Shown here piece after piece: positions 1 through 64,000 of a stretch of DNA of 64,000 nt (positions are counted from its first letter, which is position 1; the number at the start of each line of letters is the position of its first letter). The position numbers were made by a program, and so were the translations under genes. The DNA comes from Lepidodermella squamata. Taxonomy: Eukaryota > Animalia > Gastrotricha. The stretch is taken from contig JBLDXI010000064.1 of assembly GCA_047495785.1 (NCBI GenBank), positions 62,001 through 126,000 of the forward strand, in the 5' to 3' direction. The notes beneath the pieces were generated by a model. It searched no databases, had not been told where the DNA came from, and worked only from the letters and a program-made list of their open reading frames with translations.

Positions 1-3000
1 TTTTTACTGGATTCTTCGATAAATACGCATCCTTTCCGGGCAATTGGGATGAATGCTTGCACGCCGCACAACATTTGCCGGTGAGTTGCCCATAGTTGTT
101 TAGTTAAGTGTTTAGTGGGTAGTGAGTTCGTTGAATAATTCAAATTTAAAAATTTTCAATATCGCGCGTACCTTCTTCAATTAGTTCGAGATCGCAAAAA
201 GTAGTACCTATTTTTAGCGCAGTTCCAAGAGGAGCTGATAATTTTAGCTATGAGACGTCGCATTCGCCCAAAGTTGATAGCTTTTACTGTTTTTCGCCTA
301 AGGAATGCATGGTTTTACGTAATTTTGAAACAATTTTACCTAAATGATTGAGCTTTGGCTTGGAGAAATGAGAGGCTGCTGCTTTATTCGTACAACGCTT
401 TATCTTCCCCCGTACAACAAGTTTATCTTCGAAACGTACAACAAATAATTAAATATTATTGTATCTCCGAAACGTACAACATTCATTTATTTATTTATTC
501 TCTCCTAAAACATCAATTATCTTCGACCCGTACAACAATATTTAATTGCCGCCGCGTGTTGACCGGCTGCGCCGACGGCGGGTACCACGAGCGGAACGAC
601 GGGTTGGACGACTGCCAGCACGGCTTCGGCTACCTCGAGGACGACCAGGCCTCCTTCTTTGCTGCTGCTCAGCTGCGGGGACGAGCTGCTCGTCCGGCTG
701 TTGGGTCGGCTGCTGCCAAAACTCAGCATTTGGTCGCTCCGGCGACGGCTGGCTGACCAGAGCTGAGGCGACTTTGCTTCGACGGCCGGCTTTTCCGCGG
801 GTGACAAGCGGGACGGAGTGATATTTGGCCGGTATGCGGCTATGATTAGGTAGATGGTGGGCGAGGGCAACAGCGTGCGGACAAGGTTTGCGACGAACAC
901 CGTCCTCACAAGTGCAGGTGATGGCTCCAGGGGCAACAGTCAGAAGGAAGACGTGTTCGAGAGCACACGAAAAATGCTCCAGGTCCGGCCAATTACCATC
1001 TCGACGCGCGCAGAGCACAGAATCAGCAATCGTCTTGTCAGCTGGCACCCACAGCCATTTGTCGTCATCGATTTGATCAAAATGATCCATCCGCCATCAC
1101 AGCACGCGGCGAGTAGTCTGGTTTCCAGCTGCGCAACGCACTAAACAAGTCTTTGTACGCCTCCTCGTTCTCGTGTGACGCAAGACCTGTTGTACGTGAA
1201 AGAGATGAAAAATGTGCGTGTTGTACGAGAAAAAGCTATTTTACCGATTATAATAGGATGGAATTTTCGGTCGGCATCAGTCCCGCCAGCCACAAAGACT
1301 TTGTGCTTCCCTATCACCATTTTATGGGCAGCGTCAACCTGGTAACAAAATTGATAAATAAGTCACAACTAAAATATTCTTATTCTACCTGTAAGCATTC
1401 GATGCGATCAAGTTTGGAAAGCAACAATCGATTTGTAACGAAAAGGCTGAAGCGAGCGGGAATTGAGTTCTGTATGTTGTAGCCGAGGACAAAAGGCTGG
1501 TCCAACAAGTGAGGAATCGTGGATCGTTCGAGACACCATTTTTCCAATTCGCGAGTTCCGAAACCGTGGCCAGTAGCCGGTAGCGTTCCCTCCTCCGCCA
1601 TTTTCTTCTTCAAACGAAGTTTCAACTGCGATATTTGCCGTTTTGTGAACTTGCCGAACCCAGCTGCTTGTAACTCACGAACGATGATTTTCGGGGCCAC
1701 TCGCATGCGCACTGCATTTCGGACGAAATCCTTCACTTCGGTCGTAAATGCCGGCTTACTCGCATCTTTCAATACATGACTGTGTTTCAAACAGCCAAGG
1801 AACTCGCTTTCTCCACCAGATCGAAACTTCATTTGAGCGTGTGCCGGGCACGGGAAATACTTCTTATTGCGATTGAGTGAGCAGAAGAAGTAATACGTTT
1901 TTCCTTCCAACGTTGGTCGCGAGGTTCGAACCCACATCTTCTTATCTTCCCTTTTAACAGCAGCCTTGGCTTCGCGGATCGTGCATCGCGGTATCGTGAA
2001 ATAGGTGTCAAACACATCTTCTTCGACAACAGGGGCCGGAGCATCCTCGTCATCAGCCGGCAGGTTTTCTTCGTCGTCACCGGCCTCGCCGCCGTCATCT
2101 TCATCATCATCATCGTCACCATCATCGCCAGGATCATCATCGTCGGTGTAAGATGACACAGACGCGCCGTCAAGCAGGCTTGAAGACGCCACGGGTGACA
2201 CAAAATTCGATGGGACCATAAAGTGTGCCCCGGCCAACATCAAAACAGTTAGAAGAACAAACGTGAATTTAAAAGCCATATTCAGTCGAATGCTTTGATT
2301 TTGCTTTCGATATTCTTTATTGCCTTTTTATAGCCCCGCCCGCGTGGTTGTATGAAGGAAGGTCACCACGTGGCTTTTATTAATTGAATGTTGTACGAAC
2401 CGAAGATTTTTACTCTTTAAATAATACTGTTGTACGGTTGGGAGACGAAACGTTGTACGATTGGAAGATATTACCCATGCTAAAAATTGTGTTGTACGGT
2501 TGGAAGATTTCTTGTTGTACGCTTGAAAGATGAACGTTGTACGGATAAAGCTTTCCTCAAATGAGAAATGGCTCAAAATTTAATTTCACGAATTTTCTCG
2601 TGATAAAGTTGGGACAATACGCCAAATGTAAAAATTGAAGAAATAATATTAAAAATCCTTCGTATATAAGTTATTTGGGTAAAGTTGTCTCCCCCATTTT
2701 AAAATGATCAAAATATGTCCGGAAATAAGGGAAAAGTGGGGTTTGGCGAAATTTTTGAAATTTCGATAAAATTAAATCTACAGTTTTTGAGCCATTTCGA
2801 GATGACCCGCTTACCTTAATAATTACGTACATTGTTAAAACTCTATTTCAAATTCAGACGCGGCCATTCCAACGCTGCTTTTCTGACGACAGATTCGTTT
2901 CCTGCTCTCCCGTTTCACTCAGCTGCCCACCAAATGTGCGGCTACGTCAATACCTCAATAATTTTCTTTCATTTCTTTCAATAAAGGATGTTATGTTCGA

Positions 3001-4669
3001 ACCACCTCCATTGAGAAATCTAGAATTATGCGCCAGAGGCTTCGGTAATCGCTCTCTTCAGTTTACCTTTATAACCTGTCCCTGTTTTTTAAATTAATTT
3101 GTTAACAGTCCCGCCATCCGTTATCGATGACCAAAAGCCGCACGTTCGCTGTGTGAACAAGCGAACCGGCCGTTTCGTAGCTTGCCGCCGCGAAAGCACC
3201 GGCTGCTCACCAGACATTCCGATGGACTTGCCGCAGCCTTTTGCCAACAAGAAAATGTGCCTGAAAGGGGTGAGTTCTTTCAACAGTTATAGCGAATTCC
3301 ATCTACCTAATTTTCTTCAAAGAATGCTGAGCTCTGCCACGAACCATCTGGCGCTACTTGTCGTGCCTACTGCGATAGCAAATCAAACAGAGTTTGCTTC
3401 GAAATAAGTCATTCTTCCTCTTTAATGCCGTTTCTTAACAGCTATTCGTCTACTCCAAGTCGGCAGACTTTGCGACTAATTTTGAGGATTGCCAACGTAG
3501 CAGATTCACGGTGAGCGATTTTGCTTTTTCGAGTTCTGAAACTGAACGGAATTTGGTGGTTTCGTTCAAATGGTAGAAAGCCCAGGCAGTGATAAATTTC
3601 TTCGTGCTCGAAATATTTAGCGGCAAACTATCTACTGGAAAAGTCTATTCGCGAGGCTCTAGCTGACTCCTTTTAAGGCATTTGAAAGCCGAAGATTGGC
3701 TTAAAATGCATTAAAATGAAGGATAAATTAGGATAGTCCTATTTATCCTTCAAGTGGTCTTCAAGAAGACCACTTTCAGGACTATATCATGTGACGTAGA
3801 TAGGACGCCGCACTCAGAGCACGCCGGTTGACCAAAAGACGAGTTCACTTTTTAGCTCATGAATATTCAGAATAATTTGCAGCGTGAAAATTTAAAATGA
3901 CGGGGCTTCACTCGAATTCGTTTAATAATTGAAATTTAAAAATTTAAAATTAATTAGTTCAAGTTCTAAAGATCGCAAAACGTAGTGTTTTTGGCGCGAT
4001 TTCCGAGATGATATGCATCTTTGGAGATGAATTCAAATGATGGATGGCGGCATCTGCTCAAAATTTGATCAACAGTCAACACAAATAGCACAAGAAAAAT
4101 TGGGGTGGAAAATAATGACATGATTCATCTCATTAAATTTGAAACGGTGAACTTTGATCCTTATTAGTCTGACTTCAGTGTTTCGTGTCCGAAAACCTCT
4201 TAGTGCGGCGTCCTATCAACTCTTGTAATTTGTTTTCCAATAAACCTGATATTTTCAATCAATAAATATTTTCTCGTTAATTTACGTACAGGGTCCGAAA
4301 AACTTTACTGTTGTGGCAACGGATGCTGGGACATTGACGCAAGACGACGCAAGGAGGGCGTGTTCGAACAAGACAAACTCTCGTCTAGCTGTGATCGAAA
4401 CCGAAGCTCAACGACAAGCCGTTTACGCCGCAATGTTAGACGCCTCGGTCATCACTGCTTACATCGGCTTGTCGAAACCTAACGACCAGTGGTTGTGGGA
4501 TGACGGTTCAGCCTATGCTGAGATGCCACCCTGGGTGCCGGGCTATCCATCGGAGGCTAAGATGAACCGATGTGTTGGGCTCGCGAGTATCAATGATGCA
4601 GCTGTGTTTGTGCAGGATGGATCTTGCCTCTCGCCTTCAGCCGACGCTTACATTTGCGAGACGCAGTAA
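1..4669 (+). CDS. Gene A (5' end outside window): Cys-repeat + single C-type lectin-like domain protein, multi-exon
   Basis: In-frame GT-AG exons <1-80, 2858-2935, 2987-3044, 3109-3269 (HVRCVNKRTGRFVACRRESTGC), 3323-3391, 3442-3510 and 4292-4669 (CTLD: ARRAC..LAVIE..YIGL..WLWDDGS..PPW..C..DGSC..YICE). Exon-by-exon paralogy with genes B-K. Confidence 0.85.
372..2558 (-). mobile_element. Mutator-like element (MULE), internally deleted, inside an intron of gene A
   Basis: Inverted terminal arrays of ATCTTC-N4-CGTACAAC (left ~388-540) and GTTGTACG-N4-GAAGAT (right ~2390-2545). GAGG...CCTC ends flanked by AAATGA (366-371, 2559-2564). Encodes MULE transposase parts. Confidence 0.8.
542..2279 (-). 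pseudogene. MULE transposase with internal deletion (WRKY/FLYWCH-like Zn finger, first two catalytic Asp, SWIM finger)
   Basis: YYFFC..CPA..KHSH finger. Spliced exons give VDAAHK..GGTDADRKFHP and SHENEEAY..PRAVMADG, then the sequence jumps near 1090 into the SWIM region CTCEDGVRRKPCPHAVALAH. The CxxH motif and catalytic Glu segment are missing. Confidence 0.8.
3799..4217. mobile_element. Non-autonomous TIR element (MITE) in last intron of gene A
   Basis: GATAGGACGCCGCACTCAGAG at the left end and CTCTTAGTGCGGCGTCCTATC at the right. The internal part resembles 120-290. Confidence 0.7.
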
Positions 4670-4849
4670 TTTCCAAATGACGAAATTGATTGCGTTCAGC
4701 TGCATGTTCAATGATGATAACTGAGTATGTGAGTTGTGTGTGAGTAAAATTGAGGAGAAAAGTAAAATCGATTCACCTGTTCTTTCTTGCCTGGTTAATA
4801 CCCGAAATCGTAATGCTTCAGCCCAATTACAAACTTGTTGTGATTTCTC

Positions 4850-7535
4850 TGCTTTTCCTCAGGAAGCCGAATTTTTCAAGAGACTTTGCACATAACTGCG
4901 AGCAATGTCTACGTTCCAGTGGCCGAATTCCCAGTCAGAACGGGTTCGAAAATTTCATTCATCAATAGCTCCTAGACCCCGAGCATTTGGGGTTTTACTG
5001 AAAATTGGAAAAGCTGGTTATCATTAACGACTCAATTTTGAATGAATTAACGCGTAATTGTGAGTGATTCAGAGAGCGAAGTAACGCTAGGGATGGTAGG
5101 GATCATCCATCGATCTGTACGGGGAGCTCATTCAAAGACCAAAGGGGGGGCCTTATGTCGATTTTCGCGATCCCTACCAGTTCCGCGGTCCTACTTCGCT
5201 CTATGGAGTGATTACATTCCGAAAAGCTTAGAATTCATTTTTCCAGCAATACCGTCATTTGGGGTTTTTTGGTATGCGTCAAAAAATGACCCCCTGGTTT
5301 TTTTGTTTTTTTACACGTTTCCAAGGGTCCTGATTCGAATGGCACCCGTATTCCGAATAGCCCCATGTGGGGCTATTATTGACACTTATACTGAAAAAAT
5401 GTTGCCTTCCCGCGATAGTACAAGCTTCGGGAGATTTAAAAAACTGCTTGCATCGTTCATAGCGGAAGGATTGAGTGTGCTGCGACTAATGTGAGACGAT
5501 TTTGTCACCGGCGGAGAATTTTTGACACTACATTTTTGATCTCACCTTGCGTATCGCTGATTAATCCCTAGTCTGAGATATTTCGGCCTTTGATAGTTTT
5601 GGGTCCCGTGAGTGCAATATACCCAAATTAATCCGTATCAGTAGCAAAGGTTTGACAGGGAAACGTTTTGAAAGTAGCCAAAAAGCTCAAAAAACCTCCG
5701 TAATTGACACCCCATCTCACAGATGACGTAATCCATGTCAAATAACCGATATGAACCGAATTCCTTTCATATTTGGGTAGCTTAAGTCATCAGCTTTCAG
5801 AAAATATATATTTTTGGTAACCTGGCCTCAGTTTTGATTTCATCAAAAAGTGTGACAGCGACGTGGATCGGTCCATAGACATCTTAATATTAGTAAATAA
5901 GCAAGGACGTGTGGTTTTTTATCACAGTTGTCTATGGCGAGATCATTAAAAGGTCAGCGGTTCGATTCCGCAAGAGTTCACTATTTAGCTTTTTTCACCT
6001 CAATTATTTTTTTACTGCACAAATGTATCATGTTTTTATGCAAACAAACTTATGCTATGCAAATAGATGACTTTTAATTAGATGGTTTTTCCTCAATTTG
6101 CAGTCGAATAATTAATTTTCACTGCTAAATGCATAATCAGCCTGTCACCCGATAAGCCTAATCACAAGTTTATCAAGCCTCTTAAATTCAAAGTCTGCGT
6201 AATTTACCGAGAAACATACCAACAACCCAGCTCATTAGAATATTCAATCATGGTAAAAGAATTACCCTTCAACTTCGCTTTTCGATGGGGCTATTCGGTT
6301 TCAATTAATTTGACAAAAGTATGCATCGGATCGGGGAGTTTCCAATTTTCCAAAGGTCCCAAGGGTCCGTAGATTCAGAAGAAATTGGTCGTGAGCTTTG
6401 AGATGATTTATTCCGGTTCAGGTAATTCAATGCAACACAGGGGTTTTCTTGAGTTAAACTTACACCTGAAAGGTGAGCCTGTAGCTTCAGAACCGTTTAC
6501 TCTTTGAACTCCTACTTTTGAAAGAAAAAGTGTCATCTGTCGAGGTAGCTCCCTGCAAAAATTTATCGACTTTGACTTCACAGATTTTGAGTTATACTAA
6601 TTGAACAAACTTTTTACCGAATAGCCCCGTATTCTGCGATAGCCCCGAATGACGGTACTAGCTTGTTCCAGTGGTCCGAGTACGGGGGGTTCGAAAATTT
6701 CTGTAAACGTAAGGGCCCCCTGTCGATTTTCAAATTTTGGGCTCGATTTAGCCCCCTCAGAGCTGGACATAGCCGGAACCCTGGGAAAACACTTATCTGG
6801 CGATGATAAAAAGTGAAGATGAGCGGCAGGCTGTCAATGAAGCCATGGTCAGTGCCGAAGTTACGAGCACCTACTTGGATTTATCGAAAGGACTAGGCGG
6901 ATGGACGTGGGGCGATGGCAGCGTGTATGATTCGATGCCACCATGGGCGCCAAATTACCCAGAGAGTCAGAGGACTTGCGTCGGCATTGCCACAATTATC
7001 AACAAAGCATTGTACCTCACCTATAGATCTTGTGCTATTTCTTCAGCTTTTCCTTTTATTTGTAAAATAAACTTTCTGAACAATATGTCATATTGAGCTT
7101 GGGCTAGATAAAGTGAAGGTGGATAATCCCTAATTTGAAGATTTGCAAAGCACTTTTAGCCCGAGATTGACGTTTCGTTCGGCTTCTAGGTCACCGCATA
7201 TTTGAAATATTGGCCATAATGGGTCGCGTTCCATTTCCGTTTAATTTTCTAGTTCAAACGACAATGCTTAATTGTCAGAAGTAGGTCAAGTTCGTCTGAG
7301 ATCACAAGACAATTTTAATGAAGCGAACTTTTCACAATGGTTCTAGACAATTTTAAAGCTCGTGCTCAGATACAAAAGATGATGCGTGGTTTTTCTAATG
7401 AGCCCATTTACGTTTATTCAATTGAATTGTTCAACAATTTTCATATTTGATTATTTGTCTATCATTCATTCAAAGTAGCTTTCATTTCACTTGTCATTAT
7501 TTTCATTCGCTATCAGCTCTAATGTTCCTGCGCTC
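4850..7535 (+). pseudogene. Decayed partial duplicate of gene C 3' end plus the upstream region and start of gene D
   Basis: 4860-4990 matches 17533-17680. 6790-7130 matches the CTLD exon and 3' UTR at 17890-18250. 7200-7535 matches 18358-19115. The CTLD exon is split by insertions and has no 5' exons. Confidence 0.85.
5252..6655. mobile_element. Non-autonomous Tc1/mariner-pogo-type element (TA TSD)
   Basis: TA|CCGTCATTTGGGG ... CCCCGAATGACGG|TA with internal GAATAGCCCC repeats. Removing it restores caaTActagcttgttc, similar to gene C (gaTActagcttgttc). Confidence 0.75.
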
Positions 7536-7543
7536 AGTCGATA

Positions 7544-7768
7544 GGGAACTGTCTGAAATATTTTTTGGTAAATAAACGGCCGAGATATTCAAAAGTAGCC
7601 CTTTGACATCAGCGCACGCGGTATTAAATATGGCAAAAATTAATGAAACTGATGCGGGTGAGCCAAGTTTCGGTTTATATCAAATTTATTACCACGCGCG
7701 AAGATGCTAAACAGTTACTTTCAAATTTCACGTCGGTTTTTATACTAAAAATAATTCAGACAATTCCA
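7544..7768. repeat. Imperfect foldback inverted repeat (MITE-like)
   Basis: ggaactgtctgaaatatttttt..cgcacgcggtattaaat pairs with atttattaccacgcgcg..aaaaataattcagacaattcc. Confidence 0.65.
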
Positions 7769-9255
7769 GTGCGCGAATTATAGGGTAGGATGGGGGGATC
7801 ATCCTCATCAACGAAAGTCAACCATCCTGGGCTGGTTAAGACAGTATAGTTTGGATGACAGGGCTGCTCCGCTGGTACAAGCTAGCAAGACGTATCCTAG
7901 GCAGTTTACAGAAAAGAGACCGCATTTTCAGCTCATTTTCAGAAAGAATTAAGGTAAAATATTGTCAGCTAAAGCTCGTTTCGCTTGCAGAGGTTAATTA
8001 ATGCACGGGTTAGGAATTTTTAGCGTGAAGGGAGAAGTGTCCTTTGTTGAGCTCTTCGCTGCCAGCCGGATCTGGTGGGGGTGTAGGTTTTCCCATCTTC
8101 TCGATTTATTTCTGGTGGTTTGTTTGTTGATCTTGACAAATTGAACTTCATCCGCCAGTACTGCTGCGGATTGGTTAGATACCATCGTCGCGGCTGATTG
8201 GCTCAAGTTTTCTGCCATGTCGTACCCGGTGGGTAAGGCCTAAAAAGCCAACTGCCGGGTGCCGTATCCACCATCCCGACTACGTTGATCCACACTGGCG
8301 CTTACCTAGACGAAAACAACAAAAGCGAGGTCCTCTCTGTTTTCGTCTAGGTGCGCAACCCTGAGCGCACCGGGCGCTTCAAATATTCTTCACATTATTA
8401 TTCTTTTTTTTTACAATTATCACGTGGGCAGTAATATAGCTCAACAAGGTTTCTTGCCAGTACCTTTCAAGGTAGCTCGCAAACTACTGAAGTTGTCCCC
8501 GAATTTTCAAACACTGGATACTTAGTCCTTGAATAATCATAGGTTATCATAGTGGATCATAGTGGAAAATATGCCGTAACACAGCGCGGAATATTTCCTG
8601 CTAACCCGGGCCGTTTGAGCCAGGATATCACGCTATCCGGGCTGATTTAAACTCAGGTAATGGCTCAAAATTTTGGCAGAACTCACCCCCATTTTCGATT
8701 TTTCCGAGCACGGAAACAAAATTCCCGAAAATACTCAGGCGCCGAAACCTCGTGACCCCAAAAATTTTTATCATTCTGTAATTACGAGAAAATTAACAAG
8801 GTTGAAGGCAGTGTGCGATCTTAGATTCTCGAGCTGCCAGGGATGGGAAAAATTTTTTTTGCTGTTTTTGCCAAGATTACTAGTTATTTTGGCGAATAAC
8901 CGATCGAAGCGAGAACATTTTAAGGATTTTTCACTAAAACACGATTCAGAACCTCTCAAAATTGACGAAATAGGGGGATAAATTATCATTTTGTCGTCTG
9001 GAAGTCGCACACTGGTTGAAGGATTTGCCGCAAAGACACGGGGACAGGCTGAAAAAGCTACAGCAACTTGAATTATGGACACTCCTCCTTTTCCTCAGTA
9101 AATTTATTTTTTCGCGAAAAATATGTTCTTGCTCAGAAAAATCAGCGAAATCGACTTAAGTATAGGTGAGCTCAAACAATATCTTTCCGGAAATATTTGA
9201 ATTGTCAATGAATTATTTTCACAAATAATTGTTCATGCCCAATATTTTAGGATCT

Positions 9256-12099
9256 ATGAATCTGTTTATTTGCCTTAGCCTGTGGCTCCTCGTCGTAGAC
9301 GGGAGATTTATCTCGAAACTATTATATGGCTTGCCTGGTAAAGCGCCGCCAATACCAAGATGGTGGCGCTGCTTCTCCGCTTTGAATAACAAATTCAACG
9401 GCTGTCGAAACGACAGCAACCAATTCGAGTATAAGGTTAACATCATCGTTAATTGTGCTAATCAGTAACGTCTTTTCTGTTTCTAGTCCGTCATTCCGTT
9501 TACACTTTACGATACTTGCGTTGATGGGGTGTGTTTGAAAATATTTTCCAATAGCTGAGGGAACCCTCCGGCTACAGTCGCCAATAATTTGATTTGATTT
9601 TTTTGCTATGAAGAACGTGAAACTCTGCTACGACCATGTGGAATTCAGCTATCGATGCATTGAAGGCATATGGCAGTGCAAGAAAACCAACGAAATCCAG
9701 GTTTGTGCAGGAAGAAAAAAGTGTGTGTGGCTTTGTTTATCATTTCCATTTTGCTATCAATTTGCAGGCTGGATACTACAATACAGGAACCTTCAGACGA
9801 AATTATGCTAACTGTATTGCTGCCTCGAAAAAATCACCCGTGAGTGAAACAAATGATAGCTAGGTTTATTAGTATTGAAATGTCTGATAATACATAACTT
9901 ATGTATTATCAGACATATGTAACACTCTTCAATATCGTCACTATCGTCACTATCGTTCACTCTTCAATTAATTACAATTCCCAGCATAAAGTTATTTTTT
10001 TTCAAAATTGTCTTTCGATTTCAGTTGAAGCCATTTGAACGGTGCTTTTCGGGCGGCAAATTTGTTTCCTGTTTTCCTCTTTCCCTCGGCTGTCCAGCCC
10101 ATTTGGTGAGTCGAACAGCCACGCCCGAACTGCTTTCACATTTTTTTAAAGGACGTTAACGACGATCTACCTACCTACAATAATCTAGAATCATGTTTGA
10201 GCGGTGCAGGTAATTTCGGCAAAAACATATTCACCTATTTGAACTCTCTTTACCATTATGGCTTTTAATCACAATTTTACAGTGCCACAAGCTGTTATCG
10301 ATGACCAAAAGCCGCACGTACGCTGTGTGGATAAGAAGTCGGGTAATTTTGCGGGTTGCCGCCTCAAAAGCACAGGCTGCTCACCTGATGTGGAGATGTA
10401 CGCGCCGCGGCCTTTTGCAAACAAGAAAATGTGTCTGAACGGGGTTAGTACACTTTGAAACTGTTATAAACAACAATAAGTTACTTGTGATTTTCCAATG
10501 AAATACAACGCCAACTTTTCTGTGTACATTTCTGTTTAGAATTCTGTGAAATGCAACACAACATCATCCGGCCCAACTTGTGGTTCTTTCTGCCAGAATG
10601 CCTCAGATATAGTTTGTTTATCAAATAATGTATTTCTACCTTTCTTTTCTACCGAGATATAAACAGATCTTCGCCTTATCGGATTCGAGAGACTTCGCGA
10701 CTAATTATCAGCGGTGCCGACTTAGTGGGAATATTGTGAGTGACGTTATTTCTTTTTATTCCAAAACTACCAAAAAAACCATGAATGTAAAATTATGCAA
10801 TTACCTTGTATTCCGGATATATGTCGAGTAGATGAATAACAACAAGCTTCTGTTTCTACGCAACAATATTAATTTCTTTGTTCTTTTCGTGTAGCCTCGT
10901 TCGGCCGATCGGTCACTTAGTCACTATAATGCTTCTTCGGGCGTTTGTTGTGAAATGTAAAGGTTCCTTGGGAATAATACTGTATGGACTCGACATTAGC
11001 CACTTTTCTGCTCGACAGGAAAAAATCAACAATTTTGATGCGAGAAAATCAAATGAAAAATGCGTTTTTTGCATTCTATCAAAATCACCATTTTTACGCT
11101 TCCGCCCATTATTGAGCCAAAAAATATAAGTTTACCGGAGGAGCCATATACCCTCGCCATTATTTTAGTTATTGAACAGGTCTTTACAGATATAGATACA
11201 GCTAATCAAGAGCTTTGCGATGTTACCGAATACAATTTGTTATGAAATTGTTTAGGCATTATTATAATATATTTGATTTTTTGCAGAGAAAGTAATTACT
11301 TTGAGGAAAGAATTGAGGAAAGATACATGACTTTTCATCTCAATGAGAAGGTTCATGAATATTCTCTTATTTTTTTCTTCGTAAATCAGTGTAAATAATG
11401 GGCTCTATTTTAGAAATTTCCACTCTTGCTGTTTGAAATATTGATTTGGCTTTGTAGAAACAGATTCTACATCTTAGTCTCGATATACAGTGTCAAAGTA
11501 CAAATACTTGTTGCTGGGTCGCTCGCGATAGTGGGGCTGGTCGGGTTGGTGGGTGGGCCTATTAATCAATTGATAGAATCGCGTGCTGCCAAGCCCCATT
11601 GATCGAGTATAGTTGGATTATTCAGTTTTTATTTTATTCATTGTACATTGTAAAAAATTATGCGTATTCTACACTAATTTCTTATAACTATCATGATGTT
11701 TACACGAGATTATGGTTTTTATTCTTGTAGAAACGTCCGAAGACTTTCACTGTTGTAGTGAATGACAAAGGAGTAACGCAAGATGAAGCCAGAAAGGGTT
11801 GTTTGAAGAAGCCAAACTCAAAACTGGCGGTAATCGAAACCGAAGCTGAGCTCCAAGCTATTCATGCAGCGATGTTGGACGTTGGGCGCGACTATGCAAT
11901 GATCGGCTTTACGAGAATTGACGGCGAGTGGTCGTGGGATGACAGTGCAGTTTCCCCCTATTTAGGCATCCCACCCTGGTTGGGCGAGTTGAAGCGATGT
12001 GTTGGGGTGTTGGAATTGGCCGGCGACTTGTTTTTGTTCGATCAAGCATGCAATTCGACGGAAACCCGCGATTACGTTTGTGAGACTCGCCCATTTTGA
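9256..12099 (+). CDS. Gene B: secreted Cys-repeat (x5) + single CTLD protein, multi-exon
   Basis: Signal peptide MNLFICLSLWLLVVDG, WWRCFS module, HVRCVDKKSGNFAGCRLKSTGC exon, terminal CTLD exon ~11731-12099 (MIGF..WSWDDS..PPW..YVCE). Confidence 0.85.
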
Positions 12100-12742
12100 C
12101 AAGGAATCCAATCGATTTCTGAGTTCTGTTATATTTGATGCTGATGAGCTCAATTGATGGGCGTTTCTTGCCCATCAATTCGTGTAACTTGCATGGGAGT
12201 TTGCGAAAAGTAAAATGGATTCACTAATTCTTTCTTGCCTCTTTAACACTTTAAGTGCCCAAATTACACCAAAAAGAACCTTGACTTCCGAAACTAAGTT
12301 CCAGTAGAACATGACGGAATTTTATCACTGCATGTTTTGTAGGAATATTATTTCGGCACACCATTTCGAAACCAAGTATCGGAACTACCGATATTTTTCA
12401 CCTGAACTTTAAATAAGATATTTATTCTGAAGCTCAATTTCGGCAAAATAAGCATAAAGCAGAACAGTGTGATACATTTTTCACATTATGACATAATACT
12501 TTATGACATAACGGCATAACAGCACTTACTTACAGCACAGAATGAGACAGAACAAGGCCATTCAAGTCATTCAAGTCATAATATCAGTTTTGACATCCAA
12601 TGTCGACTGTCACTCGCGAGGCTCTCGCTTAAGCGATTTTTTAGGTGCATCAGATGAGCAGCGTGAAGTTGTGCGCAAATTTGCGGCCGATTTCCGATGG
12701 TCCAGCGCAAATTGTTTTTCAACAGTTAGCAAATAGTTAAGT

Positions 12743-13819
12743 TTAGTTTAGCAGAAAGTTGTTTCTTGGCGCCTCACCACAGAAGTCACGTAGTTTACCA
12801 ATCTGAGGTGGTAAATCCTGTCGAGCCGGTGTTGACGTAGAAGCACCGCCAGGACCGGGTGAGAGCTGCATCGTGTGAGCAAGAGGGTACCAAACCTTTT
12901 GTCCCACGCTCCAGCGACCTTCCACTTCTTTGCTGAGAATTGTGATGATTTGAAACCGCGTGGCTCTTTCGCCAGCTATTTTTTCTGTTACCCGCACGGC
13001 CAGCGCCAGCTTGGTTTTCTCTGCTCCTTCGACGCTAAGGAGGATATGGTCCGGAGGCGCATCAGGCGCAACTTTTCTAGCCATCGGCTGAACTATTGGC
13101 TCATCACCACCATCGACATCATCAGAGTCGAATGGGTTGGAATCCAGAAAACTTAGACGTGGAGTTGGATGAGGTTTTGCCGATCGACGAGCTTTTGCCG
13201 GCTCAGCAGCTTGCTCGTGCTCTTCTTCACTTTCATCAGATTTGCCATCGTCTTCATCATTCGAGCGATCTTCCTCTGATCCTTCCTCACCACTTTCCTC
13301 TTGATCGTCCGTATCCGATTGGTCACCGTGGCCTTCTGCGATAGGTCCGCCATAGATATCCCCAGCATCGGCAGACTATCATTCGAAAACCATTTATAAT
13401 AAAATATACACAAGATATTTTGATAAGTAACTCACTTCAACTGAGCCTTCGTCGCTATGATCGCTCGCATCATCGGCCTTGTCCTTGATACATCGTTGAA
13501 AATCTTCATTACTCCGCCCATCATCGCGAATGGAGTTAGGTTTCTCCGGATGCTTGAAGAATTTCGAGGCGCAGAAAATAGTCTTATCCAGAAAACCGTA
13601 GACAATGATGTTGCCTTTCTTCTGCAAAGCACTAGCGTTGTTCCGAAAATAGCTGTCAGGAATGTCTTTCGTGTTCTTAAATTTAGCCGCCGGATAGTAC
13701 GTTCGAACGTGACTAGTCCAGTTAGCATAGCCGACCTCGCTGAACAGGTCAGGTTCGGGGTAGAAACGCTCTTGAGGCATGCTCTTGTCACCTTTTGGAG
13801 CGGACGCATCCTTGCGCAT
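12743..13819 (-). CDS. Second, divergently transcribed gene within the piggyBac; ~338 aa, unknown function, central acidic tract
   Basis: Exon 13819-13436 (MRKDASAPKG..GSVE), phase-0 60-bp intron GTGAGT..GATAG (13435-13376), then exon 13375-12743 open to the stop (SADAGD..DDQEESGEEGSEED..MARKVAPD..). The true 3' end could involve a further exon. Confidence 0.7.
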
Positions 13820-14060
13820 GATTGTAGACAATTTTATTTGAAAAACTTTGATGGTTGAGAATCGATTTCTCTGCTCTAAATCAAAACTCAATACTACGCA
13901 TTGAAATAATTTAATTGAGGTTTGACTCGAACCAAACTCTCGTGCTTGATGTGCCATAATTACTAGGATAATAGCCATTTCAATGAATGAGTGCTCGATT
14001 TGATTTTGATAGCTGGATCTAATCCCAAGGCTGTTGCTAGCCGGATCTTCTTGCCAAACT

Positions 14061-15555
14061 ATGGCCCCAGTTTGGCGATTAGCTTATCAGTCATTCAAGC
14101 CTAAAAGATTTCACTTCCAACCGCGTGAGCAGCGTCCTCTTTGTGCCGACGCATTCGAACTCTATCTCAAAATGATACAAGCTAAAAAACTGTTTGCTGA
14201 CATCGCCACGTGGACTAATGAATTCGCTTCCCAGAACCGCTTCATCTTCTCAAATCCTTCCACCCGTTAGGTTTTCCGATAAAACTCGCCTCCAAATTGC
14301 ATTATTAATTCAATTAGGAAGAGCTCGATGGCGTAGAACCAATGCGCGTGAAATTGCGGGCTATTTCGGCATTATTATGGAGATGGGGTTCGAACATGGC
14401 TCTACTATCGTGGACTATTGGTCCCGCCGACGTCCTGGTCCAAGGTTTATGTCCGGAAATCGTTTCCAGCTGCTTTCCAGGGCTATTTGTTTTAACCCTC
14501 CGAATATTACGCAGAAACGCCTTGAACGTCACCGGCTGGCACCCCTTCAAGCTTTGGTTCGTCGGCTGAATAAGCGATTTTCCCTGTTACGATCACCGCT
14601 GCGCTGCCTTGTCATCGACGAATCGGTGATGAACTTCCGAGGAAAATTAGCATTCAAACAATTCAACAAGTCGAAGAGGCACAAATATGGGATAAAAATT
14701 TATCGCCTTTGTGACGCTACTGGATATTGTTACCGGTTCGAAGTTTTCACCGGCAAAAGGCCTGATGAACATGCCACTGCGAACCTTTGCTTGCAACTCA
14801 TGCGTGATAACTTGGACCGAGGTACTTTACTGATGGATTATTCTAGATTTTCCATAGAAATAAGCAAATTTATAGAACATGTTTGATTCAATACTTTTTT
14901 ACTGCGGAACCACTATTATTATTTTATTTATGCGAGATCATCGCACTTCCGAGTTGATTAAAAGTTCGCAACTAAAATTGATTAGGCCGTCAGAGAACCT
15001 CAAGTAGCAATAACTTTTTCCTGAATAGGTCACATTCTTTTTACCGACAACTACTTCACCTCATACTACCTCGCTCGTGAACTGCGAGAAAGACGAACAC
15101 ATTTGGTGGGAACCTTGAAGAAAAATAGGGATGGCAATCCGCCCGAAGTTGTTCAACGAAACCTCCAAAAAGGGGGCTTCCTGGCTGCCACCGATGACGA
15201 TGGAACTCTGATCTTTCGCTTTTTCGATCGACGCGAAGTCATGTTCTTGACAACGTTCCACAAAAATCGCAAAGCCGTGTCACACTCCAAGCGAAATCGC
15301 TTCCCCAAATTACTCCCTAAAGCAGTCATCGACTACAACTTGTGCAAGGTTGGCGTTGACAAGGAAGATCAAATGTCGTCCTATCATTCAGCGCTACGAA
15401 AATCGAGAAGGTGGGAACTCAAGGTAGCCGTGGAATTACTCCTAAATAACGCCGTTGTCAACACTTGGTGCCTGTTACGAAAAATGGATCGATTTATGGA
15501 TGTATCGATTCGAGATGTGCGAAAAAAGATCATCGCTGGCTTAACCCGGTTATGA
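14061..15555 (+). CDS. piggyBac transposase (DDE_Tnp_1_7-type), three exons
   Basis: Exons 14061-14265, 14318-14821 and 15029-15555 splice in frame. Motifs IDESVMNFRGK..KQF..KRHKYGIK, FTDNYFTS, VGTLKKNR and YNLCKVGVDKEDQ supply all three catalytic Asp. No C-terminal Cys-rich domain seen. Confidence 0.92.
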
Positions 15556-16246
15556 ATTGGGCTATTCGCTATTCTATCAGTGATTTTGTTCAGCAGGATG
15601 CTCATTCAGCTTTTATATAATCTTAGTCGGCAACTCTTGGCTATGAAAGTTTTCGTATTTCGGTACTTTATTCCGGCACTCAAGGTTATAAGTTTCGATA
15701 AATGTAAACGATAAAAAGTTACGAATAAATATACCGGTACTAAGTTTCGCCAAGTTCTATCGGAACTTAGTTTCGAAAGTCAAGGTTCTTTTTGGTGTAA
15801 TTTGGGCACTTAAAGTGTTAACTCTTTAATGCCTCAAACAGTTGCTCCAAAAAGTTCTATAGCCTGTAGCCTACATTCCCTCTCTGGAACAGCTTTTTTA
15901 AACAAGTCACTTTTCACCCGTCACACATCAAAAATAGCGCTCGGCTGCAAAAAATAATTATTTGACCATCGTGGTCTTGAATTTTTGCAAGGCGGTTCCA
16001 GCGAGGGATACGTTGGCTACGGCTTAAAATGAAGTTTTGGTGGATTCAGATTTTTCAGATTTTAATTCTGAAAATCTGAAGTGATTCCGCTCAGTGATTC
16101 GATGTAGCGTGATCGAGCACAATCCACCGGAAAAACATCATTAATAAATTTCAATTCATGTTGAGCTCAATACTTCACGATGATAATTATATCCCAATTT
16201 ATAGAGGCCAGTGGGCAATTCAATTTATTTTTCAGTTCAACTGCGA

Positions 16247-18178
16247 ATGAATCTGCCTTTCTTCGTTGTCATCTGGTTTCTAATCGGGTACTTACCTTGT
16301 TATTCATCAGCGCAATGGAAGCGTTGCTTCTCAGTTTTCGATAACGGCTATTCCGGCTGTCGAACAAATTGCACAATCACGCAGCAATACCAGGTTATTT
16401 TTCTCATATTCTAGAAGTTCTGGACATGTTTCGATCTACTTTAGTTTGGAAGATCATTTGCCGACTCCGTGAAATGCAAAATATGCGTGAGTACGTACAT
16501 CAACTCAATTCCTTTGTTGAAGATTTGAATGACTGAATGACTTTACCCAAGAACGCAAGGCTTTGCTACAACCACGTCTCGATAACTCTACGCTGCGTTC
16601 CAGGCAATGCTAAATGCGACAACGTCCGCGAGCTCGATGTGAGTCCTGTTTCTGAATCTCGAATCTCTTATTACGACATATTCAATACAGGTTAGAACTT
16701 TTAATCGCAAAAAATTCGGACTAAATTGGAAAGACTTCGTGCATGGTAATAAATACCATAGGTTTTGACCGTGAGGTGTGAATCAAATTGGAAAATATCA
16801 GTTAGGGATCACCACGGTAAATTATTTAAAATTAAAATTCGGGCGAATTGTGGTGATCTCTAACTGATTTTTTACAATTAAATTGGAAAGATTGCCGGGC
16901 AGCCCTAGCTGCGTTTCCGGTTGGTTTTTCATACCTGATACCTAATAGGGATTTTTTTATGTTGGCTATTTCAGTCTCGGAAGTTCAATCGCTGTACCAT
17001 CGGTGACTCAATCGTTACGTGTGTTCCTGTTCCTAATACCACCTCAACATGGTGAGTCTGCGACTACCTATTCGCCCATTGTTTTCTACATAATGGACAG
17101 AAAATGAGCTTCAATCCGATTCACAAGTAATCTTGCCTGAATGGCGCTGGTTTTTTGAAAGCACCTTTCATTTCACTCATAATATTTCCAAATTTCTGAA
17201 CAGCCGATTACCCTATGAGCAATAAGCCGCACATTCGCTGCTTCAACGCTAAGAACAAGCAGTTCGAAAGGTGCCGCCCGAAAACCACAGGTTGCTCGCC
17301 TGATATCGAACTGATTTCACTGCAGCCATTCGTTGACAAGTTTAACTGCCTCACTGGCGTAAGGTTCAAAGTTCGATTCGATCATGAGCTTAATTTACAT
17401 GTTTTCAAGGTAGCTGTTCGCTGTAAAACGCCGTCTCGCAAGATTTGCAACGGCTTCTGCCAGCAGGACTCACAAATCGTGATGCTTGGGCCTAATTATG
17501 AAACTTGTTGTGATTACTCTAGCTTTTCCACAGGAAGCCGTATTTTCAGACTCGAGAGACTTTGCAGATAACTATGAGCAATGTCTGCGTTCCAGTGGCC
17601 AAATTCCCAGCTTGGGGTCAGGACGGGTTCGATAATTTCATTCATCAATAGTTCCCAAGCCCTAAGCCTTAGCATTTGGACATATAAGCATCAGTGACTG
17701 AATTTAAAATGGATTAACACGAAATTGACCGCGTAAATTACAGGAAACTATAGAAAAATCGCCCCTATCTTGTGTTATTTTGCAAATATTTTAAATTTTC
17801 TAGCGTATCAAAAAGTTTGATCATGCCCCATCGTACGAATTCGAGTCGGATCGCATGCAATTGGACGCGATACTAGCTTGTTCTGAGTGGGAGAACACAT
17901 CTCTGGCGATGATAAAGAGTGAAGATGAGCGGCAGGCTGTCTATGAAGCCATGGTCAGTGCCGAAGTTACGAGTGCCTACTTGGATTTATCGAAAGGACT
18001 AGGCGGATGGACGTGGGGCGATGGCAGCGTGTATGATTCGATGCCACCTTGGGCGCAAAACTGCCCGAGGCCGAGGACATGCGTCGGGATTGCCAGAATT
18101 ATCGACAAAGCATTATACCTTGTCGATGGATCTTGCAATCTTCCTTCGGCCTTTGCTTTTATCTGTGAAACCTTGTGA
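16247..18178 (+). CDS. Gene C: secreted Cys-repeat (x5) + single CTLD protein, multi-exon
   Basis: Signal peptide MNLPFFVVIWFLIGYLPCYSSA, WKRCFS, HIRCFNAKNKQFERCRPKTTGC, CTLD exon ~17804-18178. Exon 4 carries an insertion (see findings). Confidence 0.8.
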
Positions 18179-19063
18179 ACACAATTTCATGTTGTTGGAA
18201 AAATTACGCTGATTAATGTAATTTACGATGAGCTTGGGCAAAATAAAGCAGAGGATCTCTATGTGGTTAATCCCTAATTCCAAGATTTGAGAAGCAATGA
18301 CAATCCGAGATTTACGTTTCCTCTGGCATTTTAGGTCATCATTTTATCACCGCCAATTTGAAATATTGGCCAGAATCGGTCGCGTTCTATTCCCGTTCTA
18401 TATTCGATTTCAAAAGACAATTCTCTAGTGAAACAATTCACAGTGCAACACATGCAACACATTCTTGTAGACATGTTGCAAAAAATAATGCGAGATTTTT
18501 CCAGATCATAATAAATCACAAATCATAACCCATGATTTTACAGATTGTCGCTATAAACTCGTTCAAAGTTAGATAATTGGTTGATAATTTTGTTGTTTTA
18601 AAGTCCCATTTATTGTCCTTGCAAAAAGTCCACGTTCCATTTCCGTTATCAATCGAGTTCACACGAAAATTCTAAGGAACCCAATCTCCGATAGCAATAT
18701 TCTAGGAGCCAATTTTCCAAGCTTATGATCACCAAAACGAAGACGTGTGGATTTCGCCATGTTTTAAAATGCCAACCTCCAATCTCTAATAAATCTGAAC
18801 TTTTAAAATTGCGTGTCCAGTGACTTGATTGTCAGTAAGTAGGCCACGTTCTATTTCCGTTTTTTCTCGAGTTCACAAGACAATATAAATGAAACGAACT
18901 TTTGATATCACAATGCTGGTAGACAATTGTTAAGCTCGCGCTCACACACAAAATATGATGCGTGGTTTTTCTAATGAGGCACGAAGAGCTCAATTGATTT
19001 CATTCGATGGAATTTTCCAAACATTTTCTTATTTTCTTCTATTTGTGAAATAGTTTTCATTTT

Positions 19064-22000
19064 ATGATGGCTTGCCATTATTTTACTATGCTATCAGTTC
19101 TCATGATTGCGCTGATGGGCCAGGGAGTGTTAGCAGCGCGATCGCATGTGCGATGCTACTCACAGCTGAACAACCGGTTCAAATCCTGCAACGAAGCTTC
19201 CCAAGGCTGCGATGCACTCCGCGAGTATCAAGTGAGCTTTTCTATTATAATGATATCAGTTCTAAATACTGATTTCCCCTAACAGGATAATCAGGACTTC
19301 GCGAACGCGAGTGATTGCAATAAAGGCGTAAGATTTAATTACACATGATCACTGATGATTCCTTACAACGATTTTTGGCAACAGAGCGTTGTTATGTGCT
19401 ACAAATTCGAGGTTCTTACTCCGTGGTGCGTGCCTGGAAACATCGGATGCGACGAGGTGAACGAAATGACGGTATGTTGTTTTGAACATTTTTCTGCGAG
19501 ATTTTTCGCCTCACCACCATTCATGCGGATTTCCGGGCCCTGGAATTTTATCAAACTCATAGGCCTAAATACAACAAAATCAATCTTTGTCCCATTTTTC
19601 GGGTTCGATTCGTCGTGAGTTGAGGAGTCCATCGAAGTCCCATAGTCATAGCACTCACACCTGAGAAGCATTTAAGTCCCTAAGATGAGTCAAGTCCACC
19701 TTAACAAAATGAATTTAACACCAGGAAAAAAATCACCCTAATTAGGGCGACGAAAAATTAGCTTGTGAAATCCTCCCAATTAGGGCCTCAATTAGGCGTG
19801 AGTATCCTCATTCCCCATTTTTCATAATTTATCGGAATTCATGCTCAAAAAGTGAAGTCATTCCATGAACATGATTTAATTGTGTATTAATTACGAAATT
19901 TGACGATTTTCATTGCAAATCTTGAGATGGGTACTATTTGAAATGTTGCCACGTAACAGAATAAGGCGCTCACTCATGTCTAACGCATTCCATTTTCAAT
20001 TGATCAGTGATACATTTATTTTAGTTCATTTTGCCTACATTGTATTGCTATCGATTCAATATGATTTACTATTATAAGTGAAAAGTTACACAAGAACCAA
20101 CAAAGGGAAAACAATGGGATTCCAGAATTAGATATCTAATTTTTTGGCTCCTCCAGGTGTATACTTTTTGTTCTTGTATTATTGCTCGCAATAATTAAGC
20201 CCGGGAATAAGGGTCATTTAGAATTTTGGAATTAAATTATTTCCGAGAAATTTTCGAAACTCAGTTTCCAATGAATTCCGATACCGTAACTGGGTTCATG
20301 TCTTAGGTAGATGAAACAGGGTGCATTTTTTCTGGTGAATGCAGCCGAGATGGCTATTATTGCTAAAAACCTAGGTTTTGCCTCACTCACTCATATTTTT
20401 TGCCTCATCCAGGAGCTGAGGTGTTTTCTAGCACCCAGCCGAAGGAACGTCCTGTGGATTTTCCAGCCAATTTCTGATTGGGGTCCCGGAGCTGCATCCC
20501 TTTACTTCACACTCTATTTGCCTCTATGAAATTTTTCCGCTGATTTCGAGTCCAGACTAGAGATGTTCCGGTTCCAAAAAACCGCCGGTTCTAACCGGGT
20601 TGAACCCGGTTTTTTCGAACCGAAACCGCCCGGTTCCATTTTTTTCCAGCTTCAAAAACCGCCGGTTCGCGGTTATGCTATACATAGCTGGACCAGCAGT
20701 AATTTGTGTTTTCCATGGTAGATATTCCAGGTTTCACTATGTGTTACAGCTGCATTATTCAGTGCTGTCACTATTAGCTTAGGCTTAATTAATGGAGGTA
20801 GCCATGTGGGCAGAAAAAGGTATGCACATTTTTTCGAAAAATTGGATTTTCGCATGAATTTAAACGTTAATTCCTTTTTACCAATGATTGCCACAACAAA
20901 CTAACGCTGCCATTCGATTCCTCGTGAAATTTTGGTCTAGACGAAGTATCACAAAAGGTATTTGAGAAAAAAAATAAAATTCAGAGCATCCCGGCAATAA
21001 AGCAATAAAATAATTTATGACCCCTAATTATCTCGATAACCATGATAGCTATAAAAATTCTGAAAAAAGATTCAGAGTCCCCGCCCCAATTTCTGAGGGG
21101 GATTTCGACATGAAAAGAAGCGGTTTTGCCGTTCTTCTTTGAAAATTGAAATACAGAGGAAATTTCCCGCTAGCTTAATTGGGATCGGAAGTAATAATGA
21201 TTTCACGATATCTCGGGTTTCATTTTTCCAACAATGCTAAAAATTTATATTCCAGGGTAGAATTTCACGCTGAAGACACTGGGACCGTTTGTTTCTTTGT
21301 CTGAGCAACGGATTATCGAGTATCGATTATTGGCGATTGATCATGAATGATTAATTTTATCTTAAATAGCGGAACCCGCGGTTAACCGCCGGTTAAACCG
21401 AAATAACCGGGTTACACCTCAAAAAGTTCGGAACCGAACCGAACCGAACCGGACAGATTAAAAATGGAACCGGAACATCTCTAGTCCAGACTGCTATTAG
21501 TCCCAAGGTTAATATGGGTTGAACTTACACCTCGTTCGAGGAAATAAATTTCAGGCCCGAAATAAATGTCAGATGGCGACAGTAAGATCATTAAGCACTT
21601 AGAAAGGTCAGGGACTAATTTGTTCGATCAATACACGTAGAATCCCAGGGAAATGTATGACATTTTGGTTACCCAGGCAGTTCCTTCTTGGTTCGGATAA
21701 ATATATGCAAGTCCCTTTATGTAAATGTCAGGGGTACATAAACGTTCGAAAAAATAAATGTCATGCTTTTTTTCGGGCAAAACTGTTTATATCAATCTCT
21801 TTTTCCAGCTCCTTGAATTTGGGAATTCAACATCGAATTACAAGCGATCATTCAGCGAGTGCGAATTGCGAGTAGATCAGTTCGAAGTGAGATTTTTCAT
21901 ATTTCCCTTTTCAAGCGCAACATTCCATCCTTAGAATCAACGATTTCGCCGTTGTACTACCAAAAACTCATCGGTTAAACTCAAAACATGCGTACCAGAT

Positions 22001-25000
22001 CCATACTTCTGTCCAAAAGATTGGGTGAGCTCTCGCATTTTCAATTGTGATGGCCATTCAGCAAGGCTAGTTGGTAATCGTTTTCGTTTTCTTTTTCCTT
22101 TTTCAGAAAACCGAGCCAACTTTCTATGAGAACCTTAGCTCCTGCATCTCTGATTTACGTAAGTTGACTATAATTCATAAAACCTAAAATTATGGCTATT
22201 TCCTGTAAACTGTGAGAATTGTTGAAATTTTCATTCACCATTTGTATTTCTTATAATTTCAGGTGTTGTCCCCGTCAGCCAGAAAAAACACATCCGTTGC
22301 TTCGATACTAGAACACTTCAGTTCACCGACTGTAGGCCGAAAGGATCTGGCTGCTTTGATAACAATGAGACTCTTTATTCTACTGATGTATACATTAACC
22401 GCGATAACTGCCTGAAAGGGGTAACATGAATGTATCGAAGTGAATTCATTGCTTTACCCGCCCTTTGATACAGAACGCGGTTCAATGCAAAGATGATTCT
22501 GGAAGCCAGTCTTGCCACGCAATTTGCCCTCAAAACACAACTCAGGTACAACCAATATTTTTTAAATTAGATGAAGATTCCATCGGTTTTTATTTCTCAA
22601 TATAGAGCAAACTTTACTTTTCTGCGACGAATTTTCAATTCAACCACGAAAACTGCATCACAGATATCACGGTATTTCTTGCATGCGGAAAAATGAAAAT
22701 GAAAAACCCTGAAATTGCCAAAGTATCAAACATCAATCACAATCAGGACTACTACACAATGCAACAATCGAAACGCAAGGCCTTGAAAAGAACGCCTTAA
22801 CACCTTTGAAATCATTTTTTTCTGGGAAGTCCTTGAAACGTATCAAAATTGCAATTTCATTTTGCTCACGCATGTAAATTAAATTTTAAGAACAGCATTT
22901 TTTATTCTGAACTGCTTTCCTCTGTAGAGCCAATCTCCTTGCTATTTTATCCAATAATATGCTTTGAAAATAATGCAGGGAGCTTTAGCTAACGCTCTTT
23001 TTAAAGATTTTTACTGCTGAAAGAGTGACTAAAAATGAACCAAATTTTCGCAATATTCAAGTTTTATGAAAACCATCAGGCGACCCCAGCGACCCTCGGC
23101 TGACTCGGCGACCAACAAAAAAAGGGCCCTCGACCCCCAGTTTGAGAAACACTGAATTAATGGCTAAAATGAGTTATTGTTCAAGTAGTAAGTGAGATGT
23201 TAAAGCTGGCAAAATTGTCGACGAAATCGGCCAGCTCGGCCTTGATGACGGCGCACTTCTGCATCAATGTTTCGACCTTTTCATCTAAATTTCGTCTAGG
23301 GCAAGACGTTGAGAAACAGGCTCGAAAACAGGCGTTGATGGACCGAGTGACGCAACCGACTGCTCGGAGCGCAGGTAAATTGGCGAGGATCACTTCCCGA
23401 AGCCGGCGCGACCCCGTTTAGCGGCGATGGGGCTTGGCGGTCTTTAGCGACGGTCTTTAGCGGACGCCGTTCTCCCGTGGCCTCGCGGCGGCCCGGCAGC
23501 GATGATACCGGGCGTATCAGCATCGACAGCCTCGTTAGTGGCAGCGGCAGATTTCGCGCGGCGAGTACCAGCCATGATTTTGAAACATGATATTTAAAAA
23601 TTTCCAAAACTCAAAACTTGTAATCGAGTTTTTCGCGTGCTTTCGTGTCGATAAATAAGCAACACGGCGTGGCGTGCTCCATTTGTAGCATGAGCAGCAA
23701 CATGACACAGATTAATTAGCGCGCGCATTGGTTTTCATGCATTAGTCGTCGCATTAGAGGCTTTTACACTGGCTTTCTTCCCAAACAACTTCAACGCGTT
23801 GAAAGTTCAAACCTAATTACAGTCAGCCCTCGCCATAGCGTACTTCATGGCTGTACACTTTCCGCCATCGTGCACATTTTTCCACGGTCAATGCGAGATT
23901 GTATAGGAGTATGCATACTTTCCTCTCGCTGCTGTGCACTTTCAGCTGGGTACACAATTCGGCTGCGTACACCTTTTCCGGCGGTCCCGCCTACACATAA
24001 ACTGTAGAAAACTCTCCCGAAAGTGTACACTTTCGTCCAAAAGAGCGGAGAAAGTCTGGTCCGCGCATTTATATATGACTCTCAAAAAGCGCGCCTTAGC
24101 AATTATGTAACTTTATTTTCATCGCAGAAAGGATTTTTTCGATGTGTGGCAAACGTTGATGGTGCAGTTCGATGCGTGTCTAACGTAACGGGTTGCGACG
24201 CTGTCAAGGAGCTGAGAATCCCAATCGATGTCGTTTACCCGAATACGACCAGTTGCAGGAAAGCCGCTAAGAGGTACTTCAGGATAGGTACTTCATCTTT
24301 CACCTGGGAACAAGTGACAGCGCGTTTCGAATTTCTAAATGCGACTTTAGCGACTGTGAGATCAAGTGAAGAGCTCGAGCGATTCCTCAACGTTCTCTAT
24401 GGTGATAAAGGTTCTTGGGTTGGCTTGACTCGAGAGAATGGCGTTTTGAAGTGGATAGATGGCTCTGATTACACTGGCATGCCGAAATTGGATTACTATG
24501 ATGGATACAGGGATGGCTGCTATCATATACGTGCAAGAATAATCGATGAAAACCCTGACTATTCAGTCGGATATTTCCGCTGTGATCAGCCATTACGTTC
24601 GGCGATTCTCGAAACATTCAGACCCGAGGAGAAGGTAAGTGCACCTGGGTTGTTGTGAGGCAGCATCATTTTGAGCTGGTGCCAATTTTAAGTAATCACC
24701 TCGGGGACGAAACTAGGAAAAATTTCATTTTATTTTCGACGACAATCACACCTCTTGGTAGACTTTTATTACTATCAACGTCCTCTCGGTATCTCGAACG
24801 GATTTGTACGATACTTGCTTTAATAGAAAGGGGTTAAACCAGTGTACGACTTCCAAGACAGGGCATGCTAGTGTGGTTGCTAGCTGGATTAACCCAGGGC
24901 TTCTCAACGCCCAACCCTTGACGACCCAAAAATAAAAAATTCTTACCAGGCTGCGACCCCTAGAAGAATTTTCCATTTTTTCCGTTTCTCAGAGTGGGAA

Positions 25001-26060
25001 AATATGCTGAAAATTTCGAGATTCTACGTCAAAGCTATAAAATATCACTATATTAGCATAAGGTTTTCCTGGTTTTGTTCAAACTTTCCACGAATCGGAT
25101 TCTTAACCGCAATTTAAGCCGGTTATCAGTCGAATATTATTGGAGCGAATAATAAATAGCAAGCGAAGCGAGCTTCAGCTGACGCTATTTTGTAAGATTT
25201 TTTCTTGGGATTATGCCAAAAATGAACCAAATATTCCCAATTTACGAGGTTTATGAAAATCATCAGGCGACCCCCAGTTTGAGAAACCCTGGATTATCCC
25301 CAATCTCGACCAGACCAAGTGTGCGAAGTAGGATCCGGGAGCTTGTTTTCTATCACCGAGCCGAAAAAAACCAAAGGGTCTCTTGTGTGGTTTTTTTCAG
25401 CCTTCCTCTTGCTGAAGTCCCGGACACCCCAGCAACCCTGTACTTTGTACCCTGACCAGACAAGACAACGAAATGAGAAATCTAATCTGAGAAGTTTTGA
25501 ACCGTGTATTAAGGGAAAATCTTTTACACGTTCTCCCTTCGCCAGGTTTTCAGTCGAATTTTGGCAAATTCAGGAAAAATATTTCTTAGCAGCGCCGTAC
25601 CCTGGAAATCCTTGAAAACATTGATCTAGTTTTCACGAGGGCGTCTAAATTTAATTTAATGTAGGGTCCGAATGCCTTCAGGGTTGTGTCAAACTTCGAA
25701 GTGCCGAATTTCACACAAGACAGAGCGAGAAAGAGGTGTTTACGCGTTGCACCAGACGGGCGATTGGCAATCATTGCTGACGAGGCAGATCGTCAAGCTG
25801 TATACACGTCGATGGTGAGTGAGAATGTTAAAAAAACCTACGTCGGTTTGAGGAAAACAAACGGCCAGTGGTTGTGGGGCGATGGTACCCCGTATGTTGG
25901 CATTCCACCATGGGGCTCGGGCAAGCCGGATGGTGCCACGTTGGGCTATTGTGTTGGCCTGGCGACTATCGAATCAGGCTCATTGGTGTTGACGGACGGC
26001 TCTTGCGATGAGCCATCTGCCGAGGCAGCAGTCTGCGAGTCGAATATGATTCCTAAGTGA
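19064..26060 (+). CDS. Gene D: secreted Cys-repeat (x6) + two CTLDs, multi-exon, TE-filled introns
   Basis: Signal peptide, HVRCYSQLNNRF, MCYKFEVLTPWCVPGNIGC, exons 21809-22671, exon ~24128-24634 (module 6 + CTLD1, WVGL..WIDGS) and exon ~25664-26060 (CTLD2). Confidence 0.85.
20558..21483. mobile_element. Non-autonomous hAT element
   Basis: TIR TAGAGATGTTCCGGTTCC / GGAACCGGAACATCTCTA, perfect 8-bp TSD GTCCAGAC (20550-20557, 21484-21491), AACCG subterminal repeats. The core resembles 45430-45800. Confidence 0.9.
24895..25291. mobile_element. hAT (Charlie-like) MITE; partial second copy at ~22980-23154
   Basis: CAGGGCTTCTCAAC...GTTTGAGAAACCCTG; 8-bp TSD GATTAACC/GATTATCC. Confidence 0.8.
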
Positions 26061-26641
26061 CCACAGTGACGCCAGGTGAAAACAAGAAATGATAAGTAGC
26101 CGCTGATGTGTGACTGATGTGTGACAGATGAGAGTTGAGATTATGTTTGCGACTGGTATGCCTGGTGCCTGGCTACGCCAATAAAGAAATGTAAATAGCT
26201 TATTGCGTTGAAATTGTTTTTCGTCTGATAACAAAATCTCTCAGATAGCGAAATGCCGCATGGGATGTTAGAAATCATTTTGTCGAATCTGCGCGAATGA
26301 TGAAATCCCGAAGAATTTTCGATTTCACGGAACAACATTCGCAATTTATGCCTCTTTTTCAAGGATAACGATTCTCTTCCATGGTTGCTTTCCACCAGTT
26401 CTGCTCAGGTTTTCGCATATTTCACAAGCTTCAAAAACATACCTTATATTTTTATTCACATACTTTTCTTGCGGAAAGAGAGCGAAGACAGGGAGAAAAT
26501 AAGTTTTAAAGATTTGGTTGCTTTTGCTGTTGAACTTAACCGACTTCATAACTGAGCACCATCAGCTTTATTGTGATGAATTTGAGATGAATGGTATTTG
26601 CCTTCACATTTTCTTGGCAAGACTCATCTAAATTGTAATTA

Positions 26642-27204
26642 CCGTATTTCTCGAAAATATACACCGGGGTATATTTGGGATTGAACGAACAATTTTTTAT
26701 GGTTGTAATCGGGGCGGGGGATATTTTCGAGGTGCGGTATATTAATGATCCATCACAAATTTCCCAGAACAAGGCTAAATAGTGCCAACGCCGCTGTTGT
26801 TTTATTTTCTATTGGACCGAAATATGATGAAGTGAGGATAAGCAAAGCTTATTTTTGTGTAAATTCAAATAATATACGATCGGACCACGTTATCAGCCAT
26901 AAATCAGTAATACTGGACGATTATTTGATAATGAATGGTCTGGACCGTGAACACAGCCTCTCCCACTTCGCCCTTCCTGCCTTTATTGGGATAACACTTA
27001 TAATATATAATATTATGCCCAGCCCAAGTTGAGCAACAGACTTATGGGGTGATTATTAAGATTTTGTTAATTTTTTACTCGCGCTCCGAGTGACGGGTTA
27101 GTAGTTAGAGGTGCGGTATATGTATGATAAAACGGAAAGTTTCGCAGGGTTGTATTCGGGGTGGGGGATATTATCGAGATGCGGTATATTTTCGAGAAAT
27201 GCGG
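26642..27204. mobile_element. Tc2/pogo-like MITE
   Basis: TA|CCGTATTTCTCGAAAATATAC ... GTATATTTTCGAGAAATGCGG|TA; internal GCGGTATA repeats. Confidence 0.85.
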
Positions 27205-27522
27205 TAAATACGCTCCATCAACACATCTTTCGGTCCGCATCAGTCAGCCTCAGGAAAGTCGAAAAAATGATTCAGAAATTAGGAAAAAGAGTTGGTAATT
27301 GCCATTTTAATCCCAATCCCAATCCCAATCCCAACTAATCCCAAGTCCCCAGTGTTGCATGTTATGTGTTATGTGCTGTTTTATTTCTCGCACTTTTTTA
27401 ACCCTGATATTTTATTTCCAATATTACTTGTTCTCCATCAAAATGTTATCACTGCAGAAGACTCTAGGACTTAATTTCTTCCTTACAAGAGCGACTGTTC
27501 AATACACTCTCTATCGGTGTTT

Positions 27523-29458
27523 TCATTTTTGACATAGATAGCCCTCTGCAGAGGACGCGTCGCAAGAGCCATCCTTCAGTTCAAGCGAACCAGACTCAAT
27601 CGTCGCTAGACCAACGCAATAGCCCAGCTGTGCACCATTCGGCATGCCTGCAGCCCAAGGCGGAATCCCAGCGTAAACGCTCCCATCGCCCCACAGCCAC
27701 GTGCCATTCACCTTTGAAAGGTCGATGTACACCCAAGACTGATGCGATTTTGCAATAGCAGCGTATGCAGCTTGAGCTTCAACCTGACTTTTGATTGTGG
27801 CCAATCGAGCGGCTGGAGACCATCTCAAACAGGCCGTTTTAGCGTTGCTTTGCAAAATAGGACCTTCTCTAGATTGCACATCGAAACCTCGGAAAATCTT
27901 GACCTAAAATTGCAAATTAAAGTAGATGACTTCTACCAAAATTCAAGGAATTCACATTTGTAATGTCTGCAAGGCAGTAGCCATGATTTTGTTGAAATAT
28001 CGACCCGTTTGAATACATTTTCGCCTGCAATAGGATAACGAAAAATGAAGAATTTAGCGGACAGATACAATTTACCTGCGTGAATGATTTCGGGCAAATC
28101 GAATAGCAAGATTTGTTTCCAGCTGCGTCAAGGCATTGAACCGCATTCTTTTCAGGAAAACATTTTTTCAAAAAAGCTGACATGAAGCTCCACAAATGAA
28201 TTACCCCAATCAAACAATTTTCGCGATTCATGTAGACGCTGGGTGAGTAAAGCTGGGTCTCGGTGTTGGCAAAGCAGCCGCTGCTTTGAGGTCGACAGCT
28301 GTTGAAAATCCCATTCGAGGAATTGAAACAACGGACGTGCTGGGTCTCGCTTGTCGGCACAGTCACTGCGAGTAACAAATTTCGATCATTCGATTTATAT
28401 AAGGCTTAAAAACACCCACATTCTCCGTTGGTACACAATGTAAGATTCATGTACACAGTCGATTCAGTTGCCTGGAAAAATCATGTAACAGTCATCGGAA
28501 ATCATGGAAAACAAAAGTAGGCCATCAGTTGGTCATATGTTACCCAATTGTTCGGACAAGTGAAATTGTTGGGGACACATGTTTGGATATCGCCGTTTAA
28601 CGTACAGCGCCTGAATTGCAGGGTCTAAGAGGGAGAGCTTTAACATATAAATCAATGTCAATAAATGGCCTTACGCTGAATCCAGCCTTTTTCGCCTCGC
28701 AAGCGTTGAAGTTGTATTTGAAGCTCAAAGTTGGCGTTGAATTTGCGAACAGGAAGAGCTGATAAACATAGGACATTATATGAAATTAGGCTGTCGTTCA
28801 AACTCTTTCGTATTACTAGTAAAGATGAGCTTGTGGTGATTAAAAAAATTAGGAACTCACATTCATTTCATCTTGAGGATTACAGCCAATGTTATTTGGC
28901 ACGCAGGACGGAGTCAGTGATTCGTATTTGTAGCACATGCGACAATTCTGTTAATATAAAGAAATAATAACGGACTATAATTCTCACGGAGGTAAATTAA
29001 ATATAACCACTATCCGAAAATCTCACGAAAACCATTTGGGAACGCGCCAGGTATCGTTCATCTTTTGTTTTAAAATTGAGAAAAAATATCGGGAAACGTT
29101 GACTGCAAGCTTTCGAGTTGATTTTATTGTTGTTTTAAGGTAACATCTTTTGCGATTGAGAAATTGTGGTATTAACAACAGAAATTCACTTACACCACGA
29201 TTGCAGCTGCCTTCCCTAGGAAAAACAGGCCCAAGCTGGAGAAGAATTTTTATAAAATTGCCGTCGTCAAATTATTGCTGAAATAACTTGAAATTGGGAA
29301 AGCGGATCACAAGCTTTGGCTGCTTTGACGCAGGACGTGAATTTAGCATTCAACTGCGAGAAGCATCGCACCCAGTTCAGCGACTTCGTTTTACTGGAAA
29401 CTGGGCTGATCAGGACCAGAACGGCCACATACAGCAAAGCAAAGTGGATGGATTTCAT
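27523..29458 (-). CDS. Gene E: secreted Cys-repeat (x5) + single CTLD protein, multi-exon
   Basis: MKSIHFALLYVAVLVLISPVSS signal, NWVRCFSQLN, HVRCFNSSNGIFNSCRPQSSGC, CTLD exon 27523-~27903 (YIDL..WLWGDGS..PPW..DGSC..YLCQ). Confidence 0.85.
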
Positions 29459-29560
29459 ATGAATCAGAATCTAGAATGACGTAGAGCGAAGTAGGACCAC
29501 AGAACTGAAAGCAAGTTTAATTCTAGAAAATCACATTAGTATTGGGTGCAACGGCCGAAA

Positions 29561-29853
29561 ATTGTCACCAATCTAGGCTATTTCTGCTTTGATCTAACAA
29601 ATTGTCACGTCCTAATTCTCTCAATTGTCCATAACGCATTCCACTGATGGCCTGATTTACATTAAGCATTGTCCTTTGTGATTCTTTGTATTTTTGCGAT
29701 TAAGGTTCTAAAACACTCTCAAATCCTGAACTAATTTGCGCCAATAATTGTCTTACAATTTGTTTTTCGTCTATTATTTTGCATTGTTTGCACTTGTGAC
29801 AATCAGGCCAATGTTATCATTTTCAATGTATTGTCCAAGGCATTGTGGACAAT
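29561..29853. promoter_or_regulatory. Putative bidirectional promoter between genes E and F with clustered GACAAT/ATTGTC motifs
   Basis: Eight GACAAT/ATTGTC copies in ~290 bp between divergent start codons 29458 and 30037. The motif is also clustered upstream of D, H and J. Confidence 0.5.
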
Positions 29854-30036
29854 ATTTTGATTGCACGCGATCGACCACCGCGTTTTTCATTAATTGGCTA
29901 AGCGTGCTCCAATCTCCAATCAACAGGATGGTTCGAAAAATCACGTTATGGCCATCTTCAAATCATTTATTCAACTTTTCAGCTGATAACAATTTAGTTT
30001 AATTTTGAAATCTTCAAAATAGTGTATTTATTACTG

Positions 30037-32572
30037 ATGTTAATCAAGTGCATCACACTGATTTTGGCGATCGCTTTTATCGGCCCAGCCTGTGCTAAAA
30101 AGAAGGCGGTTAACTGGGTTCGGTGCTTCTCGCAGTTGAATGAACAATTCACCAATTGCATCGAAGCTGCCAAAGCGTGTGATCAACTTCTCGATTTTCA
30201 GGTTAGTTTCATCTAAAAAAATAAGTTTTTATACCGCATTGGTTGTACTTCACAGTTGGGTTCAACTTTCTTCCGAGTTGGCAGCTGCTATCGCGGCGTA
30301 AGACAATTTTCTAGTTCATTTATAATCTAATTTTTCAATGTTATCTTTTAACAGAATGCCCGAATGTGTTACAAATACGAAGCGCTGACACCGTCGTGCG
30401 TACCTGGAAATATTGGCTGTAACTCGCTGGATGAGATGGATGTTAGTGATTGATGAATATCATCGGCCCTGGTTGACCGCGTTGTTTTATTTACGCTTGT
30501 AATTTCAGCTCTTCTGGTTCGGAGATCAATCGGCGACCTTGACTTTCAAATTCAACTTCAACGCTTGCGTGGCCAAAAAAGCTGCCTTCAACGTAACTGA
30601 TCTCTAAATAAGATTCGACGCATATAAAATTGAACCTTTTCATTCCAGAATCTACCATTCAGGCGCTGCACTTCCAACAACGTCACAAAAACGTGTGTTC
30701 CCAATCCTATCAATTGCCCCAACAACTGGGTTAGTTTTGTTTAATTTTTCTAATTTTCTGAAAATTGTTCAATTTTATTGCTGCTTTTAACAGGTGACCG
30801 AACCCACGGTATACCCGAACATGGCTTTGTGCACCAACGGAGAAGGTAAGCCTTAATTACGTCAAACTCCAGCCACCTCACTTAGCTGCTGGCAAGCCCT
30901 AAACTAAATTAATCATCTGTAATTGAACATCGGCGTAAATTCAGCATTTATTTCTTTCTTCTAGTCACTGTCCCGATCACTGAGACTCCGCACATCCGCT
31001 GTTTCGATGCTACGACTGACCAATTCAACGATTGCCGGCCCCGGAGCAGCGGCTGTTTCAGCAACAACGAGACCCAGAAATACTCGACAAGCGTTTACAA
31101 CAACCGAGACAACTGTCTTCTTGGGGTGAGACACTTTGTTGTTTCTATTTCTTAATGAAAATAGTATTGAACCACTGACAGAAAGCTATTCGGTGCTTGG
31201 ATTCTGCTGGAAACAAGTCTTGCTACGCGATTTGCCCGCGATCCTTCACTCAGGTTAGTTTTCCGAATATCTCTTTTGCCCTAATCACGAATGTTTCAAC
31301 TCTTTATAGGACACGCTGTATTCAAACAGTCAAAGTTTCCAAGCCAACCATGACGATTGTCGAGCTGCTTTGGCACCGCCAGTGAGTTCAGAAAAAAATC
31401 ATCACCGTACTCTACTATATTATTCAATTCCAGCAGGTTTCGCCCGGCTTTGTTCGCTGTGTTAACAAAAACGACAGCTCAGTTCGTTGCGTGACCAGCA
31501 CTACAGGTTGCGATGCCGCCACGGAAGATCGCATCCCGAATTATCGTCGTTTCGACGATCAAGACAAGTGCGCGAAAGCCGTGAAGAGATTTGTAATCCA
31601 GCCGACAGGTGCAAACCGCGATGAAAGCCAAGCGGCTTGCCAATCGATCAACGGCTCGCTGGCTATACTCAAATACGGCTCGTTGCTGAGCGATGACACT
31701 AGGCGAGAGCTGGATCTAGCCTTGAAAACACTGGTTGAAGGCGCCGTGACAGTAAACTCCACGATATCTGCTTGGCTGGGTCTCAGCCAGGAGAATGGCG
31801 TTTTCGCATGGATAGATGGCTCGAACTTCACCTACGACGAGGAGCTGTGGGAGACGCAACCGCAAGATGGCTGTGTTGCCTTCATTCCTACGGAGGATGA
31901 GGACGCTTCGCAACAATACGTCTATAATTCATTCGCTTGCAGTACCATCATGCCTTATGCCTTATGCGAAAGATACGCGAATGAACCGCCCGTGCGTTTT
32001 CTTCTTTGTTCCACGAGTTATTTCATACAGTGGGTAGCATGGTTTCCCCTAGATAGGCAATAATAAGAAATATATTTAAATCTTTCATTCTTTTCGATAG
32101 AAATCTTTCCACGCTCAGCCTGGTTTTAGTCCAGACACCCAAACAATCGACACCGCAAGATCAGATTGTAATCAGCTAGCCCCGTTATCGCGATTGGCCA
32201 TAATAGCGAACTCCACTGAAGCCCAGGCGGTTTACACGGAGATGTTGGAAAGCGAGGTACTGATGAGCGGGGTAAATACTAAGTTTGAACTGTTTAATTT
32301 TTTCAAAGTTTGGACCGATGACCGAGAGCTACATCGATCTATCGGAGACGAACGGCCAGTGGGTGTGGGGTGATGGCTCGGCCTATGCTGGCGTACCGCC
32401 CTGGGCGGCGGGTTCGCCTGACACGCAGCAGCTGAATTGCCGAATCGCTATCGCAACAATCGAATCAGGCGCTTTGGTACTGAGAGACAGGCCGTGTAAT
32501 CAGTTTTACGATGTCAAACTCATATGTCAGAGTTACGACTTTTGGCCACCCGTTGATTACGAATGGATTTAG
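30037..32572 (+). CDS. Gene F: secreted Cys-repeat (x6) + two CTLDs, ~12 exons
   Basis: In-frame splicing by eye: signal peptide, six 4-Cys modules, CTLD1 (AWLGL..WIDGS..WETQPQDGC..ALCE), CTLD2 (YIDL..WVWGDGS..PPW..LICQ). Confidence 0.88.
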
Positions 32573-33304
32573 AGACAACTGAAAAAATGCAGTACATGTG
32601 AGATGGTGAGAGATGATAAAAAGTTGTACTGTTGGTTCCTTGGCTGAATTTAAAGAATAAATATGGAAAAGCGAATCACAGTTTTGATGCTTTGAATTAT
32701 CCAGATTTCAGGTTCTTACAAACATTTTCAATGTGCAGATCAATGAATCACCGAAAGAGTCTCAAAATGGCTCTCGAGCGAAAACTGATAGTGACAAGTC
32801 AAAAATCTATTGTTTTAGCCTCTTCATTCAAGTCGAAAAGCCGCTTTTTACTTGTCACCCATCCGTTGTGACCTTGAAACGGATATAAACAAGCCTAAAT
32901 CCGAGTTTTTCAACGTCGCTACCGAAATATCAAAGTCATATGAGAATTCCGCATGATTTTAAAGCGCAAATTACGCTAAGCCAGCTGAAAGGCATTTTCC
33001 CGTTCGAATTCTCTGTGATCTGAATTGTGACCTGATTAGCGCCAATAATTGTCGCTCGTCTTTTTAACTTGTATTTTTTGTATTTTTTGGACATTAAATA
33101 ATAAATCAAGGTCAGGTCGAGTGTTATTATTGTCACTCGACGCTGAATTTTTTGTCCAAAGCATTGCGCTCATTATCTCTGAAAGCCGCGTGCTTGCCAG
33201 CTGTGTTTCAAAGACCAATTATAGATCGATTCCGAACAGTCCTCATACATTCCAATTTCCATTCAGAAAATAATTCTAGTTTGGTTGGATTTTCAGTTTT
33301 TCTG

Positions 33305-36300
33305 ATGTTAAGAATCAAATATGTTGCCCTGCTGCTGGCAATCGCTGTGATTGGCCCAGTCAGCTGTGTTCGAAAGAAGGCTCTCAACTGGGTTCGGTGC
33401 TTCTCGCAGTTGAATGAACAATTCACCGACTGCATCGAAGCTGCCAAAGCCTGTAATCCACTGCAAGATTTTCAGGTGATTTTTCATCTCAATATTCAAA
33501 TTCATTCTTATGTAAGGTCAATTTCTCAGTTAGGGCCAATTTTCTTACGAGCTGGCAGCTGCTATCGCGGAGTGAGAAAATTTCATAATTCACTGTTAAA
33601 AGACATTGGAAAAAACAATTTTGAAAAAATATTCTTTTGAATTCCAGAACAGTCGAATGTGTTACAAATACGAAGCGCTGACCCCGTCGTGCGTACCTGG
33701 AAACATCGGCTGTAACGCGCTGGATGAAATGAATGTGAGTTATAGATTTTGGTGATGAGCAATTTTCAATTTCTGTCGCTTCGTACGAAACAAAAGAATT
33801 TGAGCAGTTTCATTCTTGGTTTAACGTTTCAGCTCTTTTGGTTCGCAAATCAATCGACGACGTTGACTTTCAAATCCAACTTCAATGAATGTGTGGCCAA
33901 GAAAACCGCTTTCAGCGTAATTTTTTCAGCCACAATTCCTCGTACTTAGGAATTCCACTCAACCCTTTATTTTAGAATCTACCTTTCCGGCGCTGCACTT
34001 CAAACAACGTCACAAAAACGTGTGTTCCTGTTCCATTCAATTGCCCAAACAACTGGGTATGGTTCTCTTCGAATATTTTAACCCTTTTAATGCTGTTTTT
34101 CAACAGATGACACAACCAATGATATATCCGAGCATGGCTTTGTGCACTAACGGTGAAAGTAAGCATCGATTACATCGAAGCTCTTCGTTCTTGGGATTGA
34201 ATTATCAAAGGATTTCAAGTTATTTGCTAGTTTACATATCTGAATCGTTGAAAATTGCCAAGAAATAGGCAGTAGTTCGCCATCTTTGATAACAGCTTCA
34301 TTCTCCCAATTTTAATCTTATTCTACTAAATTTGCAACGAATTTTGGAAATAAATGGGACAAGGTGCAAAGAGGTTTAAAAGTTGAAATGTATGGAATTC
34401 AGCATTAATTTTCGTAATTTCCCTTTATGGCTTTTAACTAATTTCGCATTTCGCACCATCAGATAATTTCGTTTCAGTATCGCACTAGTAGCATTCCCGA
34501 GAAATTTCTGAGAATGTCAGCCAAAATCAGCTGAATAATGAAAATATTTTCATTTCTTGCTTCTAGTCACTGTCCCGATCACTGAGACTCCGCACATCCG
34601 CTGTTTCGATGCTACGACTGACCAATTCAACGATTGCCGGCCCCAGAGCAGCGGCTGTTTCAGCAACAACGAGACCCAGAAATACTCGATGAGCGTTTAC
34701 AACAACCGAGACAACTGTCTCCTTGGGGTGAGACACTTTTGTTGTTTCTATTTCTTAATGAAAATAGTATTGAACCACTGACAGAAAGCTATTCGGTGCT
34801 TGGATTCTGCTGGAAACAAGTCTTGCTACGCGATTTGCCCGCGATACTTCACTCAGGTTATTTTTCGAGATAACTCTGCATTTTTCCTCATTAAAAATTT
34901 GTAACTAAATAGGACACGCTATATTCGAGCAGTCACAGCTTCCAAGTCAATCATGACGCTTGTCGAGCTGCCTTAGCACCGCCTGTGAGTTCAATAACAA
35001 ATTTTTTGATTAATTTGATTATGATTAATTTTTGAACATTTAAAGGAGCAATTTTTTCGGCAAAAATCAATAGTTAACCAGATATTTTATGATTATTAAC
35101 CAAGGGAAGCTTACGAATTCTGCGCTTTCCATAGGCCTCAAAGCTCACTGAATAAACACGATTGCAACAAATAGTCTTTAGTTACTTGGTAGTTATACAG
35201 GAACAATAAATTGAAAAATTTAAGAGATTTGTTGCTATATTTCTTCTGTATTTCTTCAGGTTTTGACTAGCTTCGTTCGTTGCGTTAACAAAATCGACAG
35301 TTCGGTTCGATGCGTGCAGACAGATTGCGATGCAGCCACCGAAGATCGCATCCCGAATTATCGTCGCTTCGATGACCAGGAAAAATGTGTCAGAGCTGTG
35401 AAGAGATTCGTAATCCAGGCCACAAATGCAAATCGCGATCAAAGCCAAGCTGCTTGCCAATCGATTGGAGGCACGCTTGCAGTGCTAAAGTACGGCTCGC
35501 CGCTGACGTACGACAATAGTGAAGAGGTGGATCTATCCATTGAAGCACTGAAAACGGGCGAGAATGTAAGAAATTGAAAACCGTAATTTTATGACGATAC
35601 GAGATCGATAATTCAACAGAGCGGACTGCCGGCTCCAATATCTGCTTGGTTGGGTCTCAGTCGAGAGAATGGCGTTATGACGTGGATGGATGGTTCAAAC
35701 TTCACCTACGACCAGCAGCTGTGGGAGACGCAACCGCAAGATGGCTGTGTTGCCTTTGTAAAGGCTCAACTAGAGGAAGCCGAGAAAGAGTTCGTCTACA
35801 ATTCATACGCTTGCGACACCATTATGCCTTACGCGTTATGCGAGAGATACGCCATCGGCCCACCTGTGAGTTTTCACGAGCAATTTTCCAATTTACCAAT
35901 TCGGCATCTTTGACATGAAAGCATATGAAAGAATTCTGTTTGTTTCTTGGGCTAAATAATTCATAAGACTTTTTTATGACAGCGTAACAAGACGTTCCAC
36001 GCTGTAATGAGCTGGAGTCCAGGCGCGACAACGATCGACAGCGCGAGATCTGTTTGCCTTGTGATAAAAAAGTTGACGCGACTGGCAATAATAGCTAACG
36101 CTTCCGAAGCTCAAGCTGTTTACGACGAGATGTTAGGAAATGAGGTACAGATGAAGGGTTTGGATGCTAAGTTTGAATTAAAAGTGTTTTATTTTTTTCG
36201 AAGAATGGACCGATGACAGAAAGCTACATTGATCTATCGGAGACGAACGGCCTGTGGGTGTGGGGCGATGGTTCGGCCTATGCTGGCGTACCGCCCTGGG

Positions 36301-36467
36301 CGTCAGGATCTCCCGACACGCAGCAGTTGAATTGCCGAATCGCTATTGCAACTATCGAATCCGGCGCCTTAGTACTGAGGGACAGGCCGTGTGATCAGTT
36401 ATACGAGGTGCAACTCGTGTGTCAGAGTTACGAATATTGGGCACCCGTTGAGTATGAATGGATTTAG
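33305..36467 (+). CDS. Gene G: close paralog of F, Cys-repeat (x6) + two CTLDs
   Basis: MLRIKYVALLLAIAVIGPVSC signal; exon-by-exon match to F; extra 54-bp intron at 35566-35619. Confidence 0.88.
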
Positions 36468-37274
36468 AGTAAATTTCCTGATTAAATGAGATAATGAGAA
36501 GTGAGAAAGACTTGTACTGTCATATTGTGATTCCTTCAGCCAGCTTTTAAAATAAAATAGGAACTTCTAAGGATTCGATTAAATTCAGGTTCGTAAAAGC
36601 ATTAATCGATTAGATAATTGATTCGGCAATTTTATCCATCATTTTGCTGATTAAATAGGTGAATCGAAAGCAAAGAATCGAAGAATAAAAACAGAAAACA
36701 GTCTGGAACATTCAGAAAGAATGGCCTCAATGATAATCAAAAGAAAAAAAAATTGAATATTTTCTCGGCAGGTTAATTTAATAAATTATTGGTTAAATTT
36801 TGCAAATGAAATTTTGAAATTAATCAACTGTTTCAACTAGCTGATTAATAGTTTCTGAGTACGGGAATCGACAATTTTAATGTAAATAATCAACATAGTC
36901 AGCTATATTCGCAATAATTTGGAAGTAAACTTTTTTGTAAATTGTTGAGGCAGTTCTTGTCAGGCAGGTGCTGGCATTTTCTTCAAAATTTTATAGAAAA
37001 TTGGCCTTTTGCTGTGTAAACAAGACTTTGAGCCCCTAATCCGGCCGGTTTATACCACCAATCCGGTTTAGACAATAACATTATAAAGTAAAGTCCACAC
37101 TTTCGAGCCACCCGAAATCGTCCGATTTAGACCGGTCCGGTTTGAAAAACTCTCACTGTAAATAGAAAATCTATTCACGGATCAGATAACTCATTATTTA
37201 TTTCACTTAGAATATCGTATCATTTTCACATCGTCTTCCAACTCACTTCACGGTACATTCTTTCTAGATAACAA

Positions 37275-39169
37275 TCACGAAAACTTCTCGCACAAGACTT
37301 GATGCGTTCTATCTGTGCAGGAGTACGCTTCAAAATAAAATCCGGATAGGTTCTCGGTATAATGAATACCAGCGCAGCCATCAGGGTTCAGTCCAAGCCA
37401 CTTCGATTGAGCGTACGGAGCATCAGAGCCATCGTCCCATTTGAGAGCACCGTTTTGCCGGACAAGAGCGACCCAAACATAAAAGCTTGGGTCCAGCACT
37501 TGCAAGGCCGCAGCCATCTCAGCGTCTGACCGAATCGTCGCTATCGCAGCATTCTTTTCAATGCATTTCAACGTGGCGGCGATTTTGTCGCCTCCGTCTT
37601 TACCAAGGTCCTCCATCGAGTAACTCTTGACAACAGCCTTGCAACTGTCTTCGGTCGTATAGGCGACATCGGCCGGCCTTCTCAGCTGGGTTGCCGCATT
37701 GCAGTCTGTTGACTCGGTTACGCAATGACTCGTCCCGTCACTGACGTCGACGCAGCGGAAGTAAACAGACTTTAAAATATGCAAGAGTAAATTTCATCAG
37801 TACTGTGACATAGGAACAAATATAATTGATAGCCAACTCACAGGGGGCGATACATCCTTCATACACTTGTCATGATTCAATTGAAAGGACTGTAAGCCGG
37901 AGAAAAGCTTGTCCTGTTATCGAAAAACATGTGAACGCGCATACTTATCGCATCAACTAAACCGGGTTGACCGGAGCTTTGCCTGTGTTTGGTCTTGGGG
38001 ACAGGTTGCGTAGCAAGACAGTCGTCCAGATGAATCTTCGCACGAAACGGCATTCTGTCAAACAAGACCAACCTAATTAATTGTCAAAACAGAAAAAGAA
38101 TGACTTACTCCTAGCATGCATGCCGCACGGTTGATGTAGACTTTGTTTGAGTACTGCTGAGTCTCATTGCTGGCAAAACAGCCGGGGCTTTGCGGACGGC
38201 AGTCGTGGAATTTGCGAGATGTCGAGTCAAAACAGCGGACGTGAGGCTTTTCGCTAATCGGAACTTTGACTGAAATTCATGAAAAGTCATTAAAATCGCT
38301 AAGGACATTATTAAAGTTCAAAGGTGATTTCGCCGTTTTCCCCAAGTTTTCACACTCATATAGCAGTAATAACGTACCTAATCCATTGGTGCAAGACGTG
38401 AGATTGGGATACAGATTTGAATCAGTTGGCTGCTGGGGAAACTAATCAAAGAATAAAATAATCAAATGAATAACCATTCAGAAAGCTGAGAAATAGCTCA
38501 CCCAGTTTTCAGGGCATTGATATGGGTCGGGCACACAAGTTTTGATGACGGTTTCCGACATACAGCGCCTGAATTTCAAAGTCTGAAACATGACGTTATG
38601 CCAAACTTCCATTCAGTGCTTGAATTCTCACCTCGAATGCAGCTTTCTTTTTCTCGCATTCATTGAGGTTGTTTCTCAAGCTGAACGGCGGCTTTGCAAG
38701 GTCAAACCAAAATGTCTGAAGCAATGAGTTTGATGGGCAATATCAATTGTTGATGAAAATTCTTACATTCACATCACCTGGGTTGTTACAGCCGACGTTT
38801 CCAGGTACGCAGAATGGGGTGAGAGCCTCGTATTTGTAGCACATCCTGGCATTCTAGAGACAAATTGAAATTGGAATAACAAAAGATGCCATCAAGTTGC
38901 TGATGACTTAACAGACCCCGGTGTTGCAACTGCCGGTTGATCGGAAACTCGTTCCCCACTATTCGAAGAGCATGCTTAAACTATCTTGAAGAGAAATTTG
39001 ATTCGTGGAAAACCTGGTAATCTTTGAGCGGATCACAGCCATCGGGTTCGCAGCTAGTGAATCGATTGCTCTGCTGCGAGAAGCATCGAGCCCAGTCACC
39101 CCCGTAAGCCGAGTCGCATGATGCGAGCAGAAGTGCCAAAAGCACAAAATTACAGTAAAAACCAGCCAT
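37275..39169 (-). CDS. Gene H: secreted Cys-repeat (x6) + single CTLD (CTLD1 type)
   Basis: MAGFYCNFVLLALLLASCDS signal, WARCFSQQSNRF, terminal exon SVYFRCVD..WVAL..WDDGS..VLCEKFS. Confidence 0.88.
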
Positions 39170-40632
39170 TATAATTGGCGAATATGGGTGTGAAAATAAC
39201 GAAAATTGCTTTCAAATCGAACGAAAAAGTTGAAAATGTGCTTAGATTATAATATACAACCTTTAGTGTGTATTTCATCTTTCATTGACAATCGCCGTCG
39301 TCCCGCTTTTAAGTTGGACAATAATATTGTCCTGTCAGTTAATTATCAGGAAGGCGTCAGTTGAAATAATCGCGTGGCTATCTATCCGGTTCGTTTCAAC
39401 AATAAAACAATCAGGAAAATTGTCTTATCCTAATTCTCGCGTTTTCTTTAAATTTTAAATGACTTTTCAATAGTGACCTGAATTGCCCAAAAAATCGTCG
39501 TCAGTGATCTCGATTTGTTTTGGAGAATAGCCACAAAATTTGGCTGGGCTACATGAAGGAGCCGGTTGCATTGTTTTTTCGGCGATGAGAATGACGATGA
39601 GTTCTTGTTCGACGAAGAAACGTCTCAAATCAAGCGAAACACGAAACTCGAATCAAACATTACTTTTCACCTAGTCATCACTAAGCTCGCCCACAGCTTT
39701 CAAAATCAGCGATAGACCGACGCAATGGTAATTCAATCGAATGATAATTCAATCGCCTGTACTCGATTACAAGGTCATGTGGCAATACCGACTTACCAAC
39801 GCAATTACTGACGGGGTTTCCGGGGTTTCCTTAAATTCGATCTGGGCAGAGACAAAGTAAAATAAGAATAACAAAATGTGCCATCAAGTTGCCGATGACT
39901 CAACAGACTCCGGTGTGCGTAGCTAGCTTGAATTATTGATGCTTGAAAGCTTCGCACCGCGCCCTTTGCTTGATGACCAACTCAGACATTCTGAAAAATG
40001 TTTCATTTTTGCTCGAGAGTACAGCGTCGAACTTTTGAAGGCAAACATGTCTCGCTTGCTAGTTCTTGTTCCTAATTTTACACGTTTTAATTGTAGTTGA
40101 AATTAATTAGCCTGATTTCTGAATTTCTATAGATTATAGGTATGACAACTCGATAGCCAATACAAGTCCTGGCTTTATCTGAGACAGACCGGCTGTGAAA
40201 TTGATGTGAATCTCAAAATTGATTCACGCTATACTTATGTGCCATTCCTTAATTTTATCAGTGATTAAAGTTCTCTTTCAACTCTGAAACTCTTGTCTCT
40301 GTTGTTAAATTATGTCAAATTAATCATTTCTTGAGGGCTGTGATCGAAAGAGTAATAAATTTGTTATAAATTTATTTTTTGCTTATAACTTGAGCCAAGC
40401 ACGCTGCATGTTATGGTCCCAAGTCCCAGCCTTTCATAATTTTACTAGTTTTCATATGAAAAGAGTCATCAGAGTGCCCCGTAGAAGGGCGCGCATTTTT
40501 CTTTTATTTCTAAATTCGTCGCGGAATTTTTTACTTGTCCGATCAATCATCTCTCCTTTTTATGATATATATTTAACTTCAGCTTCTAAAACGTCTCACA
40601 AGAAATTATCAGAAAACTGCTCAACAGCTTCA

Positions 40633-43600
40633 CTAAAAATTCTCGCATAAGACGCTGCCTGGATAGGCATTACATTGAGTTGATGAATAGTAATAACCGT
40701 CGGATGGCACGTTATCTTCAACGGTATTACAGAAATGAATGTAAGCACACCCATCAGATACAACCCCATTCCATTGTGTTGCGTCGTAAGTGTAACTCGA
40801 TCCGTCATCCCATTTGAATACGCCGTTTTGCCGGGTGAGAGCGACCCAGACAGGCCCAGCCTGCGCAGCCTTCAGCGCTTGTCTAGCAGCGGCTAGCTCA
40901 GCGTCAGACCTAATCGTTGCCAATGTAGCATTGTTCTCGACGCATTTGGACGCGCTAGCATCTTTGAGGCCCACAAAAACCACCACCGAGTACTTCTTAG
41001 TCGCATTCTTGCAAGCGTTCTCGTCTGGATAGGCGATATTGACCGGAATTCGAAGCTGGATTGCCGCATTGCAGCCTGTCGCCTCTGCAACGCAGTGAAC
41101 TGTACCGTCGCTGTTGTCGACACAACGGACATAGGACGACTGCAAGTAAAAATCGAAATTTTCATTAAACAGCAACAAAGTGCAAAGGAAGTAATTCCGG
41201 ACTCGAATTACAGAAGATGTCAAATCCTTGGTATTAAATGCAACTTATTTCTTTGCTAAGAGGATATTATATATTGATGTATCTCAAATGAAATGTGCAA
41301 TTTAAAGTGTTTAAACACGAACTCACAGGAGGCGCAGGTGGTGATATTTCGTTGATGCACTTGTCATGGTTTAGTTGGAACGTCTGCAAGTCTGAGAACA
41401 GCTTTTCCTGTAGTAAAATAACCATTTGAAAAGTACCACAACAACTAGGCCATGTGTTCAGCCTTACCTGCGTATATCCCCGAGGGCATGCTGCGTAGCA
41501 AGACAGCTTTTGCGATGCATCCTTGCATGAAACAGCATTCTGCTTAAAATACGATTGCAATTAAAAGGGGCGATTTTTCAAATCACAACTCACTCCAAGC
41601 AGGCAAGACTCGCGATTGATGTACACTCTGGTCGAGTACTGCTGAGTCTCGTTGTTTGTGTTACAGCCAGTGATCTGCGGTCTGCAGTCATTGAACTTTC
41701 CGCTGGTCGAATCGAAGCATCGGACATGAGACTTTTCGCTATCCGGTGCAGCGACTGAAATAACAATAAGACATAGCTGTAATTCCATGCTCAGTTTCAC
41801 TCACCAGATCCATTGGTGCAAGACGCGAGATTGGAATACACAGTCGATTCAGTGGCCTGTGAAAGAGAAATCAGAATGTCATCACCACGACAGAATGAAA
41901 TAGATGTCACTCGCCAAGTTGTTCGGGCAAGAGTAAGGATATGGAACACAAGTTTTGATAACGTTGTTTGAAGTGCAACGCCTGAACTGCAAATTCTAGA
42001 AAAATAGAAAGTAAAAAGTAATCAAATACAATTTTCTGAAGGTTCAGAATTCTTACATTGAACACAGCTCGTTTCTTCTCACATTCGTTGAGGTTGAATC
42101 TCAGGTTCAGCTGTGGGGTCGGACTTCCGAACCAGAACAACTAAAAGATAACAAAAAATGATTTCTTAATAATTTTGAAATTTGAAATTTTGAGAAAGTG
42201 CGCGAGAAATTTTGCAGCCCTGATTTGAAGTCTATCTATGCTCAATAGGGCCGATGCAGGATTCTTTGTTCACCCTTAACGAAATCGAGTTGCCTGTGTA
42301 AGTTTGAAATGCCTGCGTAATTATCGCTAATTCAATGCTCTTCGCAGATACTAAAGGCTTCGACTAAAGGATAAGTGAGCGAGCGCAGCGAGCTTAATAT
42401 GGTGAAAATGCAAGGGGGAAGCAATTTTCTCGTTCTGAAAATGCAGTCCTTGGTGTTGGTACCATATGACTGATACCTGAAGTTACTGAGTGCAATTCAC
42501 TTTGCTTTCACGGCTTTCAAGTTTGAACCAGGGGGGATGACTTATTTTTTTGGGGGCGCGACTTCTCGCGAAGAGGGGGTAAACCCCCTCATCCCTCCCG
42601 CTACTTCCTACACTGATAAAAAGATTTGCGGTAAATTGTGAATTTAAAATTTAGCAATAAAAATATGCATGCGCAACAGACAACAGACAACACTGTAACA
42701 GATAGGATCTTTCTCTAGTGAATGTATTCGAGCTGCTATTGCAAAAAGGGCGGCACGCGACCACTTTTATGCCACCCAAAGTCCTAACCGCCCATTATAA
42801 TTTTAATAATAAAACAAAAAAGCCACACCCAATACCTCTTTCTAATTTCTTGAATTTCTGCTCATAAATACTAGAAGCGGCCATCTATCTATTGATACCA
42901 GGCACACCTATTGTTCCCTTATGGGTAATTTTCTCGCTAAAAAGGGCGCTAAAAAGGGCTATATTTGATGATTTTGGGAAAAAAAATTAAAAAAAAATAG
43001 GTTATTCACGTCGAGAATTTTCTCTGTCCGGCGATATAAAATTTGTCTGGTAAATAATGTATTTTGATTTTCCGATTTTATCTCAGCTCGAAAACTTATT
43101 ATTTGCTAGAATATTAGTATGGTATAACATGAGTAAAAAGTTCATTTCTGAACGGAGCCGACCGAGATTTACGAATCGAAACGAGCCGGAGGCGAGTTGA
43201 GATGAGTAATTCGAGTGCACTGCCGAAAAAATTGGGAAATTGAAAGAAATTATTTACCGTCGGATAGTAGGAAATTAGAAAGATCACTAAGAACTAGATT
43301 ACAAAGATATATAATCTTCAACATCGGACCTACCGTCATTTCACTCTGTTTGTTACAGCCGATGTTTCCAGGCACGCAGAACGGGGTCAGCGCCTCGTGT
43401 TTGTAGCACATCCGACCATTCTATAAGTATATAAATCCTATATAGTACAATCGAAAATAAATTGCAAAATTAAACCCACCCCTCGGCTACAAGCGCCTGG
43501 TTTTTGAAAAATCTGGCCCAACTATCAATAGGAAAAATAAAGAATTGGCAGAATATGAATTTATCGAAACCAGCCTGGTATTCATTGAGTGGATCACAGC

Positions 43601-43748
43601 CATCGGCAGCTGGGACGCAGTTGGTGAATCGGTTGCTGAACTGTGAGAAGCAGCGAACCCAGTTCAACGGCTTCTTGCCAACAGCAGTCACCTCGATAGA
43701 CGCCAGCATCATCAGCGGCAAAAGCAGAGTGTTGCAATGCGCAATCAT
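40633..43748 (-). CDS. Gene I: secreted Cys-repeat (x6) + single CTLD (CTLD1 type)
   Basis: MIAHCNTLLLPLMMLASIEVTA signal, NWVRCFSQFSNRF, HVRCFDSTSGKFNDCRP, terminal exon 40633-~41139 with CTLD. Confidence 0.88.
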
Positions 43749-46700
43749 TTGATATGACAAACTTTAACAAAAAATCACCTAAAATTTGGCGAATCTTAAC
43801 AAAAAGCGTGAAAATAAAAACAAATGAAATGCAAATGACGGTCACTGCCGGTTCATTTTTTTAGGCGCCCTTTTTGGGGTAAAGCACACTTTCGACGATC
43901 GCACAATCACGGCGGGGAAAACATTATGGTTTACAGCGCGTGGCGTGGGTGTTTTATTTTTTGCCAAACGGCGCTAGAAAAAAGTAATTGCGTAATACGC
44001 CATAAAGAGGGCGATTAATAGTCCTGATCCGGGGTCAAATAATTTCATCAAACATTAGAAAAAAGTAATCTTAGACACGCGAAAATTCATTTAGATCAAT
44101 AAGAAAATCTGCTATTTAATATGAATTCTTCAATTTTTCTAACCGATTTGCTTTACTCGAAATAGCCATCAGAATGGTTTTATTTGATTTTTGTACACCA
44201 ATTTCATTTTATTCTCCGAATCAGTAGTTGATAGAGTTCCCCGATTTACACCATCATAGTACCGTATTTACTTTTTCGAAATTCTAGCTAAAATTTCTTG
44301 CAAAAAATCAAAGGCTTCAATTCAGGCCCCCACAAAAGTACTCTTTATTTTAGGCAGAAATAGAGAAATCTGGCTCTATAGGAAATCTATAATTCACGAA
44401 TTATTCAATTATTATATATGTCACATTGAAAGTGCACTTAAAACCACAGCGCAACACAAAACACCAATTTGCAGCAGGATAAAATTGCAACACATAACTT
44501 ATTTCTGTAACTTGTAAGTTCGATATAACAAGAAGATATAGGATAGGGGCAGTTTTTTACGCTCAATCCGAATATGAAAACCGGAAGGGACGATTTTCAA
44601 TTTTTACCCGGTTTTTACCCGGTTTACCCGGTACCAACGTTCCTGACATTCAAACAATTACCACGGTCGTATTCCGCGCCTCCGATAACATCTATTGGTA
44701 TGCCTGAATTTTACTTGTTTCACTAATGCCAAAAACAATGTCGTGTGTTGCAAAATTGTGTGCTGCAAAATATTAAGTTTTGTGTTGCACTTTGGGTATT
44801 TCTGTTACGCTGTGGTGGTGAATCCGAATCTGATATCAGCAGTTTTATAGCGATATCCTATAATTGGAAAATAATCGATTTTCGTAATCAATATCGATTG
44901 ATTATCGATTTTTTTCTGATCACTATTCCGGATGGAAAAAACCAATTCGGATTCGGATCCCTCGATGCGGATTACCCCTTGTGGTCAACATGGCGTTGTA
45001 CGGATCCGCCAAATTGTACACTTTAAATGGCGATTTTTGTTATAAATTGTCGACATTTCACGATTATACACTTTCAATGTGACATATATATATATATATA
45101 TCCGTCATCCTTTGTTGAACTATCTCCGAAGTGATACCAAAGTTTCGAAATCGAGGAAGATACCCAGGCCAAGCTATAATAGACTAGAGTCTCTAGAGCT
45201 GGAGTATGCAGGGTATTATACCGACCGGTTTTTATTCTGAAAAAACCGCCCACCAGTTTAAACCGATTTATACCGGTAATAAACACCGGTTTTTAATGAA
45301 TTTCAATAATCAAAGGATCTGACCAAAGGAGAGTCGAACAACTCAAATGCCTTAGCTTCTATTGAATTTTTGAGTGCACCACGTTAATCTACGCAAAAAA
45401 CTGCATAGTTTGATGTGTTACTGTGTTAAATGCAATAAAGCAATAAAAATTAAAAAAACAGCTAATTATCTCCAGATCTGTGATAGCTGTGAAAATTCTG
45501 AAAACGGGATTGAGTTCCCCGTGCAAACTTTACCCCTCCGGAGTTTCTAAGGGGGATTTTGCGATCAAAAGACGCGGTTTTGCCGATTCCTTTAAAAATT
45601 TGTACAACTTTCCGCTCAACAATTAAAAAACCGGAAGTGAATTTTGATTTTGCGATATTTTCGTTAGGTTTGCGAATTAAGAGATATTTGAGTTCTAGGG
45701 GTAATCTGAGGCGCTGAACACGCTGAGCGCATCTGTTATCACACTGGGAGTATCGGTTATCGAATATCGATTATCGATTATACAGTGAATGATTGATTTT
45801 GTTCGAATTTGGCCGAATCTTACTTGGCAAATGATCCTTCACGCTCAGAATCAAAGCTGATTATCATAACCAACGCAACTCCTGATCTTGTAGCTGATCT
45901 TTCAGCTAGGACGATTGAGATCCTGCTCCTCCCTGCGGTCGGAGAAGGAGCGCCGGGTGAAACCCAGAATTTGAAACTTAAATATTACATACAAGAGTAA
46001 CCTTTTCTTTTATTTAGCTTCAGTCATTGAAAATGACCGGATGTGCTCTAAGCTCTTTGCATTAGTTGTCGCTTGCCGCTATATTAGACTGGCTCTGAAT
46101 TATATCATTCAAATTGAAGGGTAGATAACCCTGACTTGGATTCGTCTTACAGCGGCTATTAGACTAACTAAATAATAGGTAACTAAATCGTAGGCCTATG
46201 ACCCCAACGTAGCCCTAAACCTGCGCGACTGGGGCCTGCTTGATTCAACCTTCAACCTCTTTTTATTGAAACATTTATAAAACCCTATTGGAAATGTGCA
46301 TCGGTTGCGGTAATACTGTCCGTCCGTAGATCTTTCTATCGGAATAAAACATCTTCTACCGTCGGAAACTATCAGAATAATAAAAATATCTCTTTTCATG
46401 CGAAATTACTACTTATTTTCCACTCTACTCTTCCACTACTTTTCCACTCTTCAAAATATCTTTTTCCTCGAATAATGTCTTTCCGATGACGGAACAATCA
46501 ACCATGAACGATAGCACATCACTGCCGAATCTTCAGCTTTGATAACTCGAAGCTTCGGGTCACACGACCAATAGGAATATTATGACCTATGCTGCGTTTT
46601 TTCCCCGCCCGTGCTTCGCATGCTTGGCTGTAACCCACAACTACCTCTTCGAATGGACCTGCCTTCTTCGCCGAACGGTTTGCTCAAAGGCCCAGTTGCC

Positions 46701-47909
46701 TCTTCCTGTTCGATGTCTTATACTCGAAAGCTCCAACCAGTCTTCGGCGACGACCGGGCTAGGGGCTTGGGACATCGTTCCAACCGCTAGAGGCTAGAGG
46801 AACAGAATGATGCCGCGGATCGATGGCGAATGGCGATGAATCTTAGCTCGTGGGCGAAAGCCATAGAGCTAGTTATGACGCCCTACTCCTGACTAAGCCT
46901 GCACATATTATATGTACGAATAGTCGAAAAACTGTACATAAATATATACGAACATCCACCCCGATATTTTCACCACTTATTAAACTTATGAGCTTTCAGC
47001 AATAAATATAGGCTGGCACTAAACTTTCCCGATTCTTCGCGATATGGGCTCTTACCGATACTTTTGCCCTTCCTGAACATTTTAGCCGTTGCCATAGGTT
47101 ATGCAGAAAAAGCATCATTGTTCCAAGCCTGTTGACATTATGAATCTGGAAAATCATTGATTTATAAAATCGACATTTGGAATTGATATCGGTTAAATTA
47201 TAACGAGTTATCTGAGTTATCGTAAGCTGACCGCAAAATACGCGTAAAATATAGATTTGTCGTTTAGGCATAAAAGAAGAGGTCGATATTCTAGTGAAGA
47301 CGTGAAATTCCATATTTTTGGAAAATCTGATGCAGGAGTCTCCAGTTTAGCACTGAAACCCCAAAATTACACGAAAAAGTGACGCAGATATCTAGGCAAA
47401 ATAAGGGCGTTCTCTTGGCAAAAATTTCTGGAAAATACCATTCCACCTAGAGTTTGACTGTAATGTTACCTCACTGTTTCGAATAGGACGGGCGTGGCTT
47501 GGTATATGGCTAAAAATTGAACTAATTTAAACTTAAAACCAGCTCTATGTGTAGCCTCTACATAGCTAAGCAAGCCCTAGAGGGCTAGGTTTGATTCCCG
47601 GCAACAACAGAACAATTTAACTGGATGAGCCTCATCCATCATTCACTCGCGTTCGGGATTGCAGTCGCTCACGCCGCTAAACAAAATTGGTACCGCTTTG
47701 CGTTTAATGGGCTAGAATGCTGCGAAAAACTTGGCATCGGTTCCGGCATGCATACATCGGTATGGGTTCCAGTTTACGCCCAGGGCCTAGAAAAGGATAT
47801 GACTGCACCCCAGTATGTTCGAACAGGAATTTGCTACCCCATTTCGAATAGGACGACGAGGTTCTCTTTGAATAGAGGCATTATTAAAACATTATTAAAA
47901 CCTAAGAAA

Positions 47910-48110
47910 TATGCGTACGATCATCTACCGAACGTTGCAACTGCTGTCTTACCGAGATGCGACTACAACCGATCGCCGTCATCACTAGGACAAAGTGCTG
48001 CCCGCCGTTCTCTTCGCCTACCGATGCCGTCAACTTTTCTACCGGTTTCATCTCGGCCAAGCTGCCCGGTCATTCGCTGCGCTGATTTTCGCCGTATTCA
48101 TGCCTGCTCG
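47910..48110 (+). mobile_element. Degenerate Gypsy/Ty3-like integrase fragment
   Basis: ..RTL..(W>stop)DKVLPAVLFAYR..(frameshift)TGF resembles the integrase-core consensus WD..LP.VLFAYR....STGF.P. Confidence 0.6.
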
Positions 48111-49691
48111 TTGTCCGCCGGTAACTGACCTGGCTCAACAACAGCGCATTCTGCAACGCCAGTGGAGCAAGCCCGAGCTAACCTCGACAGAGCTCGACTA
48201 CGTCCTAAACGCTACTTTGACCGCTACGCCAACACTTGTCAGTTCGAGTAGGGCGATCCTGTTAGGGCTCGACTCGCACAGTCAAGCTGCACCGCGTTGA
48301 AGTTACCAGCTGAGCAGAACACGAACACCATCATCGTCAATATCGACCTCAAGCCGTTTGACCAGTTTGAGGACTAGATGGCTGCTCTACCAAAAACGCT
48401 ACCGCTGCACCATCGCCAGCCAACTCGCGTCATGATTCGTCCCTTGAAGCTAGCGCAACGCCTCGGCTACGTCGATACCGAATTCGCTCTACGCGACCTG
48501 TTTCGAAGTGTCAACCTAACTGGCTCGTACGAATACGAATTGATCGTCTTAACATTTATCTGCTTTGCTCCCGCGGTTCTATCTACTCTCTAGCCCTGGT
48601 GAATTCCTGTATCAGTTTCGACGCACTACTGCGACACGAGTGCGACGCTGTAACTACGGCGACTTACAGCGCGAAATAAGACTGCGTCAAGAGAAAGATT
48701 CAATTAGCCATTGTGAATTGTGACCCTACCTTGGGTCAAAATCCAAGATTGGGTTCCTAGATAGACCGTGATAGGTTCCACAGGTGGGGTCGGGCTAGCT
48801 CATCCGATGGTAGTCAGCAGTTAGCGTTAGCAAACTCACCCGACAAACTCACCCGACGATTTCAGAATTTCGACTTTGAAAATTCGCAGAAAACTGAATT
48901 TGATGATTTCTTGATCGCCCTTTTGAGGAATATTGCTTTTCGGTGTTGGCTACAAGGTTTTGAGACCAGGGCACCGTTACCTGGCATGGTCAGGACATAC
49001 TGGTCAACCTGAGATTGAAATTTCGATTTTTTTCAACTTGAAATTGCATAGGGTTCTGATCATTTTTTGATCCAACAAAAAATACCACCATGTCCGCCAT
49101 AGTCTCATTGACAATGTGTCAATTTTTTCGAGTTGGAAATAAAAATGGCGATGCTATTGAAATGCAATCAAACCGGCCAAATTAGTCCTATCCGCCCAGA
49201 AATATACAGGCGGAGTGCGCGATTTATGTGCTGCAAAAACTGTCGCGAGGAAAAACGTGGAAAGAAGTCAGATCTGAATGCTGAGCCTCTAAAACTTTTT
49301 TAAACTGAATTTTTTCGGTGATAGAAGTGAGGGAGAATCTTAGGGACATTCGTGGGAGTAATTTATTACCTAAAATTCCATAGCTGAAGGCACCTGACAC
49401 AGAAATCAGGGTGCTCGAAAAATCGCCTGAAATCAGCTGGGCGGATAGGACGATTTCGGCCAGTTTTTGTGCCTTAAAGACAAACGGATTTCAAAATCGT
49501 GATCAGGGCCTTCCAAAATCCCTAGAATCGTTCTCCCGAAGATAAATAATTCCGCCATGAAAGGGTCATCGGGATTTAGAGCGAAGCGAGAAAAATTTCC
49601 GCAAGTTGGAAACTTCCTTTACGTAATGAGCAATTTTAGCCCTAGAAAATGGGCCGAAGAGGGGTTTTGAATTTTCATTATTGGTAGTTGC

Positions 49692-49883
49692 TTGAACAAC
49701 AAAAACAACCAGCTGGTTACGCCCCTGCCGTGTATACACGCTGTCGCGCTGGCTCATGAACTCCGATCGCATCCAATCCCTGACGAATCCCTGACGAGCA
49801 ATTCCTCTGGTATTGCGTGGCAACCCTCGTGCGAGGCCTCGTGGTCGTGGTCGTGGCACGGCTCAGGTTCCAGTCCAAGCTGA
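49692..49883 (+). mobile_element. Fragment of a second MULE (SWIM tail)
   Basis: PLPCIHAVALAHELRSHPIP followed (other frame) by IPLVLRGNPRARPRGRGRG; matches KPCPHAVALAHHLPNHSRIP..VPLVTRGKAGRR of the element at 372-2558. Confidence 0.65.
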
Positions 49884-51250
49884 ACCTGTGGTATCTGAGC
49901 CAAGGTGCGGTCATAGCCGGTTAACAGTTATCGCATCAATATCTGTTGACGAAGCTGTCAGTAGCCGAGGTCAAGGTCGTGGCAAACTCACCAGCTCTGT
50001 TTCTGTCGATGAAGGACACAACGGAGGGCTAACAACTCAAAAGACGCGCCGGGGTTGAATTGTGGAAACAGCTGTCTAATTAGGTATTCATCGGAAACCA
50101 GTATCTTAAAGTGTCGGAATATACAGTGACAATCAAAAGATCCGCACGGTGGAATTGGGGCGATGCTTGTTGAAATTTTTCGCACGTGCGAAATGAGGCT
50201 GTTTATCCCCAGCAAAACAGACCAAAATGACGCCTTTTTCACGATCTCCAAAAATAGCTCCAAGGAAAGGGGGATAGTTTCAATAATATGAATATATTCA
50301 TGAGATGTCATGAAACTAGGACATTCTTAATTAAGTACCAAAAATTGCAGAAAAATTTGAGCAATTAGAGTAAGGTTATAAGAATTCAAAAATAATGTTT
50401 CCATAATTTTTCTGACATAATTATCAACTTTGAGGGCTTCAGAATATTAATTAGCACCTTATGAATATTCATATTTTTAAAACTATCAAAACTTCTTGGT
50501 CTGTCCGAGTTACACTTTTTATTTTTATCTGAGTTCAACCCAAGCTTGGAGCTAAAAATAGTTCGGGCGCGTGTGAGATATTTTTAGCTTCAACTCAACA
50601 AATTCCTGACCGTGCGTAACTTTTGATTTTCACTGTACTGTTATTAAAATATAGGTCGTTGTCTAATAAGCAACTAGTTTTTTGCCAATTTGCTCAAAAA
50701 ACTAGTTTAATATCTTGTAATAATGGATCCTATATAATGGATAAAAAAAGGATCCTATGCCAAACATTTGGATCAAATGTCAAACTATTATGCAATTCGG
50801 CGAAAATCAGGGACCCCAAAGTCCATGGAAATGATGTCGAATATTTTTTCTACCGGAGTTAAATAATTCCGCCATGAAAAGGTTAACCTTCGCAGCGCAT
50901 GAAATAGATTTATGAGTTCGGTCTCTATTAGGCATGGCGGCAATAAAGCTTTTCCGTTTCACACCTAGAAATAATACCAAAAAGGCAAATTGTATGCACC
51001 TTCTCCTAGATCCTAGAAAAAATACAAATAATCAGCCCACGTGAGTGAAACGAGCTATAGTTGTCATAGTTTGCACAGGAAATGGTATAGAGGTTTCAAA
51101 ATTTCCAGCATGGCGCAGCCGCCTTTTACCGAAGCGGAAAAAATCGCACAATAGTCGCTTGTTCCGAAGAAATAAATTATAATAAGTAAACCCGATAATT
51201 AGGATTTCCTAATATAATTCCTAATATAATTCCTAAATCGTGTCGCTAAC

Positions 51251-51418
51251 ATATCCACGGGTTGGGCAGAACGACTTGCCTTAAATAGAAACAATGGCTC
51301 AGAAAAAATGATGCGTAGAATAAACTGGCGCTCAGCTATCTTGCGACTGACTTAGCGGGTGGCGGATATGCCATTTTTCTATTTTAGGCAAGTCGTTCTG
51401 TCGCCCACCCCGCGATAT
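51251..51418. repeat. Short foldback MITE
   Basis: cagaacgacttgccttaaatagaaacaatggc pairs with gccatttttctattttaggcaagtcgttctg. Confidence 0.75.
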
Positions 51419-51794
51419 AGAGTCGTTACCACTTACCACCTGATTCTCGTCTATTAAGATGATAAAAGGCTATCACGATGATAATAATATTTATTATTTT
51501 AAAATAATCTTGATCGTGTGCGTACTGCCAAGGAAGCTTAATAAGTAAATAGCACGCTAGAACTTTATAACCAATCGGATTAGCGTAAGTAGCCTGCCCT
51601 TCTAATCCTGGAAATATCAATTTACGAATACAAATGATGATGATACGATGATAATGACTCCAACGATTAGCTAACAACAGTTAACTATGTATCGCCGATT
51701 TTATGCCGATGTTTATTATTAATAACGAAGAAATAACGAAGAAATGATCGCATTTTGCTGCCAGTTTTTTTGCCCACATCATTTTAGAACAAGA

Positions 51795-52345
51795 TTTTCT
51801 GTTTTCGAAATGAAAAATGGCAGTTTTGTTAAAAATGTGCTGCTTTGCCGCAACTGCTGTTCTGCATAATTGGTGTCTCAGCGCCGTACCAAAGAAATCA
51901 TCTAGATTTTCTACAAAAAAGTTGCCACATCGTGACAACTTTGTGCGCAAATTCTGGGACATGCGGCTTAGCGAAATGGCGAAGAATTCCATTGCTGCTT
52001 TGCAAATAACGACCATGAATCCGGAAATTTAGTCTACGGCAGTGGTGCGCAAACATTTTCATCTACCGGCGATTTTGGCAGCCGCGAGGGTACCAAACCG
52101 GCCGCAACACTATTGGCAACTCCAACCGGCCGCACAACCAGATTATTTGTACATGTCATCGGCGGAAGCAACTGATTTATTTTGTTAAGATCTTCAATTC
52201 AGCATTTTGATGAGAAATTCAAAATGTTACGATTTTCCACCTTGGATTTGGCAGAGCATTTTAAGAGACTACCCAAAACCAAACACTTGCCGCCCAGCCT
52301 TCTTGATTTATTCCCCGACTGATTCATCCCAACCCATGATTCAAC
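51795..52345 (+). repeat. ~550-bp direct repeat, second copy at ~61478-62033
   Basis: Shared ttttctgttttcgaaatgaaaaatggcagttttg... through ...catcccaacccatgatt. Includes an hAT-like end CAGTGGTGCGCAAAC. Confidence 0.85.
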
Positions 52346-52409
52346 CAGTAGAAACCGGATTTTTACGTTTTGAAGCGGTTGTTCCAATATGTTTTTTCCC
52401 CGGCTATTA

Positions 52410-54193
52410 CAGTGCTCCCTCGATAAAAGCACTGGGTCGGGAGCCAGACGCGGTCTTTAAACAAGGGAAAGCTATAACGAGGGCTGTAATTGAATGCAGT
52501 AGCTAAAAATAGACCGTTTCTACGTCTTAGGACAGTTTCCATGCCAACGCGCAGAAAGAGACGGACACGGATTACGTGTCATTGCAAATTTCGCTCGCTA
52601 AAGACTGTTAAACAATAAGACTATTAATCACTAGTTCTTCGCCAAGTTTTTATTCTTATTTGCCAGGGTGGCTTTGATTTGACTGGATGGCCTTGTTTTT
52701 TTACTCTGATTTTAAGTCCTGCCTGGGGTTAACGAACTCAGAATAAAAAAACCTGGAATCTCATTATTTCAATTTACTTCAAAAATGCCCAGCTCGTCCG
52801 ATTTCGCAAACAAATTTCATTTGAAATCACAGCTTAAAAAAATCGATCACGCTGGTCAAGATTGACCAGAATACTTCTGAATAAATCACCAGCAAATTCA
52901 GCCAAACATTCTCAAGATAATGCTGTGTTCAATTCATATAACTCATGCTTAGCCTAAAATTCGTAAAATTATTTAAAAAATAATATGAAATTTGAAACAA
53001 TTAGGATGACAAAATGTATTTTCGACAATTTTTTCCCGGTTAACCTGACTTTTTCTTTTTTAAATTCATCGAATTAATGGTATTGAGCAATCACGGACCG
53101 ATTTCAAGGCATAAGACGTGTGGTTCCATCAAGAGGGAAGAGGGAACAAGAGGGTGTTTAGATTGAATGGAATAAATTTGTATCTTCTCAGGCGTGATCA
53201 TTTTAATTCGACTGGCCTATTAGGATCAAGGTAAAAATCGGGCAGAAGCTCCCGCCGCCCCTCCTCGGGATGTAGCGATTTTCAAAGTCAAAATCGAATT
53301 ATTAAAAGTTGTACAATAAACCCGTAAAATTGCCAAGGCGTTGAGCAATGAAATCGTAGAGTAGTGGCAGCCAGTTTCATGTTAGATCAGGCCTATCGAC
53401 TATCGAAAATCGGCTAATAATCCAATAACTCAGGACAACTGGAACGATTGAAAACGGTCTAATTTTATGAGAATAAATCCATGTATCGAAATTAAAATAA
53501 ATCTCAAAACAAGGACATGATTCTTCATGATTACGCAACACAGCCGGGAACAAACTTGGGAAAACTGAAGTTACAATTTCCTTAAAAAATCACGAATTAT
53601 ATCCTAATTTGATCATGCTACATAATAATGCTGGTAAATTTCAAGAGATTTTCTGGCCGGGAAAAAGCTAAAAATTGAAAAATCAGGGCAATTCAGATGA
53701 GTCTTTTAGTTGATCAGCAATTGGCCTGAGGGAAAATCTGCAAATCAAGGAGAGCTAAGATTGACGGGCATTTTTATTGTTATTGAAATGAATCGCTGAT
53801 TGTGTCTGATAACTTGGCGTAATTTCTGATAGAAAAATTTAACAAAAAACAAAAGTTTAACTCGCAGCACGACTTGAGTGGCAGGTAATCCTCACACTCT
53901 GTTGCATAATCACAGCCATTTCAAAGTCACAAGAACAGCTTAATGCACTGATGATCTTTCGGTTTGAACTTAACTTGAAATAACTGGATGTCTCAAAACC
54001 ACGACAACGCGCCGCTAGGTTTCTAGGAACGCTTTATTATTTTAATTTTTCACGCTTAATTTTTTTAATCTATCAACAAATTATTATTTGTTTAATTAAA
54101 AATTTACAACTAATTTATTTAGCAGGGTCCAATATTACGGTCTACTAACGAGGGAGTTCTTTTAAGGAGGGTGCCACTAACGAGGGAGCACTG
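52410..54193. mobile_element. Non-autonomous pogo/Tigger-like element (TA TSD)
   Basis: TA|CAGTGCTCCCTCG ... CGAGGGAGCACTG|TA; subterminal CTAACGAGGGAG repeat. Confidence 0.75.
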
Positions 54194-54639
54194 TAGTCTG
54201 ACTGACCCAAGTGGTCGGAGGAAACGGTGGAAGTGTCATCTGAACTCGAGGCCTTTCGATAGGTTCCAGATAATTCAATTCATAATAACGCAGCTATCGC
54301 GAAATCAGTTTGCTTCCGGTTAGGTATAATTAGGTCTTTCAAGTTGACATTTTCAAATGAAGGCGGCAAAATCGCTTCCTTTGACGTTGACACCCCCCTT
54401 AGAAACCCAGGAGGAATAACTTTCATTCTCATCGCCATCCATTCTCAATCTGTGATGACATCAATCTGTGAAAAATTGTAGTCTTTCCGATTGGAAAAAC
54501 ATAGGCGAAGCAACTATTATAACACTGCAGCTGAACAAAACCAATGTGCATCTCCGGGAACAGGTGCAAAGTCCCAAAATAACTTTATCTTTAAGGATAT
54601 TGTCGATGAGTTCTCGCAATTTAACAACCAAACAAATTC

Positions 54640-55170
54640 GGGGCGATCGGTAGCACACTGGCCTGGAAGAAGGTTGCGTTGCATTTCAACCCAATTGCTG
54701 TTCGTTGTCATCGTAATGAAAAGATCCGGCTTGCCGTCGCGTCTAACAATTGCGTCTTGATAAAGTTCCGACATTTGTCGAGGACACCCATTCGTATTTG
54801 TCGAGGGAAATAGAAATACGATTCGAACTTTAGTTCCAATATCAGAGCCATCTCGACCATCGCATAATTTTCGACTCTCAGCCTATCTTGGTTAAAGCGT
54901 ATGAAGCCGAAATCGGTGGTTTCCATTTTTAAAAGGTATCGACAACGAATTGTTGGAATAACTTCCCGAATAGGTGAAAAACAACTTCATAAGGCGATGG
55001 CAAATATAATCACGGCATGTTAACTTTGCTTGTCGAGGGTTACCATTTTCATCCACCTTGACCGCCCTACGAAACAGCGTCATGCCGAGATCATCGGATG
55101 AAAATATCAACGAATAAGCAAGCGGATCATAATGTGCGTTCGTTTTGTCGAGGCGCTGACACAATATCAG
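54640..55170 (-). mobile_element. Helitron Rep/helicase relic (frameshifted)
   Basis: YDPLAYSLIF, NQDRLRVENY and YQDAIVRRDGKPDLFITMTTNSNW.E...LLPGQ.A.DRP are characteristic Helitron Rep motifs, spread over three frames. Confidence 0.88.
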
Positions 55171-56399
55171 GGTCACAATATTAAAATTGTTTGTGGCAAT
55201 TTGAGGCAACAATTTTTTCTTCACTTTTATAAGTAAGACCGTTGAAGGACCAGGCATGGATTTATTTATCATTTGAAGGTAACTTTAATGAAGCTGTATG
55301 AGCTGGATGAGCTGCAAATAATAAAATAATGAATGTCTTATATATTTCAATTAATATAGCCTCATTTTTTCATCGAAATCCAACCAACTAATTTCACAAT
55401 ATCGTTCGTGTTGCGACGTAAGGGACCGCCTGTACTAGCGCATATTTCTATATATCATTATACCGCTACATTGCGGTTGTTTACAACTGCGGAGCGGTTG
55501 CATCCCAAATTACTATCTTTGGTTCAAGGGCTATAAAATTGCCATTAGCTGCGATTGCTATCGTGCGTTCTTGGACTCTTGGAGAGAAAAGAGAAATTCA
55601 GCTTTTCCCCCTATCATTCCTATAATTCTTCAAATTTTTCACGCTTTCTTCTGGAATTCTTCGATTGCAGATTTAACAGGTAGCAAAAACGAGCTGCTGT
55701 GAGCAATGAAAAACTATTATTATCCGTGACTCGGTGCCGTAAATCTTTATTTTCAATGCAGCGAAATAATTGAAAATGAACAAAGGAAATGAAACTAAGA
55801 GAACAATTCATCACACTTTGTTTAACAGAAATGGCGATAACAGGTTGAATATATCGAAAGAGCCAGCACTCTGCAATAGTATAGTAGCGACCTTACGCCG
55901 TAATTTTCCATTTCCGATTCCCAATCCATATCCAATATCCAATCTTTATCCAATCAGCTATAACTCAAGTGCCGAATTCGAGTAAAAGTTGAAGTATAAT
56001 AATCCTAATAAACAATGCAGAATTTAAAATTTAACACAGCAGCTAAGAGGATGTACTTTACTACTTTAATAGCTGCGAGAGATATTGCAATAAGATTTTA
56101 ATGAATTATTATTACGTATTTTAGAAACGAGCCATTCTAAATTTAAAGGTCCTCTGATTTCTACGAGAAATTATAGAATGATATTAATGCACATTCAATG
56201 TTATTGAAAGTAGATCTCGCCCCTGGAAGTTTTGGCGGATAAATCTTTGAATTAGGAAACAAGAGGTCTTTAAAGTTTTCTGAAAATGTATCACTTAAAA
56301 CCGAAATGAACTAACAATTTTCGTTGACGGCGAAACTCCATTGGTTAACTAATTAACTAAGTAACGATAACTAAATTGATAAGCCCCAGAAATGGCTTA

Positions 56400-56559
56400 G
56401 CGTCGTTGAATAACTCTGATTTGGGCAAGTTTACGTCAGTGACAAGTAAAAGGTGATAGCAGAGTTTTTATGTGAACGAAGACGGAAGCAAACTTGTCAC
56501 CCGTCAACTGTCTGTAACTGACGTGATCAAGCCCTAATCCGAGTTGTATTCAACGACGC
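56400..56559. mobile_element. Small MITE; degenerate relative at ~32770-32920
   Basis: TTA|GCGTCGTTGAATA ... TATTCAACGACGC|TAA; inner GTGACAAGT/ACTTGTCAC pair shared with the 32.8-kb copy. Confidence 0.75.
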
Positions 56560-56853
56560 TAACGACTACGGTATGACTACGGCGCAGTGATGGCGGTTCA
56601 TTCTGCTTTGACTGCTATGGTTTAGCTTTTTTCTTCCATTTAAAATGTCTATATCTATTGGATACCAATTAAGTGTTAAATTTCAATACCTAGAGCAGAT
56701 CAGATTTGTCTCCAAAAAGCTGCGCTTTGATTTAGGATCTAGCCTTGACAAGCAGAACAAACCGCTCCATTGCTCCAGAAATCTACCCGTAAACCGTTCT
56801 CATCATAAAGTACGCGCCACTTATTTGCCTTCAATTACTCTGAAACTCTGAAA

Positions 56854-57337
56854 CAGTGTGGTCCACGGCCGGAAAATGGCGAGTCACCAACCGGAGTCAA
56901 AATTGGGCCAAAGAGTCAAAACCATTAAAACGCCGATAAACCAGTAAATGTTACGTCTAAATATCACTCCAATTCCCGTTCTCGCTCGAAAATTGCTCTC
57001 GCTATATTCACCTGTCGCTGCAACTTTTCGGGGGGTTCGACTGGTTTTTAACAAAATTCGCCATTTTTGCGCCTTTGTAACTTGTAGAAAAATAGCTCCC
57101 TGCGAGCGAAGCGAGCTTCAGCTGAGGATATTTCTTCGACTTTTTGGACTTTTTTATGAGTGTGGAGTCAAAGCATCTAATTTTGGAGTCAAACTCAGAG
57201 CCGGAGTCAAGTTTATAGCTAGGTTATTTGTGACTCTTTCCGGAGTCAAGCTCGGCTTAGTAATCGGAGTCACACATGAGTAAAAAAAATCCCAAAAGAG
57301 TCAAAATGGCTTGGGAGTCACACTTTGGACCACACTG
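56854..57337. mobile_element. hAT MITE with GGAGTCA subterminal repeats
   Basis: TIR CAGTGTGGTCCA / TGGACCACACTG; 8-bp TSD CTCTGAAA/CCCTGAAA. Confidence 0.85.
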
Positions 57338-58711
57338 CCCTGAAAGTTATTCTGCATTCTCGCCATTAGATTGAAGTGCCGTAAGCATTCCTGATTGACC
57401 TAATTATAGTTAAGATTCCAGCTAAAATGATCAAGTGGATGCGCATTGTAAATTATACTTCTGCGCATGATTGCTTTCTTTGATAACTACTGTTAGCCCG
57501 TGGCATTTTGCTCTTTGGCCGTCGGTTCAACACCATCAGACTAAATGTGACGTACTATTTCATTAAGAAGTCCGCGCAAAAATCGTGAATCCCAAACTCA
57601 AATGGTGGGTCACGTTTTGTCGTATCATGCCAAGCGAGTTGCATGTCGAACATTTCTCGAATGCAGCGGTTTCGTTGCTAATTGCTAATTGCTAATCATC
57701 AATCATCGCTAAATCGCTAACCAGATCACATTACCAAGACAATCCGCTATCTTTCTTAGGATACAGGGATACAAGTCATACTAGCAATTCTCGAATGCTA
57801 CCAACTTCGTAAACTTTGGGTGATTCTACTATTGACCTCATATGGCTGCGAGCTGCGAATCTGCTTCAGCGATTCCGCGAGCTTCGCGCAAGGTTGTAGT
57901 TCAGTTTGTCGCAACAGCTCAACTGCTCATATTTGATAAAATATGAAATGCGATTAGAAAAATACGTGATCGCTTTTTCATGCAATAAAATTTAAGAAGT
58001 ATATCGAAATGCCTGCGAGCTGCGAGATAATGGAGAAGGATAACCACAAAATAGTTTATAACTAATCGCGTAATAAGTGCTCTCTTGGCATTTTCATGAT
58101 AGTAGAAAAATTGGCTCATAGTCCATACTTCCGTAATATGCATTTTTCGTGATGATAACTGCATGGGTCGCATAAAATTATGCTCCGGGAATGGGAAACT
58201 AAAAAGTAAGCCCATTCGAACGCAGACTCTGGTCATGTTTGAACAATAAGTGGTGGATAGTCATGGTTCAACTTCACTATACAGAGAGAGTGCGAGAGAG
58301 AGACAGAGATTTTACCCTATGAGTTTACCCTATGGATATTGATAGAATTGATAGAATTGAATAATAAAAATTATATTATATATTATAATTATAAAATTGA
58401 TAGAATTATCCTAGACTACGCTCGTAGGGAACGAAGGTGAAATCAAGAAGAGGAGGATAAATTTGGTTGATCTTAAGAATTTAGCCGTGATAACGGAGAA
58501 ATTGTCTGAAGCGTTTGTGCGTAGTACGCATTCTGCATTCTGGTAGCGTTGCAACCGTTCGGTATCGGATGCGCCGCAATAATGATGCTATTACCGGCAA
58601 ATAAAAAGTAGCTTATATTACCAGTACCAAGTATTTTATTACAAACAGCATGGAAGTACTGCCTAACGCGGTCTCTTACGTCGCAACACGAACGATATTT
58701 CGAGATAAACA

Positions 58712-60678
58712 TCACGTAAACTTCTCGCACAAGACTTTATACAATTCTTGGGTGCAGGAGAAAAGTTGAAAGTAATATCCGGGTGGGTTTTTTCTGCCGA
58801 AATAACGGATTCCAAGACATCCATCGTCGATCATTCCCATCCACTTCGATGCAGCATACGATGCAACGGAGCCATCGTCCCATTTGAGAACCCCATTATG
58901 CCGAGTGAGATCGACCCAGGTATAATAGAGCGGGTCCAGCACTTGCGCGGCTGCATCCAGCTCGGTGTCTGACCTAATCTTCGCAATCGTAGAATTTCTT
59001 TCGACACATTTCGACGCGCCTGCGATTCTGTCGCCACCAACCGCACCCAGGTCCTCCATCGAGTAACTCTTGACAACAGCTTTGCAACTGTCTTCGTTCA
59101 TGTAGGCGACATCGGCCGGAGACCTCACCTGGGTTGCCACATTGCAGTCTGTTGACTCGGTTACGCAATGACTCGCCCCGTCACTTACGTCGACGCAGCG
59201 GAAATAAACAGACTACAAAATATGAAAGAATTCATTTCGACGGTACCATTACAATGGTTATTTTCCAGAAAACGATCACCTTATTGCCTATACCTAATAC
59301 TGATACTGAAACATAGGAAAACATATAACTGATAGCAAACATACAGGGGGCGATACATCCTTGATACACTTGTCGTGGTTCAATTGAAAGGTCCGCAAGC
59401 CGGAGAAAAGCTTTTCCTGTAATCGAAAAAAACAAAAAAAAATCACATCAACTGAACCGGTTTGAAAGAGGCTTTACCTGTGTTTGGTCTTGGGGACAGG
59501 TTGCGTAGCAAGACAGCCGTCCAGATGAATCCTCGCACCAAACGGCATTCTGTCAAACAAGACCAACCTTATCGATTACTGTAAAAGAAAAAGAATGACT
59601 TACTCCTAGCATGCATGCCGCACGGTTGATGTAGACTTTGTTCGAGTATTGTTGAGTCTCATTGCTGGCAAAACAGCCGGGGCTTTGCGGACGGCAGTCG
59701 TGGAATTTGCGAGATGTCGAGTCAAAACAACGGACGTGAGGCTTTTCGCTAATCGGAACTTTGACTGAAATTCATGAAAAGTCATTAAAATCGCTAAGGA
59801 CATTATTAAAGTTCAGAGGTGATTTCGCCGTTTTCCCCAAGTTTTCACACTCATATAGCAGTAATAACGTACCTAATCCATTGGTGCAAGACGTGAGATT
59901 GGGATACAAAGTTGAATCAGTTGGCTGCTGGGGAAACTAAACAAAGAATCAAAGAATCAAATGAATAACCCTTCAGAAAGCTGAGAAATGGCTCACCCAG
60001 TTTTTGGGGCATTTGTACGGGTCAGGGACGCAAGTTTTGATGACGCCATTCGACATGCAGCGCCTGAATTTCAAAGTCTGAAATGACATGAAGTTTGCAC
60101 GTGTCAAACTTCCATCCAGTATTTGAATTCTCACCTCGAATGCAGCTTTCTTTTTCTCGCATTCGTTGAGGTTGTTTCTCAAGCTGAACGGCGGCTTTGC
60201 GAGGTCAAACCAAAATGTCTGAAGCAATGAGTTTGATGGGCAATATCAATTTTGGATGAAAATTCTTACATTCATATCACCTGGGTTGTTACAGCCGACG
60301 TTTCCAGGTACGCAGAATGGGGTGAGAGCCTCGTATTTGTAACACATTCTGGCATTCTAGAGACAAATTGAAATAGGAATAACAAAAGATGCCATCAAGT
60401 TGCTGATGACTTAACAGACCCCGGTGTTGCAGCTGCCAGTTGATCGGAAACTCGTTCCCCACTATTAGAATAGGAACGCTTAAACTTTCTAGACCTGAAG
60501 AGAAATCTGATTCGTGGAAAACCTGGTAATTTGCGAGTGGATCACAGCCATCGGGTTCGCAGCTAGTGAATCGATTGCTCTGCTGCGAGAAGCATCGAGC
60601 CCAGTCACCCCCGTAAGCCGAGTCGCATGATGCCAGCAGAAGTGCCACAAGCACAACATTACCGTGAAAACCAGCCAT
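58712..60678 (-). CDS. Gene J: recent duplicate of H, Cys-repeat (x6) + single CTLD
   Basis: MAGFHGNVVLVALLLASCDS; exons, several introns and ~680 bp upstream (to ~61358) nearly identical to H (to ~39846); terminal exon ends VLCEKFT. Confidence 0.88.
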
Positions 60679-62448
60679 TATACTTGGCGAATCTGGGTGG
60701 GAAAATAACGAAAATTGCTTTGAAATTGAACGAAAAAAGTTGAAAATGTGCTTAGATCAAATAATTATAACCTTTAGTCTGTATTCGATTTTTCAATGAC
60801 ATTTGTCGTCGTCCCGCTTTTAAGTTGGACAATAATATTGTCCTGTCAGTTAATTATCAGGAAGGCGTCAGTTGAAATAATCGCGTGGCTATTTATCCGG
60901 TTCGTTTCGACAATAAAACAATCAGGAAAATTGTCTTGTCCTAATTCTCGCGTATTCTTTAAATTTTAAATGACTTTTCTATAGTGACCTGATTTGCCCA
61001 AAAAATCGTCGTCACTGATCTCGGTTTGAGTTGGAGAATAGCCACAAAATTTGGCTGGGCTATATGAAGGGGCCGGTTTCATTGTTTTTTCGGCGATGAG
61101 AATGACGATGAGTTCTTGTTCGACGAAGAATCGTCTCAAATCAAGCGAAACACGAAACTCGAATCAAACATTACTTTTCACCTAGTCATCACTAAGCTCG
61201 CCCACAGCTTTCAAAATCAGCGATAGACCGACGCAATGGTAATTCAATCGAATGATAATTCAATCGCCTGTACTCGATTACAAGGTCATGTGGCAATGCC
61301 GACTTACCAACGCAATTACTGACGGGGTTTCCGCGGTTTCCTTAAATTCGATCTGGGCTTGACGGCCTGGGCGATGACGGATGACGGAGGGACCCAGACA
61401 GTCATAACAGCAAATGGTCAAATCAGCAAGCGCGACAAAACAGCAGAAACATGATTCATCATTTACATAGATTAGTTTTGTCTGTTTTCGAAATGAAAAA
61501 TGGCAGTTTTGTTAAAAATGTGCTGCTTTGCCGCAACTGCTGTTCTGCATAGTTGGTGTCCCAGCGCCGTACCAAAGGAAATTATCTAGATTTTCTCAAG
61601 AAAGTTGCCACATCAATTAAATTTGCGAAAATTCTGGGACATGCGGCCTGGCGAAATTACGAAGAGTTGCTTTGCTGCTTTGCAAAAAACGACCTTTGAT
61701 CTTTTACGCGAAAGATTAAGGCCGAGGGGAGACCATTAATCCCGAAAGTTATTCTACAGCAGTGGTGCGCAAACATTTTCAACTACCGGCGATTTTGGCG
61801 GCCGCAGGGGTACCTAACCGGCTGCACTACCAGATTATTTGTACATGTCATCGGCCGATGCAACTGATTTATTTTGTTAAAATCTTTAATTCAGCATTTT
61901 GATGGGAAATTCAAAATCTTCCGATTTTCCACGTTGGATTTGGCAGAGCATTTTAAGAGACTACCCATAACCAAAACTTGCCGCCCAGCCTTCTTGATTT
62001 AAACCCCGATTGATCCATCCCAACCCATGATTCCAAATATTTAAAATCACGGTTCGGGGTATTTGAAGCCTCTCTCCGTTGTATCAGCTTGACAAAGTGG
62101 GAAACTCGTGACTATCTCACTCGAGGATAAGCAATCGATCAGATAGTTTCGATAGTCGCACATTTCAGCCATCATTTACAATTTACAAGCAAAGATTACT
62201 CAAATCCCCTCATAAAATTAGGGTGACTGGATTCATCGAAGAGATTCTCATACTGGGGGCTCGGGAACGGGCCCAGAATAAGTCTCGCTTTTCAAAGTGA
62301 TCATTGAGGCATGGATTTATTTATCATTAGAAGGTAAGACCTGACTTCATTTAAATAGGTTTCATTAACGCATCAGATTCACTTCATAACACTCTTTTAC
62401 ATTGCCATTCAACTCACTTCACAACGAGGTTTTCTCGAGATATAACAA

Positions 62449-64000
62449 TCACGAATGGTCCTCGCACAAGACCTTATTTGCTTTGCTACTACAATCATAT
62501 TGTAAAAACATGGGTGGGTTTTGTTCGTCGAAACTGCTGATAACAGCACAGCCATCGTTCTTTCCAATCCACTTCGAAGCAGCAAACGGAGCATCGGTGC
62601 CATCGTCCCATCTGAGGGCACCTTTTTGCCGCACGAGACCGACCCAGGTGTTCAAGGTCGAGTCAAGCACTTGTGAGGCGGCTGTAAGCTCAGCGTCTGA
62701 CCTAATTTTTGCAATCGAAGCATTCCGTTCAACGCATTTCAACGTTGCGGTCCATTTGTCGCCTCCGTCATCGCCCAGGTCGTCAACCGAGTATCGTTTG
62801 ACAACAGCCTTGCAACTCTCCTCGTCTTTATAGGCGACATCAGCCGGGATTCGAAATTGCGTAGGCGCCTGGCAGCCTGTCGACTCGGTTACGCAATGAC
62901 CCGACCCGTCACTTATGTCGACGCAGCGGAAGTAAACAGACTGCAAATAATTTAACAGTTCCTTTATTTTCTAACTTTTTGTAAGCAATTTAACTAATTT
63001 TTTAAATTAAACCTGCCGCGAAAATAATCCGCCTTTTTGCGATTGAATCAAAGAAAAAATGGAATTTTTCCCGGAGGGAACCCGAAATAGCCCATTAGTG
63101 GCGGCTGCTTCGGTATTTTTTGGTATTTTACCCGGTTAGAACCCCCTTCACGCGCATCATCCAGCGCTGGAACGACCTGCCCAAGACCGTGTTTCCAGAC
63201 ATTATTGATCCTCATTTATTCAAAAAATCTGTGAACGACCTATGCCTAGTTTTTTAACATCCGAAAACTGACCGAAAATTCTTCGTAAATAAAAAAAAGA
63301 ACAAATTTATACATCCTTTTTCAATCCCAAAAGTGATAATACTCCCGAAGTGTCTACGTTTTGAAGTTTCGGAACCATTTTCAGTGAATATTCTTTGCTT
63401 GCATTACTTATGGGAGTGCTGTCTACGTTGGTATAAGTATATTTAACAGACACACAGAAGGAACTAACGAACTTACAGGGGGCGTTATATCCTTGAGGCA
63501 ATTGTTAAAATTAAGCGTAAACGTCTGCGAGCCGGAGTACAACTTCACCTGCAATAGAAAAAATGAGTTGATAGTTGAAAAACCGATCATTCGTTTAGGT
63601 TTACCTCCGATAGACCTTTAGGACAAACAGCGCGGCAAGACAGGCGGTTAGATGAATCCTTGCACGAATAGGCGTTCTGTCAAAAACCACATTAATTGCT
63701 GAAATAGAAAGGATTATTACAACTTACTCCGCGCATGCAAGTTGCACGGTTGATGTAAACCTGGGTCGATGACGGCAGAGTTTCATTGCTGGCGAAACAG
63801 CCCGGGCTTTGCGGTCGGCAGTCGTTGAATTTGCCAGTGTTTGAATCGAAACAGCGGACGTGAGGCTTTTCGCTAACCGGAACTGTAACTGAAATTCATA
63901 AAAAAAATACCCGGCATTGAATCGCAACCGAATTTCCACTACGAATAACGCACTCATTCCGTTGGTACAAGACGCGAGATTTGGATACAAATCTGAATTT
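62449..64000 (-). CDS. Gene K (5' end outside window): H/J-type Cys-repeat + CTLD protein
   Basis: Exons for HVRCFDSNTGKFNDCRP, NAYSCKDSSNRLSC and terminal exon SVYFRCVD..WVGL..WDDGT..VLCEDHS. Confidence 0.85.
63143..63298 (+). mobile_element. 5'-truncated LINE (CR1/L2/Jockey-type) 3' end in an intron of gene K
   Basis: FTRIIQRWNDLPKTVFP..LFKKSV matches the LINE ORF2 C-terminal R....WN.LP....FK motif, followed by AATAAA/poly(A). Possible AGAAC TSD. Confidence 0.7.

Follow-up and report, generated by a model that had tools for sequence, protein, structure and literature searches.

A tandem family of C-type-lectin-like genes with an N-terminal series of small four-cysteine domains

What kind of protein is encoded where C-type lectin-like domains (CTLDs) follow a chain of small cysteine-rich repeats, and is the repeat a domain that has already been described? 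The window, that is, the whole 64,000-nucleotide stretch of Lepidodermella squamata DNA analysed here, contains a tandem family of approximately 11 putatively secreted C-type-lectin-like genes whose N-terminal halves consist of a chained four-cysteine domain. An eleven-gene cluster had been proposed from the sequence alone, and tblastn with spliced alignment mapped 11 family loci (A to K) and one decayed remnant (Table 1). The exon plan of gene F is common to its ten paralogues (A-E and G-K) and to the remnant. Intron positions and phases are conserved across the models of seven paralogues, all seven being open with consensus splice sites and six of them complete; the models of genes A-C are less certain than the remaining ones. 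Exons stay similar among paralogues, introns diverge, and dN/dS over the modules was 0.18 between F and G and 0.15 between F and E, with 0.25-0.36 over the CTLDs. The module values, together with the faster divergence of introns than exons, indicate that the loci are truly coding. The 2-kb stretch that genes H and J share at 92.6% DNA identity includes the introns, and the CTLD content varies by member, which may carry both CTLDs, CTLD1 only or CTLD2 only. An Rfam search of the whole window gave no match, and a literature search found nothing relevant.

Table 1. Family loci in the window, and domains of gene F
Feature	Position	Strand	Content
Gene A	2858..4663	+	modules 3-5, one CTLD2-type CTLD; Lectin_C E 1.3e-8
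Decayed remnant	4863..7093	+	piece like second half of module 5 (4863-4943); partial CTLD (6773-7093)
Gene B	9235..12096	+	signal peptide, ~5 diverged modules, one CTLD; uncertain model
Gene C	16247..18172	+	signal peptide, ~5 modules, one CTLD; module 2b-3b exons provisional
Gene D	19064..26038	+	signal peptide, six modules, CTLD1, CTLD2; three introns >1 kb
Gene E	27529..29458	-	signal peptide, five modules, one CTLD2-type CTLD; C-terminal end provisional; Lectin_C E 3e-6
Gene F	30037..32572	+	597 aa from 12 exons; six four-cysteine modules and both CTLDs after a signal peptide
F module 1	30112..30297	+	exons 30037-30201 and 30256-30297, split in phase 0 between Cys3 and Cys4
F module 2	30355..30592	+	exons 30355-30441 and 30509-30592
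F module 3	30649..30845	+	exons 30649-30729 and 30794-30845
F module 4	30965..31125	+	single exon; copy used for folding, AF2 pLDDT 87.0
F module 5	31182..31381	+	exons 31182-31253 and 31310-31381
F module 6	31434..31592	+	shares exon with CTLD1; AF2 secondary structure as module 4
F CTLD1	31593..31991	+	Pfam Lectin_C E 2.6e-6; Foldseek PDB CTLD matches E ~3e-6
F CTLD2	32101..32569	+	exons 32101-32256 and 32309-32569; second exon a partial Lectin_C match
Gene G	33305..36467	+	13 exons, 596 aa; architecture as in F
Gene H	37275..39169	-	signal peptide and six modules, CTLD1 as sole CTLD (433 aa); Lectin_C E 1.2e-7
Gene I	40633..43748	-	signal peptide and six modules, CTLD1 as sole CTLD (446 aa); GC-AG at two introns
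Gene J	58712..60678	-	signal peptide and six modules, CTLD1 as sole CTLD (435 aa); matches gene H over 2 kb at 92.6% identity
Gene K	62449..64000	-	modules 3b-6 and CTLD1 in view; 5' end outside window

Gene F was modelled by hand, with introns of 52-119 nt, all GT-AG, and a TAG stop codon, and the model was reproduced by a spliced aligner; gene H has one GC-AG intron. When spliced, F gives six tandem modules that fit the consensus given in the sequence-only reading, with measured Cys1-Cys2/Cys2-Cys3/Cys3-Cys4 spacings of 10/6/17, 9/6/26, 8/6/16, 10/6/19, 8/3/22 and 9/6/19 for modules 1 to 6. The peptides quoted in that reading were located as expected on the plus strand (WVRC at 30115, HIRC at 30991 and FVRC at 31449), with paralogue copies at 33389, 34593 and 35272. 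In its contiguous form, R-C-x(8-10)-C-x(3-6)-C-x(16-26)-C, the pattern was matched 18 times in the six-frame translation of the window, against a random expectation of 0.12 (mean of 100 dinucleotide-model sequences, maximum 2). The first exon of F module 2 shows 81% mean column identity over seven paralogues and is matched by contigs of run X2. Module 1 of gene B is without Cys3.

All six module types have R-C at Cys1, a short Cys2-Cys3 gap and an aromatic-x-N-x3-C tail. Four of the six carry a phase-0 intron 4-7 residues past Cys3, and all but one of the internal and flanking module introns are in phase 0. The last cysteine had been described as usually preceded by F or Y; an aromatic residue is indeed present in five of the six types, at a distance of 6-7 positions upstream. 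The suggestion that modules 1-2-3 resemble modules 4-5-6 was not supported. Only modules 1 and 4 were clearly alike in profile-profile comparison (probability 91%); types 4 and 6 reached a middling 48%, whereas the pairs 2-5 and 3-6 had 1.6% and 4.2%, and these probabilities, along with the cysteine spacings, speak against a duplicated-triplet origin for the latter two pairs. Despite the weak sequence similarity, the shared frame, motifs and intron position suggest that the six types may belong to one homologous family.

Genes B-J begin with Met and a hydrophobic core (maximum Kyte-Doolittle value over 10 residues 2.3-3.4), and in D-J no segment resembling a membrane span was found (19-residue windows after residue 30, none above 1.5). 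The claim that every complete gene has a signal peptide and no transmembrane segment thus stands for the signal-peptide-like start of B-J and for the lack of a span in D-J, but a search for the signal-peptide exon of gene A found none. These features support a family of soluble, putatively secreted proteins without a membrane anchor.

The C-terminal domains had been called atypical CTLDs, and this description was borne out: the Lectin_C profile and the CTLD fold are present and the calcium-sugar motifs are missing. The gathering cut-off of Pfam Lectin_C (PF00059), 22.6 bits, was exceeded by exons of F (28.6 bits), E (28.4), H (32.8) and A (35.9), including the single-exon orthologues of F CTLD2 in genes A and E. 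An AF2 model of the CTLD had a pLDDT of 86.2 and gave 384 Foldseek matches in the PDB at E≤0.001; all of the 50 matches listed were CTLDs, with thrombomodulin, dectin-2, CD23 and mincle at the top. Both CTLDs of F carry the four core cysteines (C1-C4, C2-C3), as do the CTLDs of H-K; CTLD1 of gene D is without Cys1 and Cys4. The canonical EPN/QPD and WND motifs of calcium-dependent sugar binding were absent when the CTLD sequences were read, CTLD1 having QPQ or LNP immediately before DGC and YNS or AYS where WND is expected, and CTLD2 having SPD, MPN or YPS and LRD or LKD at the motif positions. Because the canonical calcium/sugar site is lost, ligand binding by these domains would most likely be calcium-independent or directed to a non-sugar ligand.

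The account that we consider probable is that the cluster encodes tandem-duplicated, soluble secreted proteins with a signal peptide, a lineage-restricted module chain and CTLDs lacking the canonical calcium/sugar site. Each protein would run from a cleavable signal peptide through three to six copies of a mini-domain of approximately 45-57 residues to one or two CTLDs. The mini-domain is predicted to fold as a beta-hairpin followed by a third strand and then a short helix at its C-terminus, with two disulphides presumably holding it together, and the CTLDs keep their fold, the four core cysteines being retained in most copies. The CTLD head may be presented by the chain, either as a stalk made rigid by disulphides or as additional surface for binding. 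Tandem and segmental duplications, together with the loss of domains, have diversified the family. The sequence-only reading, of a lineage-specific recognition, immune or surface-coat family, is thus partly confirmed in its observations and partly supported in its interpretation, any recognition, immune or coat function being conjectural.

Secreted invertebrate CTLD proteins encoded in tandem clusters are known, for example from the Caenorhabditis clec genes, and their usual partner domains are CUB, CW/PAN-3, vWA and EGF. The genes of the window resemble these in lacking a membrane anchor, in having a signal peptide with one or two CTLDs, in their tandem arrangement and in the loss of EPN/WND, which is frequent among such proteins, but they have none of those partners, carrying instead a four-cysteine module unmatched in Pfam. 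Proteins of the mannose-receptor and selectin types also have a small cysteine domain beside their CTLDs, and share with the present family an extracellular chain of small disulphide-bonded modules joined to CTLDs. However, their FNII, ricin-type and CCP domains differ in cysteine spacing and would match Pfam, whereas the modules described here lie N-terminal to the CTLD, are predicted to be alpha/beta and occur in soluble proteins.

Proteins that build a secreted matrix such as cuticle, eggshell, mucus or surface coat, with the modules as cross-linkable spacers, would likewise be soluble, cysteine-rich and modular, and the purifying rather than diversifying selection on all domains and the loss of the sugar-binding motif would suit such a role. 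We consider this unlikely, as the models contain no low-complexity, mucin-like or collagen-like stretches, and a fast turnover of genes that goes along with loss of domains is rather what families facing the environment show.

To find relatives of the module, Pfam, homology and folding analyses were applied to single-exon copies, the intron-split modules 1, 2, 3 and 5 entering the Pfam scan as exon pieces. Pfam gave no match to 18 single-exon copies at E up to 10, nor to the exon pieces at E<0.09, and neither Sushi/CCP, EGF, FNII, CBM14 nor any other Pfam-A family appeared at E<0.09 for the modules scanned. There was no match among PDB sequences at E up to 10 and no true match among 1.84 billion representative proteins; two matches from the latter (P0001 and P0002) were rejected as spurious, being repeat-rich, lacking the four-cysteine frame and consisting of many short partial profile matches. 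Two metagenome scans (alignments A4 and A5) gave nothing, and the ESM Atlas, searched by features and by shape, returned only chance-level rows. A homology search covering proteins 0.55-1.75 times as long as the query, with a 186-aa exon (module 6 and CTLD1) and a 125-aa exon of gene E that encodes its CTLD, retrieved nothing, not even the queries themselves; hence the ORFs of this genome appear to be missing from protein databases, and annotated relatives in close species could be missing too.

Separate AF2 runs on module types 4 and 6, using alignments of 6 and 18 paralogues all from this window, gave pLDDT values of 86-87 and the same secondary structure, with Cys4 carried by the C-terminal helix. 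Foldseek against the PDB and AFDB found no credible structural neighbour of the module model, and VIA-align over 48,161 PDB representatives gave a best Z of 4.0 and no credible match, the module profile and model being each 46 residues long, which limits search power. The best structural matches, MbtH-like proteins, share a three-stranded sheet followed by a helix over approximately 40 aligned residues (Z 2.5-4.0), but they are bacterial, cytoplasmic and without disulphides, with 8-15% identity; since Z is below the tool's stated meaningful level, the likeness is taken as a shared small arrangement and not as kinship. Neither the scan of isolated modules nor structure prediction with Foldseek therefore yielded a known domain for the disulphide module that had been proposed as undescribed, and the sequence searches and predicted models support its being lineage-restricted, with no detectable relative in the resources searched.

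It is unlikely that the module is a strongly diverged or truncated form of a known disulphide domain, such as a three-finger/Ly6 domain reduced to its first two fingers, CCP/sushi, CBM14 or a Kunitz-like domain. In its hydrophobic-R-C-F/Y start, first beta-hairpin and four-cysteine spacing it resembles short three-finger toxins as far as their fourth cysteine; Foldseek often misses small domains, and one Kunitz variant reached Z 2.3. Three-finger (Ly6/uPAR/snake toxin) domains, however, have eight to ten cysteines, a C-terminal CC-x4-CN and an all-beta fold, whereas the module has four cysteines, no such tail and no match to UPAR_LY6 or toxin profiles, and its predicted helix with Cys4 conflicts with an all-beta three-finger or CCP fold. 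Three-finger, Ly6, CCP and CBM14 chains all scored below Z 2 among the PDB representatives, and none was found by Foldseek in PDB or AFDB. A three-finger/Ly6 identity was accordingly rejected.

Beyond lineage restriction, it is quite possible, though less likely than not, that the module is a new extracellular disulphide-rich fold, born in this lineage, spread by exon shuffling and serving as scaffold of a lineage-specific secreted recognition system. If so, the repertoire of extracellular protein domains would gain a unit not described before, and the module would mark a large, actively duplicating family to which standard annotation would give the name 'C-type lectin' or none. The module family would also offer a clean case for the birth, multiplication and shuffling of a small disulphide domain. 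Its practical weight is modest, since lineage-specific cysteine-rich partners of CTLDs are common among invertebrates.

Indirect transcript evidence came from one RNA-labelled run, in which exon-limited fragments and paralogue-like contigs were present, among them 100%-identical pieces within F exons 10 and 12. Junction-spanning reads over the predicted introns were not found, and no listed joint equals any predicted intron of F or G. Run X1 is DNA from the same organism. That the models are artefacts or the loci pseudogenes is very improbable: the lack of such reads and the decay in A-C and the remnant (missing signal peptide, lost cysteine, one unplaced exon) would fit, but the open models with conserved intron phases, the low module dN/dS, the excess of pattern matches and the confinement of the RNA-labelled pieces to exons speak against it. 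As a minor observation, the acceptor sites in the gene F model are not strongly nematode in character.

The four-cysteine module is a real feature of this window, beyond chance. All of the peptides picked out by the sequence-only reading were found on the plus strand (30115-31551), with near copies at 33389-35272. Contiguous copies of the full pattern number 18, compared with an expectation of 0.12 for dinucleotide-matched random sequence, and a looser regular expression (R-C plus two further cysteines with wider gaps) gave 46 matches on both strands throughout the window. Gene F was modelled by hand with introns that are all GT-AG and 52-119 nt long, and its product runs from a signal peptide through six modules (types 1-6, in order) to two C-type lectin-like domains, CTLD1 and CTLD2. 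The cysteine spacings of modules 1-6 are 10/6/17, 9/6/26, 8/6/16, 10/6/19, 8/3/22 and 9/6/19, and the consensus first proposed fits all six.

Using tblastn with F and a purpose-written protein-to-genome spliced aligner that was checked on F, ten further family loci were mapped in the window. The D-J models keep an open reading frame, and their introns are conserved in position and phase, while the diverged models of A-C are less certain than the others. GC-AG introns occur once in H (37914-37982) and twice in I (43522-43574 and 41857-41914), on the minus strand, at conserved family positions where the paralogues have GT, and the reading frames around them remain open. H and J share 92.6% DNA identity over 2 kb including introns and 5' flank, with CTLD exons 79% alike, a pattern suggestive of segmental duplication or gene conversion in the recent past. 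Turnover in the family has involved both duplication and domain loss.

Family loci and neighbouring elements in the window
Feature	Position	Strand	Description
Gene A	2858-4663	+	CTLD2 type only
Decayed remnant	4863-7093
Gene B	9235-12096	+	CTLD2 type only
Gene C	16247-18172	+	CTLD2 type only
Gene D	19064-26038	+	both CTLDs
Gene E	29458-27529	-	CTLD2 type only
Gene F	30037-32572	+	hand model, 12 exons, 597-aa product
Gene G	33305-36467	+	both CTLDs, like F
Gene H	39169-37275	-	CTLD1 only
Gene I	43748-40633	-	CTLD1 only
Gene J	60678-58712	-	CTLD1 only
Gene K	beyond window end to 62449	-	CTLD1 only
182-aa ORF	545-1090	-	SWIM zinc finger
299-aa ORF	1383-2279	-	acidic run
piggyBac-type transposase	14194-15552	+	two open pieces
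High-depth segment	32800-32999
Helitron fragment	54520-54882	-	helicase-like N-terminal domain
Repeated element, copy 1	51726-52200	+
Repeated element, copy 2	61385-61900	+

The predicted frames are under purifying selection, with dN/dS values over the modules of 0.18 (F vs G) and 0.15 (F vs E), and of 0.25-0.36 over the CTLDs. It had been proposed that every complete gene encodes a signal peptide and no transmembrane segment. In B-J the N-terminus does have a Met and a hydrophobic core, with small residues next, and no membrane-spanning-like segment was found downstream of the N-terminus in the D-J models, but a search for a signal-peptide exon in gene A found none. Support from reads is weak and comes from two sequencing runs: X1, which is DNA of the same organism, and X2, taken as RNA from a guessed label. 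X2 contained short pieces 100% identical to F exons 10 and 12, and higher-depth contigs approximately 85-90% alike, whose likeness begins within 1 base of the exon 3 acceptor (30354-30355 in F, 33647 in G). A contig of 1187 nt has pieces resembling modules 1, 2 and 3, in that order. The X2 pieces fit spliced transcripts of F and its paralogues, but none of the read joints listed falls on a predicted F or G intron.

Pfam Lectin_C scored above cut-off in exons of F, E, H and A. Module 6 and CTLD1, folded together with AlphaFold2 (AF2; pLDDT 86.2, pTM 0.82), matched solved CTLDs from about residue 45 on, the best being thrombomodulin, dectin-2, CD23 and mincle (E ~3e-6). Only CTLD1 of gene D (24128-24613) departs from the set of four core cysteines: there, both partners of the C1-C4 disulphide have been lost together and the remaining domain is open and alignable. 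The canonical calcium site 2 of CTLDs is marked by EPN/QPD and WND motifs; since these are absent from all copies in the alignments, the domains were correctly called atypical.

Sequence likeness among the module types is weak: hhalign gave 91% for types 1/4, 48% for 4/6 and less than 20% for all other pairs. With 2/5 and 3/6 among the latter, the suggested duplication of a 1-2-3 triplet into 4-5-6 is unsupported. All six types share an R/M-C start and a short Cys2-Cys3 gap, an aromatic-x-N-x3-C tail is present in four types, and a phase-0 intron 4-7 residues past Cys3 likewise in four. On these features, we read types 1-6 as probably one old family.

The single-exon types 4 and 6 were searched and folded whole, and types 1, 2, 3 and 5 entered the Pfam search as exon pieces. 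The 18 single-exon copies form a 46-column alignment in which R4, C5, C16, C23 and C43 are invariant. With these copies and the exon pieces, no Pfam match went below E 0.09; the module profile matched no PDB sequence at E up to 10, and metagenome scans with two module alignments found no relative. Two matches at E 1e-7 among 1.84 billion representative proteins were taken as spurious, being repeat-rich, aligned in 12-14 partial stretches and devoid of the four-cysteine frame. Two exon queries of protein databases returned zero matches, not even themselves, so the ORFs of this genome are apparently missing from those databases, and proteins of close relatives may be missing as well. AF2, run on shallow alignments of sequences from this window alone, gave module 4 a pLDDT of 87.0, predicting three strands (2-7, 13-18, 28-30) followed by a helix (40-45); module 6, in a separate job, showed the same elements. 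Foldseek against PDB and AFDB clusters, shape searches of the ESM Atlas and VIA-align against 48,161 PDB representatives found no credible fold match, the top one being MbtH-like proteins (Z 4.0). The idea that the module corresponds to fingers one and two of a three-finger domain failed in sequence and structure searches (Pfam, PDB, Foldseek, VIA-align). As far as the available tests reach, the module is undescribed, as first supposed, and the genes represent a novel variation on secreted CTLD proteins.

The architecture is of a secreted type, with a chain of modules and CTLD heads that have no sugar site. Each module would contain two disulphides, the chain could serve as a stiff stalk or an extra binding surface, and the CTLDs may bind ligands without canonical calcium-sugar chemistry. 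A recognition or immune role and a matrix or coat role fit the present data alike and cannot be told apart.

Several other elements lie in the window. The 182-aa ORF (SWIM E 1.7e-4) is possibly part of a MULE-type transposase; the 299-aa ORF has a signal-peptide-like start and a long Asp/Glu/Gly run, and matched no Pfam family. Both transposase pieces between B and C match DDE_Tnp_1_7 (E 8e-31 and 5e-18), and the Helitron fragment (PF14214, E 1.5e-11) sits in a 14-kb stretch (44-58 kb) without family genes. Between F and G, X1 read depth reaches approximately 27,000, compared with 100-400 close by, and many loose read ends occur together with joints between opposite strands at 32791-32871, resembling a short inverted repeat present in high copy number. 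Near-identical translations, including a shared 21-residue peptide ending CRNCCSA, identify the two copies of the repeated element.

What the first reader, a model, noticed from the sequence alone, without database searches (positions are those of the whole stretch)
12247..15817. Two-gene piggyBac: short transposase plus a divergent accessory gene
Seen: perfect TIRs and TTAA TSD enclose a 3-exon transposase with an intact DDD triad. It appears to lack both the long acidic N-terminal region and the C-terminal Cys-rich DNA-binding domain. A second spliced ORF (~338 aa, with a central D/E-rich tract) runs head-to-head with it, ~240 bp between the likely ATGs. Knowledge: canonical piggyBacs carry one, usually intronless, ORF; two-gene layouts are typical of Harbinger, MuDR, CACTA and Kolobok. 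Inference: ORF2 may be a required partner replacing the missing domains, or an anti-silencing factor, defining a distinct piggyBac subgroup. Perfect TIRs suggest recent activity.
Basis: partly seen in the sequence, partly recalled or inferred. Interest (0 to 1): 0.82.

Follow-up and report, generated by a model that had tools for sequence, protein, structure and literature searches.

The report
Two-gene piggyBac transposon lacking zinc finger
This is a real, recently inserted piggyBac-type jumping gene whose cutting enzyme has lost the two end regions thought necessary for jumping, and which always travels with a second gene with no detectable relatives; that gene is probably a helper, but it is broken in this copy.

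Summary
Window 12247-15817 is a 3,571-bp piggyBac element with TTAA duplications and perfect 41-bp inverted ends. It encodes a three-exon, 411-aa transposase that is only the DDE_Tnp_1_7 core, with the DDD triad intact, about 38 aa ahead of the core and nothing after it. A two-exon ORF2 starts 241 bp away on the other strand.

ORF2 is not a one-off capture. The same head-to-head pair recurs in a sister copy (97% identical) and in three more diverged lineages of this genome. ORF2 is 45-50% and about 30% identical to two of these; the third is a fragment. Synonymous sites are saturated. Other piggyBacs here keep the zinc-finger tail. On the exon-3 tree, the tailless transposases form one clade.

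ORF2 has no detectable relative, domain or confident fold, so a helper role is inferred, not shown.

In this copy, the last 20 codons and the stop of ORF2 come from a 96-bp retroelement fragment. It replaces 164 bp of conserved coding sequence. The sister copy has a 34-bp frameshift deletion.

The scan found this two-gene family before on other DNA of this genome (s1-430864, s1-379678). I found no description in the literature searched.

The parts
12243..12246 (.). Left TTAA target-site duplication
   Evidence: The alignment with the C3 copy starts exactly here.
12247..12287 (+). Left terminal inverted repeat, 41 bp perfect, starting 5'-CACTTTAAGTGCCC. Imperfect symmetry continues to about 12355.
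   Evidence: Family B ends also begin TTAA-CACTT.
12289..12376 (+). Left subterminal region with two CGAAACYWAG motifs (12289-12298 and 12367-12376). They are mirrored by two on the minus strand at the right end. Possible protein-binding sites; the evidence is weak.
   Evidence: 4 matches in 64 kb, all inside the element ends, against 0.58 expected.
12707..12802 (-). 96-bp patch identical to the 3' end of a dispersed non-LTR-type retroelement (the stretch just before its AATAAA and (ATGAGA)n tail). It replaces 164 bp of ORF2 coding sequence and supplies the last 20 codons and the stop of ORF2 here.
   Evidence: at least 25 copies at 92-100% identity; the C3 copy and the degenerate relatives L050 and L051 keep the 164 bp.
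12743..13375 (-). ORF2 exon 2 as it stands in this copy (210 codons plus stop). It holds the D/E/S-rich tract, a basic stretch and the first conserved C-terminal block (RFQIITILS...W.VGQKVWY). The conserved tail, with the PPKKRK motif, is missing.
13376..13435 (-). ORF2 intron, 60 nt, GTGAGT...ATAG, phase 0. Family B has an intron at the same position and phase.
13436..13819 (-). ORF2 exon 1 (128 aa), an aromatic-rich N-terminal domain and the best-conserved part of ORF2.
13820..14060 (.). 241-bp spacer between the two divergent start codons. A bidirectional promoter is presumed but not tested.
   Evidence: The same head-to-head layout occurs in families B and C.
14061..14265 (+). Transposase exon 1 (68 codons plus 1 nt). 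It is 56% identical to family B and 37% to family C.
14318..14821 (+). Transposase exon 2, DDE_Tnp_1_7 profile positions 31-201. The first catalytic Asp is at 14617-14619.
15029..15555 (+). Transposase exon 3 with stop, profile positions 207-349 of 349. The second and third catalytic Asp are at 15046-15048 and 15358-15360. No Cys-rich tail follows.
15777..15817 (-). Right terminal inverted repeat, 41 bp perfect.
15818..15821 (.). Right TTAA target-site duplication

Best explanation
Shown: this is one copy of a piggyBac lineage with two genes. One gene encodes a minimal transposase, the catalytic and dimerisation core only. It lacks the roughly 100-aa N-terminal disordered region and the C-terminal cross-brace zinc finger (CRD) that canonical piggyBac uses to hold its own ends. 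The other gene, read divergently from a shared spacer of about 200-240 bp, encodes a protein with no detectable relatives. That protein has a conserved aromatic-rich N-terminal domain, an acidic tract, a basic stretch (a PPKKRK motif in family A) and a conserved C-terminal domain. The pair has stayed together through at least three old splits of the lineage, with ORF2 constrained at the protein level.

Inferred: ORF2 is a transposition cofactor that supplies what the transposase lost. The likely functions are recognition of the subterminal DNA, nuclear import or chromatin targeting, as the Myb-like partner does in PIF/Harbinger elements.

This copy inserted recently at a TTAA. Its ORF2 then lost its conserved tail to a 96-bp retroelement-derived patch, so the copy probably depends on ORF2 made by other copies.
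For: - Element structure and ends.
- Transposase core with DDD and nothing after profile position 349.
- The CRD is detectable in other piggyBac families of the same genome (C16, C54, C4, C46) but not near the two-gene copies.
- ORF2 lies next to the short transposase, head to head, in family A (C64, C3), family B (C55, C31, C73 twice, C44/C67/C102), family C (C15) and a fragment on C38.
- A versus B: synonymous differences are saturated (pS 0.73-0.97). Non-synonymous pN is 0.36-0.40 for ORF2 and 0.17-0.30 for the transposase.
- The ORF2 intron position and phase are shared by A and B.
- Families A, B, C and an outside relative (P0001) form one clade with SH-aLRT 100, nested among CRD-bearing piggyBacs.
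- Literature: the CRD is essential for piggyBac transposition and binds repeats at the ends (PMC8086355). Deleting the N-terminal region impairs transposition (PMC9499001).
Against: - No domain, fold or relative was found for ORF2, so no DNA-binding or transposase-binding activity can be named.
- The structure models are unreliable, with pLDDT of 47 and 34.
- The complex prediction gave no answer.
- Both family A copies have a damaged ORF2. The differences between them are mostly non-synonymous (11 of 13), so selection is seen only between families, not between copies.
- No expression data were available.
- Co-occurrence was tested in one genome only. The outside relative P0001 sits on a 1.4-kb contig that cannot show whether ORF2 is present.
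Confidence: 0.55

Rival explanations
1. ORF2 is kept by the element but is not needed for cutting and joining. It would be a regulator or host-interaction factor, for example a chromatin tether that steers insertion, an anti-silencing protein, or a dampener of transposase activity.
For: - ORF2 is conserved with the element.
- Its acidic and basic low-complexity tracts and one weak Tudor_3 hit (E = 0.014 in one member) suit a chromatin-associated protein.
- ORF2 evolves about twice as fast as the transposase.
- Both family A copies tolerate a broken ORF2 while their transposase frames stay open.
Against: - It leaves unexplained how a transposase without a CRD finds its own ends, when the CRD is reported as essential (PMC8086355).
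- The Tudor hit is not significant, and the PWWP profile comparison failed.
Confidence: 0.28
2. The tailless transposase obtains end recognition in trans from something other than ORF2. Candidates are the CRD-bearing piggyBac transposases of the same genome, or the stand-alone CRD genes that earlier scan notes report in this genome. ORF2 would then be incidental cargo.
For: - CRD-bearing piggyBac families coexist in the genome.
- Earlier notes s1-374066 and s1-373937 report arrays of CRD-only genes; I did not check these here.
Against: - The two-gene families have their own distinct ends (5'-CAC...), shared between A and B.
- ORF2, not a CRD gene, is what travels with the transposase in every lineage.
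- Incidental cargo would not stay constrained across saturated synonymous divergence.
Confidence: 0.1
3. ORF2 is a captured host gene fragment or a chance ORF with no function.
For: - No homologue was found outside the element families.
- Both family A copies are damaged.
Against: - It is present in the same position, orientation and exon structure in at least three lineages at 30-50% amino-acid identity, with saturated synonymous sites.
- No host paralogue was seen outside piggyBac contexts, apart from two short degenerate fragments on C34 and C4.
Confidence: 0.03

Closest known systems
Canonical piggyBac-like elements (T. ni piggyBac/IFP2 and insect PGBD4-like elements; nearest database hits at 38-39% identity, e.g. 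P0002-P0012)
   Same: TTAA target duplication, terminal inverted repeats, a DDE_Tnp_1_7 core with the DDD triad, and cut-and-paste transposition implied.
   Different: - No C-terminal Cys-rich domain, where most relatives carry a 65-90-aa tail with 6-8 Cys.
- Only about 38 aa before the core, instead of a disordered region of about 100 aa.
- Spliced transposase.
- A second conserved gene.
- Ends begin CAC...GTG rather than the CCC...GGG of T. ni piggyBac (the latter from my own knowledge).
PIF/Harbinger two-gene transposons (DDE transposase plus a Myb/SANT-like DNA-binding partner)
   Same: Two separately encoded proteins travel in one TIR element. The transposase lacks an obvious end-binding module, and the proposed division of labour matches. 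This is a functional analogy only.
   Different: - Unrelated transposase superfamily and target site.
- ORF2 has no Myb/SANT or any other Pfam domain.
- A requirement for ORF2 has not been tested.
Ciliate PiggyMac with its PiggyMac-like partners (domesticated piggyBac machinery; PMC6143343, PMC8086355)
   Same: The activity of a piggyBac-type catalytic subunit is spread over several polypeptides.
   Different: - Those partners are themselves piggyBac-derived paralogues, host genes, and they keep their CRDs.
- Here the partner is unrelated to the transposase and is carried on a mobile element.
Families B and C of the same genome (earlier scan findings s1-430864 and s1-379678)
   Same: Same architecture: a short tailless transposase head to head with an ORF2 homologue, TTAA duplications and CACTT termini.
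   Different: - Family A is 67% identical in DNA and 45-50% in ORF2 protein to family B.
- Family A keeps transposase intron 2, shared with C and lost in B.
- Both family A copies have a damaged ORF2, while family B copies have an intact ORF2 of about 450 aa.

Membership tests
piggyBac superfamily (defined by transposase core and target site) | Transposase with a DDE_Tnp_1_7 (PF13843) RNase H-like core | tested here: met
   exon 2 E = 4e-30 (profile 31-201) and exon 3 E = 1e-27 (profile 207-349), both far above the 22.4-bit cut-off.
piggyBac superfamily (defined by transposase core and target site) | Catalytic DDD triad present | tested here: met
   The Asp in VIDES, TDNYF and GVD lie in columns that are nearly invariant across 39 transposases.
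piggyBac superfamily (defined by transposase core and target site) | TTAA target-site duplication flanking terminal inverted repeats | tested here: met
   TTAA on both sides of both family A copies and of family B, with 41-bp perfect TIRs here.
Canonical piggyBac-like element architecture | C-terminal cysteine-rich (cross-brace zinc finger) domain on the transposase | tested here: not met
   - The stop follows the last core position directly.
- There are 0 residues and 0 Cys beyond the core, against 65-90 aa with 6-8 Cys in most relatives.
- The PF13842 scan finds CRDs in other families of this genome but none near these copies.
Canonical piggyBac-like element architecture | N-terminal disordered region of about 100 aa | tested here: not met
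   Exon 1 is 68 aa, of which about 30 correspond to profile positions 1-30. That leaves about 38 aa, and they are not acidic.
Canonical piggyBac-like element architecture | A single gene (the transposase) between the ends | tested here: not met
   A second conserved gene is present in all lineages of this clade examined.
Harbinger-like two-component system (functional class, not homology) | The second protein has a recognisable DNA-binding domain (Myb/SANT-like) | tested here: not met
   No Pfam family at E up to 10 in any ORF2 member except one Tudor_3 hit at E = 0.014. No PDB sequence match.
Harbinger-like two-component system (functional class, not homology) | Both proteins are required for transposition and they interact | not testable with these tools
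   The complex prediction returned 'no answer'. This needs excision and interaction assays.
PWWP / BEN domain protein (proposed by earlier first readers for ORF2) | Profile-level similarity to PWWP (N-terminal domain) or BEN (C-terminal domain) | tested here: not met
   - hhalign of the ORF2 N-terminal profile against four PWWP domains of this genome: probability 0.08%.
- No PWWP or BEN hit in hmmscan at E up to 10.

The most novel reading that the evidence does not exclude
piggyBac can exist as a split, two-component transposon. In this reading, end recognition and nuclear targeting have moved from the transposase's zinc-finger tail and N-terminal region to a separately encoded protein with no detectable relatives. 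The lineage may have arisen as an escape from host repressors built from stand-alone piggyBac zinc-finger domains. Other notes of this scan report arrays of such CRD-only genes in this genome; I did not check them.
Probability: 0.12. Interest if true: 0.85.

Novelty: new variant of a known kind. Interest (0 to 1): 0.62.

Why it matters
The zinc-finger tail is treated as indispensable for piggyBac. It is reported as essential for transposition (PMC8086355), and the largest mining study used it as a filter for 'active' elements (PMC13461360). Another survey analysed only transposases of at least 500 aa (PMC10813416). A young, multi-copy lineage without the tail would be missed by such surveys.

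If ORF2 proves to be the end-binding or targeting subunit, two things follow. It would show that piggyBac, like Harbinger, can divide transposition between two proteins. It would also offer a naturally modular system, a small catalytic core plus a separable targeting factor, of interest to those engineering piggyBac vectors.

It also gives a testable case of how a transposon replaces an essential DNA-binding module.

Tried and rejected
Searches for what ORF2 is:
- Pfam on each exon and on every member of both ORF2 alignments gave nothing, apart from low-complexity noise (BUD22, CDC45) and one Tudor_3 hit at E = 0.014.
- The exhaustive phmmer search of 1.84 billion representatives with ORF2 exon 1 gave 0 hits.
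- The word and HMM search gave 0 hits with the N-terminal profile and with the family B C-terminal domain.
- The PDB profile search gave only peroxiredoxin at E = 0.08, treated as chance.
- ESM Atlas gave no usable hit.
- PWWP was tested by profile-profile comparison and rejected.
- No BEN match was found.

Structure and binding:
- The AlphaFold2 models of both ORF2 domains were too poor to use (pLDDT 47 and 34). No fold search was run on them.
- The complex prediction (family B transposase ORF with the ORF2 N-terminal domain) returned 'no answer', which counts neither for nor against binding.

Other checks:
- The Rfam hit to snoRNA sR2 at 13234-13297 scores 25.7 bits against a gathering score of 42 and lies inside the acidic-tract coding sequence. 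I rejected it as chance.
- The subterminal motif CGAAACYWAG is confined to the element ends. However, one of the two pairs is simply part of the extended TIR. The shorter AAGTTTCG is only weakly enriched in family B and absent in family C. I do not rely on it.
- The search for related loci with the ORF2 profile could not run because no conserved stretch was long enough.
The tree uses database relatives instead.
- The accession SRR19603261, source of the outside relative, appears in no paper searched.
- Whether PGBD5 lacks a CRD could not be settled from the papers read, so it is not used as a comparator.
Full report
**Method note.** Both genes are spliced. I searched, aligned and folded them exon by exon by reference and never joined exons into one sequence. 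Residue numbers for the full proteins come from counting codons. The tree uses the exon-3 region only.

**1. The element.**
- The sequence reads TTAA|CACTTTAAGTGCCC...GGGCACTTAAAGTG|TTAA, with TTAA at 12243-12246 and 15818-15821.
- The two ends are perfect inverted repeats for 41 bp, and 81% complementary over 113 nt.
- A whole-genome DNA search (121 Mb, 151 contigs) finds one other near-full copy, G000:C3:2513240-2516853, at about 97% identity.
- That alignment starts and stops exactly at the TTAAs, and the flanks are unrelated. This fixes the boundaries at 12247-15817. It also rules out the internal TTAA at 12251-12254 as the junction.
- A diverged paralogue of the flanking lectin locus (C64:30132-30929) matches both flanks at 75-83%. 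It has only about 116 nt where the 3.57-kb element sits. That fits an insertion, although it is not an allelic empty site.

**2. The transposase.**
- The exons are 14061-14265, 14318-14821 and 15029-15555, with GT..AG introns of 52 and 207 nt. The spliced product is 411 aa.
- Pfam DDE_Tnp_1_7 covers profile positions 31-201 in exon 2 and 207-349 (of 349) in exon 3.
- Exon 1 is conserved in families B (56%) and C (37%). It supplies the first 30 or so profile positions, leaving about 38 aa ahead of the core.
- The three catalytic Asp (VIDES, TDNYF, GVD) fall in columns that are nearly invariant across 39 transposases.
- The stop codon follows the last profile position. The 262 nt that remain are end repeats with no Cys-rich frame.
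- A genome-wide PF13842 scan finds Cys-rich domains directly downstream of the cores of other piggyBac families (C16, C54, C4:944k, C46). It finds none near this clade.
- In an alignment with database relatives, most carry 65-90 further residues with 6-8 Cys. Families A, B, C and the outside relative P0001 have none.

**3. ORF2 in this copy.**
- Exon 1 is 13819-13436 (128 aa). A 60-nt intron (GTGAGT..ATAG) follows, then exon 2 at 13375-12743, giving 338 aa.
- Its ATG is 241 bp from the transposase ATG.
- The 96 bp at 12707-12802 are 100% identical to many dispersed loci. At those loci they are the last 96 nt before the AATAAA signal and (ATGAGA)n tail of a non-LTR-type retroelement.
- Here the piece has no tail and no duplication of its own. 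It replaces 164 bp that the C3 copy retains. The degenerate relatives on C75 and C15 also retain those 164 bp. The patch is therefore the derived state.
- The patch supplies the last 20 codons and the stop. It removes a tail that reads on in the C3 copy through ISIS...PPKKRK...IRLGVIFGQEYEI.... That tail is conserved in family B.
- The C3 copy has a 34-bp deletion in the acidic tract (window equivalent 13243-13276), which shifts the frame.
- No intact family A ORF2 was found. The transposase frames of both copies are open.

**4. ORF2 belongs to the element.**
- Protein searches of the genome with each ORF2 exon find homologues only beside short piggyBac transposases, always head to head.
- Family B is 45-50% identical in ORF2. 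Its copies lie on C55, C31, C73 (twice) and a stretch shared by C44, C67 and C102.
- Family C, on C15:1114-1116k, is about 30% identical.
- There is also a fragment on C38, and two short degenerate remnants on C34 and C4.
- The C55 copy of family B (L043:2888-6668) has 80-nt TIRs at 98%, TTAA-CACTT ends, and an ORF2 of about 450 aa. Its ORF2 intron has the same position and phase as in family A.
- Between A and B, synonymous differences are saturated (pS 0.73-0.97). pN is 0.36-0.40 for ORF2 and 0.17-0.30 for the transposase. ORF2 is therefore constrained, though it evolves about twice as fast as the transposase.
- Between the two family A copies, 11 of 13 coding differences are non-synonymous. 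This is the neutral decay expected of individual copies.

**5. A distinct clade.**
- The closest database protein is P0001 (Logan SRR19603261), at 67% identity. It also ends at the core, and its contig shows the same intron 1.
- P0001 is not encoded in this genome (best match 68%), so the clade exists elsewhere. Its 1.4-kb contig cannot show whether ORF2 is present.
- The next relatives are insect-type elements at no more than 39% identity, and they carry CRDs.
- In a quick maximum-likelihood tree of the exon-3 region (67 rows), A, B, C and P0001 form one group on a long branch with SH-aLRT 100. The group is nested among CRD-bearing sequences. The careful search did not finish, and the genome's own other families could not be added.
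- The position of transposase intron 2 is shared by A and C and is absent in B and P0001.

**6. What ORF2 is.** It remains unidentified.
- No Pfam family and no PDB relative.
- No hit among 1.84 billion cluster representatives, nor in word and HMM searches with either domain.
- No Atlas neighbour.
- The PWWP and BEN proposals made for sister copies were not supported.
- The models were of low confidence, and the complex test gave no answer.

**7. Mechanism.**
- Established knowledge: the piggyBac CRD binds repeats at the transposon ends and is essential for transposition (PMC8086355). Deleting the N-terminal region impairs excision (PMC9499001).
- A multi-copy, young lineage whose transposase lacks both, and which has kept one extra gene through old splits, most simply uses that gene to supply a lost function. 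The candidates are end binding, nuclear import (PPKKRK in family A, a basic tract in B) and chromatin targeting.
- This is inference. The rival readings are an element-borne regulator, or trans-supply of a CRD by other genes.

**8. Organism and literature.**
- The assembly statistics (121.2 Mb, 151 contigs) are close to the MDA-HiFi assembly of the gastrotrich Lepidodermella squamata (122.8 Mb, 157 contigs; PMC11660948). An earlier scan note named the same species. I did not verify this by sequence.
- That paper does not mention piggyBac.
- The surveys I read filter on the presence of a CRD, or on transposases of at least 500 aa (PMC13461360, PMC10813416). They would therefore miss this clade.
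- I found no description of a two-gene piggyBac.
- The scan itself reported the family earlier on other DNA of this genome (s1-430864, s1-379678). My tests agree with those notes.

Noticed in passing
window 12707-12802; also L008-L020: A dispersed non-LTR-type retroelement family has a 3' end of the form ...GC-AATAAAA-(TGAGAA)n. It has at least 25 copies at 92-100% identity. A tail-less 96-bp piece of it has replaced 164 bp inside the piggyBac. This looks like repair or template-switch filler rather than a normal insertion.
   Followed up: partly
window 12311-12397 and 15617-15783 versus the C3 copy (L002): The two family A copies differ by about 0.6% across the coding core but by 9-20% in the subterminal non-coding parts. 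Uniform neutral decay would not give this pattern. It suggests a mosaic origin or gene conversion between subfamilies.
   Followed up: no
L041 (C44), L042 (C67), L049 (C102): The same stretch of about 9 kb, carrying a family B element, occurs on three contigs at 99.99-100% identity. These are haplotigs or assembly duplicates, so they count as one copy.
   Followed up: partly
L045 (G000:C73:514000-523999): Two family B copies lie as an inverted, transposase-to-transposase fold-back, with one transposase truncated. The likely source assembly was made from MDA-amplified DNA, which is prone to such chimeras.
   Followed up: no
window about 11470-11604: A dispersed repeat of about 135 nt (at least 35 copies at 80-87% identity) lies in the left flank, just upstream of a C-type-lectin-like ORF (11758-12099). 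It is probably a SINE or MITE.
   Followed up: no
G000:C64:30132-30929 (outside the window): A diverged paralogue of the flanking lectin locus matches both flanks of the insertion site but lacks the element.
   Followed up: partly
G000:C16, C54, C4:944k, C46:1516k, C7, C25, C60, C30/C48 and others: The genome holds many other piggyBac families (72 DDE_Tnp_1_7 matches). Several have the usual Cys-rich tail and none has an ORF2 homologue nearby.
   Followed up: partly
L050 (C75), L051 (C15:1666k), L052 (C42:2455k): Degenerate family A-like remnants keep the left end and the 3' part of ORF2 (75-88% identical) but no transposase. They are internally deleted derivatives.
   Followed up: partly
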